The notes under the pieces are model-generated. The model did no database searches. It was not told where the DNA came from and saw only the letters and a program-made list of their open reading frames with translations. From Mobula hypostoma (lineage: Eukaryota): a DNA stretch of 64,000 bases. Positions within the stretch are counted from its first letter, which is position 1. Every line of letters starts with the position of its first letter. Location of the stretch: assembly GCF_963921235.1 (NCBI RefSeq), contig NC_086097.1, positions 94,180,001 to 94,244,000 on the forward strand. Direction: 5' to 3'. Shown piece after piece: positions 1 through 64,000 of this stretch. A program made the translations under genes and the position numbers.

Positions 1-65
1 TGCTCAGAGTCATTTCAACCAAATTACAGCACAGGAGCCAAAGTAGGCCATCCAGCCCATCCAGT

Positions 66-1170
66 TAGGGTGTCACAGTAGTGCAGTGGTTAGTGCAATT
101 GGTTTAGAGCCCCAGTGATCAGCATTCGGGAATCCAATTCCCGCCACTGCCTGTAAGTGGACTAATCAAAATAAGACATACATGGTAAATGGTAGGGCAT
201 TGAAGAATGCAGTAGAACAGAGGGATCTAGGAATAATGGTGCATAGTTCCCTGAAGGTGGAATCTCATGTGGATAGGGTGGTGAAGAAAGCTTTTGGTAT
301 GCTAGCCTTTATAAATCAGAGCATTGAGTATAGGAGTTAGGATGTAATGTTAAAATTGTACAAGGCATTGGTAAGGCCAAATTTGGAGTATTGTGTACAG
401 TTCTGGTCACCGAATTATAGGAAGGAAGTCAACAAAATAGAGAGAGTACAGAGAAGATTTACTAGAATGTTGCCTGGGTTTCAGCACCTGAGTTACAGAG
501 AAAGGTTGAACAAGTTAGGTCTTTATTATTTGAAGCATAGAAGGTTGAGGGGGGACTCGATAGAGGTATTTAAAATTATGAGGGGGATAGATAGAGTTGA
601 CGTGGATAGGCTTTTTCCATTGAGAGTGGGGGAGATTCAAACAAGAGGACATGAGTTGAGAGTTAGGGGGCAAAAGTTTAGGGGTAACACGAGGGGGAAC
701 TTCTTAACTCAGAGAGTGGTGGCTGTGTGGAACGAGCTTCCAGTAGAAGTGGTAGAGGCAGGTTCGATATTGTCATTTAAAGAAAAATTGGATAGGTATA
801 TGGACAGGAAAGTAATGGAGGGTTATGGGCCAAGTGCAGGTCGGTGGGACTAGGTGAGAGTAAGAGTTCGGCACGGACTAGAAGGGCTGAGATGGCCTGT
901 TTCCGTGCTGTAATTGTTATATGGTTATAAAGATTGTACGTTCTGCTTGTGACCGTATGGGTTTCCTCTGGGTGCTCCAGTTTCCTGCACACTCCAAAGG
1001 CATACGGTCAGGGTCAGGGTTCATGAGTTGTGGACGTGCTGTACTGGGGCAAGAAGCGTGGTGACCCTTGCAGGCTGCCACCCAGCTCAGTCTTCACTGA
1101 TTTGATTTGATGCAAACAATGCAACTCACTGTGTGTTTCAATATACATTGACCAATAAAGCTCATTTTTA
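66..1170 (+). mobile_element. tRNA-derived V-SINE-like element split by a CR1 insertion
   Basis: tRNA-like head at 66-157; V-domain-like core (GGGTTTCCTCTGGGTGCTCCAGTTTCC) resumes at about 931. Confidence 0.6.
158..930 (+). mobile_element. CR1-clade LINE, 5'-truncated 3' end
   Basis: ORF 347-853 LYKALVRPNLEYCVQFWSP...RRLRGD is a typical CR1 ORF2 C-terminus; short tandem tail. Confidence 0.9.
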
Positions 1171-1461
1171 AAAAGATCTCATTCTGACCATTTATCTATC
1201 TTGCCTCCATATCCTGAAGCTCCTTATGTAATGTAAATCAATGGATTTTGATCTTAGGACCTCAAATTACTGCCTAGCATTTAAAACCCTTGGAGAAGAG
1301 GTTCATCTTTCAATAGACCAGGTGAAGGTGCTTTCTGATTGCTTGCCAATGTTTTAAGATTATTCACCATGCCTCTGAATTCTCCACCAGATGAAAGTCC
1401 TCCTTAATTTCTGCCCCACTGAATAATGTAATACTTTTAGCTCTCCAGCATGTTCAATCAG

Positions 1462-2052
1462 AACATAGAACACAGATGGTACAGCACAGGATCAGGCCCT
1501 ATGGCTCATTATGCTGTGCCAAACTAATTGAGCTTGTGACCCCTCACCCCTTCTGCCGGCACATGATCCATCTCCCTCCATTCTCTGCATAGTCATGTGG
1601 CAAAGAGCTTCTTAAATGCCTCTGTAGTGCCTGCCACCATCTCTACTCTCGATGGAGCATTCCAGAAACCCACCCGTCTCTGTGTTTAAAAAAAAACTTA
1701 CTTTCCCTGTGCACTTTCTCCTTCTCACCTTAAATGCATTCTTTCTAATACTAGATACTTCAATCAGTAGAAAACAAATGTTGTCTGTCTACTTTATCTA
1801 TGTCTCTCATGATTTTATAAAATTCTAGGTTTCCCCTGGGCCTCTGTTGCCCCTGAGAAAACAACCCAAGTTTGTCCAATCTCTCCTTATACCACATGCC
1901 CTCTATTCCAGACAGCATCCTGGTAAACCTCTTCTGCATCCTCTTCAAATCCTCCACATCCTTCCTGTAATGCCGTGACTAGAAATGAATGTAATACTTC
2001 AGATGCAGCCTAACCGGAGTTTTATAAAGCTGCAAGTTAACTTTCTGACTCA
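1462..2052 (-). mobile_element. CR1 LINE 3' fragment
   Basis: ORF 1760-1957 (-) QKRFTRML...ERLDKLGLFS. Confidence 0.8.
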
Positions 2053-3600
2053 ATGAGAGTTGAATGTCTACAAGGTGGCTTTTTAGAGCAGCTTGTGCTT
2101 GAGTCTACTTGGGGAAGGGCTCTCTTAGATTGGGTATTGTGTAATAACCCAGATTTTATTAGGGAGCTTAATGTAAAGGAACCCTTAGGATTCAATGATC
2201 ATAAAATGATTGAATTCTTACTGCAATTTAAAATGGAGAAGCATAACTCAATGGAATAAAGGGAATTACAGAGGCATGAGAGAGGAGCTTGCCTAGGTGA
2301 ATTGGAGGAGAATACTGGCAGGGATGACAGCAGAGCAGAGATGGCTCAAGTTGCTGGGAATAATTAACAAGGCGCAGGATAGATACGTCCCACAGAGGAA
2401 GAAGTTCTCAAATGGCAGGGGTAGGCAACCATGGCTGACAAGGGAAGTTAAAGACTGCATAAAAGCCAGGGAAAAGGCATATAAGGGGGTAGCAACAGTG
2501 AGTGGATGATTGTGAAGCTTTTAAAATCCAATAAAAGACAACTAAAAAAGTTATAAGAAGGAAAAAGATGAAATATGGGGGCAGACTTACCAATAATATA
2601 AAGCAGGGTACCAAAAGATTTTTCAGTTATATGAAGAGTAAAAAGGAGGTGGGAGCTGATACTGGACCACTGGAAAATGATGCTGGCGAGGTAGTCATGG
2701 GGGACAAAGAAATGGCAGATGTACTTAATGGGTACTCTACATCAGTCTTCACTGTGGAAGACACTGGCAGTGTGCCAGAGGTCTGTGAGTGTCAGGGAGC
2801 AGGAGTGAGTGCCATTGCTATTACAAAGGAAAAGTGCTCAGCAAACTCAAAGGTCTTAAGGTGGGCAAGTCACCTGGACCAGATGGACTACATCCCAGAG
2901 TCCTGAGAGAGATAACGGATGCATTGGTCATGATCTTTCAAGAATTACTTGATTCTGGCATAGTTCTGGAGGACTGGAAGATTGCAAATGTCACTCCACT
3001 CTTTAAGAAGGAAGGAAGGCAAAATAAAGGAAATTATAGGCCATTTAACCTAGCGTAAGTGGTTGGGAAAGTGTTGGAGTCTATTATTAAGGATGAGGTT
3101 ATGAGGTACTTGGAGACTAATGACAAAATAAAGTCAAAGTCAGCATGGCTTCCGTAAAAGGAAATATTGCCTGACAAATCTGTTAGAGTTCTTCAAGGAA
3201 GTAACAAGCAGAGTGGACAAAAGAGAGGCAGTGGATGTCATTTACTTGGATTTTCAGAAGATTTTGATAAGGTGCCAAACATGAGGATGCTTGATGAATT
3301 CCTATGGCATTACAGGAAAGATACTGGCATGGATAGAGGAATGGCTGACAGGCAGGAGGCAGCGAGTGGGAATAAAGGGGGCCTTTTCTGGTTGGCTGCC
3401 AGTGACTAATGGTGTTCTCAGGGGTCAGTGTTGGAACCGCTACTTTTCCCATCGTTTGCCAGTAATTTGGATAATGGAATTGATGGCTTTGTGGCAAAGT
3501 TTGTGGATGATATGAAGGTAGGTGGGGGAGTACTGAGGAAGCAATACAATTGCAGCAGGTCTTAGACAAATTGGAAGAATGGGCAAAAAGATGGCAGATG

Positions 3601-3773
3601 CAACACAAACATGAGGAATTCTGCAGATGCTGGAAATTCAAGCAACACACATCAAAGTTGCTGGTGAACGTAGCAGGCCAGGCAGCATCTCTAGGAAGAG
3701 GTACAGTTGACGTTTTGGGCTGAGACCCTTCATCAGGGCTAACTGAAGGAAGAGCTCTTTGATATGTGTTGTT
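3601..3773 (-). mobile_element. Penelope-like terminal repeat fragment with hammerhead motif
   Basis: Same repeat as the one following the GIY-YIG region at 62960-63020; interrupts CR1 with AGATG repeated on both sides. Confidence 0.7.
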
Positions 3774-4049
3774 AGATGGAATACAATGTTGGAAAATGTA
3801 TGATAATGCACTTTGATAAAAGGGACAATAGTGCCGACTATTATCTAAATGGGGAGAAAGTTCACACGTGAAAGGTGCAGAGGGACTTAGGAGTCCTTGT
3901 GCAAGACTCCCAGAAGGTTAATTTACAAGTTGAGTCTTTGGTAAAGAAGGCAAATGCAATGTTGGCATTATTTTAAGAGAAATAGAATATAAAAGCAAGG
4001 ATGTAATGCTGAGCCATTGAGACATTAGTCAGGTCACACTTGGAGTATT

Positions 4050-4363
4050 ATTCCCCCCCCCCGCTTTGTCTTTCTCCCTGGGCCTCCTGTCCCATGATCC
4101 TCTCATATCCCCTTTGCCAATCACCTGTCCAGCTCTTGGCTCCATCCCTCCCCCTGCTGTCTTCTCCTATCATTTTGGATCTCCCCCTCCCCCTCCCACT
4201 TCCAAATCTCTTACTAGCTCTTCCTTCAGTTAGTCCTGACAAAGGGTCTCGGCCTGAAATGTCGACTGTACCTCTTCCTAGAGATGCTGCTTGGCCTGCT
4301 GCGTTCACCAGCAACTTTGATGTGTATTGCTTGAATTTCCAGCATCTGCAGAATTCCTGTTGT
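4050..4363 (+). mobile_element. Penelope-like terminal repeat insertion with hammerhead motif
   Basis: Flanked by 10-bp direct repeat TTGGAGTATT (4040-4049, 4364-4373); pyrimidine-rich stretch then AGTCCTGACAAAGGGTCTCGGCCTGAAATGTCGACT. Confidence 0.75.
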
Positions 4364-4914
4364 TTGGAGTATTGTCAACAGTTTTGGGTCCCATTTCTCA
4401 GAAAGGATGTGTTGTCATTGGAGAGAGTCCAGAGGAGCTTTATGAGGATGATTCCGGGAATGAAGGGGTTAACATATGAGGAACATTTGGCAGCTTTGGG
4501 CCTGTACTCACTGGAATTTAGAAGAATGTGGGGGGGTGGCGGGGTTGTTTTGCAAAGACTGGATTAGGTGGATGTGGAGAGGATGTGTCCTATGGTGGGG
4601 TATCGGGAACTGGAGGTTCCAGCCTCAAAATTGAGGGGTGACCCTTTAGAACAGAGATAAAGAGGAATTCTTTTTAGCTGGATAGTGGTGAATCTGGAAT
4701 GCTCTGCCACAGACTGCGGTGGAGGCCAAGTCAGTGGGTATGTTTAAGACGGGAGTTGATAGTTTCTTGATCGGTCACATCAAAGGATATGGCGAGAAGG
4801 CAGGTATATGGGGCTGAGTGGGATCCATGGAATGGCGGAGCAGACTCGATGGGCTGAATGGCCTAATTGTGCTCCTATGTCTTACAGTCTTGTGGCCTTA
4901 TGGAGACTGCAAGG

Positions 4915-5440
4915 CATAGGAACAGAATTAGGCCGTTCAGCTCATCAAGTCCGCTCTGCCATTTGATCATGTCTAATTTATTTTCCCTCTCAACCCCATT
5001 CTTCTACCTTCTGCCTGTAACCTTTGATGCCATTACTAATCGAGAGCCTATCAACCTCTGCTTTATTTCTTCTCCCAAAGTGGAAGACCATACACTTCCA
5101 GACACTGTATTCCCTCTGTCACTTCTTCACCTATTCTCTTAATCTATCCAAGCACTTCTGCAGACTCCCTGTTTCCTTAGTGGTACCTACCTCTCCACCT
5201 TTCGCTGTATCATCCACAAACTTGGCCACAAAACCATCATTCTGTCATCCAGATCACTCACGTATAACATGAAAGGTAGGGGACCCAACACTGAACCCTG
5301 AGGAACATCACTAGTCACTGGCAGCTAATCAGAAAATGCCCCCTTTATTCCCACTCTTGGCCTTCTGCCGGTCAGCCAATCTCCTGCCTGTGATAGTTTT
5401 ATTCCTGTAGTACCATGGGCTCATACTTTGTGCAGCACCC
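4915..5440 (-). mobile_element. CR1 LINE fragments
   Basis: Reverse complement carries VPQGSVLGP and the CR1 3' UTR. Confidence 0.65.
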
Positions 5441-6885
5441 TAAACCACCCTATTGACTTGTGAAGCCATAAACACTTCACTTCCATTGTTCTAAATCACA
5501 GTCCTGAAAGGTCTTGAATCAGTGAATGTGCGTAGAATGTTTTCATGAGTGAGTGAATCTACAAACGTAGAAGCAGTGGTCACTGTTTGGAATCTTTGAA
5601 TATGTTTCCTGGAAAGCAAGGGAAGTGAAGGACCAGGCAGTAATATGGGATTGAGGTTACAATCAGATTAGCAAGCCCTTCTTAAATAGTAGAGCAGGTT
5701 CAAGGGGGAGCTTATGCCAACTATTTCATGTTACTGAGTGCCCTTGAGATTAATTCCAATATAGAAAATAAAACATAAAATTGAATAACACAGGAAGATG
5801 CCCTTTGGCCAATAATGTCTGTGCGAACCCTATTACCAATTTCACCTACTCCCATCTCCCTGCACATGGTCCATATCCTTCTTCTCCCTACTTGTTCATG
5901 TTCCTGTCCAAATATTGCCATCATTTCGGCTTCCACCGCCACCCCTAGCAGCACATTCCAGGCACCCTTCACTCTCTGTGTAAAATATTTACTTCATAAA
6001 TTACCACTTTGATTACACTTTGGACCTATAGGTTAGGATTTAACGACACCTAAGCCTCTTTGCTCCACAGTTCTTCGTTCCTCACTTCTAAAGAATTTTT
6101 GATTCACGTTGCTTGGATTTGTCACAGATGAACTCGAGAACCAAAATTAATTTTTTTCGGAGGCATCAAACTAGCATTTATTTCTTAAGGAAGTGTGCAT
6201 GTAAATCAGGCCCTAAAGATTATTTTGGTGCCTGGGTGAAAAGAACACGCACAGTGGAGTGGGTGTGTTAAACACACATATACATGCTTTCTGACTGCAA
6301 TTTTTATCCATCCTTTGTACCTCTTCCATTTTGTGAGATGTAAATCCAGCCCCTATCTCAAAACTGGTGACGTGATCCACCTCCGCTGACTGTGTCACAG
6401 CCTGTTCCACACTTTTGCTTCCCTCTGTGTGAAATACAAAAAGCAGAACCCATCTGTTCGCCTTGTTAATCATATTGTTAAAGAGCACAAGCTGGAATAG
6501 CCAATAGCTATTGTGTTAAAGCAGTGTGCTGCGGAATTTTAATCTGTTTGAGAGCCACTGACCCTGGTGTTGTTGGAGCCAATGTGATTGGTCAAGGTGC
6601 AGTAAGATTACACAACATTCAAGGCCATAATAACCCATTCACATATAGTGACCAGTTTCACTGAGGTTATTGTAACTTTGATTTATTGAAGAGTCTAACT
6701 ATAGAATGTAGTGAATTGGATTTTTAAAACTTGTTACTGAGTTAATCAGCTTGTGAAAACTACTCATAGTTCACAAGACAAAAATAATGCTTCCTTTCGC
6801 ACTTCCTCATTCATCCCAGTTAGGTACAATGCTAGGTTGCCTTCTTCAGCCCTGCACCCAGTAATTCTCTGTTCTCTGAATGCAG

Positions 6886-6981
6886 TTGACACTTTGGAAA
6901 TTAGTGATGCTTTGAAGCAGAAGCTGGAAGACATCTTCATCCACGAGAAGCGCCTTGAACTGGGTCGGACGCTGGGAAGAG
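6886..6981 (+). CDS. TYRO3: TAM receptor tyrosine kinase (TYRO3-like) coding exon: juxtamembrane to start of kinase Gly-loop
   Basis: tgcag|TT GAC...AGA G|gtcagt; 96 bp, phase 1-1; translates (L)DTLEISDALKQKLEDIFIHEKRLELGRTLGR(G), resembling TYRO3 LDSLGISDELKEKLEDV...LGRMLGKG. Confidence 0.9.
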
Positions 6982-8351
6982 GTCAGTCAATCAGCAGGTC
7001 TGATAGTCATTTACCCTCCTGAGTGTACGTGGCTGTTCTTGCTTTACTGCTATCCATTGGTCGGTGGGAGAGGAGACCCAGGTCTCCGGCTGATGCTTCC
7101 TTTAATTTCTCCTTGAAGACATTGACTGACACAGAATATACAACAGGACAATGTGAAACGGTGTGGACGGTGCTAGTTGCTAAGCCAGGAAGTGGACTGA
7201 TCTGAGACCCACTGTAAAATCACTAGGAATTGCTGGTACACCATCATGGTGGTACTGAAGTCAGTCTTGACTATACATCCAGTGCCCACAGAAGCTAGTT
7301 GGTTAACAAGTAATTGGAAGAAAATATTAATCACATGAGCAGTCCCTCACTTGCAGTGGAGTATAACGTGAAACCAAAACAAAATATTCTAAAAATGCTC
7401 AGCAGGTCAGGAAGCGTCTGTGGAAGGAGAAACAGAGTATTTACATCAGACTGAAAACCCTTCTTTTGAAATGATAAACCAGTTTCTCTCTCCATTGGTG
7501 ATACTTGACTGCTGAGTGCTTCCATGACTTTTTGTTTTTCTTTCAGACTTCCATAATCTGTTTTTATTAAATCTAAATTTAATATTGTTCAGCTGCTTTC
7601 TTTGGTCTTTGCCTTCTTTGCATGATGCACTGTGCTCGGTAAATCTATGCTTTACCTTAATGCAGTTGGCACTGGGAAAGAGCAAAGCTTTGCAATAGAT
7701 GCTGGACTTTCTGAGTCAGACAGTTGTGTGTGCAGGTCCCACTGCAGAGGCTCGAGCAGATAATGTAGCACTGGTGGGATGGCACTGCAGACAAACAGCG
7801 TTGGCTAAATTGTCTCCTCTTTTGCCAGAGTAATCCTGCCTCACTACAGCACAGTCAGCTAGTGCTCTGCTGTTTTTGACGTACTGTTTGGGCTCTCCTG
7901 TAAATAAAATAAATATTTCTCATTCATAGTGACACAGCAATTTCCTCAGCCCTTGCCAATATTTATCCCAAGAACCTGAATATAATCTTACTGCTGCTTA
8001 TGGTCGAAACTGGCTACAAGTAACGTGACCACATTGCACTGGGTGCAGAATGCATTGACTTGGCCTGGAGCCACAAGAGGCACTCTAACCCCAGTGAATC
8101 TCCACTGCACCCTCTCCAGCACTATGGCAAACTGAAGTGCACACAGTCGCCCAGCTGTGGCCTAACCAACGTTTGGTACAATTGTAGCATAACTTCCTGC
8201 TCCTTGGGCCTGTAGGTGGTCCAGTACAGATCACTGTGCCAACTTCAGTGTGCCTAGACCCCCTGAAAAATCAGCTAAGGCTCCCATCGGTGGGAATATC
8301 GATGACACCATTCTCTGCTTTGCCAACAATTGGTTCCATTTTAATTTCCAG

Positions 8352-8432
8352 GAGAGTTTGGCTCGGTGAAGGAGGCGTACTTGAAGATGGAGGATGGGTC
8401 CACTCAAAAGTTGGCCGTGAAAATGCTGAAAA
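8352..8432 (+). CDS. TYRO3: TYRO3-like exon: Gly-loop and catalytic Lys
   Basis: ttccag|GA GAG...AAA A|gtgagt; 81 bp; (G)EFGSVKEAYLKMEDGSTQKLAVKMLK. Confidence 0.93.
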
Positions 8433-8639
8433 GTGAGTGGGGCGATGGGATCAGGCTTACGTGGGGGCGTGACCTCAGGGATTCTCCTCACAACGCGATT
8501 GCTCGAGCTGTATGGATGTGAGTGAGCTCCAACTGAGAGACCTCACCTCATGTCACTTTACTTCAAAGGTGAGATGGGAGGAGGCCATTTGGCCCCTTTG
8601 AGGCTGCTTTCTCTGTTTCACATCCCATTCGCCCTGCCA

Positions 8640-9205
8640 GTAGGATTTTCACCTCTAACTCTCTCTCCCAGGAATCTCAACTCCATTTCTCTCCTAGTAG
8701 GATTCTCACTTCCCGTTCCCCCTTTCAGCAGGATTCTCACCTTGGATTCTCTCTCCTAGGCGGATTCTCCCCTTTCATTCTCACTTCCAGCAGGATTCTC
8801 ACATCCCATTCTCCTCCAGCAGGATTCTCTCATCCCATTCCCCCTCCAGCAGGATTCTCACATCCCATTCTCCTCCAGCAGAATTCTCACATCCCATTCC
8901 CCCTCCAGCAGGATTCTCACATCCCATTCCCCTCCAGCAGGATTCTCACATCCCATTCCCCTTCCAGCAGGATTCTCACATCCCATTCCCCCTCCAGTAG
9001 GACTCTCACATCCCATTCCCCCTCCAGCAGGATTCTCACATCCCATTTCCTTCTAGTAGCATTCTCACATCCCATTCCCCTCTAGCAAAATTCTCACATC
9101 CCATTCCCTCTAGAGGAACTCACATGTCATTCCCTCTAGCAGGATTCTCACATCCCATTCCCCTCCAGCAGGATTGTCACATCACATTCCCCTCCAGCAG
9201 GATTC
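8640..9205. repeat. Minisatellite, about 30-bp unit CAGGATTCTCACATCCCATTCCCCCTCCAG
   Basis: Direct tandem copies, most regular at 8790-9205. Confidence 0.9.
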
Positions 9206-9399
9206 AGAGAGCTGAAATTTTTTGTCAAATGTCCCCACCATTTCCTCTCTTGCCTCCCAGAGCAGTTTAAAATATGTCTCCAGCTACAAAGAGATCCTTC
9301 ATAGTGAAGACAGTGGGGAATTATTCATTTGAGATCTCATCTAAGGCTTCTGGCTCCATGCACTGATTGTCCCTTTGATCCCTAATGGGTCTACTCTTT

Positions 9400-10340
9400 T
9401 ACTTATAAAACACTTTGAGATTTCCTTTAATCTTTCCCACTCATGTAAATTCACACCCCCTTTGCTATTTCTTATTAAATTCACCCCCTTTCACTTTGCA
9501 TCCTCCAGTACAGCCCCTCCTGTTCGCAGATCCCTACTACTGTCCTATGCAAGCTTCCCTTACCTTTAACCTGACATGAATATTCCTTGGCATTGTTGGC
9601 CTTTCCTTTCATCTTTAAGGTCCTGAACTTTCAGCATTTCACTTTTGAGTGCTTCTCGCCGATTGCTTGTAGACTTGCCTAGAAGTAACTGCCCCAGTTC
9701 ACTTTTGCTAGCTGCTGTATCATCATATTAAATTTGGTCTTTCCCCAATTTTGGACCTTAGTGTTCTGGGCCATCTTTGTCTTTCTCCATAATTGCCTTG
9801 AAACTTTGAGTTATGGTCACTATCTCCAAAATGTCTCCCACTGATTATGTCCAGTACTCCCCCATATCAGCTCAGGAAGCTCTACTGGACACACTTTAGG
9901 AACTGCCCACTCCATATAATCCCTGTTAATATGGGGAAGCTGAAATCCCCCACTACAATTATCCTATTATTTTTACATCATTCTGTGGTTTGCCTACATA
10001 TCTTTCTTTTTTCTTCGCCCTACTGCCACGATTCCTATGGTATATCCCCAACAAAATGATTGCCCACCAAGCTCCACCAATATGAAGAACTTCTTGCAGT
10101 AATGGACTCTTTAATATTGCAATTCCACCTCCTTGTTTACATCCCCTCCCCTCTGCTAAACCTGAAAGCTCCATTCCCTGTAATATTGAGTTAATAGTCA
10201 TGACCAAATTTCAAACATCTCTCCATGATAGAAGCAACATTATAGTCCCACGTGCTAATCTATGCTAATCTCAGATCCTCGGCCTTATTTGTCAGACTCC
10301 TTGTTTTAAAATAGATGCAGTCCAGCCTTGCATTCCTGTC
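9400..10340 (-). mobile_element. Old CR1 LINE fragment (endonuclease region)
   Basis: Minus-strand remnants GGGIAIL, VGDFSFP, GDSDHNS. Confidence 0.55.
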
Positions 10341-11301
10341 ATATTCTTATCATCTAGGTACCCACTGGATTGAGTTAGTTTTACCTCTAATTTTGTCTGT
10401 ATTCTAACTCTGTGTCCCTTCTCCTTTCAAACTAACTTAAACCTTCCCAAACACTGGCAAAACCCTCTTCCTGAACAAACATGTTGGACTGTTTGTGGTT
10501 CACGTGAAGGACCCATTGTGATTACAGCCTTTGAGATTATTCTTTTTTAATCTGTGATCTAGTTATCTGTGTTATCCTTTCAGAGGACGTGACCCGGGCC
10601 CAGCACATAAAGTGCAATTACGAAGAAAGCACAGCAGTGCCTCTACTTCCTTCAGACTGCAAATATTCAGCATGACGTCTAAAGCTTCTATATATGCCAA
10701 ACTTTTATAAATACGTGGTTGAGAATGTTATGTTTTGTAACTCCAAAACATTAGACTAATTAAAAGGAAAACAAGAGAGCTGGAAATGCAAATCCAACTT
10801 CAGTTTTTACTTGAATCGAGGCATTCACGTATGATGTGGTAGCATCATGACGCGTGCAATTCACTTATTTTTACATATAAACCATAATGAATTATTGAAA
10901 TGAACAAGAATACTTAATCAAACAATATGTTTACAAGATTACTCAAATATTACTGAAGTATTAAGTACACAACACTCCTCTCTGCTTTGCTATAAACTCC
11001 AACTCAATATAGAATGTATCTCAACTATATACACAGCATACTATATAATATAATTACTATATAGACATCCACAGCATAGTAAGTTTTAAATTGTCCCATT
11101 CAGACCTAAAGATTTAATTGCTGTGGAGGATTTCTTATTCCTGTGGGATATTCTTATTCCTTCCTGACAAGGAAAGGTCACTCTGCTTGGCAGGAGAGAC
11201 TTGGGACTATGAAACAATCAGAGGCAGTGGGGCCTCCTCCGTGGTGGTTGTAGGAGTTGACTCTGAGACTGCAGAAAGTGATCCTGACAGCTCAGGACAC
11301 C

Positions 11302-11841
11302 TTTCTTCTCCTTCCTTTTTCTTCTAGTTTGTTCATCTTGATCTTGAGAAGGTGCATTTAGTTCACTAGAACATTCTCTTACTAATCCTTCTCCTTTTAC
11401 AATCTGATCTCTCCTCTTGGTTTTCTCATGCACAACATCATCTGACGAATCCTCTGTTTTTGTATCTCCGTTGACTCCTTTCATTTTGGTCTTCCATTTA
11501 TCCAGCTGGGCTTTGGTCTTTGCATCTACTTTGACAAGCAGCTTTTTGTCTCTCACTTGAAGTTCATGCAATAACCTTAATGCACACAGAGTCGATTGTG
11601 GTTCTTTGTATTCACAAAAGCTGAATGCTTGCAACTTTCCTGAAGGTCCTTGACCTCTCTTCCAGTTTAAAACCAAGCCACATATTGCAAGTAGCTGCCT
11701 GATTAACATATTAAAAGCTTTCTCAGATATGTTGCCTACAAAACTTTTGCAGTTGGACCACTGCTTTCGTTGCTTTCCCGCTTCCTCTGAGTAGCATGGT
11801 CCTTCCGTGCCAACCAGAGGCACAGAGGTTGGCACCAACAC
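11302..11841 (-). pseudogene. RBM25: Processed, intronless RBM25 fragment (RRM domain) inside the LTR element
   Basis: FVGNISEKAFNMLIRQLLAICGLVLNWKRGQGPSGKLQAFSFCEYKEPQSTLCALRLLHELQVRDKKLLVKVDAKTKAQLDKWK...SSELNAPSQ...RKEKK matches the RBM25 RRM; ARKDH lies in another frame (compensating frameshifts). Confidence 0.88.
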
Positions 11842-13234
11842 CTGTTTGCCCTCTGTTGGGTAAATAGTTTATGCATACAGCATGGAGACAGTTGTGGTAT
11901 CACTCAGTACCTCTCTTCATTTGCTTTCAGATGGCTTCATTGCAGGGGATGTGGCATGCAATTGGTGAATGGATCTCCCAATCACTTTGTAGTTGTCTCA
12001 GCCAATCACAACCCATAATGCTGGTCCTTCTGTTTTTGCCACATACAAGCCCAAATTGGCTTGTTGATTGTTGTGTTTCACTGTTATGAATGTCATTCCC
12101 TCAGGAGTTAGGTTTTCTCCAGTTTGTTCTTCAGGCTTCAGGCTTCAGTTCACTATCTTTGAAATGCCAGTCAAACTCATTTTGTGGAATGACTGAAGCA
12201 GCCAAGCCAGTGTCCAATTCCATTTTAATCAATTTGCCATTCACTACTGCTGTAAGCCATATTGCTTGTCTAATGTTAGTTTCCACATTGTAAATCTCGA
12301 AGCTACCCAGCCCTGTGTCACTCTCATCGCTGTTAGAGTTTTCATCAACAGCATGCAGATTACTGCAACCTGACTTTTTAGATTTTTCTCTTCCCTGTGC
12401 AGTCCATTTAATTTTGTCTGCCTGACGTGCTCTTTGTATCCTAGTTTGTTACATTTTCTGCAAGTTTAGCCTTTAAACCTGCATTGGTCTGGTGTATATG
12501 AGCCTCAGCTACAACAATAACACAATTTGTTCTGTCAGGTAAGCCTCCATCTAGATGTATGAGTTTTGTTCACGCTGACTTTCATTCCTAACTGCAACTT
12601 AATTGCATCTCTGTCAGCTGTTTTTAAATGCTTTCTTGTAAGATTCCACAAACTAAATGATCTCTCAGTGGATCATTAAGCCCATCATTTAACTGATAAT
12701 GCTCAGACAACTTGTTCAATTCATCCATGTATGCTGAAATGGACTCCCCTTCTTTTTGATTCCACTTATGAAACCTAAAGCGTTCCGCAATCAGTAATAG
12801 TTTTGATTCTAAATGTTCCTGCATTACTTTCACAATACCAGCAAAGCTCATTTCAGCTGGTTTGGTTGGTTGGAGCTGTCAAACTCCTAAGCAAATTATA
12901 TGCATTTAAACCCAATGCACTCAGCAAAATTGGTACTTGGTTCTCATTAGCTATTTCATTTGCTTTAAAACACTACACAGTCCATTCAATATATAAAATC
13001 CAGTTATCTGTTGTGGAATCAAACACATCAATCTCTTGCTGCACTTCAACAGGTCTTGGATTCGTTTTAAAAATACCTTGTTACCGCTGTTAGGTTTTGT
13101 AACTCCAAAACATTAAACTAATTAAATAAAAGACAAGAGAGCGGAGAAAGCAAATCTAACTTCAGTTTTTACTTTAATGGAGGTGTGGTAGCATTGTGAC
13201 ATATGCAATTCACTTATTTTTACACATAATCATA

Positions 13235-14229
13235 GAATATAGAGCATAGAAACCTACAGCACATTACAGGCTCGTCAGCCCACAGTGTTGTGTCGACCAT
13301 ATAACCTACTCTAGAAACTGCCCAAAATTTCCCTACTGCCTAGCCCTCTATTTTTCTAAGCTCCACGTACCTATCTAAGTGTCTCATAAAAGACCCTACT
13401 GTATCCATCTTCAGCACCATCACCAGCAGTGCATTCCATGCACCCACCACTCTCCATGTGAAGAACTTACCCCTGACACCCCTCTGGACCTACTTGCAAG
13501 CACCTTGAAACTGTGCCCTCTCATGTCAGCCATTTCAGCCCTGGAAGAAAAGCCTCTGTCTATCCACACGATCAATGCCTCTCACTATCTTGTACACCTC
13601 TATCGGGTCACCTCTCATCTTCCATCGCTCCAAGGAGAAAAGGCCAAGTTCACTCAACCTATTTTCATAAGACACACTCTCCAATCCAGGTAACATCTTT
13701 GTAAATCTCCTCTGCACCCTCCCTATAGTTTCCACATCCTTCCTCCAGTGAGGTGACCAGAAGTGAACACAGTACTCCAAGTGGGGTCTGACCAAGGTCT
13801 TATATAGCTGTAACATTACCTCCCGGCACTTGAACTCAGTCCCACGGCTGATGAAGGCCAACACACCATACGCCCTCTAACAACATTGTCAATCTGCACA
13901 GCAGCTTTGAGTGTGTCCTATGGACACGAACCCCAAGATCTCTCTGATCCTCCACACTGACAAGAGTCTTACCAATAATATTATATTCTGCCTTCAAATT
14001 TGACCTTCCAAAATGAACCACTTCACGCTTATCTGGGTTGAACTCCGTCAGCCACTTCTCAGCCCAGTTTTGCTGTAACCTTTGACCCTCCAGACTATCC
14101 ACAACGCTCTCAACCTTTGTGTCATCAGCAAACTTACTAACCCACCCTTCTACTTCCTCATCCAGGTCATCTATAAGAATCACAAAGGGGAGGGGTCCTA
14201 GGATAGATCTCTGTGGAACACCACTGGTC
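13235..14229 (-). mobile_element. CR1 LINE 3' portion inserted in the 5' LTR of the Gypsy element
   Basis: ORFs 13535-13864 and 13836-14183 (KFADDTK, LVRPHLEYC); CATA repeated at both junctions. Confidence 0.9.
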
Positions 14230-15199
14230 CATAATGAATCATTTAAACAAACAAGAATGCTTAATCAAACAATATATTTACAATGTTACTTAAATATTAA
14301 ACACACAACAGAGAGTATATTGACTGGTTGCATCACAGCCTGGTATGGAAACACCAATGCCATTGACTGGAAAATACTACAAAAAGTAGTGGATATGGCC
14401 CAGTCCATCATGAGTAAAGCCCCTCCTCCCTCTCCCCCACATTTACACATAGCTTTGTTGCAGGAAAGAAGAAACCCCAACACAGGACATGCTCTCTTGT
14501 CGCTGCTGCCATCAGGAAGAAGGTACAAGAGCCTCAAAACTCACACCACCAGGTTCAGGAAAGGTTACTGCCCCCAACCATCAGACTCTTGAACCAAAGT
14601 GGATAACTTCACCCAGCTTCACCTGCAACCTATGGACTCAATTTCAAGGACTCTTCATTTCTTATTCTTTATATTCATTGTTTATTTATTATTATTGTTT
14701 CTTTTTTTTCTTACTGTATTTGTACAGTTTGCTGTCCTTTGCACACTGGTTGTTCGCCCTGTTGGGTGCGGTCTTTCATTAATTTTATTATGGTTATTGG
14801 ATTTATTGTCATCAGGAAGAAGGTACAGGAGTCCACAAGAAACTCAGGGTTTAATATGGTGACATATATGTACTTTGATAATAAATTTCCTTTGAATTTT
14901 AGCTCCCTACATTCACATGACAGCACCTGGTCCCTCATTTCACCTAATACGAACCACCCCTCTGGCTGTTTGTGTAACCCTACTGAGAATGCTCTGCACC
15001 TCATTCTGTGACATCCAGTGAGACAACCCACCACCTGCGACTCACATTGACGGCGAGTGAATCATCGGTTTAGTCAGCTCACTACTGAGCTGCTTATCAC
15101 TATTGCCTTTGGACTTGTGCTCCCTTTTGCTACACACCTGAGCCACTCACCATATCATGATCTTGACTTTGTCTCCACACCTCAGAAGAACATTGACCT

Positions 15200-16720
15200 G
15201 CACCATTTTCAAATTAAGTCAAGCTTATTGTTTTGGCACATGTACACTGAAGTACAAGGACAATGGAAAATCTCGCTTTAAGCAACATGCAGATAGAGAC
15301 TGCAGGACAAAGTTGTACATAAGTTACACAGGACAGCGACACAAAAATTGTAAAATAAAACATTAGTGCAAAAAATGCACAATTAGAGAGAAGTGTAGGG
15401 TAGTGCAAAAGCTGGTCCATAGTGCTCTGAAGTTTCCAAAATGGGAAATCAGCTTTAGACTGAGATGTCCTCTGAGGCCTCCCTGACTACCTCCCTCCCC
15501 CTCTCTCTTACCCTCGCTGGTGGTCACTAATTCCTCCACTGACTGCATTTCCTTCAGCAGTGTGATTCAGATCGTGCAGGCTGGTTTGAAAAATGAGTGG
15601 TTGAAAGGAAGTAGCTGTTCTTGGTGTGGAAAATCAGTTTTCTGTACCTCCTGTCTAATGGTAGATCTCAGAAGATGGCATGGTCTGGATGATTGGGATT
15701 TTTGATGATGGTTATTGATGAGAAGATGGCATGGTCTGGATGGTTGCGATTTTTGATGATGGTTATTGATGAGAAGATGGCATGGTCTGGATGATTGGGA
15801 TTTTTGATGATGGTTATTGATGAGAAGATGGCATGGTCTGGATGATTGGGATTTTTGATGATGGTTATTGATGAGAAGATGGCATGGTCTGGATGGTTGC
15901 GATTTTTGATGATGGTTATTGATGAGAAGATGGCATGGTCTGGATGATTGGGATTTTTGATGATGGTTATTGATGAGAAGATGGCATGGTCTGGATGATT
16001 GGGATTTTTGATGATGGTTATTGATGAGAAGATGGCATGGTCTGGATGATTGGGATTTTTGATGATGGTTATTGATGAGAAGATGGCATGGTCTGGATGG
16101 TTGCGATTTTTGATGATGGTTATTGATGAGAAGATGGCATGGTCTGGATGATTGGGATTTTTGATGATGGTTATTGATGAGAAGATGGCATGGTCTGGAT
16201 GATTGGGATTTTTGATGATGGTTATTGATGAGAAGATGGCATGGTCTGGATGGTTGCAATTTTTGATGATGAATATTTCCTCCTTGAGGCAACATCTTAT
16301 GTAGGTTCTACTGATGTTTGGGAGTCATCATGCCCATGATGTATCGGACTGAGTCCACAATTCTCTGTGGCTTCCTTTGTTCCTGCATGTTCCTATTGCC
16401 ATACCAAGCTAAGATGCAACCAGCCACAGTACTTCCAGCAACAAATCTGTGGAGGTTTTCTAGAGCATTTGCTAGACATGCCAAACCTCCTGAATTTCCC
16501 AAGAAAATAAAGATGCTTGTGTACCTTCCTGTGATTGCATCTATGTGCCGTGCAAAGTACAAGTCATCCAATATGTTAAAGAAAGGAACTAAAAGCTCTG
16601 ACCCTTTCCACTGCATTCCTCAGTGTTGACTGGTGCATATTCACTCTCCTTCTCTCATTTAAGTCAACAATCACCTCTTTAGTTTTACTGACAACAAGGA
16701 TATGGAGGGATGGTAAACCA
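15200..16720 (-). mobile_element. Rex1/Babar-like LINE 3' end containing a 51-bp tandem array
   Basis: Minus-strand GCILAWYGN, VSKTKEVIVD and 3' UTR similar to other copies in the window. Confidence 0.65.
15669..16272. repeat. Tandem array, 12 copies of a 51-bp unit
   Basis: Unit GAGAAGATGGCATGGTCTGGATGATTGGGATTTTTGATGATGGTTATTGAT with two variants. Confidence 0.95.
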
Positions 16721-16829
16721 AGGTGGCAGAGGACATTGAATGGGAGCCAACCATAACCTAGCTGAAGGGTGGAGCAGGCTGGAAAAGATGGATGATTCAT
16801 ATCTACTCCTTTCTCCCTCTCCCATGCAG

Positions 16830-16922
16830 CTGAAATCTGTGTACCTGGAGACAACGAGGAGTTCTTGCGAGAGGCAGCCTGCATGAAGGAATTCGACCAC
16901 CCGAACATCATTAAGATTATTG
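16830..16922 (+). CDS. TYRO3: TYRO3-like exon: helix alphaC
   Basis: pyrimidine tract+cag|CT GAA...ATT G|gtgagt; 93 bp; (T)EICVPGDNEEFLREAACMKEFDHPNIIKII(G). Confidence 0.93.
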
Positions 16923-17405
16923 GTGAGTAAGCCAGGGGTAAGGGTGCAGAGGGAAAATGGTAAAGGTGAGCAGACAGAAAACAGTGCCATCTGGTATTTA
17001 GGTGCTAAACCCACTTAAAGGGGCATGCTGTACCACCGACTCTGGGTGGACAGGGCTATGTCACATGACATTCGGCAATCATGTTGCTCTCACGTCCCCC
17101 TCATTGATTTTCTGAGATGTCTACCTCCTGATGCCCACGCTGGGTTGAAGTGAGTCATTCAAACATGGTCTATCAAAAGAGCTTTTCCATTCTACAAAAC
17201 CAAGTGATCAAACAAGGCCTTTTGTCCTGGGTGTGTGCTCATAGCAGGGGCCCTATTCCTGGAGCACTCCCATGTCAGTCCAGGAGAGTTTGCATGGGCA
17301 GGGAAATCCAAGGGCTTTATACTGCCTTAGGCTGGATTTCAGTGCTCAGCAGCCCCGTAGTGAGCAGATACCCCAGATGACATGAAAAATGAATTTTGGA
17401 CAACA

Positions 17406-18155
17406 ACACTCAGTGGCCACTTTATTAGGTGCACCTGTACACCCACTTGTTAATGCAAATATCGAATCAGCCAATCAAGTGGCAGCAACTCAATGCATAA
17501 AAACACGCAGACATGGTCTAGAGTTCTAGTTGTTGTTCAAACCAAACATCAGAATGGGGAAGAAATGTGATCTAAGTGACTTTAAGTATGGAATGATTGT
17601 TGGTGCCAGACAGGGTGGTTTGCGTATCTCAGAATCTGCTGACCTGGGATTTGCATGCACAACAGTCTCTAAAGTTTACAGAGAATGGTGCGCAAAACAA
17701 AAAAAAATCCTGTGAGAGGGAATTCTGTGGGCAAAAACACCTAGTTAATGAGAAGAGAGTGGCCCAACTGGTTCATGCTGACAGGAAGGTGACAGTAACT
17801 CAAACAACCATGCGTTACAACAGTGGTGTGCAGACGAGTATCTCTGAACATATACACGTTGAACCTTGAAGTGGACGGGCTACAGCATCGGAAGACCACA
17901 AACAAACTGCTATGTTTTGTAACTCCAGAAATGAATTGGAACACGCAAGGCTGAGAAATCACGTCTGCTTCACTTCACTTTAGTGAGGCACTCACTTACG
18001 ACGCGGTGGAGTAGTGACGTATGCCATTCACATACTTCATACATATAACCCGTAATGCCAAGAAAGAATGTTTAATCAAATAATATATTTACAATATCAC
18101 TGAAATATTAAATACACTACACATACACTCAGTGGCCACTTTATTGGGTAGAGGA
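17406..18155 (+). mobile_element. Tc1/mariner-derived non-autonomous relic
   Basis: ACACTCAGTGGCCACTTTATT at both ends; paired-HTH remnant KKCDLSDFKYGMIVGARQGGLRISE...TTVSKVYREW. Confidence 0.7.
17908..18121 (-). mobile_element. Solo LTR related to the 10726 LTR family
   Basis: TG(C)TATGTTTTGTAACTCC...AAATACACTACA; 5-bp TSD CAAAC/CATAC. Confidence 0.8.
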
Positions 18156-18279
18156 GTTATATTGTGTTATTTCTTTTGGGTATTTAAATTAACGTGCACC
18201 TTAAGAATCTGTCCTAGCTTGTGTATTTTTAGGTGATTGCAGCTCTACTCTGTCTGCATGTAGTTTGTTCAGGCGAGGT

Positions 18280-18780
18280 GGAGATATGGAGTTGTACAGC
18301 ATGGGAAAAGGCCATTCTGCCCACTGAGCCTATGCTGGACCTTAACACCCGACTGTACGAATCCCAGTTTACTCTCCACACGTTCTCATCGACTCTCCCA
18401 CGTTCTCCCGCTCGCCTTCTCACCAGGGAAAATTAACTGAGGGTGGTTAACCTGCCAACCCACGTAACTTTGGTGTGTGGGTGGAAACCAGAGCACCGGC
18501 TTCTCCCACTCACCTTCTCACAAGGGAAAAATAGTAGGGGGGGGGGCGGTAATGAATCTACAACCCACATATTCTAGTGTGTGTGAGGAAATCAGAGCAC
18601 CGAATTCTCCCACTTGCCTTCTCACAAGGGGGTAATTAATCTTCCAACCCGCGTATCTTTGGTGTGTGGGTGGAAACGGGAGCCCCTGGTAGGAAGCCAG
18701 CAGGGTCACCGGGAGAAGATGCGGGTTCCACACGGGCAGCACCTGAACCTGGGCCACTGTGGCTGCACCACACTGCGGGG
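18280..18780 (-). mobile_element. V-SINE-like element with about three tandem partial duplications
   Basis: Repeated CTTTGGTGTGTGGGTGGAAACC(A)GAGCACC blocks; tRNA-like head near 18740-18780. Confidence 0.5.
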
Positions 18781-19557
18781 GTAGGATGTAAGGGGCAAGT
18801 GGTTGCCCCTGGCAGTTGTGGCTCAGGGGGCAGAACATCTGAGTTAGAAATAGTGACTGCAGGCCTCATCCTGCGGCAGAAAATTCTAGAGCAGTGCTTC
18901 CAGTCCCAATCAGAGAAGAGCAGTGATATCTTCTTCCTGTTGTCTATCTTTCAAAAGCCCCGTATTGGCTGTGATCTGAAAGAGGATTTGAGGGGTAATT
19001 ACTTTTTTTTTACAGACAGGGTGTTTGACAGCTGGAAAGTGCTGCCTGAGGAGGTGGTGGTATTGGATACGATCATTTGGAGAGACATTTCAGTGGGCAA
19101 GGCTTAAAAGGATATGGTCCTAATGGAGGCAAATGGACAAAATGTTGGCCTGGGTGTGTCTGGCTACAGGGGCTTTTTCAATGCTGTACGACTTTCAGGC
19201 TCTAAGACTGTAGGAAGCACATGGAGGTAATCTGGTGCAGAGCAATCCCGCCCATGCGGATAAGGCATTAATCATTGTACACTCGTTAAAAATAGCTTCA
19301 GAAATCAAAGGCATAAAGACTCAAAGACTTTAAAGTAGGCAATTGTCAATCAGATAGACTTAAATTGAGGGACACGTGCACTATTGATGTTAAAGTTAAA
19401 ATTTTAAAAATAAAAGTGCGACCGAGGACTTCCGGGTCATCAAGGGAATGGCGGCGTAAGGAAAAGGTCTCTCGGCCAAAAAGAAGGTAAACTGCCCCAA
19501 AATGGAATTTAGACGAATACTTAATATTGTATAACTATATTAATAAAAGGGGCAAGG

Positions 19558-20534
19558 ATGATGTCTAAGAACAAGATTAAAAAGTCCGCTCCGAAGGCTG
19601 ATAAACGTAAAGAGACGCAGCAAGGCGACGGGCCTAGCTCCCCCACGGCAAGCCAGGACGGAGAGAATGAGGGGGAATCGGTGACTCTGTCTTTGATTCT
19701 CAGAGAGATTCACGAGTTCCGACAAGATAACAGCAAACAGCTGGAAGATATTAAAGGAGAAATAGTAAAAACTAACTCGCGGATAGATGAAGCCGAAGCG
19801 AGGACTGTAGGAATTGAAGAGAAGCTACAAAATACAGAGGAAGTGATAGCAGAAATACTAAAGCTACAAGAGCAACTCCAGTGGAAACTAATAGATCAAG
19901 AAGGCCGCTCAAGAAGGGAAAATGTGAGGATCTACGGAGTTCCTGAAGGTAAACCCGGATTGATGATTCCCTTCATGGAGAAGCTGCTTAGAGAGAACCT
20001 TGATATACTGGCCGCAAAAGACCTACAGATAGAAAGGGCTCACCGTGCATTGGCACCGCAGCCTCCGGCAGGCGTCCAGCCCAGATCGATTCTGATCAGA
20101 TTTCTCAGTTACAGACGAAGGAAGAGGTGCTTAAGTGGGCATGGCAAAAGAAAGGTTTCATGTGGATCAACTGTAAAATCAGTTTAGGCCATGATTACGC
20201 ACCGGGGATTCTTGCCAGAGGGAAGGAATATGTGGAAACACGGAGGGTCCTGAAGGAAAACAACATCAGATTTCAGACCCCGTATCCAGCTCGGCTGAGA
20301 GGCTTTTATGACGAAGGGACAAAAACTTACGCTACAGCGGAGGAGGCAACGTTGGACCTGGCGGACCGGGGACTACCTATTAAAGTTATCACCCAACCGG
20401 AGTCGCTACTGGAGAGGATTCAGCAGAAGTTGTGGCAGCCAGTGTGGCGAGGACGCTCCACACGACCCAGAGTGTCAAACTACAAGGAAAAGCTGCAAAT
20501 ATTCAGACGCGAATATACAGAGAATACAGATTAA
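19558..20534 (+). pseudogene. L1 ORF1p (coiled-coil/RRM), one frameshift near 20115
   Basis: QEGRSRRENVRIYGVPE, IERAHRAL, PRSILIRF, YPARL. Confidence 0.88.
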
Positions 20535-20896
20535 TTAAGAGAAATGACTGAAAAGAGCAATTTGGACTTAAAGGTAAAATGAAAGACGGTATCTGAAAAT
20601 AAACTAGATGGAATAACTTGAATGATAACAATATGGTTGAGACATAAATAGGAGAAAATTCTCTATGATTATTCAAACTGCTGAGGGCCCTCTAACACAG
20701 GGTGAAGATAGAGGTTATCCCTCTGAACTGAAGCGGGTCGGTGCTCAGGCCTTACTGTGGGAAGTCGGGAAAAATTTTCAAATGTTATACGTTCAAAAAT
20801 GTCTAGGGTATGGTTATATGTTTTGGTTTACTGTTGAGAAGGGATTGCTTACTGTTGGTTTAGAAAAGGAGAGTTTTTTTTTTCTACTAGAGAAAA

Positions 20897-23800
20897 ATGC
20901 AAATTGAATTGGTAAAAATAATTTCCTATAATGTTAATGGGGTTTTGAATCCAATTAAAAGAAATAAGATTATGTCTAAATTGAAAAAGTAGAGGGCACA
21001 AATAGCTTTCCTCCAGGAAACACATATGAGCCAATCTGAACATGGAAAATTAAAAAGAATGGGCTTTAAGCATGTATTTTATTCATCATATAAATTGAGC
21101 CACAAAAGAGGGGTAGCTACTTTAATATCAAGTACTCTTAATTATGAACATATTTCAGAGACTCAAGACAAAGATGGAAGATTTGTAAAAATTACAGGAA
21201 GAATGGAAGGTACAGAAATAACATTGCTGAATGTTTATGCTCCTCCAGGTAGTGAATGGTCATTTTATAGACACATTTTTGACCTAATGGTCAGTTTTCA
21301 AGGGGTAGTAATTTGTGGAGGGGATTTTAATATTAGATTAAATCCTATATTAGCTTCTTCAAGAATCGTTACTCAGAATAAACCTCTGACTCGGAAAGTG
21401 AATTCATTGATGGAGGAGTTGGGAATTATAGATGTCTGGAGGGAATTACACCCCACTAGTAAAGATTATACACATTACTCTTTCCCTCATTCAGCCTATT
21501 CAAGGATAGACTATTTCTTTATATTTAATACAGATAGACTCAGGATAAAAAACTGTAATATTGCAACAATTGATCTGTCAGATCATAGCCCAGTCTCTAT
21601 GTCTCTAATCCTGGAAAGGAAAATGAGGAAAACACTACGGAGGTTAAATTCACATATACTCAATAACCCGAAAATAATGGAGAGATTAAGGGGAGAAATC
21701 AAAGAATACCTAGACCTTAATGACATGGGAGAAACATCACCAGTGATCTTATGGGATACATTGAAAGCTGTACTGAGAGGGAAAATTATTTCCATTACCA
21801 CTCACATGAAAAAAATCAATACACAAAAATTAGCAGACCTTCAAGGAAAATTAAAACAACTTCAAGTTGTAGATAGCAACAAAAGTAATTCAAATCGAAA
21901 ACAGGAAATTAGGAAATTGCAAAGTGAAATTGACGATATTTATACATTGGAAACTCAAAGAAATTTTCTTTACCTGAGACAAAAGAATTATGAAGTAGGA
22001 GGTAAATCAGCTAGTTTACTAGCATATAAGTTACGAAAACAACAAGCAGACAATACAATTCATAAAATAAAGAATCCAAAGACAAAGCTTGTGGAGAGTA
22101 CAATAGGGAAAATTCAAGAGAGTTTTGAAACATATTATCGAGAGCTGTATTCCCAACCCCGGGCCCCCAATGAGCCCTATATAGATAAATTTATTGAATT
22201 CTTTAGATCTACCTAAACTTACAGATTTACAAACTGAAAGTTTATTAGAACCAGTAACTGCCAAAGAACTGAACGTGGCCATCTCTAGGTTAAAGGCTGG
22301 AAAGTCCCCGGGTTCTGATGGGTTTACCTCAGAGTGGTACAAATTGCTGAAGTCACAGTTAGCCCCATTACTACTTAACACCTTTAATTGGATTTTACAG
22401 AGAAGAGAAACTCCACCTTCATGGAGAGAAGCGATTGTTTCAATTATTCCTAAAGAGGGTAAAGATAAATTAGAATGTGGCAATTATCGGCCAATTAGTG
22501 TTCTTAATTTAGATTACAAACTATATACATCTATATTAGCATGCAGATTGGAAAAACTCTTACCTGGCCTCATCCATTTAGACCAGACTGGATTTATTCA
22601 ACAAAGACAAACACAGGACAACATAAGGAGAACTCTACACATATTAGAACAGGTTAATAAGAACGAGACAGAGACAATGGTAGGATTAGACGCTGAGAAA
22701 GCTTTTGATTCAGTTAGTTGGGTATTCCTATACAGAGTGTTTGGAAGATTCGACTTTCAAGAAAAGTTTATTAAAGTGATTCAGACTCTATATGACAGCC
22801 CTACAGCTCAAATTAAGATAAATGGGGACCTCTCTGACTCCTTTATTTTAGAGAGAGGCAGTAGACAAGGATGCCCAATTTCTCCTCTTCTTTTTGCGCT
22901 ATATATTGAACCACTTGCCCAACTAATAAGACAGAGCGAAATCGTAAAAGGTATCAAGGTGGCAGGGATTGAACAGAAAGTGGCGTTATTCGCAGATGAT
23001 GTTTTGGTCTATCTGAGTGAACCAGGAAAATCATTTATAGGATTGTTTACACTGTTGGATGACTTTGGGAGAATATCAGGTTATAAAATAAATGTAAAGA
23101 AAACTCAGGTTATGTCCCTAAATTATACACCATCCAAAAAATTGCAGAATACATATGATCTTAAGTAGGAAGCTAAATCATTAAAATATTTAGGAATAAC
23201 CCTGCTGAAGGATCTTTCAATGCTGTCACGGGTAAATTATGGGCCATTAATCTCAGAGATAAAAGCAGATATGCATAGATGGAATCTTATCCCCTTTTTA
23301 AGTTTAAATTCAAGGATAAATACTATAAAAATGAATATCCTTCCTCGGTTACTGTATCTTTTCTGTACTTTACCTGTGGAGGTGGATGATAATCAATTCA
23401 GGGAATGGGACAAATGGATTTCTTGCTTCATTTGGCAAGGAAAGAAACCTAGAATTCGATATAACACTTTACAGTTAGGGAAGGAAGGAGGAGGTATGGT
23501 TCTTCCTTGCCTGAGAAATTATTTTTATGCCTCACAGATAACCCCTCTGTTAGATTGGTGTAATAGGGAATATAAGGCTAGATGGAAGGAAATAGAATTT
23601 GGATTAGTTGACAGTTTTCCTCTGCAGGCCTCAATAGCTGACAAAGGATTGATGGCCCAGTTGGAAAAATTTAAAAACAGTTGGATAAATCTTACATTAA
23701 AAATATGGCAGAAGGTGGTTAATCCATGTGGAATTAATAACATGCTAAAACTCTTCAGATGGTGTGCATATGATACCGAATTCCTTCCCAACAGAGGAGA

Positions 23801-24684
23801 TAAAAGATTTGAATTATGGATAAAGAAAGGTCTTACAACCTACCTCTCATTTATACCTAAAAGAGTATTACAAGGTTTCCAAATCCTGCAGGACAAACAT
23901 GGCCTAGAACACAATGACATTTTTAGGTACCTTCAAGTACGAAATTATGTTAACCAGAGTTGTAGATATACAGACTTATCAACAGTAGAATTAGAATTTT
24001 TCAAGATTCTGAATTCGGCTTGCAGTTCAATACCTAGTAAATCAGTTTTGTCGATTATATAATGCACTCTCCCATGCTAAAATTGTAAACACATTGTATA
24101 TTAAAGAGAAGTGGGAGAAAGAAGCAGGGTTGGTACTTTCAGAGGAGGCTTGGGGGAAAATCTGCAGCTTTCAATGGTCCTGGACTAATTCTTTGACTTG
24201 GAGAGAACATTGTTGGAAAAACATTATAAGATACTTCAAGACCCCATATCAGGAAAAATATAAAGATACAAACGTGACGTGTTGGAGAAAGTGCGGCTCC
24301 AAGGAGGCAAATCATTTCCATATTTTCTGGGATTGCCCTAAATTAAGTCTATATTGGGAAGGTATTCATAGAACATTAGTTAAGGTACTTAGGACCCAGA
24401 TACCTCTAAACTTTGAGACGCTCTATTTGGGGCATGTATTGTTTCTTGAACAGAAGAAAGATATAAAGTTGCTGTAGGCCCTTTTAGCGGCAAGTAAGAA
24501 ATCAATCACTAGAAAGTGACTAAATCCAATACCACCTACATTAGAAGATTGGCACGAAATTATCTTGGAAATATTTAAAATGGAAAAGTTGACTTACTCC
24601 CTGAGAATTCAAAAAGAAAAATTTTATCAAATCTGGAATAAATGGATTGAATATATAACCCCAATGCGAGCAGACTTTAGATGA
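20897..24684 (+). pseudogene. L1 ORF2p (APE endonuclease, RT, Cys-rich C-terminus) with several stops and frameshifts
   Basis: ISYNVNG, FLQETH, GGDFN, YSRIDY, SDHSP; LDAEKAFD, QGCPISP, LFADD; CWRKC..HIFWDC. Confidence 0.9.
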
Positions 24685-25264
24685 CTCTCCTAATGATTTA
24701 TACTGATCTTCTCATCAACACAGTAATATTGCTAACGTAAGCACCCCTAGTCTAAAAGTTTACTGTTTTTGTTTTCTTTTGGAAAATAGAGAATTAACAC
24801 AAGTAAAGGAAAAGATTTGGGAAAGGGATAAAAAATGATAAAATTAAGTAAATAAGTATATAGGGATCAGATAATTATGTTTGGGGGCAGGAGCAAGCAT
24901 GAACAAGTTAGGATATAAACACCTATAATGGTTGTTACATAGGCTTACACACAACATTTTGGACCAGAAGAAGTGATCCAGGAGAGATGTATGGAAACTA
25001 TTACTAATCCACTATTATCACTACTTTCCTTAACAATTAACACCATTACTTAGCCTAATAGATTAGAATTTCTACTGTACATAATTATCTATTTAAGTGT
25101 CTAATTTCCTATTATATCATCTCAATGTGTACTTAAGAAGGTATAAATAATTATAGTTTTATACATATAAAAAATGGAAAAGGTTATACATGTGAAAAAA
25201 GTACATGTGAATTCCTTATCCAAATAAAAATAAAATTTAAAAAAATGAAAATAAAAGTGCTTAA

Positions 25265-25510
25265 GTGTGGCACAGTGGTGCATTTAGTAGAGAACCTGCC
25301 TCACAGCTGTAGAGGCCTGGGTTCAATCCTGACCTCTGTGTGGAGGTTGCACGTTCTTCCTGTGAATCCCCAGATGCCCCTGTTTCCTCTCACGTTCCAA
25401 AAGTGTTGATAGGCTGGCCGGCCACTGTCCGTGGTTTCCAGTGGGCAGGTGGAGTGGTAGAAGCTGGGGAGGAGTTGATGGGAGTGTGCAGAGAGTAAAG
25501 TACATTTGAT
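25265..25510 (+). mobile_element. V-SINE-like element
   Basis: tRNA-like head with GGTTCAATCC B-box, then TGTGTGGAGGTTGCACGTTCTTCCTGTG core. Confidence 0.6.
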
Positions 25511-25981
25511 GCGAGTGGGTGGTTGAGGGGAAATGTGGAGTCAGTGTGCTACAGGGTCAGTTCCCATGTGGAATGTCTCTATCACCTTGTGACTGTGATT
25601 TTAACACAAAAAAAAGAAAAATTAGAACAAAGAGGATAAATCAAACGTCTCAGCTATCTGTGAGGCCCTGCTCTTGCCCTATGTTGCTCTCCCTGCGCGC
25701 GTTCACCCCAGCACTTCTCCACATGGGAGCCACTGGGGAATTGTCGGCAGGCGCTGTGCTTGTGCAGAAGTCCTGATTCTCCTGAGGTAAGCATTTCTCA
25801 GGAAAAAGCAAGGTCACTCTTTCATATGGTTCCATCTGGGTGTCTGTAAAACCAAGGGCCTAACGTTGTTACTGCCCTACTCAATCCAGACACAGTGGGA
25901 GGTGAGCAGTCAACACCTCTGTGGCCTGAAGTCAAGTTATCATTCCTTTTTTCCCACCTTCTGCACCTCTGTGCTTCCTAA

Positions 25982-28687
25982 TGGTGGCGCTCTTGATTAA
26001 GGATGAGATCAGGGCGATTATGAGAGACGATATAAGATCTACGGAGCAGAATGTTGAGTCCATATGGGTAGAGATGAAGAATAGTAAAGGGAAAAAAAAT
26101 CGCTGGTGGGAGTTGTCTATAGGCCACCTAATAAAAATATTGCAGTGGCAGAGACGACTAACCAAGAAATAACTGAGGCTTGTAAGAACGGAACGGCAGT
26201 TGTCATGGGGGATTTTAACTTCCACATAGTTTGGGTGGATCAGGTTGGTCAGGGAAGTTTTGAGGAGGACTTCATAGAATGCATCCGTGATGGCTTTCTT
26301 GAGTAGCGTGTTAGTGAACCTACAAGGGAAAATACTATCTTAGATCTAGTCCTGTGCAATGAGACAGGTAAGATTAACGATCTTGTAGTCAGGGATCCTC
26401 TTGGTAAGAGTGATTATAGTATGATTGAATTTCGCATTCAGATGGAGGATGAAATGGTTAGATCTAAAACTAGTGTATTATGCTTGAACAAGGGAGACTA
26501 CAACAGGATGAGGGAGGAGTTGGCTAATGTGGATTGGGAGCACAGGCTATTTGGTAGGACAGTTGAGGAACAGTGGAAGACTTTCAAAGAGATTTTTCAC
26601 AGTGCTCAACAAAAGTATATTCCAGTCAAAAGTAAGGACAGTAAGTGTGAGGAGAGCCAGCCTTGGATAACTAAGGAAATAAAAGATAGTACCAAATTAA
26701 AAGCTCATGTGTACAAAGTCACAAAGAGTAGTGAGACTGGAGGATTGGGAAAACTTGAAAAAGCAACAAAGAACAACTAAACAAGAAATAAGGAAAGGGA
26801 AGATAGAGTGAAAGTAAATTAGCACAAAATATAAAAACAGATAGCAAAAGTTTTTATAAATATTTAAAGCGGAAGAGGGTGGCTAAAGTCAACGTAGGTC
26901 CCTTGGAAGATGAGAAGGGGAAATTGATATTGGGTGATAAGGAAATGACTGAGGCATTGAACGACTATTTTGTGTTGGTCTTCACGGTTATGGACGAAAT
27001 GGGAGGTGAGGACCTCGATAAAATCACTGTCACTAAAGAGATAGTGATGTGCAAACTAGAGGGCCTGAAGGTAGATAAGTCCCCTGGCCCTGATGGGATG
27101 CATCCCAGGGTGCTGAAGGAATTGGCGGAGGTTATAGTGGACGCATTGGTAATCATTTATCAAAACTCTCTAGACTCTGGGCAGGTCCCGGCAGATTGGA
27201 AGACAGCAAGTGTCACGCCATTTTTTAAAAAAGGATGTAGGCAGAAGACAGGCAACGATAGGCCAGTTAGCTTAACATCTGTAGTTGGGAAAATGTTTGA
27301 AGCTGTCATTAAGATAGAAATAGCGAAACATTTAGAAAGGAGTGGTTCCATTAGACAGACGCAGCATGGATTCAGAAAGGGCAGGTCCTGTTTGACAAAC
27401 CTACTGGAGTTCTTTGAGGACATAATGAGTGCAGTGGATAGAGGGGAACAGGTGAATGTCATATACTTGGATTTCCAGAAGGCATTTGATAAGGTGCCGC
27501 ACAAGAGACATAAATAAGATACGGATGTATGGAGTTGGAGGAAGTGTATTGGCATGGTTAGTGGATTGGTTAACCAATAGAAGGCAGAGAGTTGGTATAA
27601 ATGGGTGTTTCTCTGGTTGGCAGTCAGTGGTGAATTGGGTGCTGCAGGGGTCAGTGCTGGGCCCGCAGCTGTTTACCATTTACATTGATGATTTGGAAGA
27701 GGGGACTGAGTGCATCGTAGCAAAATTTGCTGATGACACTAATCTGAGTGGAAAAGCAAATTGTACAGAGGATGTGAAGAGTCTGCAGAGGGATATGGAT
27801 AGGTTAAGTGAGTGGGCCAAGGTCTGGCAGATGGAATACTACATTGGTAAATGCAAGATCATCCACTTTGGAAGGAATAATAGAAGAGCAGATTATTATT
27901 TAAATGGTGAAAGATTGCAGCATGCTGTTGTGCAGAGGGACTTGGGAGTGCTTGTTCATGAATCGTAAAAGGTTGGCTTGCAGATACAATAGGTTATTAA
28001 GAAGGCAAACGGAATAGCCTTCATTGCTAGAGGGATTGAATTCAAGAGCAGGGAGGTCATGCTGCAACTATACAGGGTACTGGTGAGGCCGCACCTGGAG
28101 TACTGTGTGCAGTTCTGCTCTCCATACTTGAGGAAGGACATACTGGCTTTGGAGGCAGTGCAGGGGAGGTTCACCTGGTTGATTCCAGGGATGAAGGGGT
28201 TAATCTGTGAGGAGAGATTGAGTCACCTGGGACTATACTCTCTGGAGTTCAGAAGAATGAGAGGGGATCTTACAGAAACATTCAAAATTTTGAAAGGGAT
28301 GGATAAGATAGAAGTAGGAAAGTTGTTTCCATTGGTAGGTGAGACTAGAACTAGGGGACATTGCCTCAAGACTCAGGGGAGAAGATTTAGGATGGAGATG
28401 AGGAGAAGCTGTTTTTCCCAGAGAGTGGTGAATCTGTGGAATTCTCTGCCCAGGGAAGCAGATGATGCTTCTTCACTAAATATATTTAAGATACAGTTGG
28501 ATAGATTTTTCCATAGTAGGGGAATTAAGGGTTATGGGGAAAAGGCAGGTAGATGGAGCTGAGTTTACGGACAGATCAGCCATGATCTTACTGAATGGCG
28601 GGGCTGGTTTGATGGGCCGGGTGGCCTACTCCTGCTCCTATTTCTTATGTTCTGATGTGCTTATGTTCTGATGTTCTCATGTTCTAG
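25982..28687 (+). mobile_element. CR1 LINE, 5'-truncated in EN, ending exactly at the TYRO3 exon acceptor
   Basis: VALLIKDEI, VVYRPPN, GDFNF, KSPGPDG, DFQKAFDKVPH, KFADDT, LVRPHLEYC; tail (TTCTNATG)n. Confidence 0.95.
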
Positions 28688-28809
28688 GAGTGAGTCTCCA
28701 GAGTCGACCTCACCGGCGACTTCCTGTTCCCATGGTCCTGCTGCCATTCATGAAGCATGGAGACCTTCACACCTACCTTGTCCTGTCCAGGCTGGGAGAC
28801 CAACCCGTT
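28688..28809 (+). CDS. TYRO3: TYRO3-like exon: hinge region
   Basis: ttctag|GA GTG...GTT|gtaagt; 122 bp, phase 1-0; (G)VSLQSRPHRRLPVPMVLLPFMKHGDLHTYLVLSRLGDQPV. Confidence 0.93.
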
Positions 28810-29633
28810 GTAAGTCAGCTTTGCTCATTTGAAGGCCGGCACTCTTGTCTCTTGGCCTGGGGTGTAGCTTAGTGTTAATTGTGATTTGACCTGCTTGTTA
28901 AGTAGCCCTGTGTACTGTATGTTGTGGTACTGCACACTTCAGGAAGAGGTTCTGGCCCAGTGACCTGTTGGGGAGTCTCAGCTGGCAATTGCAGAGTGCT
29001 TCCCTCCCCAGTGAAAAAACATGGCCAGAACAGATGCAGGCTGAAGTATTTGTCCTGCCCGGAAATGGAGCTGAATGCCAGTGGTCTGGTCTGTCACACT
29101 GGATGACAATCTGTGTCTACAAAACCAGGAATCAATACTCTAGTTGAGAAAAGAAAATGAGCTGAGGAGTTGTAGTTGTTTTCCCTGTTTGATTACATTC
29201 TACACAAACAATCTGCTCACTTGATGTTGTAACCCACATTCTGTGGGTGAGTCCTTTCTATAGACTGAGTTCATCCTGGCATGACCATGCTGCATATGAT
29301 GTCACCCACCTCTCACTCATAAAACAAACCTGCTGAACATTGTTCTTATGAAATTTGTGTGGGCAATATTGGTTGAAATGTTAAATGGGCTCATATTGAA
29401 ACTAGCAGTCTACAGAAGAGAGAGCTGGGTGAAACAGATGGTTGGATGCCTGATTCTGTTGCTTTCAAAGATTACTTCTCTCTCCAACTACATGATTAGA
29501 CTGAGTAACATACGGAAGTCACTATGTGGCACAGAGTGCTGTTACAATCCAGCCGCAATCAATAAATCCAGATTAAATGAAACTTTGATTCCTGATATTC
29601 TGACCATCCCATTACTCAGGAACATCCTAATAA

Positions 29634-30180
29634 GTTCTCCCTCTCTCTCCTCCCTCTCCCTCCCCACTTCCCCTCCCCTCTTCCCCCTCCCCCTCCCCTC
29701 TTCCCTTCCCCCTCCCCCTTGCCCCATCACTCTCCACCTTCCCCTCCCCTTTCACCCTCCCCTCCCCACACCCTTCTCTCTCAACCCCTCTCTTCCCCAT
29801 CCCTCTCTCCCCCTTTCTCCCCCCTCTCTCCCCCTTTCTCCCCCCTCTCTCCCCCTTTCTCCCCCCTCTCTCCCCCTTTCTCCCCCCTCTCTCCCCCTTT
29901 CTCCCCCTCTTTCTCCCCCTCTTTCTCCCCCCTCTTTCTCCCCCTCTTTCTCTCCCCCTCTCTATTCCCCATCCCCCTCTCTCCCCCATTCCTCCTCTCC
30001 CCCTCTTCTCTTCCCCCTTCCCCCTCCCCCTCCCCACCCCTTCTCTCTCAACCCCCTCTCTCACCCTCTCTCTTCCCCATGCTTCTCTCTCCCCATCTCC
30101 CCTCTGTCCCCCTCCTCTCTCCCCCACTCTCTCCCCTTCTTCTCTCTTTGGAACATTTTTCCCTCCTCTCTCCATTAGGC
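29634..30180. repeat. About 540-bp homopyrimidine/homopurine low-complexity tract
   Basis: Almost only C/T on +; internal 21-bp tandem CCCTCTCTCCCCCTTTCTCCC. Confidence 0.95.
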
Positions 30181-30569
30181 AATTTCTCTACCTTTCCCTT
30201 TGCGTCCCGATCCTCTGCCATTCCCGACTGGAGTGTGCTTCATTTGTTCCTTCTCCTTCCTGTGCCCTGGTGTGCTGGCTCTTGTATCCTAGGCGTTGGA
30301 CCTCTGTTCAGCACAGTCCCCCTGCAGCTGTCCACATGCTCAACCATTCCTCCTTCTCTTTCAACCATTCCCCAATTGTAGGCAACTAACCAGCACAAAT
30401 TCAAAGTTCTTTTCCTGGTGTTTAACTTACAGTCCTCTTCCTTTAACAGTACCATTTCTAGCCATCTTTCAACAACCCCCCCGCCCCAAGCTCCTGGACA
30501 CATTGAACCACCTTCACCAACAGACTGGCAGGTTCCATTCTCCGCAACTGACTCGTTTCCATTTCAGAC

Positions 30570-30955
30570 TTACAGTCTGAGACAGGGTTACAGTCTGAGA
30601 CAGGGTTACAGTCTGACTACAGGGTTACAGTCTGACTACAGGGTTACAGTCTGAGACAGTTACAGTCTGACTACAGGGTTGCAGTGTGAGGACAGGGTTA
30701 CAGTCTGACTACAGGGTTGCAGTGTGAGGACAGGGTTACAGTCTGACTACAGGGTTGCAGTGTGAGGACAGGGTTACAGTCTTGAGTATAGGGTTACAGA
30801 GTGAGTACAGGATCACAGTCTGAGACAGGGTTGCAGTCTGAGTAGAGGGTTACAGTCTGAGACAGGGTTACAGTCTGAGTATATGCTTATAGTGTGAGTA
30901 CAAGGTTGCAGTTTGAGTGCAATGTTACAGTCTGAGACAGGGTTACAGTCTGACG
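30570..30955. repeat. Minisatellite, 18-20-bp unit ACAGGGTTACAGTCTGAG/ACT
   Basis: Direct tandem copies with variants. Confidence 0.9.
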
Positions 30956-31520
30956 TGTCAACAATTCCTTTCCTTCCACAGATGCTGTCCACCCGCTGAG
31001 TTCTTCCAGCAGATTGTTTTTTGCTCCAGCTTCTGGCATCTGCAGTCTCACATGTCTCCTTTTTTCCATTAGCCCTCCAATTAAAACAAAACACCAAATG
31101 GACCAACAAAACTGCAGATGCTGGAATTAAAACGTTTTGTCTTTGCTTACCCTTGTTGCCCAGTGAGGCGTTCAGACCTCTTTTTCTCCAATTACATCTA
31201 CTGGAAGTTCGGCACTCTTTCTTCTGTGTCATGCCCATGTTGGACAACATAACTTTGTCCTCTCCCTCTCAGTCTTGTGCAGGTTTTATATATTCTGTTG
31301 TTTATTTTGCACACTTATAGGCAATATATAAAATCTGGTAATTTAAGTATGTCCTCGTCCTGTACTGCCCTTCTGCTGTAAAAAAGTTAATGTTCATGAC
31401 CCTGTTTATGCATGTCTAGGACAATGAGTTTGAACTTGGAGGCCCATCCTATCATCTCTTACCCCAAAGCATGTCATCATCCTCACCCTACCTCCCTCTT
31501 GTCTCATATTCACGAGGTAG

Positions 31521-31682
<162 letters not shown>

Positions 31683-32139
31683 TGAGTGGGATGGGGTAGA
31701 CTAACCAAAACCGAACTCGCTGATTGCTGGGATGATGGTCTTGAGGCTAAGGTTGAGTACTGAGACACTAGCTTCCCAATTCACTGCAATGATTTCTATT
31801 TGGCTGCTACTGAGAGAAGTAGGCTGAGGTGTGCCTTGTGGGAGAAGAGGAGTTAACAGAAATAATGTGCCTGGGTGGTGGGGTATGCAGGTGACACAGC
31901 AGTGAAGCGCCTATAGGTGGAAGTGCGGGGAGCGGGGAAGCTCACTGATGCATTCATAGTGTGCAGAGGTGAGGTACAGGTAAGTGTTTAACTGCTTATT
32001 GTATATTACTGCTCAGTAATTTACTAGTTGGTGGAAATTATTTGATTAGCACTGTGGTTTTGGTGGCTAGTGATTTTATTTACATATTAGCTTAATAGTT
32101 ACAATCTCCAAAGTCAAAATAAACTTATACAATGTATTA

Positions 32140-32580
32140 AAGTTCAGGGTAAATTTATTATCGAAGTATATATATGTCGTCACATATAACCTTGAGACTC
32201 ATTTTCTTGTGGGCATATGCAGTACATAACAGAATCAATGCAAGACGGCAGCGACAGGGTGGAGAAACGAGAAGTGTGCAAAATACAACAAAATGCAAAT
32301 ACAAAAGGGAAAAATAATAATAGATAAATAAGAAATAAATATTGAGAACATGAGATGAAGAGTCCTTGAAAGTGAATCCATAAGTTGTGGGAACATTTCA
32401 GTGAAGTTAGCCCCCCTGGTTCAGGAATCTGATGGCTGAGGGGTAGTAACTGTTCCTGAACCTGGTGGTGTGAGTCCTGAGGCTCCTGTACCTCCTTCCT
32501 GACAGCAGAGAGAAGAGAGCATGTCCTGGGTGGTGGAGGTCCCTGGTGATGGATGCTGCTTTCCTGCAACAGCACTTTCC
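32140..32580 (-). mobile_element. Rex1/Babar-like LINE 3' end
   Basis: HPGHALFSLLSGRRYRSLRTHTTRFRNSYYPSAIRFLN on the minus strand. Confidence 0.75.
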
Positions 32581-33159
32581 CACATTATGGCAGTTCAGGG
32601 AGCAGAAATTCAGTCTCCAGAATTCACATATCACTACTAAAAAAAACTGAGATATGGAATAAAAAATTGCTCTTGTGGGATTTATGTGAAAGAATAAGCA
32701 CAAAATGTATGCAACGAGTTGAACTAATTGACCAACAACAGCAAATGCTGGTTGCCATTCACCACGGGAGGCCACTTTCAACATTTGCTTTGGAAACTGA
32801 CAAGGCAATCACTTCTATTGAAACTTATTCAGTAATGCTTCATCACACTATGTAACAATTGAAACAAAAGTCTTTTCCCTTCTCCCTGTACAACATTCAG
32901 AGTTCCCTCACCTATTGATCAGGCACCTGTGAGGACAAGACCAATTGGAGAAAACTTTGCTGTAGGAATGCATCCCCATATATAACATAGATTGAATGGG
33001 AGAAAAACAGTTCACATTACCGAAAGTCATGCTTTCTAGGAATGCAATCCTTCTTTCATATATTGGTACACTGTAGGAATTTTCCGCAAACAATAGGACA
33101 TCTTGCCAAACCACATGCAATATCTGAAGTGTACTTTGTGGGAGTTTGGCTCAACTTCA

Positions 33160-33560
33160 TAGTGTCATACAACACAAAACAGACTTTTGGCCCAACCACC
33201 TCATTCTGATCAAGATATCCAATCTAAGCTAGTCCTATTTGCCCGTACCTGCCCCACTGACTCTTAAAATTTGTTATTGTACCTGCTTCAGCCACTTCCG
33301 CTGGCAACTCATTCCTCGTTCCTCTGTGTGAAGAAGTTGCCCTCATGATTTTATACAGGATAAGATTGCCTCTCGGTCTCCTACACTCGAAGGAATACAG
33401 TCCCAGCCTGTCCAACCTCCACCTAGAACTCAGTCCCTCAAATCCTGGCAACATGCTTATAAATCTTCCCTGCACCCTTTCTGGTTTAATAACATCTTTC
33501 CCACAAAAAAAAGGCCAAAGCTGAACGTCATCCTCGGAGTGCAGCTTCAGGTGTGTCCTG
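33160..33560 (-). mobile_element. CR1 LINE 3' fragment
   Basis: ORF 33224-33565 ERVQGRFISMLPG...LDRLGLYSF. Confidence 0.7.
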
Positions 33561-33814
33561 TACACTGCTCCACGACGACCCTTCTCATGAGATTCTCCTG
33601 TGTGGAGCCTCAGCTGCAGCGGAAACGGCAGACACCAATCATGAACGAGAGGGATAACCAGTTGTTTCAGACCTTTGCCACACGCTTCACAGAGCGTTTG
33701 TGTTCTGGGACTACGATGTCTTTACTGTCTCTGGGGATAGTATTAAAGCCTCTTGGTAAGGTGTCAGAATAGCACCTTCAAGTGTTCACGGAGACAGACA
33801 GTGTCCTTTGGAAA

Positions 33815-34436
33815 CCAAGAGGATCACAACCTTGTCCTAGGGTTTGGAGGTTTGCGTGCCTCAGTGACCCAGAGAGCGATGTTGGCTGGAGTCAGGGCTT
33901 TATGCTTTGACTCTTGGTAGGGTCATCCATGCCAAACAGGTCAAAGGGTAGAGGCCAGACTAAGAGTGGTTACCAGATCTCCAGGTTGAGGGGTTCAGTC
34001 CAGGGCTAACAACCCTGACCGGTAAAACAAAACTGTTATGGAAACAGCAATGAAGAATCCTTCTACATCTCGGTGTGATGGTATTCCTGAGTCTCCACCC
34101 GGGACTCGCGTGACTGACAGTAGTGAAAACCGAGATGAAGCTACTGAGATTAGAGATGGAGGATCTACATTGCTGCACTAAATGCCAGTGGCGAAATGGG
34201 CATAAGTAAGAAATGCCAGTGGCGAAATGGGCAGTAAGTGAGAAATGCCAGTGGCGAAATGGGCATAAGTAAGAAATGCCAGTGGCGAAATGGGCAGTAA
34301 GTGAGAAATGCCAGTGGCGAAAGGGGCATAAGTAAGAAATGCCAGTGGCGAAATGGGCAGTGAGTGAGAAATGCCAGTGGCGAAATGGGCAGTAAGTGAG
34401 AAATGCCAGTGGCGAAATGGGCAGTAAGTAAGTAAG
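33815..34436 (+). mobile_element. Short non-autonomous retroelement (RTE-related, tentative) with tandemly amplified 3' end
   Basis: Homologous inverted copy at about 44140-44528; ends in (GTAA)n; 31-32-bp unit repeated about 8 times at 34180-34436. Confidence 0.55.
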
Positions 34437-34734
34437 AAGAGAGCCTCTGTGGTGTATTTCTCACCCGCTGCCACAGTGAGAGGTTCGTTATCTCAACTTG
34501 AAAGAATTTTGGAGGAGTAGGAAAGGGAAATGCCATGAGAAAGGGGGTAAGTGAGAGAACAAGGTTTTGTATATTGAGATGGGGATGAGATGAGGTTAGT
34601 GATACGGTGTTGAGACCAGGGCCAAGCAGGTAATTGTGATGTTTTCCTTCTGAACCAGACTGGTAATAGTGTCCTAGTGACAAGGATAAACTGGTAACTG
34701 CAGCATGACTGAATGAAAAATCGTGAATGCATTT

Positions 34735-34840
34735 TTTCCCAGTCCTGATGAAGGGTCTCAGCCCAAAACATCAACTGTTTACTCTGTTCCATAGATGCTG
34801 CCTGGCCTGCTGAGTTCCTCCAGCATCTTGTGTGTGTTGA
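34735..34840 (+). mobile_element. Penelope-like terminal repeat fragment with hammerhead motif
   Basis: CAGTCCTGATGAAGGGTCTCAGCCCAAAACATCAACTG...CCTGCTGAGTTCCTCCAGC. Confidence 0.7.
34740..34777 (+). ncRNA. Degenerate minimal type I hammerhead ribozyme motif (representative copy)
   Basis: Stem I CAGTC/AACTG, CUGAUGA core, stem II GGG..CCC; GAAAC-GUC mutated to AAAAC-AUC. Confidence 0.6.
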
Positions 34841-35204
34841 ATGCAAAACAGAGTTAAGTTTAGAATGTTGTTATTAATATGAACTAGGTATCCTGGAATG
34901 AATAAGAGGTAAATCATAATAGAATTACTAATTATGAGTGAACCTAATTTAGTTAACAGCCTGACGATATTTGAATATCTATGTAACATAAGTCAAAATA
35001 GGATTTGGGTTCACCGTTGTGTGTTAAAGGGAGAGCCTCAGAACAGTGTTTAAGGTAATGCTCATCCCAACAGGATGCGGCGAAAATTGACCACAGATGC
35101 CGATAAAGCCACAGGTTTAGAAAGTAACTCAATACAATGCAGAATCCAGTTATTTCTCTAAAGAGCTCTCTGCCCCAGTAGGGCCACAGGTACTCTCAGG
35201 TTAA

Positions 35205-35500
35205 GATTAAAGACTGTCACGAGCCTTGTGGCCCATCAGGCTGGTTTTATGCCGGTTTCCATGGCGTGAAGCGACTGAGAGTACAAGACTTCCCCCCCCC
35301 CCCCCCCCCGGATAGGACGCCAGTCTATCGCGAGGTTAACCCCTAGCATTTTGCTGGTACCCATTTTCAGCTGTGTAGACTGGAGCATTGTGTGGTTAAG
35401 TCCCTTGCTCGAGGACACATACACTGCCCCGGCCAAGGCTCGAACCCAAGACCTTCAGATCGCTAGTCCAATGCCCTAACCACTCGGCCACGTGCCACAC
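35205..35500 (-). mobile_element. tRNA-derived SINE (MetaSINE-like core) with perfect 13-bp TSD
   Basis: TSD ACTCTCAGGTTAA at 35192-35204 and 35501-35513; A box TGGCCGAGTGG and B box GGTTCGAGCC on the minus strand. Confidence 0.8.
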
Positions 35501-35699
35501 ACTCTCAGGTTAAAAGGGAGAGTAAATGATGTGCTTACTTAGCAGAGGTCCTGCAGAACAGGGTGAGATAAATAGAACTGCTGACAGCGGATGCCAGAAC
35601 ATGTACTAAGAGCAACTAAAAGAGAAAAGAAGTTTGCAAGTTATCAAAATCAACACAAAATACTAAGTCTCATAGTCAGAGAAAGAGAGTGATCAGATC

Positions 35700-36225
35700 A
35701 AAAGATGTAGGGGCAAATTTAGGCCATTAGAATCCTATTCTCCTGCCTTCGCCTTATACCCTTTACCAGTCAAGAACTTATCTGCCCTAAATACACTCGT
35801 TGATTTGGCTTCTACTCCCTTTGAATTTCACAGATTCATCTCCCTTGGCTGAAGAAATCCCTCCTCATCCTCAGTTCTGTAGGGATGTCCCTTTATTCTG
35901 AGGCTGTGCCCCCTGACCCTAGACTTTCCTACTGATGGCAGTATCCTTCTCTATGTTCACTCTAACCAGACCAGTCAGCATCCGGTAGGGTGCAGAGAGA
36001 TTCCCCCTTCATCCTTCTGAACTCCATTGAGTGCAGGCCCTGTGCCATCAAACATTAAGCCTTTGTTGAGCTGTGGTCATTCTTGTGAACCTCGTCTGGA
36101 ACTGGTCCATGGCTAGCACAATTATCCTTAGAGATGGGACCAAAGTTGCTTACAATGTTGCAAATAGGGTCTGACCAATGCCCGATTAGTAGTCAGCAGG
36201 ACGTCCTTGATTTTATAATCTATTC
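35700..36225 (-). mobile_element. CR1 LINE 3' fragment
   Basis: RALVRPYLQHCKQLWS on the minus strand plus CR1 3' UTR. Confidence 0.65.
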
Positions 36226-36521
36226 TCATCACAAAAAAAGGAATCCTTGAAAATAAAACATAGGAAATAGCAGACACGTTAAATGATTTACAGTATCTTC
36301 TCCAGAAGTCAGCCCCTTCTTGATAGTGTTCCAAAGTGTCAGCTTAAGCATTTGTTTTTCGTGCCTTCAGACTGGGACTTAATGCCTGAAGTTACTGCTC
36401 TGTAAGTAGGACTGAATTATATCTGATGACTAAGTGGTAACTCTGTCTATGTGCGTTGTGAAACTAGAGCATAATAAAGTCAGCCAGGTAGTTACTGAGT
36501 ACTTATTAATGTTTTCTTTAG

Positions 36522-36681
36522 GTTGGACGAAGACATGCGTGTGTGTGTGGCCGACTTTGGCTTATCTCGGAAGCTGTACAGTGGAGATTACTATAGACAA
36601 GGGAGCATGAGCAAGCTGCCCGTCAAATGGATTGCACTGGAGAGTTTGGCAGATAATGTTTACACAGTTTACAGTGACGTG
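36522..36681 (+). CDS. TYRO3: TYRO3-like exon: DFG, activation loop and TAM signature
   Basis: ctttag|G TTG...GTG|gtaatg; 160 bp; [55 protein letters not shown](I/L)A(I/L)ES is the TAM signature, and SKLP...LESLADN favours TYRO3. Confidence 0.95.
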
Positions 36682-37409
36682 GTAATGTACAAAGTCTGTG
36701 TGTATATGTATTGACCACACCTGTCACATTGCTCAAGTACAGTCTGACACCTAATCCTTGGCTGTGTCCTCTAAGGTCATAAACAGGAGGAGGCTTTGAC
36801 CATATGCCCTCCTCTGCAGGCCTACATGATTGTGGCTGATCTGACCTCAGCCTCAGCTTCACTTTTCTGCTTACTTCCTCTGATCTTCAGCTCTCCTTCT
36901 GGATCAAAAAATCTGTTTTTGCCTGTGAACACTTTGTGACCTGTTCCCTGATTTTGAAATGTTTCAAGGGATTTTCTCAAATTGTGAAACAAAGTAAGAA
37001 GAGGGGATCTGTAAGGCCACTCTCGTCCCTCTTGCAGTAGGGCGAGGGAATAGGCAAGGTTAAGCTGCTGAGTCAAATGGGCAGAGAAAACTTGCATTTG
37101 TGCCTCTTACTCATGCCCCAAAGGAACTGCCAGCCTGTGAGATGCAGTTAGCAGCCAACATCCCACAAACAGTAGCGTGACACAAACAGATTACAGTGTA
37201 GAAATTTATCCTCTTCTTATGCTATAAGTGCAATGCAGAGGTGGGCGCATTGTAATCCTCCTCCAATGGTTACAATGACTAGCTAAGTATCTCATCTAAC
37301 AAGCTGGCCTTTAAAAAAATCAGATACCCAGAAATAAACTACTCTCAGTAAAAATGAAGAGAAAATGGCTGAAAACTGCAGTTAGTTCTCAAGGCCTTTT
37401 AGACTAATT

Positions 37410-38900
37410 CAAAATTGAGTTCATTGTCATCTGCACAAGTAATTTTCTACACTAGTGCAATGAAAAACTTATTTGCAGCAGTGTCACAGGCACAGAGAAG
37501 AGAAAATCTGCAGATACTGGTATTCTGAGCAACACACACAAAATGCTGGAGGAACTCAGCAGGCCAGGCAGCATCTAGGAAAAGAATACAGTCGACGTTT
37601 CAGGCCGAAGTCCTGCCGAAGGGTCTCAGCCCAAAATGTTGACTGTACTCTTTTCCGAGATGGTGCCTGGCCTGCCGAGTTCTGCCAGCATTTTGTGTGT
37701 GTCACAGGCGCAGAGCGTCAGATAAGCAGCGTTCACAAGAAACAAAATAAACCCGAGGTATGCAGGAAAGAGCACATTTAGAACAAAAAAGAGGAAGTCC
37801 ATTGTAGTACACGGTGATGAGTGGTCAAAGTGTCCTATACTGAGGGAATGGTTAGGGTTGATTGAAGAATAGAGAGGTTAAAGAGAAGTAGCTTTTCCTG
37901 AACTTGGTAGTGTGGGACTTCAGACAACTGGACGTCCTGTCCAGTGGAAGCTGTGAGAAAGTGTCATGGCACGGCAGGTGGGGATCCTTGATGATGGATG
38001 TTGCCTTCCTGAAAGGACGTCTCATGTAGATAGTACACGTGGTGAGGAGGGGGTGCCCCGGTGTATTGCACTGACTCCATTACTCTCTGCAGCCTCCTGC
38101 GTTCCTGCGAATTTCAATTGCCGTATCAGACCATGACACAACCAGTCAGGATGCTTTCAGCAGGACACCTGTAGAAGTCGGTTGGCGTGTTCGGTGACAT
38201 ACTGAACCTCTTTAACCCTCTAAGCAAGTCAGGACACTGGCGTGCCTTCCTTGGGATTGCATCTAAGGTGCTTGGCACAGGACAGCCCCTGCATCTGAGG
38301 TATAAAAAATTATGAGGGGTAAATGCAAGCAAGCTTTTCCCACCGAGTTTGGATGAGACTAGAACTAGAGGTTACAGGTTAAGGGTGAGAGTTGAAATGT
38401 TTAAGGGGAACCTGAGGGGGAAGCTCTTTAGTAAGGAGGTGGTGGTGAGAGTGTGGAATGAGCTGTGAAGTGTTGGGTGTGGGGTTGATTGCAGCATTTA
38501 AATGAAGTTTGGGTAAGTACATGGATTGGAGGGGTATCGGGGGGCTGTGCTCCAGGTACAGCTGTAGGTCGATAGGACTAAGCAGAATGACGGTTCAGCA
38601 TGGACGAGATGGGCAGAAGGGCCTGTTTCTGGGCTGTAGTGCTCTCTAATTCTATGACTATGCTAATAACCGGGAATTTAAAGCTGCTGACCCTCTCCAG
38701 CATCGGTCCACCCATGTTGACTGGCATATGCTTGGCCTCCTTCCCTTTCTAGAAATCGACAAACAGTTCTTAGCGCCGAATTTACGGGAGGTTGTTGTTG
38801 TGGCAACACTCATTCAAGTGTCCATGCTCACTCTGGTACCGATTCCCTGCTGAGCCAGCTAACTTCCACCAAATCTCTGAACATGTTGAGATGGGGAAGA
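37410..38900 (-). mobile_element. Rex1/Babar-like LINE fragment interrupted by Penelope and CR1 (+, about 38290-38660) pieces
   Basis: RQCPDLLRGLKRFSMSP..FYRCPAESILTGC on the minus strand. Confidence 0.6.
37498..37698. mobile_element. Foldback (inverted) Penelope terminal-repeat insertion
   Basis: Two arms of about 80 bp in inverted orientation; 17-bp TSD GTGTCACAGGC(A/G)CAGAG (37481-37497, 37699-37715). Confidence 0.8.
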
Positions 38901-39625
38901 ACCTCACCACCATATTCAGCAATCAAGTATGGACTATGAGTGGTCTGATTAGTGAAGTCCTCATGCCGGGATTTGTTTATCTTGCTGTCAATGATCTTGT
39001 GGTTAAGAAACACTCCTGTCTTCGCAACCTTGTAATAGTGTTAACTATTCACTGGATAAGTGAGAAGAAGTGCTAAGGAAGTGGGCTTGTCAGCTCCAAA
39101 GACCATCCCAGGTGGTGTAACCTGACAAGGGTGTCAGTCACCAAGCTCCCTGTTTTAAATGCCTTAGAGTGGTGCATTTGGAGACAGTTAAAACCAGAAC
39201 ATATACACCCTTCTCACTGCATCACGATTTAAAACAAAAATAGAAAGTGTTGGAAAAACCTGGGAGGTAAGGTGAGATCTGTAGAGAGAAAAGCAGTTAA
39301 CAATTCAGGTCTGGAAACACTTGTTAGAACAGATGAAAGATTTGCAGCTATGTTTTAATTTCAGGTCCTGACTTTAAACTGCTACGAATGCCCTTCCTGC
39401 TGTTGAGCCTCCTCTGGCTCTCAGTCCTGTTCACTCGCACTGGCCCTGCATCCCATCCCATCTCATCCCCTCGTGCCACTACATTCACCTGAGCCTCCGG
39501 GCTGCCAATCTCCCTGGATGGCTGGACGGGCCTGGGTGATTATTTATTCAGATGATCTGTGGGACCGCCCCTTCTCTGACACATCACGGGCCTGCCCTCT
39601 CTGCCTTCTCATTGGTAAAATAAAC

Positions 39626-39783
39626 CAGTCAACATTTCAGGTTGAGAACCTTCCTTAGTGCAGATGAAGGGTCTCGACCTGAAATATCGGCTGTCCACTT
39701 CCCTCTATACAGGTTGCCTGACCTGCTGAGTTCCTCCAGCATTTCGTGTGTTGCTCCAGCTTCCAGCATCTGCAGTCTCTCTT
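39626..39783 (+). mobile_element. Penelope-like terminal repeat with short inverted arm
   Basis: CAGTCAACATTTCAGGTTGAGAACCTTC inverted against CAGATGAAGGGTCTCGACCTGAAATATCGGCTG; then CCTGCTGAGTTCCTCCAGC...CAGCATCTGCAG. Confidence 0.65.
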
Positions 39784-39873
39784 GAGCCTTCTCAGGGGAA
39801 TGTTTGATGAAGCTGGTGTGGTCTGAGCATGCACCCTCTGCAGTTAACTGTCCGTTCTTTATTTTTATTGCAG

Positions 39874-40010
39874 TGGTCATTCGGGGTGACCATGTGGGAA
39901 ATAGCATCAAGAGGTCAGACTCCGTACCCAGGGGTTGAGAATGCTGAGCTCTATGACTACCTCATATCTGGGCAGAGATTGAAGCAACCCCCAAACTGCA
40001 GCGATAAGTT
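39874..40010 (+). CDS. TYRO3: TYRO3-like exon: kinase C-lobe
   Basis: ttgcag|TGG...AAG TT|gtaagt; 137 bp; [45 protein letters not shown](L). Confidence 0.95.
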
Positions 40011-40770
40011 GTAAGTACATTTCTTGGCAGAAACCTATACGCACTGCCAGCTCACATCGTCCTGTATTTGCCGACCTACACGAGCTCCTGATCAAACAAT
40101 ATGGTGATGGTGGCTTGCTCCTTCCCCAACCTTGTAACCTCCTGGAGCTCCCCCTGAGAAACATAAAATACAGTAGCTGAATTAGGCCATTTGGCCCATC
40201 AAATCTGCTTCACCAATCAACTTTGTTTTGCTGAAACATCATTTTATCCTCAACCCCATTCTCCTACCTTTAGCTTCCTTCGATATCAAGAACTATCAAT
40301 ATCTGCCTCAAATAGCTTGGCCTCCTCAGCCCCTGTAATAAATTCCACAGATTCACCTCTCCCTGGCTGGAGAAATCCCTCCTCATTTCAGCTTTAAAGG
40401 GACTTCCCTTTATTCTGAGGCTGTGCCCTCAGATCCTCATTCTCTCCATGATCACTCTATCCAAGTCTTTCAGTTTTTGGTAGGTCTCACTATTCTCCCT
40501 TTGATTTAATTACACTTCCATTGACGACCAGGACCCTAAGCTTCAAATCTTCCTCTAAACCTCTTGGCCTCATTTTCTTTTGAGATGCTCCTTTAACCTT
40601 ATCTTCTTAGATCTCACCTACTTTGTCACACGGCATAACATGGTGTAATGTAATTGTACTGAGAAGCCCCTTGGGATATTTCACTCTTTTCAAAGCTTTG
40701 TTGAGATGTAAGCAGTTGTTGGGTTAGAGAGGTTAGCAGTGCTATGAACAAAGTTTGGGGTTGGGTTTAC

Positions 40771-40817
40771 TTATTATTATGATTATTATTATTATTATTA
40801 TTATTACTACTACTATT
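40771..40817. repeat. (ATT)n/(ACT)n microsatellite
   Basis: Direct reading. Confidence 0.9.
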
Positions 40818-42819
40818 AGCCAATAATAGGATCAACAAGAATTTATTTTGTAAAGTGGGGCAGTATAATTGATGGACCTCCCATAAAAGGGCCAAATCTT
40901 TCCGTGTGATGCCAAACTATGATAAAGTGTTAGAATGGGTCATTTTTGCAGGAAACCAATTAATATTGTGAAGTCAACCCTGGTGCATTAAAAATAGGAA
41001 ACGATGACAATAGCTTCTAAAAGGAGAAAAAATAAGGACATGGAGGATTGATTTCTTTGTTGTATCATTCCATGACTATAATCAAATGGCTTCCCATTAT
41101 GTAGTGATTTTAAATAAAGACAGGAATTTCAGTGGGCCAGGCAGCATCTGTGGAAAGAGAAATAGTTAATGTTTTGGGTCTGCAACATTTGGGGAAATGG
41201 GAAAGAGGAAAACAAGCTTGCTTTCAATTGCGGAGAAGATGGGGAGGGATGGTGATAGTTAATTGATTTAACGTTGTCACATACAGCAATGTACAGTAGA
41301 AAGTTTTTGTGTAAAAACTGTTCAGACAGATCATTCCCAACACGAGTACATCAAGCTAGTGTGTTTGTTCGTTAACTGCCTTACTGTACGATATGGATGG
41401 CCAGGGTCTTTCCATGACCATGATTGTTCTTGGCAAATTTTTCTTCAGAAGTGGTTTGCCATTGACTTCTTCTGGGCAGTGCCTTTACAAGATAGGTAAC
41501 CCCAACCATTATTGATACTCTTCAGAGATTGTCTGCCTGGCATCAGTGGTCACATAACCAGGACTTGTGATATGCACCAGCTGCTCAAAAGACCATCCAT
41601 CACCTGCTCCCACAGCTTCACTCGACCCTGATCGGGGTGGGGGAGTGGGGGGGATGTGGCTAAGTAGGTGCTACACCTTGCCCAAAGGTGACCTGCAAGT
41701 TAGTGGAGGGAAGGAGTGTCTTACACCTCCTTTGGTAGGGATGTATCTCCGTCTCGCCACCCTCACATTGTACAAAAGGAAAAATAAAGAATGCAGAACA
41801 CAGTATTAATGTTTCAGAGCAATGGTACTTCATACAGGTTTATATGCGTGACTTGCTTTTTGATTCATGCCAACCTGATACACGTAGACAGAAAAAGCAC
41901 AAGGACCTTGTGGAGGTAGATTGAACAGGTCCGTTCAAAAGTCTTAGATGGATAGAAGCTGTTTTCGAAATGAACAGAACAAAGGGAGTACCTTGGACAG
42001 AGTGAGACCAAATGGTTTAACGGTGCCACATAGTACTTTTTCTGTCTGTGTAGTGTTGTTAAACGGAGTGTCTGTGGGACATGCCCTGCAGAACAGACCA
42101 TACAAAAAGACACAGATAGTCAGCTCCGGAGGAGTTTGTAGAAATACGTAAGGGTAAGGGTAGACCATGGATTGTTCACAAAAGGAGGATCATTTTAAAA
42201 CTGAGGTACAACTAGGAGACAAGGTTGATGGGTGAACCAGACAATTGGAGTTAGGGTGGAGGCAACAGTGCTGTAGATTTCTAGCAGTCTATGGAGAGGG
42301 CAATGAGAAACCCTGGTCAGGAGTACACTGGGGTAGTCACATTGAAGTGGAACTGTAATGGGGAGAAGAAGCCATCTTTCGTCAGAATGCCATGGATCAA
42401 AAAGCAAGTATTAAACCGTTATAAAGTACCATTGCTTGGTTTAATACTTGAAACTGATTGCACAGTGGCAACCTGGGTGAAGATTAGCAGGTGACTCATC
42501 GGCAGAGCTTGATATGATTACAGGACCTAAAGGGATAGAAAGGCACAGGGCAGTTGTTTCCTCTGGTGAGAGCACAGAGCAAGTGAAACTTAAAATTAAT
42601 GCCAAATATTTCAAAGATGATCTTTGGAGTGATTGCTCATAGAAAAGGTTGCAAAAATCCAGAATACTCTGCTCAATGTTTAAGGTTGGGATCCTACAGA
42701 AACTTTCAAAATTAAGCTCCTTTTTTATTGGCTAAAGAATATTGAACCGTTAAAGGAGGTGCAGGTTCGACTTGATCTGATGGAATGACGGAGTGCGGAA
42801 AGACACTGACTGGTACATA

Positions 42820-43310
42820 GTTTGCTGAAAAACAGGTAGACTAGGTGGTGAAGGAAGCGTCTGGCGCACTGGTCTTCAACAGTCAAGGCACCAACTATAG
42901 GAACTGGAACATAAGACGCAGTTGTACAAAGCATTTGTGAGAACACACCGTGTATAGTTAATAGTTTTAGTCGCACTGTTATAGGAAAGACGTCATTAGA
43001 CTGGAGAGAGTGCAGAGAAGATTTACAAGGATCCTGCTCGGACTCAAAGGCCAGAGTTACAAGGAGTGATTGGACAGGCTGGACACGGCAGGAAAGCACA
43101 GGGAATGGGACTAAAATCTCAAGGGCTTCGGTTTAAGGTGAGAGGGGAAGGAATTGAAAGGGGCCTGAGGGGCAACTTCATTCAGAGAGTGGAGGGTACA
43201 AGGAATGAACTGGCAGAGAAAGTGGTTGAGGCTGGTACCATAACAACAGGTAAGTAAATAGGGGGGAGGGATTAAGAGGGAAATGGGACTCCTTTGGAGG
43301 GCACCGTGGA
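42820..43310 (+). mobile_element. Degraded CR1 3' fragment
   Basis: LERVQRRFTRIL, RGNFIQRVEGTRNELAEKVVEAG. Confidence 0.6.
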
Positions 43311-43425
43311 TGAATGGGTTTCCATTCTGAAAGGGTATTCTCATGCAACCGTGGAGATACTTCATGGGGTTGTGAAAGGAGGCATCTCTGATTAATGAGG
43401 ACCTTTTACCTTTCTGTTGAGACAG

Positions 43426-43798
43426 GTACCACCTGATGTGCAGCTGCTGGCATGTTGAACCCAAGCACAGGCCTACTTTTGAGTCTTTGAAAGAGTCACT
43501 GGAAAGCATCTTCCAGGGCCTTTCCCCAGTCGTAGAGCAGCACCAGCATTTCTACATGAACCTACCGAATGGGGCAGGCGCTTCCGAGTGCAATCCTGAT
43601 TGCAGTATCGCCTGCTGGCAAGTGGACCAACCAAGTTCGGACAATATGGAAGCCCCAGCTGTTTCAGACACTGCCGACTACCGTTACGTCACAGCTCCAA
43701 TGAGTTTGGTGGAAGACACAGAGGACAATACAGCAAGTGAGGCAGAGGACTATTTACAGGATGGACAAGTGGAAGGGGAAGTCATTATCTGTCTTTGA
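43426..43798 (+). CDS. TYRO3: TYRO3-like terminal coding exon: end of kinase and C-terminal tail
   Basis: gacag|G TAC...TGA; YHLMCSCWHVEPKHRPTFESLKESLE...FYMNL...DYRYV...EVIICL*; phase fits the preceding exon. Confidence 0.92.
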
Positions 43799-43823
43799 CA
43801 GCTGGAAATCTGGGCAGTGGAAT

Positions 43824-44014
43824 AATAAATAAACTGAGATCAAACCCATCAGCTGTGCCTTGATACGACACATGGACTGAACTCCTGGAGCAATGATTCA
43901 AATCCAAAATGACTCTCATGATTCCGTTGTCAATTGAAATGATCAGTTTATTGAACATGGAATATTGCTTACTGCATAGTTTTCATTGCAAAATTTTTTT
44001 TAATTTGAATTAAA
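43824..44014 (+). promoter_or_regulatory. Candidate polyadenylation signals of the TYRO3-like gene
   Basis: Overlapping AATAAA at 43824 and 43828; ATTAAA at 44009 followed by GT/T-rich sequence. Confidence 0.45.
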
Positions 44015-44139
44015 AGTGTTTTTTTTAATGTCTGTTCTCTTTGGGTGGTTGATTGAAGCTGTAATGATTTTAGCTGTTGAGTTAATCCCTCATATTAAGT
44101 AATGACCTCGTATCTATTCTCTCTCTGTCGCTCTCTCAC

Positions 44140-44528
44140 TCTGCTGCCTGCCACGCTGCTAGCGTTTAGGGCAGCAATGAATGTCTTCCATCTTTGGTGG
44201 TGTTCAGGGCTTCTTTCATCATGTCACTGGCTCAGTTTCCACTACTGTCAGTCATGCAAGCCCCAGGTGGAGACTCTGGAATATCCTCACTCTCAGATGT
44301 AGAAGGATTCTTCATTGCTGTTCCTGTAATAGTTCTGTTTGGCCAATCAGGGTTGTTGGCCCTGAGTTGAACCCCTCAAAACCTGGAGGAATGATGGTCT
44401 CTACCCTTTGACCTGTTTGGCATGGGTGACTCTACCAGGAGCCAAAGCATAAAGCCCTGACTCCAGCCAACGTTGAGGCAGGCAAGTCGCCAAACCCTAT
44501 GACAAGGTTGTGGTCCTCTTGGAGGGGC
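44140..44528 (-). mobile_element. Second copy of the RTE-related short element
   Basis: Reverse complement of 33815-34180 (AGCATAAAGCCCTGACTCCAGCCAAC; TAGAAGGATTCTTCATTGCTGTT). Confidence 0.6.
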
Positions 44529-44599
44529 TTTGTATCTGGCTCACTCATTACACCAGTATGTCAGCCAAGGGATCCAGAGTGGGGGACCAAACGGTGAGC

Positions 44600-45120
44600 T
44601 AGGTGTGTGGCCAGAGTCATGTTTTAGTTGGATAAAGCTTGGGCTCGACCGCACTTGCAGTTCTGGTCACCCTGTTACAGGAAGGATGTGGAGGCTTCGG
44701 AGAGGCTACAGAACAGGTTCACTTGGATGTTGCATGGATTAAAAGGTATGAGCTATACCAAAGAGGTCGGGCAGACTTGCTTGGATTATTTTCTCTGGAG
44801 CATCAGGAGAACTGATAGAAGTTTATTAAATTAATGAGAGGCGGAGACAGGGTGGAAAGAGTCTTTTTCCCCCCGGAGAAGAAATGTCAAATACCAGCGA
44901 GCAGAACTTTAAATGCAGGGCTTTCCGCAGACCCCTTTCTTAATGGTTTTGGGAACCCCTGCTTTAGGGTGAGAGAGATGAAGTTTAAAGAGGATGTTTA
45001 GGGGAAATTTATTTGAACACAGAGAGTGTCAGGTGCCTGGGATGAGTTGTGGTGGCGGCAGATATGATAGTGGTCTTCAGGAGGTTTTTGGATAGACAGA
45101 GAATGGAGGGATATGGATGT
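44600..45120 (+). mobile_element. CR1 3' fragment
   Basis: QFWSPCYRKDVEASERLQNRFTWML. Confidence 0.65.
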
Positions 45121-45861
45121 TATTTGCCATCATACTCCACACAGGCATTGTAGACTGCACGGTCTCTTCCCACTCTGCACTCTTCTATGTTCTGGAGAAT
45201 TTATTATACTGTCATGTAATGTACCGTAAATGAAATAAAAGTATGTTTTGGTTAGCGTTAGTGTATAACAACTAACAGTCCACAATACCTGCTGATCCAG
45301 AACTATACTCAACGGGTTGAAACATTTGGCAGCTGATCAGAAGGAGCGTTGAGGAAAGGATTGCAGGAGGGAGAGGAGCAGCTACAGATTGCTTCGATCC
45401 GGTGCATTGGTCCACGTTCAAGGGCTCATCAGAGGACCTGAATACATCACAGTTGTCACAGACTTTATAAAGTCAGTCGTAGACAAGTGTGCCCCAACAA
45501 AGTCATTTTGAGTCTTTCCCCAACCAAAACCCCTGGACGAACCAAGAGATCCGCAATATGCTGGGGGCTAGGTCACTGGCATTCATGTCCAGTGACCAAC
45601 TAAAATACAAGTGGTCCAGGTACCAGCTTCGGAAAGCCATCTCACTTGTGAGGTGGTAATTCTGGACCAAACTGTAATCACGAAGGATGCTCGACAGCTG
45701 TGGCAGGGTGTGAATGGCATCACCTCCTACAAAGTGAAACCAAGTGATACTCTCTATGTGACTACAAGGTTTCTCTCCCAGATCAGCTCAATGCTCGCTT
45801 TGACCGATAAAACATGGAGGCACCTTCACGAATTCCCAAGGCCCCAACAACCCTGTGATTC

Positions 45862-48800
45862 TGTAGGGTATTGGGTGACAGATGACACATATTGTTCAGA
45901 ATAGAAACTGCTCTACATAATTCACAAACACCACCATTGAACTGTTGTGATTAAGGCCCGTCACTGATTATGGACTGCACATGGCACACTCAGTAAGACA
46001 CTCAAAGAGCCATCCACACACATTATTCCCCTCTGTTATTGTGGAGAGTGCACGCATCACAATAAATCAACAGTCACAATTTTACACTCATCCCCAGCAG
46101 TAATAGCTATGAAAAAAAGAAATACACAGTTTAATTATCTCAGGTCAATTTATTCATATTCATCTTTCCAATAAGTGTTTTGCCAAAGTGTCGTGATAAC
46201 CTGACGTTTCTCTCCTCCACAGTGACTGGGTCTGATCCCGAGCTGCTGCATGGAGCTGTCTCATATCGAGGCAGCAGCAACCTGCACAGGTGTGCTGATG
46301 GTGGATACTGTCTTTAACTGGGTCAAGGGTGATGTTACCTAATTACTCATCTTCTGGTAAAGTTTTGGGGTTTGTTTAAGTTATTTAATTGGGAAATGGT
46401 GAATCCTATAATGAGGTATATGTGTTTATTGTGAGAACTGGCAGTAGAGTTTCAGGTTGTGTGAAAAGGAAGATAATTGAGTTAATTAGCTTTTGGTTGG
46501 TCTAGGGGGAGGGGTTTAACAGTTATAAACCTGGGGTTACCAAGGCTTTGGGTTTTTTTTTTGCGTTTAGTCTGAGGGTGGCTGTTAACCAGACAGGTGA
46601 CAATTGCAAGCTGTATACATATTGTTTTTTTTCTTTTTTTTCTTGTTTTGATGTGGACGTCCAAGTTTTTGTTTTTCCACTATTTTTGTAAATAAAAGCA
46701 CCTCAATCTATTTTTGCAACTCAAGCCATCTGTTATTGTTCTTAGACAGTTGACCCACAGTTTTTGTGACAGTTGTTGTGTTCACTCTGTGAGAGACAAT
46801 GTCTGACGTAATGACGTCAGTGTAAGGTGGCTGGTTTTGGTTTGTTCGTAATGGAAGTAAAGGGCTTTTGTTACACGCAAAAAAATGACTCGCATGTTTT
46901 ATTCATAAAATCCTACACTGGTGACCCTGACGCTGTCAGACGATTCCAGAGGTTCGCAACGTCACATCAACCAGGGCAGTCTCTTTGAGGATGTCGGAAT
47001 TTTGGGGGCAGCATGTTACTGCATGGTTTGCACAAGCGGAAGCCCTGTCTGCGCTGAGAGAAATTAACACGGACAAGGCCAAATTTTACTACGTCGTAGC
47101 ATCGCTGAATAGTTCCACTGCAGCCAGAGTGGTGAGTCTACTAGAAAGCCTGCCTGCACGCGATAGATATATCACCCTGAAAACTCACCTGTTGCGGACT
47201 TTTGGACTGTTTAAGTCTGTATGTGCCAAACAGTTGCCCTCTTTGCCCAGCCCGGGTGACACTAGGCCTTCAGTACTATTGACCACATGCTATCTTTTCT
47301 GGGCAATCATCATCCTTGTTTTATTTTTAAAGAACTCTATGCAACAAATGCCTGATCATATTTGCATAGCCCTCGCTAATAACCCGTGAAGGACTATAGG
47401 GAGCTTGCTAAAATGACTGACAGTCTACAGTCAGCTAGGCAGAGATGAATCATCCCTCCTCCTTTCCCTGTCTCAATAGTCCCTGGCAGCAGAGCCTCCA
47501 GCAGACTCGTGCCAGTGGCTCCGAAACAGACAGAGCCAGGTCTATGTTTTTACCATGCACACTTCGGCATAAACAGCAAGAAGTGGTGACTGCCTTGCAG
47601 CTTCGACAGCGCCAATGCATTGGGACCTCAGAGGTCTGTGAACACTGTGGGTTCCAGCTGCCAGGGATGTCTACTGTTCATTATCGACACCCTTTCAGAG
47701 TGACATTTCCTGTGGTCAAGTGAGTGTGCTGCCAGCATCACCCATTGATTATAAGGCAGAGAGTGAGGGGCCCTGCTGGAGGCTGACAACAGCAGCAGGA
47801 TCCGGACTTTTGGACCCAACTTGTGACGGTCTGCTTCAGTGAACAATGCTACACATGGGACTTTGTCTTTGCTGAAGTTGCTAGAACTCTGTTCAGCACA
47901 GATTTCCTGTGCACCAAAGGACTGTAAGTCGATTTTAAGAATGGCTAGCTTGTGGACACAAAGGATTTTGGGTTGTTATCGTTTACCTCCAGTAAGTTTT
48001 CCAAAACTCTGTCTAGTGTGTGCACCACCACATGTGAATTCACTCGCCTTCTGGGCGAATTCCAAAACCTTACCAAACCCACACTTTCCACTTCAGTCAC
48101 AAAGCAAGGGGGTCAAGAATCACACTTCCACAAGTGGGTCACATTTCAGAATTCATGACTGACACAGCACATCGAAGAGGAAAATGATGCAGTGGCTGAT
48201 TGCCTCTCATGGCCATACACATCTTGACCATGGCAGCTGACCAAGCTACCAACTCAGAGGTCCAAGCTGACAGGACAGCAGTCACTGGCCTGTGGTTGGC
48301 TGACATCGTTCAGGGATACAGAAGCTTCCCTCCTGTGCAATATCTTAACTGTTCGCCCTTGCCGCATAGTGCCTGAAAACCGGAGGTAAACTGTTTTTAA
48401 CTCCATTCATGGCCTCTTGTGAGAAGGCTTCACAGAAACTGGTTGCTTTAAAGTTTGTGTGAGAAGGCTTTGGTGTGCAAGGTTGGAGTGCGGTCTGTTG
48501 TGTGTCAGTGGCCGAAAATTAACCAGTATGTCAGGCACCTCTTGAGGTCCATGGGGTGTGGTTTGACCACATCAACATGGACCTGGTTGGTCCAATCTCT
48601 GCCTCCCAGCGTCTCACAAATTTCCTTACCATGGTAGACTGTACACCAGGTGGCCAGAAGTTGTCCCTTTAGCGTTGACAGTAGCTGCAGACATGGCCCA
48701 GACATTCATCAAAACCTGGTTCTCTCAGTTCAGCACCCTATCTAATATCTCTTCTGACTGTGGACCTCTGACCCAGAATTTCAGTGTTAAATTGCATCAC

Positions 48801-49655
48801 ACCACTGCACTTCACCCGCAGTCCAATGGCCTATGTGAGCAGTTTCACCGTTCCTTAAGGCTGCTCTGAGGACTTCCCTGATGGATGAGTGATCATCTCC
48901 TGTGGGTCCTGTTTGGGCTCATAACAGCTCCAGAAGAGGACCTGTAGTCCTCTGCAGCTGAGCTGATGTACGGGCAGTCACTACGGGTGCCGGCTGATTT
49001 TATTCCTAATGTCACAGTCGCCTGATTGGTGTTTCAGCAACATTCCACCCTCCTCAGTAAACGCAGTTCCCTTACACCCATTCCTACCTCCCATCACTCC
49101 AGTTGACCTACATTCTATGTCGATCGTTTTTGTCCGCCATGATGCACGTTCACACTCCCTTAAGCCCCCTACGATTTCCCATGTTTTGGAATAGAGCAAA
49201 AAGATTTTTATTGCAGATAGGAAGGGTAAACCTGAATGTATTTCTATAGATCTCCTTAAATTGGCCCACCAGGATCTGGATGGTCCCACCACCATACACC
49301 TGCATCACAACGTGACCATGTGTGTATCAGGACGTCCCTGAATGAGCCATGGGTATCTGCTGTTACTCCAACCAAGGCATGTCGGACCTGAGCTGGGTGG
49401 CTGGTATGAGCCCCAGACAGACTCCCAGTGCTGGTTTTGGTGAATACTGGGGTAATGTAACGGGTGGCAGATGACACATATTGTTCATAGTCAAAACTGT
49501 TCTACATAATTCACAAACAGCGTCATTGAGCTGTGTTCACTTTAGGAGACGGTGTCTGATGTAAAGATGTTAGTGTAAGGCGACTGATTTTGGTTTTGTT
49601 CGTAATGGAAATAAAGGCTTGTTGCTCTAGCATGTTTTCTTCACAAATCGGTACA
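45862..49655 (+). mobile_element. Gypsy LTR retrotransposon, RT-deleted
   Basis: 5' LTR 45862-46917 (interrupted about 45945-46776); PBS TGGTGACCCTGACG at 46919; gag FWGQHVTAWFAQAEA...KFYYVVASL; integrase remnants FDHINMDLVG, HTTALHPQSNGLCEQFHRSL; 3' LTR 49456-49655. Confidence 0.85.
46189..46771 (+). mobile_element. Probable solo LTR nested in the Gypsy 5' LTR
   Basis: TGTCGTGA...TTGTGACA termini; AATAAA near the 3' end; no clear TSD. Confidence 0.4.
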
Positions 49656-49779
49656 ATATTAGTCTCTGCAGCTGATGTGAAAGCATCCTTCAGGAGGGTG
49701 AACAATCGAAAAGCGTCTGGCCCAACAAGGTACCTAGCTAAGTACTTAAGACCCGTTCTGATCAACTGGTTGGAGTGTT

Positions 49780-52700
49780 CATAGAAACATAGAAAACCTA
49801 CAGCACAATACAGGCCCTTTGACCCACAAAGCTGTGCCAAACATGTCCTTACCTTAGAAATTACTAGGCTTACCCATAGCCCTCTAGTTTTCTAAGCTCC
49901 ATGTACCTATCTAAAAGTCTCTTGAAAGACCCTGTCGTATCTGCCTCCACCACCGTTGCCGGCAGACCATTCCACACATTCACCACTCCCTGTGTAAAAA
50001 ACTTATCCCTGACATCTCCTCTGTACCTGCTTCCAAGCACCTTAAAACTGTGCCCTCTCGTGCTAGCCATTTCAGCCCTGGGAAAAAGCCTCTGACTATC
50101 CACACAATCAATGCCTCTCATCATTTTATACACCTCTATCAGGTCACTTCTCATCCTATGTCACTCCAAGGGAAAAAGGCGAAGTTCAGTCAATCTATTC
50201 TCATAAGGCACACTTCCCAATCTAGGCAACATCCTTGTAAATCTCTTCTGCACCCTTTCTATGGTTTCCATATTCTTCCTGTAGTGAGGCAACCAGAACT
50301 GAGCACAGTACTCCAAGTGGGGTCTGACCAGGGTCCTATATAGCTGTAACATTACCTCTTGGTTCATAAACTCAATCCCGCAATTGATGAAGGCCGATAT
50401 ACTGTATGCCTCCTTAACCACAGAGTCAACCTGCGTAGCAGCTTTGAGTGTCCTATGCACTCAGACCCCAAGATCCCTCTGATCCTCCACACTGCCAAAA
50501 GTCTTACCATTAGTACTATATTTTGCAATCATATTTGACCCACCTCACACTTATCTGGGTTGAATTCCATCTGCCACTTCTCAGCCCAGTTTTGCATCCT
50601 ATCAATGTCCTGTTGTAACCTCTGACAGCCTTCCACACTATCCACAACACCCTAAACCTTTGTGTCATCAGCAAATTTACTAACCCATCCCTCCACTTCC
50701 TCATCCAGGTCATTTATAAAAATCACAAAGAGTAGGGGTCCCAGAACAGATCCCTGAGACTCACCACTGATCACCGACCTCCATGCAGAATATGACCCAT
50801 CTACAACCACTCTTTGCCTTCTTGGGCAAGCCAGTTCTGGATCCACAAAGCAACGTCCCCTTCGATCCCATGCCTCCTTAGTTTCTCAATGAGCCTCGCA
50901 TGGGGTACCTCATCAAATGCCTTGCTGAAATCCATATACACTACATCTACTGATCTTCCTTCATCAATGGGTTTAGTCACATCCTCAAAAAATTCAATCA
51001 AGCTCGTAAGGCACAACCTGCCTTTCACAAAGCCATGCTGACTATTCCTAATCATATTACGCCTCTCCAAATGTTCATAAATCCTGCCTCTCAGGATCTT
51101 CTCCATCAACTTACTAACCACCGAAGTAAGACTCACTGGTCTATAATTTCCTGGGCTATCTCTACCCACTTTCTTAAATAAGGGAACAACATCTGCAACC
51201 AGGGCTGGATTTAGTGGGGCTGGGGCACCTGGGCTGGAGGCTCTGATGGGCCCCTGCCGACAGTGTAAAATGCTGCTGTACCAAGCAAAAAAAGGCAAGA
51301 ACAAGAGCAAAGGCGTCGTACTGGTCTAAATATCAAAGTTGCGAACCAAGACACTGGTTTAGTACAATACGGAGGCTATAAGCTTACAGGCCTTAAGAGG
51401 GAGGACAGAAAGTAATGCAGATTCTTAGATTGAAGGACAGCATCTAAAGCACTCAGAAATTGACCTAGGCTTAGCTGGCTTAGTAAAGTTATGAGGGAGA
51501 CGAAGTATGATGTATCCAATCTTAAATATTTATTTAGCTATTGCTGCACATACCATAGGCCTTATTTCTCAAAAATGCCAAAGCATTTTTATCCAGGTAT
51601 TTTTCTCAATTGTGTGTTCTGAGAAAGTAAAATGGAAATGAGAGACAAAAAGGCCAAGAGAGATGGTACTATGGCAAACTAAGAGACTTGACAATACTCC
51701 AATAATCTTTTTGTAAAATGAGATCTAGCACATACTAACCTATTGCTGTGCTGTGTGGCTTGTAGAGTAAAGACCATTTATTACTTACTAGGTTTGTAAA
51801 CAGTCAACTATTAGCCTATTGCCACAAAAACAGGAAGAGCACTGACTCACAAGCCTAGCTATTTACAAAGTCAGGTGCTTGTTTTTCAAAATTAAAGCCT
51901 AGTTCCTCTGGATTTCTTTGCAGCAAAGTCCAGTTTCCAAACAAGGTCACTGTCAAGTGACATCAGAGTAAGATGATTCAGCCTGTCCTGTCCCATTGTG
52001 GATCTGAGCCTATTCTTCACCAGCTTGAGCTTGGAGAAAGATGGCTCACCACTTGCATTTGTGACAGGGAGAGTCAGGTAAAGCCTCAAAGCAAAGCAAA
52101 GCAAGTGAGCACAGTACTCCAAGTGGGGTCTGACCAGGGTCCTATATAGCTGAACATTATCTCGCTAGAATGCCCATGTAGTTGCCGTTATCAGGCCTGC
52201 CAAATATGTCACTGGAGCCTCGGATAGCCAGTCCCCTCTGGACCAAAAACTTCACAACCACCACCACTCTTCTCAATACATCAGTCCAGTAGACACACTC
52301 TGACTTGAACTATTTTTGCAGTTCTGTATCTATTCTTCCGCTGTCAGACGCTAGTGTAACGTAGGTCAGTGTCGTTTTCCTGTGGTGTTCGCTATTTTCA
52401 TGCTCTCCTATGCGCTCAGCAGTATGTTTCCAGTCAGTAAAGCCAGTTTCGAAGATAGACTGACAGTTACCACCACTGAAGATGCGGCATGCAAAACAAA
52501 ACACACAGCCGGTGGAAGGGGAATATAAGAGCCATTGCCTTGATATGTGCTCACCATTTACAAGCTTGCGTTTGAAGTGAAATTTGGAGAAAAGACATCT
52601 CTGCTGTTTGTATACTTGTTCCGTAGCTTTGATATCCACATCCTTATTCTGGCAGGACTCTGGCCCTTTCTGAGCCCAGTACACTCGGACTGGATCATCT

Positions 52701-53912
52701 AACATTTCCTTTCCCCAGTGAGCAGGATCAGTGCTGTAAGGATCCTCAGTAGCGCTAACATTAACATTAATGGCGACCCCACTTGGTTGTTCAGAGGCCT
52801 CTGTGGTTGGAAATCCCAAAGTCATGCTCTCTGCCTCTTCAATGTTAGCTGCTGACTGTGGCAAGGACGGTGGTAACAATGCTAACGATGCTGCTAGCGC
52901 TAGCTGTTGAACAAGTCTCTATTTGTCCACCGGTCTCAGACTGTGACAAGATCGACGGTACTGTTGCATCATCGAGAACAGGTTTAAAAATTCTGTCAAT
53001 TTCAATGTCTTTTTTAATGCTTCTTTCTCACAGTCCTCTTTTTCTTGTTTCTTTTTTCTTTCCTGTGCTCCACTCTCATATTTATTTTTGTCCGCCATGA
53101 TGATAGCTACCCACTTTGGGCCCCTCAGCCGCTCTGGCCCTGCCTAAAGTCCGGCCCTGTCCGCAACCCTCCAATCCTCAGGAACCTCTCCCGTCCCCAC
53201 TGATGATGTAAAGATCATCACCAGAGGCTCAGCAATCTCCTCCCTCACCTCCCAGAGTACCCTGGGGTACGTCTCATCCGGTCCTGGTGACTTATCTGAC
53301 TTGATGCATTCCAAAAGCTCCAGCACATCCTCTTTCTTAATATCTACATGCTCAAGTTTTTCAGTCCACTGTAGGTCATCCCTACAATTGCCAAAACCCT
53401 TTTCTGTAGTGAATACTGAAGCAAAGTATTCATTAAGTACCTCTGCTATCTCCTCCGGTTCCATACACACTTTTCCACTGTCACACTTGATTGGTCCTAT
53501 TCTCTCACATCTTATCCTCTTGCTCTTCACATACTTGTAGGAGGCCTTGGGGTTTTCCTTACTCCTTGCCAAGGCCTCTCATGGCCCCTTCTAGCTCTCC
53601 TGTTTTCATTCTTAAGCCCCTTCCTGCTAGCCTTATAATCTTCTAGATCTCCATCATTACCTGTTTTTTGAAACTTTCATAAGCTCTTCTTTTCTTCTTG
53701 ACTAGATTTACAACAGCCTTTGTACACCACGGTTCCTGTACCCTACCATCCTTTCCCTGTCTCATTGGAATGTACCTATGCAGAACTCCACACAAATATC
53801 CTCTGGACATTTGCCACATGTCTTCTGTACATTTCCCTGAGGACATCTGTTTCCAATTTATGCTTCAAGTTCCTATCTGATAGCCTCATATTTCCCCTTA
53901 CTCCAATTAAAT
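49780..53912 (-). mobile_element. CR1 LINE interrupted by a hAT transposon
   Basis: Tail (CATAGAAA)n at 49780; minus-strand ORFs LVRPHLEYC, KFADDTK, DFSKAFD, KSPGPD. Confidence 0.92.
51200..53159 (-). mobile_element. hAT DNA transposon (TTF zinc-finger type), internally deleted
   Basis: TIRs CAGGGCTGGATTTAG / CTAAAGTCCGGCCCTG; 8-bp TSD TCTGCAAC/TCCGCAAC; WLLYS..VFCFAC..GFTDWK..HENSEHH; dimerisation motif LPVTNASGEPSFSKLKLVKNRLRSTMGQDRL. Confidence 0.9.
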
Positions 53913-54636
53913 GTTGTTGTTCACTGAGACCTTTAACCTCTCGCTTCAGCAGTCTGAGGTACTCACCTGCTTTAAACAGGCTTCAATCATGCCAGTGCCC
54001 AAGAAGAGCATGACTACTGTCCAGTAGCACTTCCGTGCACTGTGATTCAGGAACAGCTCCTCCCCCTCTGCCACTGGATTTCTGAATGGACTCTGAGACC
54101 ATGAACACTACCTCACTGCTTTTTATTTTCATTTTAATATATTTCATGGTTGTTTCTATTATTTATGTATTGAATTGTTCTACTGCTGCAAAGTCAACAA
54201 ATTTCACAACGCACACTGGTGATATTAAACCACATTCTGTTTCTGATTCTGAGAGGTTGGTGGTGAAGCATAGCAACTCCTGCCTGAGAAGCGACTTGGA
54301 TCCACTCCAATTTGCCTACCGTTACAATAGATCAACAGCAAATGATCTCATTGACTCTGCACGCAGCCTTAGAACACCTGGACAGTGAAGATGCAGACAT
54401 CAGGAAGCTCATTATGACTACAACTCTACACTCAGCACTATCATCCCCTCAAATCTGATTAATAAGCTCCAAGACCATGGCCTCAACGCCTCCTTGTGCA
54501 ACTGGATCCTCAATTTCCTTGCTTGCAAACCCCAGTCTGTTCGGATTGGCAACACCATCTCCTCCTCAATCACTATTTGCACATGTACACCATAAGGCTG
54601 TGTGCTTACCCCTTTATACTACTCTACTCACTTGGT

Positions 54637-56051
54637 TGTCATGGTTTGGATCGGGGTCCCGTTAAATTTACCTTGTTTATGTTACGATCCGGACCGTTGA
54701 TTCCCTGTTTTCCCGAGTCCCTCAACTTTGGTGATTAGAGGCAATTAACACTCGGCTGAACCGGTAGTTTATAGTCTCCGGCTTTCAGCTGTTTGGCACG
54801 GGAGCGTCTGCAAAGTCACGGCGTGCCAATGTCATCTGGCCAAAGCAAGTCTAGTCTCTGCCAAAGTGTGTGCCGGTAATTCACCCTTCCTCACCGGAGC
54901 AACCCTGTCCAGTTACCTCGCCAAAGCGAGCCTACAAAGTTTCCTCACCGAGGTGGGTCTGTCAGTTAACCCACTGGAGGGAATCAAGAACAGCTGTCTA
55001 CTGTTCCCGGGCTGAATCGAGAGCACGCCACTACCCGGAGGCTCCAAGTCAAGTCCTGGCTCTGGGAGCATTCAGGTACCAAGTCAAGTTCTGGCCCTGG
55101 CAGCATTCAAGCACCAAGTCAAGTCCTGACCCTGGCGGCATTCAAGTTCCAAGTCAAGTTCTGGCCCTGGCGGCATTCTAACACCAAGTCAAGTCCTGGC
55201 CATGGTGCATTCAAGCACCAAGTCAAGTCCTGACCCTGGCGGCTTCCCAGTTCTGAGTCAAGTCCTGGCCCTGGTGGTCTGTGATTCCTGTCCTACCCTC
55301 TGTCTGAATCCCTTCTCTGGCCCTCTCGCCTCTAGCCCTCGTCTGCAGCCCCTGCCTGCACTTCGGTCTAGTTTCATCTCTGGAGCTAGATAGGTACTGT
55401 CTGGTGTTCATTCGTGTTGGTCTTGTCTTGTCTTGTCCTCGCCTCCGTGGGGTAAGTCAGGCCGTCTTGCCATTGCCCCACCGGGGGTCATGTCTTATCG
55501 TGCCTTGTCCTCGCCTCCGTGGGGTAAGTCAGGCCGTCTTGCCATTGCCCCGTGGAGGGTCATGAGTCCCGGCCCAAGGAGGGATCCCGGCTCTCTGTTC
55601 TGTGTGCGACTCCTGGCCCTATGTCCTGTACCCAAGGAGGGGTCCCGACTCTGTGTTCTGTGTATGTGTCCATGGTTCTGTGTACCTGCTCTCCCGAGAT
55701 CAAGGCTCTGTTTTCCATGTTCCTCTTCTCCCTAGCCCATGTCATGTCCATGCCTGGTTCTGGGGTCCGAGCCCGAGGCAAGACCCAGGTACCGGGTCCT
55801 TGCCCAGTCTCTGGCTCGGAGTCCATACCCTAGCCACTTCATGTCTCCTCTAGTTCTGGGATCCAATTCCGAGTCCAAGCCCAGACCCTTGGTCCCAGCC
55901 TAGTCGTAGTCCTCAGTCCTTGTCCAGTTCGCTATTCCTGCTCCTGCCTTGCTCTCCTGGTATCGAACAATAAACTAAATCTAAATAACCTCACAAGGGG
56001 TGTCTTGCATTTGGGTCCACCCTTGCTCCCAATGGCCCCGCCATTGTGACA
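54637..56051 (+). mobile_element. Long solo-LTR-like insertion with internal tandem repeats
   Basis: TGTCATGG...TTGTGACA termini; AATAAA about 80 bp before the end; host LINE resumes on both sides; about 32-bp repeats CAAGTCAAGTCCTGGCCCTGG at 55045-55275. Confidence 0.6.
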
Positions 56052-58009
56052 TTTATACCTATGACTGTGAGGCTAAGTACGGTGCTGATGATATATTTAA
56101 TTCTGCTGATGACATTACTGACATTGGCCAAATCAAAGGTGGAGACAAATCGGCATATAGGAGGCAGACTGAAAATCTGGCTGAGCAGTGCCATAACAAT
56201 GTCAGCAAAACCAAAGAGCTGATTATTGACTACTGGAGGTCCATGAGTGGATCAGAGGTAGAGAGGGTCAGCAACTTTTAATTTGTCAGTGTTCCCATTG
56301 AGAATCTGTCCTGGGACCAGCATGTAAGTGCCTTTACAAAGAAGGTGCGGCAGTGCCTCTACTTTCTTACAAGTTTCCAAAGTTCGGCATGTCATCTAAA
56401 ACTCTGATAAACTTCTATGGATGCACGATGGAAAGTACACTGACTGGTTGCAACATGGCTTGGTCTGGAAACACCAATGCCCTTGAATGGGAAAGCCTAC
56501 AAAAGTAGTGGATACAGCCCAGTACATCACGGGTAAAGCCCTCCCACCACTCAGCACGTCTACATGGAGCACTGTCTCAGGAAAGGTGCTTCTCCCCATC
56601 ATCCAGGCCATGCTTCCTTCTCGCTGCTCCATTTCACATACATCTCTGGGCATATCTAAGAGTCTGTTAGGTGTCCCTATTGAATAAGCCTCTACCTCCA
56701 ACCCCAACACCCACCAACTCTGTGTATAAACAATCTGCACAGACATCGCCCCAAAACTTTCCTTCACTCACATTAAAATGATGTCATCTGGTGTTGGCCA
56801 TTGCTGCTCTGGGAAAAAGTAGCTATCCACTGTATCCATGCCTCTTTTAGTCTTATATACCTTTATCAAGTTGCCTTTCATCCTCCTTCATTCTGAAGAG
56901 AAAAATCCTACCACGATCAACTTTTCCTCACAAGATATGTTCTCTAAACTAGGCAGCACACTGGTAAAATTATGTGTCAGTAATATTGTTGTCAGAAATA
57001 TACAAGGTGTCATCAAATCCTTTACATCCAGCTGATGTAAATAGGGACAGTGTACTTTCTTATCCTGAAGGCAGCATTTTCTGCAGCTCCACTCGAGCCT
57101 AGATTGTGTGCTCCAATTCCATGGCCTCAAAAGCACATCCCTATGGGAGTTATCTACCGAGCCTCAGCTGACATCCCTGCATTATTATTCTCCCTCCTGT
57201 GTTTCGGTGTACTTCTGAAAATCTCTTATCCTGCTGCTGCTATAATATAGATGATTAAAGTGAATCACTGAACACTAAGACAGTTACACTATCTTACATA
57301 AAGTGATTAATTTATCATCACCCTTCCAGCCTGCAGAAATGAAATGGAATTGTACAAATCTATCATTACTCTTCCCTAAGATGCAAATGCAGAGAACACC
57401 AATATCACAGCTTCACTGAGCATTACACAATTTTATCATTTAAAAAATGGTGAAAATACTTCGGCAGAAACAGAAGCCACCAATGTATGCCAGACGTATA
57501 TTGAGGGGCTGTAGATCAAAGCCCAATTCAAAAGTTCACTTTAATATCAGAGAGTGTATACAGTGTAAAACCTGAAATTTTTACTCTTCAGAGACATCCA
57601 CGAAACACGAAACTCCATAGAATGAATGATAGGAACATCAGAACCCCAAAGTCCCCCTTCCCCCTTCACACAAGTTGCAACAGAAGCATTGGCCCTACCT
57701 CTCACACACCCAAAGCTCGTGTCAGCAGAAATACTAAAGTACTAACTGCCCCCCTCACCCCCACCATGTACACAGCAGCAGTAGCCCCCCCCCCCAAAGG
57801 TACTTGATCTAGAGTCCATCAAGACATCATTCCAGCTGGAACTACACCTGGGAGGGTGCAACACCCACCACCTGGAAATGTGAGCCCCCACTGCCTGGGA
57901 GGGTGCAGCCTCACCACCTGGAACTGTGCAGCCAGCCCCTACCACCCAGAGGAATGCAGCCCCAACACCTGCAAGGTGAGCAATAGTCAAGCTCATGTTT
58001 ATTGTCATT

Positions 58010-59330
58010 ATTTTATATATAGGAGCAGAATTAGGCCATTTGGCCCATCAAGAAATGCTGATCCATTTTCCCTCTCAACCCCAATCTCCTGCCTTCTCCC
58101 CATAACCCTTCATACCCTAATTAATCATGAATCTGCCCTAAATATACCCAGTGACTGTGCCTCAACAGCCAGCTGTGGAAATGAGTTCCACAAATTCACC
58201 ACCCTCTGGCTAAAGAAATTCCTCATCATTTTCCATAGAACCATAGAAACTACAGCACAGAAACAGGCCCTTTGGCCCTTCTTGGCTGTGCCGAACCATT
58301 TTCTGCCTAGTCCCACTGACCTGCACACGGACCATATCCCTCCATACACCTCCCATTCTAAATGGACGTCCCTCTATTCTGAGGTTGTGCCCTCTGATCC
58401 TAGACTCTCCCACCATGGGAAACATCCTCTCCACATCCACTCTACTGTGGCCTCTCAACATTCGATAGGTTTCAATGAGATTCCCCACCCTCACCACCAG
58501 TCTTCTAAATTCCAGTGAGTACAGGCAGAGCCATCAAACACTCTTCATGTGACAAATCTTCCATTCCCAGAATCATTCTCATGAACCTCCTCTGAGCCTT
58601 CTCCAATGTCAGTACATCCATTCTAAGATAAGGGCCGTAAACTATTCACAATACTCCAAGTGAGGCTTCACCAGTGCTTTATAAAGCCTCAGTGTTACAT
58701 CCTTGCAACACACACAAAATGCTGGAGGAACTCAGCAGGCCAGGCAGGATCTACGGAAAAAGTACTGTCGATGTCTCGGGCCGAGACTGTGTTGCCTGGA
58801 TTTCCAGCATCTGCAGATTTTCTCTTGTTTGAGATAGCATTACATCCTTGCTTTTATAGTTTAGTCCTCTCAAAATGAATGCTAACTTCACATTTGTCTT
58901 CCTCACCACTGGCTCAACCTTTAGGAAGTCCCGCACAAGGACTCCCAAGTCCCCCTGCACCTCAGATTTTTGAAATTTCTCTTCATTTATTCAGTTGTTC
59001 AGCTATTTGCTTGTCGAGTTTTTTTTTCTTTCTCTTGCAGTTCAAATGGCAGTCTTTTAATTTTATTTTTATTCCTTTTTTTCTTTAATTGGGTTCTTTC
59101 AAGTTTCTTGCTTTGTGGCTACCTGTGAGAAAGGAAATCTCAAGGTTGTATAAGTTATACATTCTTTGATAATAAATGTACTAAATCTTGAATTTATCAA
59201 ATAATCTATGCTTTTATTCTTTCTACCATAGTGCATGACCATACACTTACTGACATTGTATTCCATCTGCCATTTCTTTACCCATTCCCCTAATCTGTCT
59301 TAAGTCCTCTGCAGCCCCCTGCTTTCTCGA
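58010..59330 (-). mobile_element. CR1 LINE fragment with nested small insertions
   Basis: RNFFSQRVVNLWNS, QGDLGVLV on the minus strand. Confidence 0.75.
58707..58835. mobile_element. Rearranged Penelope terminal-repeat insertion
   Basis: TSD AGTGTTACATCCTTGC / AGCATTACATCCTTGC (58691-58706, 58836-58851). Confidence 0.7.
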
Positions 59331-59959
59331 CATCTGACTGTACATGTATACAACCAAACGAAACAACATTCCTCCAGACCATGGTGCAACTATATATCAC
59401 GAGTAACACATAAACAAAAATATGATACTATAAGTGAGTTAAAAACGTGTAATTCAAAATGCATGTGGTAAAGCACTGCACTACAGTAAACAGCTCACTG
59501 TCCTGGTGATGAGACCACTGTGGTGGCAGGGTATTCATGAGTCTCACAGCCTGAGGGAAGAAGCTGTTACCCAGTCTGGCAGTCCTGGACCTCCTTCCTG
59601 ATGGTAGTGGGTCAAAGGGATTGTGGGCATAACTACAGTGCCTTTTAAGTTCTCTTCACAGCACTGAGATTTGGATGTAATCTGGAATGTCTTGCTCAGT
59701 CTTGAATCCTGGAGTAAATTCTGTAAGTGTGGGGGTACTTCACCACAAGGACTGCAGGAGTCTGACACCAACTACTCAAGATCACTGTGGGGATGGATAA
59801 TAACCACCACATCCCATGGATATCAGATAAATAGCTCCCACCCCCCCCCCAGTTTAGTTTCATTACACACTCTGAACTTCATACCCAACTTCCAGATCCG
59901 TGTACGCACCTGGAATCTTTGTCGAGTTTACTTGTGCACAGAGTGGGATGAGATTAGAT

Positions 59960-60190
59960 GGGCAAATCTCCCACTGCTGCCCATAAGGAGTTTATGCATT
60001 CTCCCTGAGACTGCGTGGATTTCGTCCGGATGCTCTGGTTTCCCCCCACATTCCAAGGACGTACTCATTGATAAATTAATCGGTTATTGTAAATTTTCTC
60101 ATGTTTGGGCAAGGATTAATTGGGGGGGTGATTGCTAGACGGCATGGCTGTAAGGGTTTATTCCATGCTGTAGATAGAGAGATAGTTAGA
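59960..60190 (+). mobile_element. V-SINE-like fragment
   Basis: GGAGTTTATGCATTCTCCCTGAGACTGCGTGGATTTCGTCCGGATGCTCTGGTTTCC core. Confidence 0.55.
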
Positions 60191-61994
60191 TAGAGTCATC
60201 ATGGATATGGTGGGTTCGACCACACATTGACTCTTCAAGTGGTGGTGAATCTCAGTGAAGAATTTAGATTATTGGCTGCACAAATCTAGTTTTTTTTTTA
60301 AGTAACTTGTGACCCTCTCAAAGGCCCTGGCTCTGTCACCCATACCTTGTGCATTATAATCTTCTCCGTATTCCCTTCCCACACATCAGTGCTCAACATT
60401 TGGCATTAGAATCTTTCCTCCTCCCATTTCCCCCTTCTCCCCCACCGTTAAACAACTATGAGTCACCAGACATACATATTCCAAATGCTACCTTTGATCC
60501 CTGAAATTGGTCTAAACTTCATGACATTTCTGACCCTAGCAGAACAATTGCTGATGATTAACCATTGTTGAGCCAGTTTATCAGCATTCTCAGCACAAAG
60601 CTGGTTCAGTCCTGCTGCTATTCTAGCTCAACTGTTTCTCATTTTATAAATAACACAACCATCACTAACTTCTGTCTGCGAAACACACAGCTACCAGTCA
60701 CCATGGCTGGAATTCCAGCAATCCCAGCTCTCGGCATGGTGTGCTTTCAATTACTGTACCAATGACTGCTCATTAAATGGACTGAATGCCTTGTTAACTC
60801 TTGAAATATAATTATAGAAAATGCCAGCAATTGTTTCAAAATCTTGCTCTGCCAATGTTACCCATAGGAAACGCCTTGTAGAGGCGGTCATTGTGAGCTC
60901 ACTGTTAGAATTAGTTCAAAGTTCAAAGTGACCGGAGTGGATGAGATGAGAAAAGCTGGAGGCATCCCAGCTGAACAGCAGGCTGGAATGTACATGGGCC
61001 CAGGCAAGGGTAATAGTGAAAAGGAGCTTCAGGGTTTGGAGTGTGGAGTGGAGTGGGGGGGGGGGGGTTGTCATTGTGAAGGTATTCCTCAGTTTATGAA
61101 TGTTCAGTCCTACACATGGGGCATGTGTTTTCAGTTTAGGAATGCACTTTTTAACTCCAGTAAAGGATATCCTACCCTTCCCCCACCATCCATACAAATA
61201 CTCTGTGCCAAAATACGCACAATGCACTTCAATAAAGTCTTCCCAACTTGGGAACTTTTGGAAAATGAAATGTTTTCCAAGAACACATCCTTTTCCTAAG
61301 TGAGGAATGACTATAAAGCTTTAGGACTTTGAGACACCCCAAAGCATCTTACAATCAGTGATGTAGCTTTGAAGTCTTGGCACAATCCTCACGATGAAAA
61401 ATAACGGCAGTTTGCCTGTTCTCATCACATCTGAAGACTCTACAAAACTACTTATGAAGCATTTTACCCAGACTTTTTGCTCTATGAAATTATGTGTAAT
61501 GAAACCTCCAGGAATGCATCACTTTTGTAAATTGAGGAATGATGGTAAGTAAGTAGCAGTAATTTGGACTTTAAGTATAGGGTCCATGATTATGAAGTTT
61601 GCAGATTATACCAAAAATGACCCCGAAAAAATAATGAGGGAGTTACTTCTGGGCTGCAGGAATGTATCCAAGGACTGGTTTCGAGGGGGAAATTGGAATC
61701 CTGCATTTGGAGAAGGAAATGAAGACAAGGGAATGCTCAATAAGTGAAGTGGAGAGAGGGTGCTCAGTATTAACAAACTCGGTGGAACTCAGCTGGACTG
61801 CATGCCTGAGGGTAGGAGGATGGGCCACTGTGTTGATCTAGAAGGCACTGGCATTGGCATGAGATACAAGAGAAGAGTAGAAAGCACTAGTTAGGTTACA
61901 TTAGAGGACTGTGCATGATTCTGATCAAAGTCAAGTAATCCTGTGATTTATAGCATAACAGCCACTTTACTCATGAGAATATTACTTACTTTTC

Positions 61995-63020
61995 CCTTAC
62001 CTGCATCTCCTCCACTTCCCAGACATCCACCCTCATCCCATCTTTCCGCCACCTTAACAGGGATAGAGTTCCTCTTGTTCTTACCTACCACCCCATGAGC
62101 CTCTACATCCAACACTTCATTCTATCATTCTCTGCGACGTGCCATCTTCAATGGGATCCTACCATCAAACTTTTTTTTACCCTATCCCCCCCCCCCTCTA
62201 CTTTCCACAGGGATTGGTCTCTCCATGATTCCCTGTGCATTTGTCCCACCCTACTGAATTCCCTCCTGGCTCTTATCCCTGGAAGTGGAGGAAGTGCTAC
62301 ACCTGCCCGTTCACCTCCTCCCTCACCTCCATTCGGGGTCCCAAACAGTCCTTCCAGGTGGGGTCTATCTGTAGCCAGCGCTCCCGGTTTGGCCTCCTCT
62401 ACATCGGTGAGACCCACATAGATGCGGGGGGGAGGCCGCTTTGTTAAGCACCTTCACAGTCCACAACAAGCAGGGTTTCCCGTTAGCCGACTGCTTTAAT
62501 TCCAATTCCCATTCTGACATGTGGATCCATAGCTGCCTCTACTGCCATGATGAGCCACTCTCAGGCTGGACGAGGAACACCTCATATTCCACTTGGGTAA
62601 TCTTGAACCTGAAGGCATGGTCATCGATTTGTCTAACTTCCAGAAATTTTTCTCCACTTCTCTTTTTTCTATTTTTCATTCTGGCTCCCCTCTCACCCCC
62701 TCTCTCTCCTCACCTGCCTATCCCCTCCCTCTGGTGCTCCTCCTTCTTCACCTGCTCCCTTTGTCAACTCTCCTCTCCTATAAGATTCCCTCTTCTTCAG
62801 ATCTTCACATTTCCCCACCTATCACCTCCCAATTTCTCACTTCATCCCCCTTCCCCTACCCACCTACCTTCCCCCTCACCTGGTTTTACCTATCACCCTC
62901 TAACTTGTATCCTTCCCCTCCCTCCCTCCTTCTTATTCTCGTTTCTTCTTCCTTCCTTTTCTGTCCTGATGATGGTTCTCGGCCCAAAAGGTTGACTGTA
63001 GATTCCTTTTCATAGATGCT
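61995..63020 (+). mobile_element. Penelope-like element 3' part: GIY-YIG endonuclease remnant, pyrimidine-rich UTR and terminal repeat
   Basis: DRVPLVLTYHP, KCYTCP, LLYIGET, FNSNSHS, EEHLIFHLGNLEPEGMVIDLSNF, then the hammerhead motif at 62961-62998. Confidence 0.82.
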
Positions 63021-64000
63021 GTAGACTCAGGTTAAAACCATCTAGCCGATTCGTTAAAACCCTCCAGCCGATTCATATCTAGATAACCCACTGCTGTCAG
63101 ATCTGTACTACAAATTCATACTTAATTTCAACCCATCTGAATGTGTGCTGCTGCTGCTGCTGTATTCTGTCCACCAGAGTCATGATTCAGGGATCCTCCA
63201 CTGGGCCAACATCACACATTGAGCGGACATAGTAAAGAGACGTCGTAGGGACTCAAGTACCAACGCAAATGTTTTGTAGCAGATCAGCTACGCTAATCAT
63301 TCATCAAATATTAAATATTAAAATGACATAAGTTTATGAACAGCATAGGCGAGAGTCAATTCACTTCTTAGAATGCTACTTGTGTGCTTTTGGTCTGTCA
63401 TTATATAAAAAAAGCACAAGCTTGCTCCTTTGGGTAGGAGGATCTTTTCGTTTAGTCTTTTTTTTTCATGTCTCTACGATGCTCAAGGGTGTTGGTATGC
63501 CTGGTGCTGCTTATCAGATGCAAACTCTGACCCAAAGTTTCTAATCTAAAAGATTGTTCAATAGAGTCAGCATTCTCTGATGGTTTGGAACAAAACAATT
63601 TTAGGTAAATAAGAATCACAAGAAACTACAGTGTGCCAAACTCAAAGTGGCTGAACTGTAAACCAGAAATGAGAAGTTGAATCCCACGAGAGCAGCAAGG
63701 GTAACAAAATAAATCTGTAATTAGAAAGCTTGTATCAATGATAGCAACCATTAAACCATTGCATTGTTGTAAAAACCCATCTCATTCACTCCTTTAGCTA
63801 AGGGAATCTGCTATCGCCATTGGCCTATTTGTGACGCTAGAATCTCTCAACTACCTCCACATGGGGCTGGATAACATATTTTGGAATTACCAGTGATATC
63901 CAATGGAATTTAAAATGGTCTATCTTTAAAGCTATGTGATTTCTCACTTTACTCTCCCATTTAACAGTGCATCAGTAATTCACTGCTAGCTTAGCTTGTT

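Follow-up and report, generated by a model that had tools for sequence, protein, structure and literature searches.

Here we report that a 38-base motif repeated through a 64,000-nucleotide window, the whole stretch of Mobula hypostoma DNA analysed here, is real, and that it is a known minimal hammerhead-ribozyme (min-HHR) motif borne by the tail of a Penelope-like element. In the reading that we favour, with a probability of about 0.9, it is a minimal type I hammerhead located in the 3' pseudo-LTR (pLTR) of a very abundant Neptune/Nematis-type element, and the window copies are 5'-truncated, mutated and likely inert. With it, rays contribute a new family to a class published in 2014; in other respects the finding is ordinary.

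Results

Motif copies in the window

All seven motif copies listed in the initial annotation were recovered at their positions and strands, with two corrections at the ends: the minus-strand copy spans 3704-3741 over its full 38 nt, and the 37609 copy lacks the first base. A BLASTN search of the window with these copies added five partial ones, at 7398-7435(-), 30964-31049(+), 39626-39652(-), 41129-41178(-) and 58705-58787(-), the last of which carries an inverted piece at 58788-58825(+). Copy-to-copy matches within the window had E-values of 1e-6 to 1e-56. The features are as follows (TSD, target-site duplication).

3601..3773, minus strand: truncated insertion of Penelope tail, lying within a CR1-like LINE remnant and bearing a short inverted piece of tail at the 5' end; 5-bp TSD
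3704..3741, minus strand: min-HHR copy; G12>A plus a mismatch in stem I, with ACGU and GUC retained
4050..4363, plus strand: truncated insertion with pyrimidine-rich 3' region, min-HHR and long tail, in a CR1-like remnant; 10-bp TSD at 4040-4049 and 4364-4373
4231..4268, plus strand: min-HHR copy; G8>A, C15.2>U, U at 11.1
7398..7435, minus strand: old and diverged tail fragment
8351..43800, plus strand: host gene; TAM-family receptor kinase with TYRO3 as best match, represented by seven exons of the kinase domain and C-terminus
30964..31049, plus strand: diverged partial copy, motif 3' half and tail
34740..34777, plus strand: min-HHR copy in sense orientation within a TYRO3 intron, heading an insertion of ~105 nt (about 34732-34837); G12>A, G16.2>A; 8-bp TSD
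37499..37608, minus strand: inverted 5'-truncated arm (motif 3' half and long tail) abutting the direct copy
37609..37645, plus strand: min-HHR copy; A6>C, G12>A, C15.2>U, C17>U
37499-37700: whole inverted unit, folding as a single long hairpin; ~16-bp TSD
39626..39652, minus strand: inverted partial motif adjoining the direct copy
39656..39693, plus strand: min-HHR copy, sense in a TYRO3 intron, ~180 nt upstream of an exon; U4>A, stem III AUAU, triplet AUC
41129..41178, minus strand: diverged partial copy
58705..58825, minus strand: partial copy (motif 3' half and short tail) with the inverted long-tail piece; 12-bp TSD
61993..62643, plus strand: broken 3' end of a Penelope ORF (RT thumb/linker, CX4CxxC zinc-finger-like linker, GIY-YIG endonuclease); several frameshifts and stops, short deletion in the GIY part
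62644..62960, plus strand: pyrimidine-rich 3' untranslated region of the element
62961..62998, plus strand: most diverged full min-HHR copy, 3' of the ORF remnant; carries G12>A, C15.2>G, C17>U and U for the extra A

A 25-nt motif pattern matched twice in the window and never in 100 shuffles. The min-HHR descriptor had no perfect match in the window; it gave three matches with one core mismatch, where 12 shuffles averaged 0.25, and four with two core mismatches, a level that is weak alone because the shuffles average 1.5. When a model was built from 12 motifs outside the window, five window copies ranked 1-5 (E 5e-5 to 0.04), and the sixth full copy ranked 7th of 23 matches (E 0.5). At the gathering score, no Rfam hammerhead was found in the window or in six related loci, and region 34600-39900 yielded only two weak unrelated Rfam matches; the Rfam models therefore seem not to cover loop-less hammerheads.

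The family majority and related elements support a hammerhead

The initial annotation had read the copies as a minimal type I hammerhead, and this topology held: stem I, CUGANGA, an extra A, a 4-bp stem II, GAAA, a loop-less ACGU and the GUC triplet, with a complete core in the family majority. The majority was derived by aligning contigs of four public runs to one window copy, and its letters restore the intact core in 4/4 runs (G8 in 84-97%, C15.2 in 80-94%); CpG sites excepted, no other core site differed at 8% or more in the runs aligned. Variable non-CpG sites numbered 0/28 in the motif and 23/257 outside it, a difference that is suggestive only (Fisher p 0.08). Summed contig depth reached millions over the motif and about 5 at the flank, a measure that does not equal copy number.

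Among related loci in other animals, a hammerhead core lies at most 700 nt behind the ORF in 32 of the 48 that were eligible; 16/48 have no core, and an antisense core behind the ORF was found in 0/48. Stem II forms 3/3 pairs in all 32 core-bearing loci, compared with 9.5% in shuffles, and the search did not require this pairing. The covariation on which the earlier reading had been made to depend is present across related elements: 9 of the 11 stem pairs show double-sided changes in an 18-row alignment, 12 rows of which were chosen by a descriptor that demanded pairing. These double-sided changes come from distant elements, while within the ray family stem changes are one-sided only. Distant relatives retain the unpaired catalytic letters while their stems vary.

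Position 11.1 varies between runs. The G10.1-C11.1 pair, called highly conserved in min-HHRs (accessible text of PMC4209133), occurs in 16/18 aligned rows and accounts for 70% in run X9; the G10.1-U11.1 form makes up 74%, 71% and 86% of aligned depth in runs X1, X5 and X22, respectively, the last being tentatively an RNA run. In two ray runs the predominant form seems to be a G10.1-U11.1 subfamily.

The ORF remnant and assignment of the element

The proposed Penelope origin is borne out by a GIY-YIG ORF remnant ~320 nt upstream of the last motif copy and by the related elements that carry the core behind their ORF. The last copy had been described as directly following this remnant; it does lie downstream, but ORF homology stops at ~62643 and a pyrimidine-rich gap of ~320 nt intervenes. 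The remnant (61993-62643) matches the RT-thumb to GIY-YIG part of ray protein P0002 (tblastn, E 2e-30) as well as many relatives, the closest of which are from stingrays and devil rays. GIY-YIG in P0002 is itself a weak Pfam match (E 0.002, under the curated cut-off), and relatives covering the remnant carry RVT_1 and GIY-YIG; the RT core is missing from the 5'-truncated window copy. An index-free protein search with the linker piece gave 14 matches, a word-based search with the first remnant frame found 0 relatives among 1276 candidates, and Pfam on 137 window frames left the GIY-YIG remnant undetected, with nothing relevant on the broken pieces.

The CX4CxxC linker is kept in the protein alignment of relatives, and the window copy retains CxxC with the first C altered. 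Because this linker is conserved, we assign the element to the Neptune/Nematis type, a clade placement drawn from the linker motif and not from a tree. In shark read-through protein P0024, the C-terminal end is a translation of the same hammerhead motif, and in related locus L015 the motif flanks the ORF on both sides. The window holds no full-length Penelope element. No relatives of the ORF protein were found in viral contigs by protein alignment search, exact motif patterns had no match in viral or metagenome contigs, and no RNA dataset covering 61950-63100 was listed.

Core decay of the window copies

As had been noted earlier, no full copy has an intact core: the catalytic strand is intact in 0/6. 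The statement that most lesions are CpG transitions also stands, at 29/44 lesions overall and 15/19 in the core, from nine scored copies with three more diverged partial copies excluded; four of these 29 lesions consist of C11.1>U, possibly marking a subfamily and not decay. Changed bases number 31/86 at CpG and 13/208 elsewhere in the same nine copies. The window copies are mutated, decayed members of the family and are likely inert.

Position relative to TYRO3

TYRO3 lies on the plus strand, and several copies are sense within its introns, as first described: three full sense copies, spaced 2.9 and 2.0 kb apart, lie between mapped exons, and there is probably a fourth. Intronic position is inferred for the 3704 and 4231 copies, since the search of 1-8350 revealed no exon of TYRO3 further upstream. 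Over the likely intronic region, partial copies included, five copies are sense and five antisense, which is too few to test bias.

Discussion

The window copies are TSD-flanked (at five insertions), 5'-truncated tails of an element of the Neptune/Nematis type. Judging from published work, two motifs of an intact tandem element would pair via their palindromic ACGU and so build a double hammerhead. Its cutting after GUC, weak and probably dependent on assistance by the element's protein, would process the element's own transcript. Reverse transcription would begin in the tail and end early, scattering motif-plus-tail scraps in large numbers; once inserted and free of selection, these scraps would lose G8, G12, C15.2, G16.2 and C17 by CpG deamination.

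The short copies could also be viewed as an independent non-autonomous family, SINE-like or a non-LTR retrozyme, and not as truncations of an autonomous element. Consistent with that view, 11 of the 12 window copies lack any ORF, and non-LTR retrozymes, reported from one chondrichthyan genome, likewise carry type I hammerheads of pLTR origin (accessible text of 10.64898/2026.07.22.740005). Those retrozymes, however, are tandem arrays with a complete motif in each consecutive unit, whereas the window copies are dispersed, solo or inverted, and mutated, with no head-to-tail hammerhead array. Moreover, their 5' ends vary, the sequence 5' of the motif runs on into the 3' region of the ORF, and the inverted arms (at 3601, 37499, 39626 and 58788) and two alternative 3' ends, with short and long tails, fit ordinary Penelope insertions, so that we regard an independent family as quite improbable. 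A different proposal is that the motif, of hammerhead descent, now functions chiefly as a structural hairpin, or as a site of protein binding, close to where reverse transcription starts, catalysis being dispensable even in young copies. By nearest-neighbour calculation, a long inactive hairpin that pairs the core with the cleavage triplet is the predicted ground state (-12.9 versus -8.9 kcal/mol for the hammerhead fold), and the predicted active dimer reaches -16.7 versus -34.1 kcal/mol for the dimer minimum. The high share of the G10.1-U11.1 form, despite the described conservation of G10.1-C11.1, points the same way, as do reports that core mutants of Anolis Poseidon leave in vitro insertion unaffected and that no RNA-seq reads end at its cut site (both in the accessible text of PMC11167929), and that Naiad elements spread without the motif (accessible text of PMC8557442). 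On the other hand, a plain hairpin would not need catalytic letters to be kept across distant relatives whose stems change, and the Anolis motif cleaves with protein, its C3/G8 swaps acting in a hammerhead-like manner (same part of PMC11167929); we consider the structural role possible but, on balance, unlikely.

It had further been suggested that active copies would cut TYRO3 pre-mRNA. This part finds no support, because every copy misses at least one catalytic base and predicted stem I occupancy in context is at most 5%, and such cutting is unlikely. The specific idea that the sense intronic copies cut or regulate this pre-mRNA, as cis dimers or in trans with intact copies of other transcripts, draws on the spacing of the three full copies between mapped exons and on the domesticated intronic hammerheads known in amniotes. 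All three are nevertheless deficient in a catalytic base, their triplets read AUC, GUU and AUC, stem III is broken or altered, stem I occupancy ranges over 0-5%, the 37609 copy is buried in a predicted -126 kcal/mol inverted-repeat hairpin, and the lesion pattern is that of neutral CpG decay, which leaves the idea barely credible. We also give very little credence to a scenario in which young intact copies, including a G10.1-U11.1 subfamily supposed to have outgrown the canonical form in one ray lineage, would cut host pre-mRNAs often enough to be eliminated from introns in the sense direction, with the CpGs at five motif sites acting as a post-insertion off switch.

The reading as a truncated, decayed Neptune/Nematis-type element agrees with published systems in most respects. 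That minimal hammerheads of Penelope-like elements were already established is correct: the accessible text of PMC4209133, from 2014, describes this class of motif with its extra nucleotide and 15.2-16.2 palindrome, together with a Neptune example (A. digitifera in its min-HHR table). Shared with those metazoan min-HHRs are the type I topology without loop 3, the palindrome, the extra nucleotide between A9 and 10.1, the short stem I and the mostly solo copies from truncated elements. Unlike them, the ray family commonly has the G10.1-U11.1 form; its stem II has 4 bp, whereas Schistosoma families have 7-8 bp, and its number of copies seems to exceed by far the 4,000-9,000 of coelacanth and Xenopus, an impression and not a count. 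No cartilaginous fish was encountered in that part of the 2014 survey. With Neptune/Nematis elements, as presented in the accessible text of PMC8557442, the family shares an RT followed by a CX2-5CxxC linker and by GIY-YIG at the C-terminus, 5'-truncated copies, an inverted 5' partner and an optional 30-40 bp tail; in contrast to those elements, the ORF in the window is confined to its final ~650 nt. The pLTR hammerhead is shared with Poseidon of Anolis carolinensis, in which two reverse-transcription start sites explain short and long tails; Poseidon differs in belonging to another clade, in an ORF start inside stem II and in having measured protein-assisted cleavage, the ray motif being known from sequence (accessible text of PMC11167929). 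Our literature search turned up no description of this family from rays or sharks; it may be named in subscription papers, in Repbase/Dfam or in supplements.

As found, the family matters little: a ray family joins the class published in 2014, and the window copies are in all likelihood dead. Its abundance, reaching beyond the 64-kb window, would lend statistical power to strand-bias and decay tests of the in vivo role of the motif.

Motif copies in the window and their decay

The initial annotation listed seven copies of the 38-nt minimal hammerhead ribozyme (min-HHR), six of them full (starting at 3704 on the minus strand and at 4231, 34740, 37609, 39656 and 62961 on the plus strand). All seven were found in the sequence, and BLASTN searches with the copies and their flanks recovered them (E 1e-6 to 1e-56) together with five partial copies.

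Partial motif copies added by BLASTN
7398-7435, minus strand
30964-31049, plus strand
39626-39652, minus strand
41129-41178, minus strand
58705-58825

A 25-nt motif pattern with up to three mismatches has two matches in the window versus none in 100 shuffles. A minimal-hammerhead descriptor has no perfect match; matches with one core mismatch number three (12 shuffles average 0.25), and those with two number four (shuffle average 1.5). As had been noticed, the catalytic strand is intact in none of the six full copies, and the lesions are mostly CpG transitions (29 of 44 overall, 15 of 19 in the core) in nine copies scored against the family majority, three diverged partial copies being excluded. 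CpG bases in these nine are altered at 31 of 86 places, compared with 13 of 208 other bases. The window copies are likely inert.

The short copies share the Penelope insertion marks described in PMC11167929 and PMC8557442, namely target-site duplications, inverted truncated arms (at four window sites) and two alternative 3' ends, about 30-40 nt apart.

Target-site duplications
insertion at 3601, 5 bp
insertion at 4050, 10 bp
insertion at 34732, 8 bp
insertion at 37499, about 16 bp
insertion at 58706, 12 bp

A single CR1-like LINE remnant within 3200-4900 hosts two same-subfamily insertions, 92% alike, in opposite orientation and 280 nt apart; each is flanked by a target-site duplication of its own.

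Other repeats were also recorded. The DUF7041 frame and weak integrase-core match are likely an LTR-retrotransposon remnant, and the tRNA-like match may represent a tRNA-derived SINE head.

Other repeats in the window
20993-24474 and 26807-28559, plus strand, long LINE ORF2 remnants (endonuclease E 2e-9; RT E 2e-39 and 3e-10)
50804-51325, minus strand, further RT remnant
46931-47386, 48567-48866 and 51895-52164, DUF7041 frame, weak integrase-core match nearby and hAT transposase dimerisation remnant
8786-9222, minisatellite, unit about 29-30 nt
15517-16428, minisatellite, unit about 51 nt
30584-30936, minisatellite, unit about 18-19 nt
34180-34455, minisatellite, unit about 31-32 nt
55033-55277, minisatellite, unit about 35 nt
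35425-35495, minus strand, weak tRNA-like match (21 bits, under the gathering score)

The Penelope element carrying the motif

A Penelope ORF is preserved only as a broken 3' end at 61993-62643; the 62961 copy, thought to follow a GIY-YIG ORF remnant directly, in fact lies ~320 nt downstream, beyond a pyrimidine-rich tract. Searching 1.84 billion representative proteins with the linker piece gave 14 relatives. The best of these, P0002, aligns across four frameshifted pieces (E 2e-30) and has a weak GIY-YIG match under the curated cut-off. Proteins with names from Hypanus sabinus and Mobula hypostoma top the 334 relatives from a second search, which makes a myliobatiform ray the likely host; shark proteins come next and those of corals and other invertebrates after them, and many of the relatives carry RVT_1. 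The alignment contains the CX4CxxC linker, a type characteristic of the Neptune and Nematis clades (PMC8557442). The C-terminal end of P0024, a zebra-shark protein predicted through a stop codon, is a translation of the same motif.

Conservation of the ribozyme core

Contigs of four public sequencing runs (X1, X5, X9 and X22; 8,057 to 95,545 per run) were aligned to 4030-4390 at 80% likeness, and the commonest letter at each motif position was taken as the family majority. The core of this consensus is complete in all four runs, since both lesions of the 4231 copy revert: G8 makes up 84, 84, 87 and 97% of depth, and C15.2 makes up 81, 81, 80 and 94%. Eight motif places differ in at least 8%, every one a CpG position. 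Variable non-CpG places number 0 of 28 inside the motif versus 23 of 257 outside (p 0.08), which is only suggestive.

Among 80 related-element loci taken from metagenome contigs, 48 include the end of the ORF together with 400 nt or more of downstream sequence. CUGANGA and GAAA occur within 700 nt behind the ORF on the sense strand in 32 of these and on the antisense strand in none; the other 16 have no core behind the ORF. All 32 core-bearing loci pair stem II 3/3, pairing not being a search criterion (9.5% in shuffles), and in 11 CGU comes next, as in the ray motif. In an alignment of the six window and 12 outside motifs, 9 of the 11 pairs have changed on both sides, with 87% of cells paired versus 68% in shuffles; because the outside rows were picked with a pairing filter, the 48-locus stem II count is the fairer test of covariation. 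When a covariance model is trained solely on the 12 outside motifs, five window copies take ranks one to five and the sixth takes rank seven among 23 matches. Rfam hammerhead models match neither the window nor six related loci. The reading as a Penelope minimal hammerhead is supported by the complete majority core, the covariation and the position behind the ORF, and the topology, conservation and placement of the motif within the element are shown.

Loci L039-L077 represent a second Penelope group, with hammerheads downstream of the ORF that lack the extra A and have a longer stem III region. Both types, this one and the loop-less ACGU form, lie 100-580 nt behind the ORF in related elements.

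A likely position 11.1 subfamily

U at 11.1 (window 4255-4256) accounts for 74% of depth in X1, 71% in X5, 86% in X22 and 30% in X9, depth-weighted contigs being a rough measure of this state, and no matching G12>A excess is seen (below 8%). As decay and reference bias raise other motif sites to 13-20% only, these contigs point to a likely young subfamily with a G10.1-U11.1 wobble. The window copies read UG in four, CA in four and CG in one at 11.1/12, as would be expected from plain CpG decay. The wobble also abolishes the CpG adjoining G12. The motif is less CpG-decayed in X22, only guessed to be RNA, than in the DNA runs (G8 97% versus 84%; C15.2 94% versus 81%); preferential transcription of young copies could account for this, and a few loci may dominate.

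Copies in TYRO3 introns

Seven TAM kinase exons lie on the plus strand from about 8351 to 43800, with TYRO3 as the best match (E 9e-19; AXL 2e-17). The proposed sense placement within TYRO3 introns holds for the 34740, 37609 and 39656 copies and is probable for 4231. Cutting of the pre-mRNA, suggested for an active copy, is unlikely here: each of the four lacks a catalytic base, and stem I has a predicted occupancy in context of 0-5%. Their triplets are AUC, GUU, AUC and GUC, respectively.

Two inverted element pairs, likely in TYRO3 introns, are predicted to form long double-stranded RNA: one at 37499-37705 (-126 kcal/mol hairpin) and one with 151-nt arms at 3606-3756 and 4216-4366 (91% complementary, 459 nt apart); both are possible editing substrates.

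Relation to known ribozymes and proposed working

The ray family belongs to the min-HHRs of Cervera and De la Pena (2014, PMC4209133): it has the same extra nucleotide and palindromic 15.2-16.2 pair, and its copies are likewise mostly solo. A Neptune element is included in the table of that paper. A 2026 preprint describes hammerhead repeats derived from the pseudo-LTR (pLTR) in one chondrichthyan (bioRxiv 10.64898/2026.07.22.740005). No publication on this ray family was found in the openly readable literature; closed papers, repeat databases or supplements may name it.

According to PMC4209133, monomeric min-HHRs show no cutting, and dimers or trimers show only weak activity; the Anolis motif requires the element's protein to cut and is dispensable for insertion in vitro (PMC11167929). 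Computed energies, which ignore tertiary contacts, are consistent with such a weak, assisted ribozyme. The majority motif is predicted to favour a long hairpin, in which the cleavage triplet is paired with the core (-12.9 versus -8.9 kcal/mol for the hammerhead), and its double hammerhead, at -16.7 kcal/mol, is far above the two-strand minimum of -34.1 kcal/mol; the corresponding U11.1 values are -11.0, -7.0, -11.5 and -30.3 kcal/mol. In a tandem element, ACGU pairing between the two pLTR motifs would allow cutting after GUC and processing of the element's transcript; scattered solo tails would have no partner and may be left to decay.

What the first reader, a model, noticed from the sequence alone, without database searches (positions are those of the whole stretch)
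10726..14310. Gypsy LTR element that has captured a spliced RBM25 RRM fragment in place of pol
Between two LTRs with TSD and PPT, gag and protease remnants are followed on the same (-) strand by about 540 bp encoding RBM25 from VLVPT through the RRM to RKEKK. RT and most of integrase are missing. The fragment is intronless over what should be several exons, so it came from mRNA. It starts right after CAG|GTG, which from memory may coincide with an RBM25 exon start and would point to capture by splicing. It ends in a purine run (AGAAGAAAG) that could be a template-switch microhomology. This looks like LTR-mediated gene transduction; if the chimera recurs genome-wide it is a non-autonomous family spreading a splicing-factor domain. 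It is antisense to TYRO3, so the TYRO3 pre-mRNA carries antisense RBM25 sequence.
Basis: partly seen in the sequence, partly recalled or inferred. Interest (0 to 1): 0.8.

Follow-up and report, generated by a model that had tools for sequence, protein, structure and literature searches.

The report
Retrotransposon family carrying captured RBM25 exons
This is one decayed copy of an old retrovirus-like jumping gene, in what looks like a cartilaginous-fish genome, whose copying-enzyme genes are replaced by an intron-free piece of the host splicing-factor gene RBM25; the swap likely arose once, by the copying enzyme hopping between RNA templates, and its fusion point now stands at about 1,200 places in the genome.

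Summary
Window 14310-10726 (- strand) is an LTR element with 249-bp LTRs, a 5-bp target duplication (4 of 5 bases match), a polypurine tract, gag and protease remnants, and no RT, RNase H or integrase. In their place is about 590 bp of host RBM25 cDNA.

I found the parental gene 5.6 Mb away on the same contig. The insert is the last 3 nt of exon 2, a 48-nt cassette exon ("exX"), and four further exons, ending within the last ~17 nt of the fourth (exD). All introns are removed exactly.

The real 5' junction is a 7-nt match (TGCCACA) between pol and the end of exon 2. The 3' junction lies in a purine run that both partners share. This fits the known double template-switch mechanism (LTR-mediated retroposition, Tan et al. 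2016), not capture by splicing.

The 5' junction 24-mer occurs 1,200 times in the genome (reversed control 0), against 2,905 for the uninterrupted pol sequence. The cargo evolves neutrally among copies.

The element lies antisense in an 8.4-kb intron of a TAM-family (TYRO3-like) kinase gene.

This scan already reported the same family from other windows. It is a new member of a known kind, notable mainly for its copy number.

The parts
14311..14315 (-). 5' target-site duplication (CTCTC)
   Evidence: It matches 4 of 5 bases of the 5-mer after the 3' LTR.
14229..14310 (-). 5' LTR, first part (starts TGTTG)
   Evidence: (repeat D2).
13240..14228 (-). 5'-truncated LINE fragment nested in the 5' LTR, same orientation, ending in ATTCTATG-type repeats. 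The CR1-like label is recalled, not tested.
   Evidence: ORF 13836-14264 has a weak RVT_1 hit, E 4.8e-4. The same LINE occurs elsewhere at 82% identity over 1,011 bp in L042. The boundaries were read against the 3' LTR.
13088..13239 (-). 5' LTR, second part (ends AACA)
   Evidence: (repeats D1, D4). K2P distance to the 3' LTR is 0.128.
13070..13087 (-). PBS-like stretch, mutated here. Other copies read TGGTGACAAGG one base after the LTR.
12420..13030 (-). gag remnant with a decayed CCHC zinc knuckle (about 12462-12421)
   Evidence: ORFs. PNMA E 0.071 here. In other copies PNMA E 0.009 and zf-CCHC E 0.01. All are below the curated cut-offs.
11900..12330 (-). Protease remnant (DTG at 12214-12206) and the first ~25 codons of the RT region
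   Evidence: ORFs. The same DNA continues into RVT_1 and RT_RNaseH_2 coding sequence in RT-type relatives.
11893..11899 (-). 5' junction: 7-nt stretch shared by pol and the end of RBM25 exon 2 (TGCCACA; TACCACA in this copy)
   Evidence: Homology of RT-type loci to the window stops at about 11893 in 16 of 29 loci.
11308..11892 (-). RBM25 cDNA insert: exon-2 tail 11892-11890, exX 11889-11842, exA 11841-11686, exB 11685-11628, exC 11627-11467, exD from 11466. It includes the whole RRM.
   Evidence: RRM_1 scores 34.8 bits in a better-kept copy and 16.8 bits here.
11301..11312 (-). 3' junction zone: purine run present in both RBM25 exD and pol. The exact breakpoint cannot be resolved.
   Evidence: Small indels cluster at parental positions 581-607 in 18 of 20 copies.
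10989..11300 (-). Retained 3' end of pol (C-terminal tail of the integrase ORF) and untranslated region
   Evidence: Shared with RT-type loci. In some copies it is read in frame from RBM25.
10975..10988 (-). Polypurine tract
10726..10974 (-). 3' LTR (249 bp)
10721..10725 (-). 3' target-site duplication (TTCTC)
8350..8432 (+). Host exon (start of the kinase domain) upstream of the intron that holds the element. The next exon starts at 16830.
   Evidence: Joints 6979>8350 and 8432>16830, both GT..AG, in 4 of 4 runs. Weak PK_Tyr_Ser-Thr hit at profile positions 10-39.

Best explanation
The window holds one dead copy of a non-autonomous Ty3/Gypsy-like LTR retrotransposon family whose RT-RNase H-integrase core is replaced by a spliced 0.6-kb piece of host RBM25 mRNA; the chimera was likely made once, by two reverse-transcriptase template switches at short sequences shared with pol, and was then presumably mobilised in trans by its RT-bearing relatives to at least about 1,200 sites.

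Shown directly:
- the element's anatomy;
- the parental gene and the exact exon joints in the insert;
- the same junction at about 1,200 places;
- separate 5-bp target duplications at different copies;
- relatives that continue into RT and RNase H at the very point where the chimera turns into RBM25;
- neutral decay of the cargo.

Inferred mechanism: an RBM25 mRNA (isoform exon 2-exX-exA..., without the 30-nt exon exY) was co-packaged in a virus-like particle. Minus-strand synthesis left the element RNA in the purine run near the end of the integrase ORF and continued on RBM25 exon exD. It returned to the element RNA at TGCCACA, near the start of the RT region. The product kept both LTRs, the PBS, the PPT, gag and protease, so it could still be packaged, reverse-transcribed and integrated using enzymes supplied by full-length relatives.

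Both joins happen to keep the reading frame, giving protease-RBM25(RRM)-integrase tail. There is no sign that this fusion protein was maintained by selection.
For: Parental gene and exon structure: the gene is at G000:C1:99791418-99840648 on the - strand. The insert aligns to exX, exA, exB, exC and exD with the introns absent. The window and 16 of the 19 other copies align from within the first 4 bases of exX; L003, L010 and L020 fall short at one end. All run to within about 15 nt of the end of exD. Contigs of 4 of 4 runs show the joints exon 2>exY, exY>exX and exX>exA; exY>exA appears in 3 of 4.

5' junction: exon 2 ends ...TGCCACAACT before GTAAGT. Chimeric copies read ...GATGCCACA-ACT-GTCTCC, with ACT in 17 of 27 loci plus the window. 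RT-type copies read ...GATGCCACA-GCA-GTGTTC in 9 of 15.

3' junction: pol reads GGAGAAGAAAGG or CCAGAAGAAAGG, and RBM25 exD reads ...AAGAAAAGAAAGAGGAG.

Copy counts, 24-mers with up to 3 mismatches: chimeric 5' junction 1,200 (control 0); chimeric 3' junction 383 (control 30); uninterrupted pol 2,905 (control 0). Of 29 loci picked by protease DNA alone, 13 carry RBM25 and 16 carry the RT-type continuation. First-look candidates were 2,907 for the RBM25 part and 4,759 for the protease part.

RT-type relatives: RVT_1 at 32.4 and 32.9 bits, RT_RNaseH_2 at 38-43 bits and RT_RNaseH at 45 bits.

Transposition as a unit: complete copies have two LTRs and their own 5-bp duplications.

Neutral cargo: copy-to-copy dN/dS is 0.71 in frame against 0.64 and 0.67 in the two wrong frames (29 copies, 406 pairs). 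Variants are spread evenly over codon positions: singletons 158/153/175 and shared variants 54/47/53.

Known mechanism: Tan et al. 2016 (PMC5131818; abstract and 12 passages read) found microsimilarity at 25 of 29 junctions (median 6 bp), occasional de novo bases at junctions, pol ORF replaced by the retrocopy, and some chimeras retroposed again.
Against: - The exon 2>exX joint (skipping exY) that the chimera implies is not among the joints listed for the four runs. The captured isoform is therefore inferred.
- Two RT-type loci (L057, L064) read ACA or ACG instead of GCA before GTG. A join directly at the first base of exX, with one mismatch, is therefore not fully excluded.
- The 3' breakpoint cannot be fixed. 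The family has about 4 extra purines relative to either partner.
- None of the six extended RT-type loci is intact, and no integrase domain was recovered among the 54 ORFs scanned. Trans-mobilisation and the Gypsy assignment therefore rest on domain order and shared ends.
- Template switching inside a particle cannot be observed from sequence.
Confidence: 0.85

Rival explanations
1. Retroviral-oncogene-style transduction. An element inserted in an RBM25 intron was transcribed through its 3' end. A cryptic donor in pol was spliced to the acceptor of an RBM25 exon, forming the 5' junction. Only the 3' junction came from a template switch.
For: The RBM25 part appears at first sight to begin exactly at an exon start that RNA contigs show to be a used acceptor (exX). 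In 11 of 15 RT-type loci, pol has GT right after the breakpoint codon.
Against: The three bases between pol and exX (ACT) are the last three bases of exon 2, and TGCCACA before them is shared by pol and exon 2. The join therefore lies inside exon 2, not at a splice site. No remnant of the family lies in sense orientation in the RBM25 introns; the only copy within the 100 kb examined is an antisense solo LTR about 36 kb upstream.
Confidence: 0.06
2. DNA-level rearrangement. An ordinary processed RBM25 pseudogene, or its cDNA, recombined with a genomic element copy by microhomology-mediated repair, and that copy then became the master.
For: Short shared sequences at both joins would also fit microhomology-mediated end joining.
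Against: The insert has no poly(A) tail and no target duplication, and it is truncated at both ends inside exons. This would need two independent breaks that replace pol precisely while keeping every cis signal. The RNA-level route is documented for LTR elements.
Confidence: 0.05
3. Nested insertion. A LINE-made RBM25 retrocopy landed inside a Gypsy copy, unrelated to the pol deletion.
For: A LINE fragment is nested in this very copy's 5' LTR, so nesting does occur here.
Against: There is no poly(A) tail and no duplication around the insert. The pol core is missing exactly between the two joins, and the same joins recur about 1,200 times.
Confidence: 0.02

Closest known systems
LTR-mediated retrocopies of animals (Tan et al. 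2016, Genome Res 26:1663, PMC5131818; abstract and 12 passages read)
   Same: A spliced host mRNA piece replaces part of the internal ORFs of an LTR retrotransposon and is flanked by discontinuous element sequence with both LTRs. Short microsimilarity lies at the fusion points and the mRNA is truncated at both ends. In-frame products are possible. The chimera can behave as a non-autonomous LTR element.
   Different: [quoted passage not shown] Here a single junction occurs about 1,200 times. This example is also old (LTR K2P 0.13-0.26), whereas their set was chosen to be young.
Bs1 of maize, and gene fragments inside maize LTR retrotransposons. Bs1: Bureau 1994, Jin & Bennetzen 1994, Elrouby & Bureau, seen only as citations. 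Gene fragments: Baucom et al. 2009, PMC2774510, passages read.
   Same: An LTR element lacking its own enzymes carries host gene fragments and is propagated as a unit.
   Different: Baucom et al. count 425 intact elements from at least 189 independent captures, about two elements per capture. Here one capture gave about 1,200 detectable copies, in a vertebrate.
Acutely transforming retroviruses with gag-onc fusions, and the read-through/recombination model (Swain & Coffin 1992). Cited in a passage; the details are recalled.
   Same: A host cDNA piece replaces replication genes, is fused in frame to upstream viral ORFs, and depends on a helper.
   Different: Here the 5' join is not a splice or a DNA deletion but a microhomology inside an exon. 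The cargo shows no selection. It is a germ-line genomic family, not an infectious virus.
Classical non-autonomous LTR families. MaLR copied by MERVL is named in the introduction shown. ETn/MusD is recalled.
   Same: They share LTRs and cis signals with an autonomous partner, lack RT and integrase, and have high copy numbers comparable to or above the partner's.
   Different: Their internal regions are not recognisable spliced host-gene cDNA. This family keeps gag and protease remnants plus a complete host RRM.

Membership tests
LTR-mediated retrocopy / chimeric pseudo-LTR retrotransposon (Tan et al. 2016) | Intron-less copy of host exons lying inside an LTR element | tested here: met
   Five exon-exon joints are exact against the parental gene.
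LTR-mediated retrocopy / chimeric pseudo-LTR retrotransposon (Tan et al. 2016) | The retrocopy replaces part of the element's ORFs, so the flanks are discontinuous rather than a simple insertion | tested here: met
   RT-type relatives continue into RT and RNase H at the 5' join and share the 3' tail after the 3' join.
LTR-mediated retrocopy / chimeric pseudo-LTR retrotransposon (Tan et al. 2016) | Microsimilarity between mRNA and element at the fusion points | tested here: met
   5' junction: TGCCACA, 7 nt. 3' junction: shared purine run including AAGAAAG, exact point unresolved.
LTR-mediated retrocopy / chimeric pseudo-LTR retrotransposon (Tan et al. 2016) | No poly(A) tail and no L1-type target duplication at the retrocopy ends | tested here: met
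   The insert ends inside coding exon exD and begins inside exon 2.
Ty3/Gypsy LTR retrotransposon | Gene order gag-PR-RT-RNase H-IN; LTRs TG..CA; 4-6 bp target duplication | tested here: inconclusive
   The order PR then RVT_1 then RT_RNaseH_2/RT_RNaseH is seen in relatives. LTRs are TG..CA and the duplication is 5 bp. No integrase domain was recovered in 54 scanned ORFs, and no RT phylogeny was made.
Non-autonomous LTR retrotransposon family | Lacks RT and IN but keeps LTRs, PBS and PPT, and exists as many dispersed copies with individual target duplications | tested here: met
   (1,200 junction matches on many contigs).
Non-autonomous LTR retrotransposon family | Mobilised in trans by an autonomous partner | not testable with these tools
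   Relatives with RT and RNase H that share LTR, gag and PR exist. All the copies examined are decayed.
L1/LINE-type processed pseudogene | 3' poly(A) tail, flanking target duplication, 5' truncation only | tested here: not met
   No poly(A) tail, truncated at both ends, no duplication of its own.
Splice-mediated (read-through) transduction | The gene-side 5' breakpoint lies exactly at an acceptor and the element-side breakpoint at a donor | tested here: not met
   Three bases of the upstream exon 2, preceded by 7 shared bases, come before exX.
RBM25 (host gene) as source of the cargo | Best protein matches are RBM25, and the DNA matches the genome's own RBM25 exons | tested here: met
   Copies are 85-89% identical to the parental exons.

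The most novel reading that the evidence does not exclude
The RBM25 cargo was not a passive passenger. Either the in-frame protease-RRM-integrase-tail fusion, or the stretch of essential-gene sequence itself, helped the chimera out-replicate other defective relatives. The sequence could have blunted small-RNA silencing, because silencing the element would also hit RBM25. That would explain why a single capture reached about 1,200 copies, roughly 40% of the count of the RT-type sequence.
Probability: 0.08. Interest if true: 0.75.

Novelty: new member of a known kind. Interest (0 to 1): 0.42.

Why it matters
This locus shows that one LTR-mediated capture of a host mRNA can found a vertebrate repeat family of more than a thousand copies. 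That is two to three orders of magnitude above the copy numbers in the passages I read for animal LTR-retrocopies and for maize captures.

It scatters a complete RRM-coding segment, and antisense RBM25 sequence, through many introns. This is raw material for exon shuffling. It is also a trap for annotation: one public stingray gene model starts inside such a copy.

Both junctions are still readable, so the locus is a clean natural record of the double template-switch mechanism.

It also led to two small alternative RBM25 exons in the parental gene, one of which is preserved in the captured cDNA.

It does not reveal a new mechanism.

Tried and rejected
- Capture by splicing. I first read the 5' join as pol donor GT spliced to the exX acceptor. 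I dropped this when the RNA joints and the sequence of the exon 2 end explained the three intervening bases and the 7 shared bases.
- Progenitor insertion in RBM25. BLAST of the window element and four RT-type loci against 100 kb around the gene found no sense-oriented family remnant in the introns.
- Selection on the cargo. The first estimate, dN/dS 0.74, looked mildly constrained. The wrong-frame controls give the same value, so it is an artefact of the method.
- Protein search with the window's protease ORF: 165 candidates, none significant.
- Pfam on gag and protease ORFs of the window and of seven other ORFs: only sub-threshold hits.
- Integrase. I scanned 54 of the 96 ORFs listed. I left out those of L077, and those lying in nested repeats or beyond the point where 3' homology resumes. 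No rve hit.
- RNA runs: no RNA holder listed. The four runs I laid are contigs of guessed kind; they do carry spliced joints.
- Contigs cover the window copy at depths similar to the neighbouring intron. This says nothing about the element's own transcription.
- Earlier-findings look-ups by place and by 'junction microhomology exon boundary donor' returned nothing.
- Literature (listings only). 'RBM25' + 'LTR retrotransposon' gave 6 papers, none about capture by title or abstract. 'RBM25' + 'retrocop' gave 1 unrelated paper. 'RBM25' + 'transposable element' + 'shark' gave 0. I found no print record of this family in these searches.
Full report
WHAT IS THERE

On the - strand, the window holds an LTR element from 14310 to 10726.
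- The LTRs are 249 bp, starting TGTTG and ending AACA. The same ends recur in twelve other fetched copies.
- The 3' LTR is 10974-10726.
- The 5' LTR is 14310-13088. It is split by a roughly 1-kb, 5'-truncated LINE fragment at 14228-13240, whose ORF gives a weak RVT_1 hit.
- The flanking 5-mers CTCTC and TTCTC agree at 4 of 5 positions.
- Other copies have their own 5-bp duplications, for example CCCAC/CCCAC in L035 and GGTGG/GGTGG in L038. The unit therefore transposed as a whole.
- A polypurine tract precedes the 3' LTR and a PBS-like stretch follows the 5' LTR.
- Inside are a gag remnant with a decayed CCHC knuckle and a protease remnant with DTG (ORFs). Pfam sees these only below threshold.
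- The two LTRs of this copy differ by K2P 0.128. Six other complete copies give 0.166-0.262. The insertions are old. At an assumed 1e-9 per site per year this is on the order of 60-130 Myr; that figure is an inference and the rate is not known.

THE CARGO IS RBM25

- ORF 11868-11218 (216 aa) matches gar RBM25 residues 77-263 at 61% identity, E 6e-64.
- 183 proteins scored E<=0.001. Those I saw that bear a descriptive name are RBM25.
- A better-kept copy, L010 (284-aa ORF, P0121), has RRM_1 at 34.8 bits, above the cut-off.

THE PARENTAL GENE

A search with the PWI-domain end of a stored RBM25 protein located the gene at G000:C1:99791418-99840648 on the - strand, 5.6 Mb from the window on the same contig.

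The window's insert aligns to five exons with every intron exactly absent:
- a 48-nt exon I call exX (99832633-99832586);
- exA, which starts at VLVPT;
- exB, exC and exD.

The window and 16 of the 19 other copies align from within the first 4 bases of exX; L003, L010 and L020 fall short at one end. All end within about 15 nt of the end of exD. Copies are 85-89% identical to the parent and 82-84% identical to the window copy.

IS exX A REAL EXON?

Contigs of four coded runs laid on the parental locus show the spliced joints exon 2>exY (4 of 4 runs), exY>exX (4 of 4), exX>exA (4 of 4) and exY>exA (3 of 4). Here exY is a further 30-nt exon. So exX is a cassette exon in use today.

A public 220-aa model from another elasmobranch (P0122, named RBM25-like isoform X1, Heptranchias perlo) begins with the exX peptide.

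THE TWO JUNCTIONS

To see the pol side, I searched the genome with protease DNA only. Of the 29 loci returned:
- 13 carry RBM25;
- in 16, homology to the window stops at about 11893 and the sequence runs on into RT-type coding sequence.

Extended RT-type loci give RVT_1, RT_RNaseH_2 and RT_RNaseH hits above threshold. None is intact, and no integrase domain was found among the 54 ORFs scanned.

5' junction:
- RT-type copies read ...GATGCCACA-GCA-GTGTTC (9 of 15; two read ACA or ACG).
- Chimeric copies read ...GATGCCACA-ACT-GTCTCC (ACT in 17 of 27, plus the window).
- I first took this as a pol GT donor spliced to exX. But RBM25 exon 2 ends ...TGCCACAACT before its GTAAGT donor.
- The chimera is therefore pol up to TGCCACA, which both partners share, then the last three bases of exon 2, then exX.
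- The join is a 7-nt microhomology inside exon 2 (window 11899-11893), not a splice site.

3' junction:
- RBM25 exD ends ...AAGAAAAGAAAGAGGAG.
- pol reads GGAGAAGAAAGG in the commoner form (1,510 pattern matches, control 14).
- pol reads CCAGAAGAAAGG in a second form (629 matches, control 0).
- The chimera reads ...GGAAGGAGAAGAAAGG followed by pol.
- The partners share at least AAGAAAG.
- The run is low in complexity, copies differ there by small indels, and the family has about four extra purines. The breakpoint can therefore only be placed within window 11312-11301.

HOW MANY COPIES

24-mers, up to 3 mismatches:

| Sequence | Matches | Reversed control |
|---|---|---|
| Chimeric 5' junction | 1,200 (85 exact among those listed) | 0 |
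| Chimeric 3' junction | 383 | 30 |
| Uninterrupted pol at the 5' site | 2,905 | 0 |

The 3' figure is probably lowered by the indel-prone run, though this was not tested. First-look candidates were 2,907 for the RBM25 part and 4,759 for the protease part. One capture event therefore founded a family of at least about 1,200 copies.

IS THE CARGO USED?

In several copies one ORF runs from protease through the junction into RBM25 (L007, L019), or across both junctions into the integrase tail (L010, 284 aa). Both joins therefore kept the frame. The chance of that is about 1 in 9 (an inference).

There is no trace of selection among copies:
- dN/dS is 0.71 in frame and 0.64 and 0.67 in the two wrong frames (29 copies, 406 pairs).
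- Variants fall evenly on codon positions: singletons 158/153/175 and shared variants 54/47/53.

By contrast, of the 25 sites where at least 70% of 20 copies differ from today's gene, 21 are third positions. That is what purifying selection on the host gene itself would give.

About 4% founder-to-parent difference, against roughly 8-9% decay per copy, suggests the burst followed soon after the capture (an inference).

MECHANISM

[quoted passage not shown] 2016; abstract and passages read). In that model an mRNA is co-packaged in the particle. RT switches to it and back at short similarities. Both LTRs are retained, and the product behaves as a pseudo-LTR element that can be retroposed again.

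The steps inside the particle, and mobilisation in trans, are inferred, not shown. No sense-oriented family remnant lies in the RBM25 introns.

CONTEXT

Spliced contigs of 4 of 4 runs join 6979>8350 and 8432>16830 with GT..AG on the + strand. The element therefore sits antisense in an 8.4-kb intron.
- Exon 8350-8432 has a weak hit to the start of the tyrosine-kinase domain.
- Exons near 31.6 kb and 36.5 kb match the TAM kinases. The best match is TYRO3 for one exon (E 1.4e-26) and MER for the other.
- That these exons belong to one gene is inferred.

ELSEWHERE

A public stingray model (P0206, Hypanus sabinus, named GTF2IRD2-like) starts with the pol-exon 2-exX-exA junction peptide. I do not know whether that is the window's own species.

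This scan has already reported the same family from at least eight other windows of this genome, and a similar case from another genome, with the same closest-known paper. I scored on my own tests.

VERDICT

The splicing idea is wrong in detail. It is a new member of a known kind, notable for its scale.

Noticed in passing
G000:C1:99837476-99837505 (exY) and 99832586-99832633 (exX); locus L082 8577-8606 and 3687-3734: The host RBM25 gene has two small in-frame alternative exons (30 nt and 48 nt) between exon 2 and the VLVPT exon. Spliced contigs of four runs support them. The gar and frog RBM25 proteins fetched here lack both peptides, while a Heptranchias model starts in exX.
   Followed up: partly
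loci L057, L065, L080; pattern: A second derivative lineage has a large pol deletion running from the start of RNase H to the same purine run where the RBM25 chimera rejoins pol. Its junction 24-mer has 629 matches (control 0). The purine run may be a recurrent switch site.
   Followed up: partly
L077 (G000:C96:23886800-23895800), about 2086-5730: This copy has RT fragments after the protease, unrelated sequence, and then only the last 70 nt of the RBM25 piece plus the 3' junction. It may be a recombinant between RT-type and chimeric RNAs.
   Followed up: no
window 10725-10703: The 23 bases after the 3' LTR resemble the PBS region that follows 5' LTRs in other copies (about 15 of 23 bases). 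BLAST hits of 5' LTR plus PBS from L034, L038 and L042 extend to 10703. This could be chance or a trace of a tandem or truncated second copy.
   Followed up: no
window 10649 / 14310: One contig of one run (X1) joins 10649 to 14310 with CT..AC ends. That is a - strand GT..AG splice removing almost exactly the element. It is weak evidence: one contig, 26 nt on the shorter side, and the 14311-14422 flank is itself repetitive.
   Followed up: no
window 13240-14228: A LINE fragment is nested in the 5' LTR in the same orientation. It ends in ATTCTATG-type repeats, and a copy 82% identical over 1,011 bp lies in L042.
   Followed up: partly
protein P0206 (public model, Hypanus sabinus): A gene model named GTF2IRD2-like begins with about 80 residues that are the chimera's pol-RBM25 junction and the first part of the RRM. 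It then continues into a transposase-derived domain. This is probably an annotation artefact or an exonised copy.
   Followed up: partly
G000:C1:99876648-99876890: A solo LTR of the same family lies about 36 kb upstream of RBM25 exon 1, antisense to the gene.
   Followed up: no
window 19400-24000 (+ strand ORFs 20993-22213, 22185-23165, 23169-24059): Long + strand ORFs are covered by high-depth contigs that are 95-99% alike. This looks like another, more recently active and transcribed repeat in the next intron.
   Followed up: no
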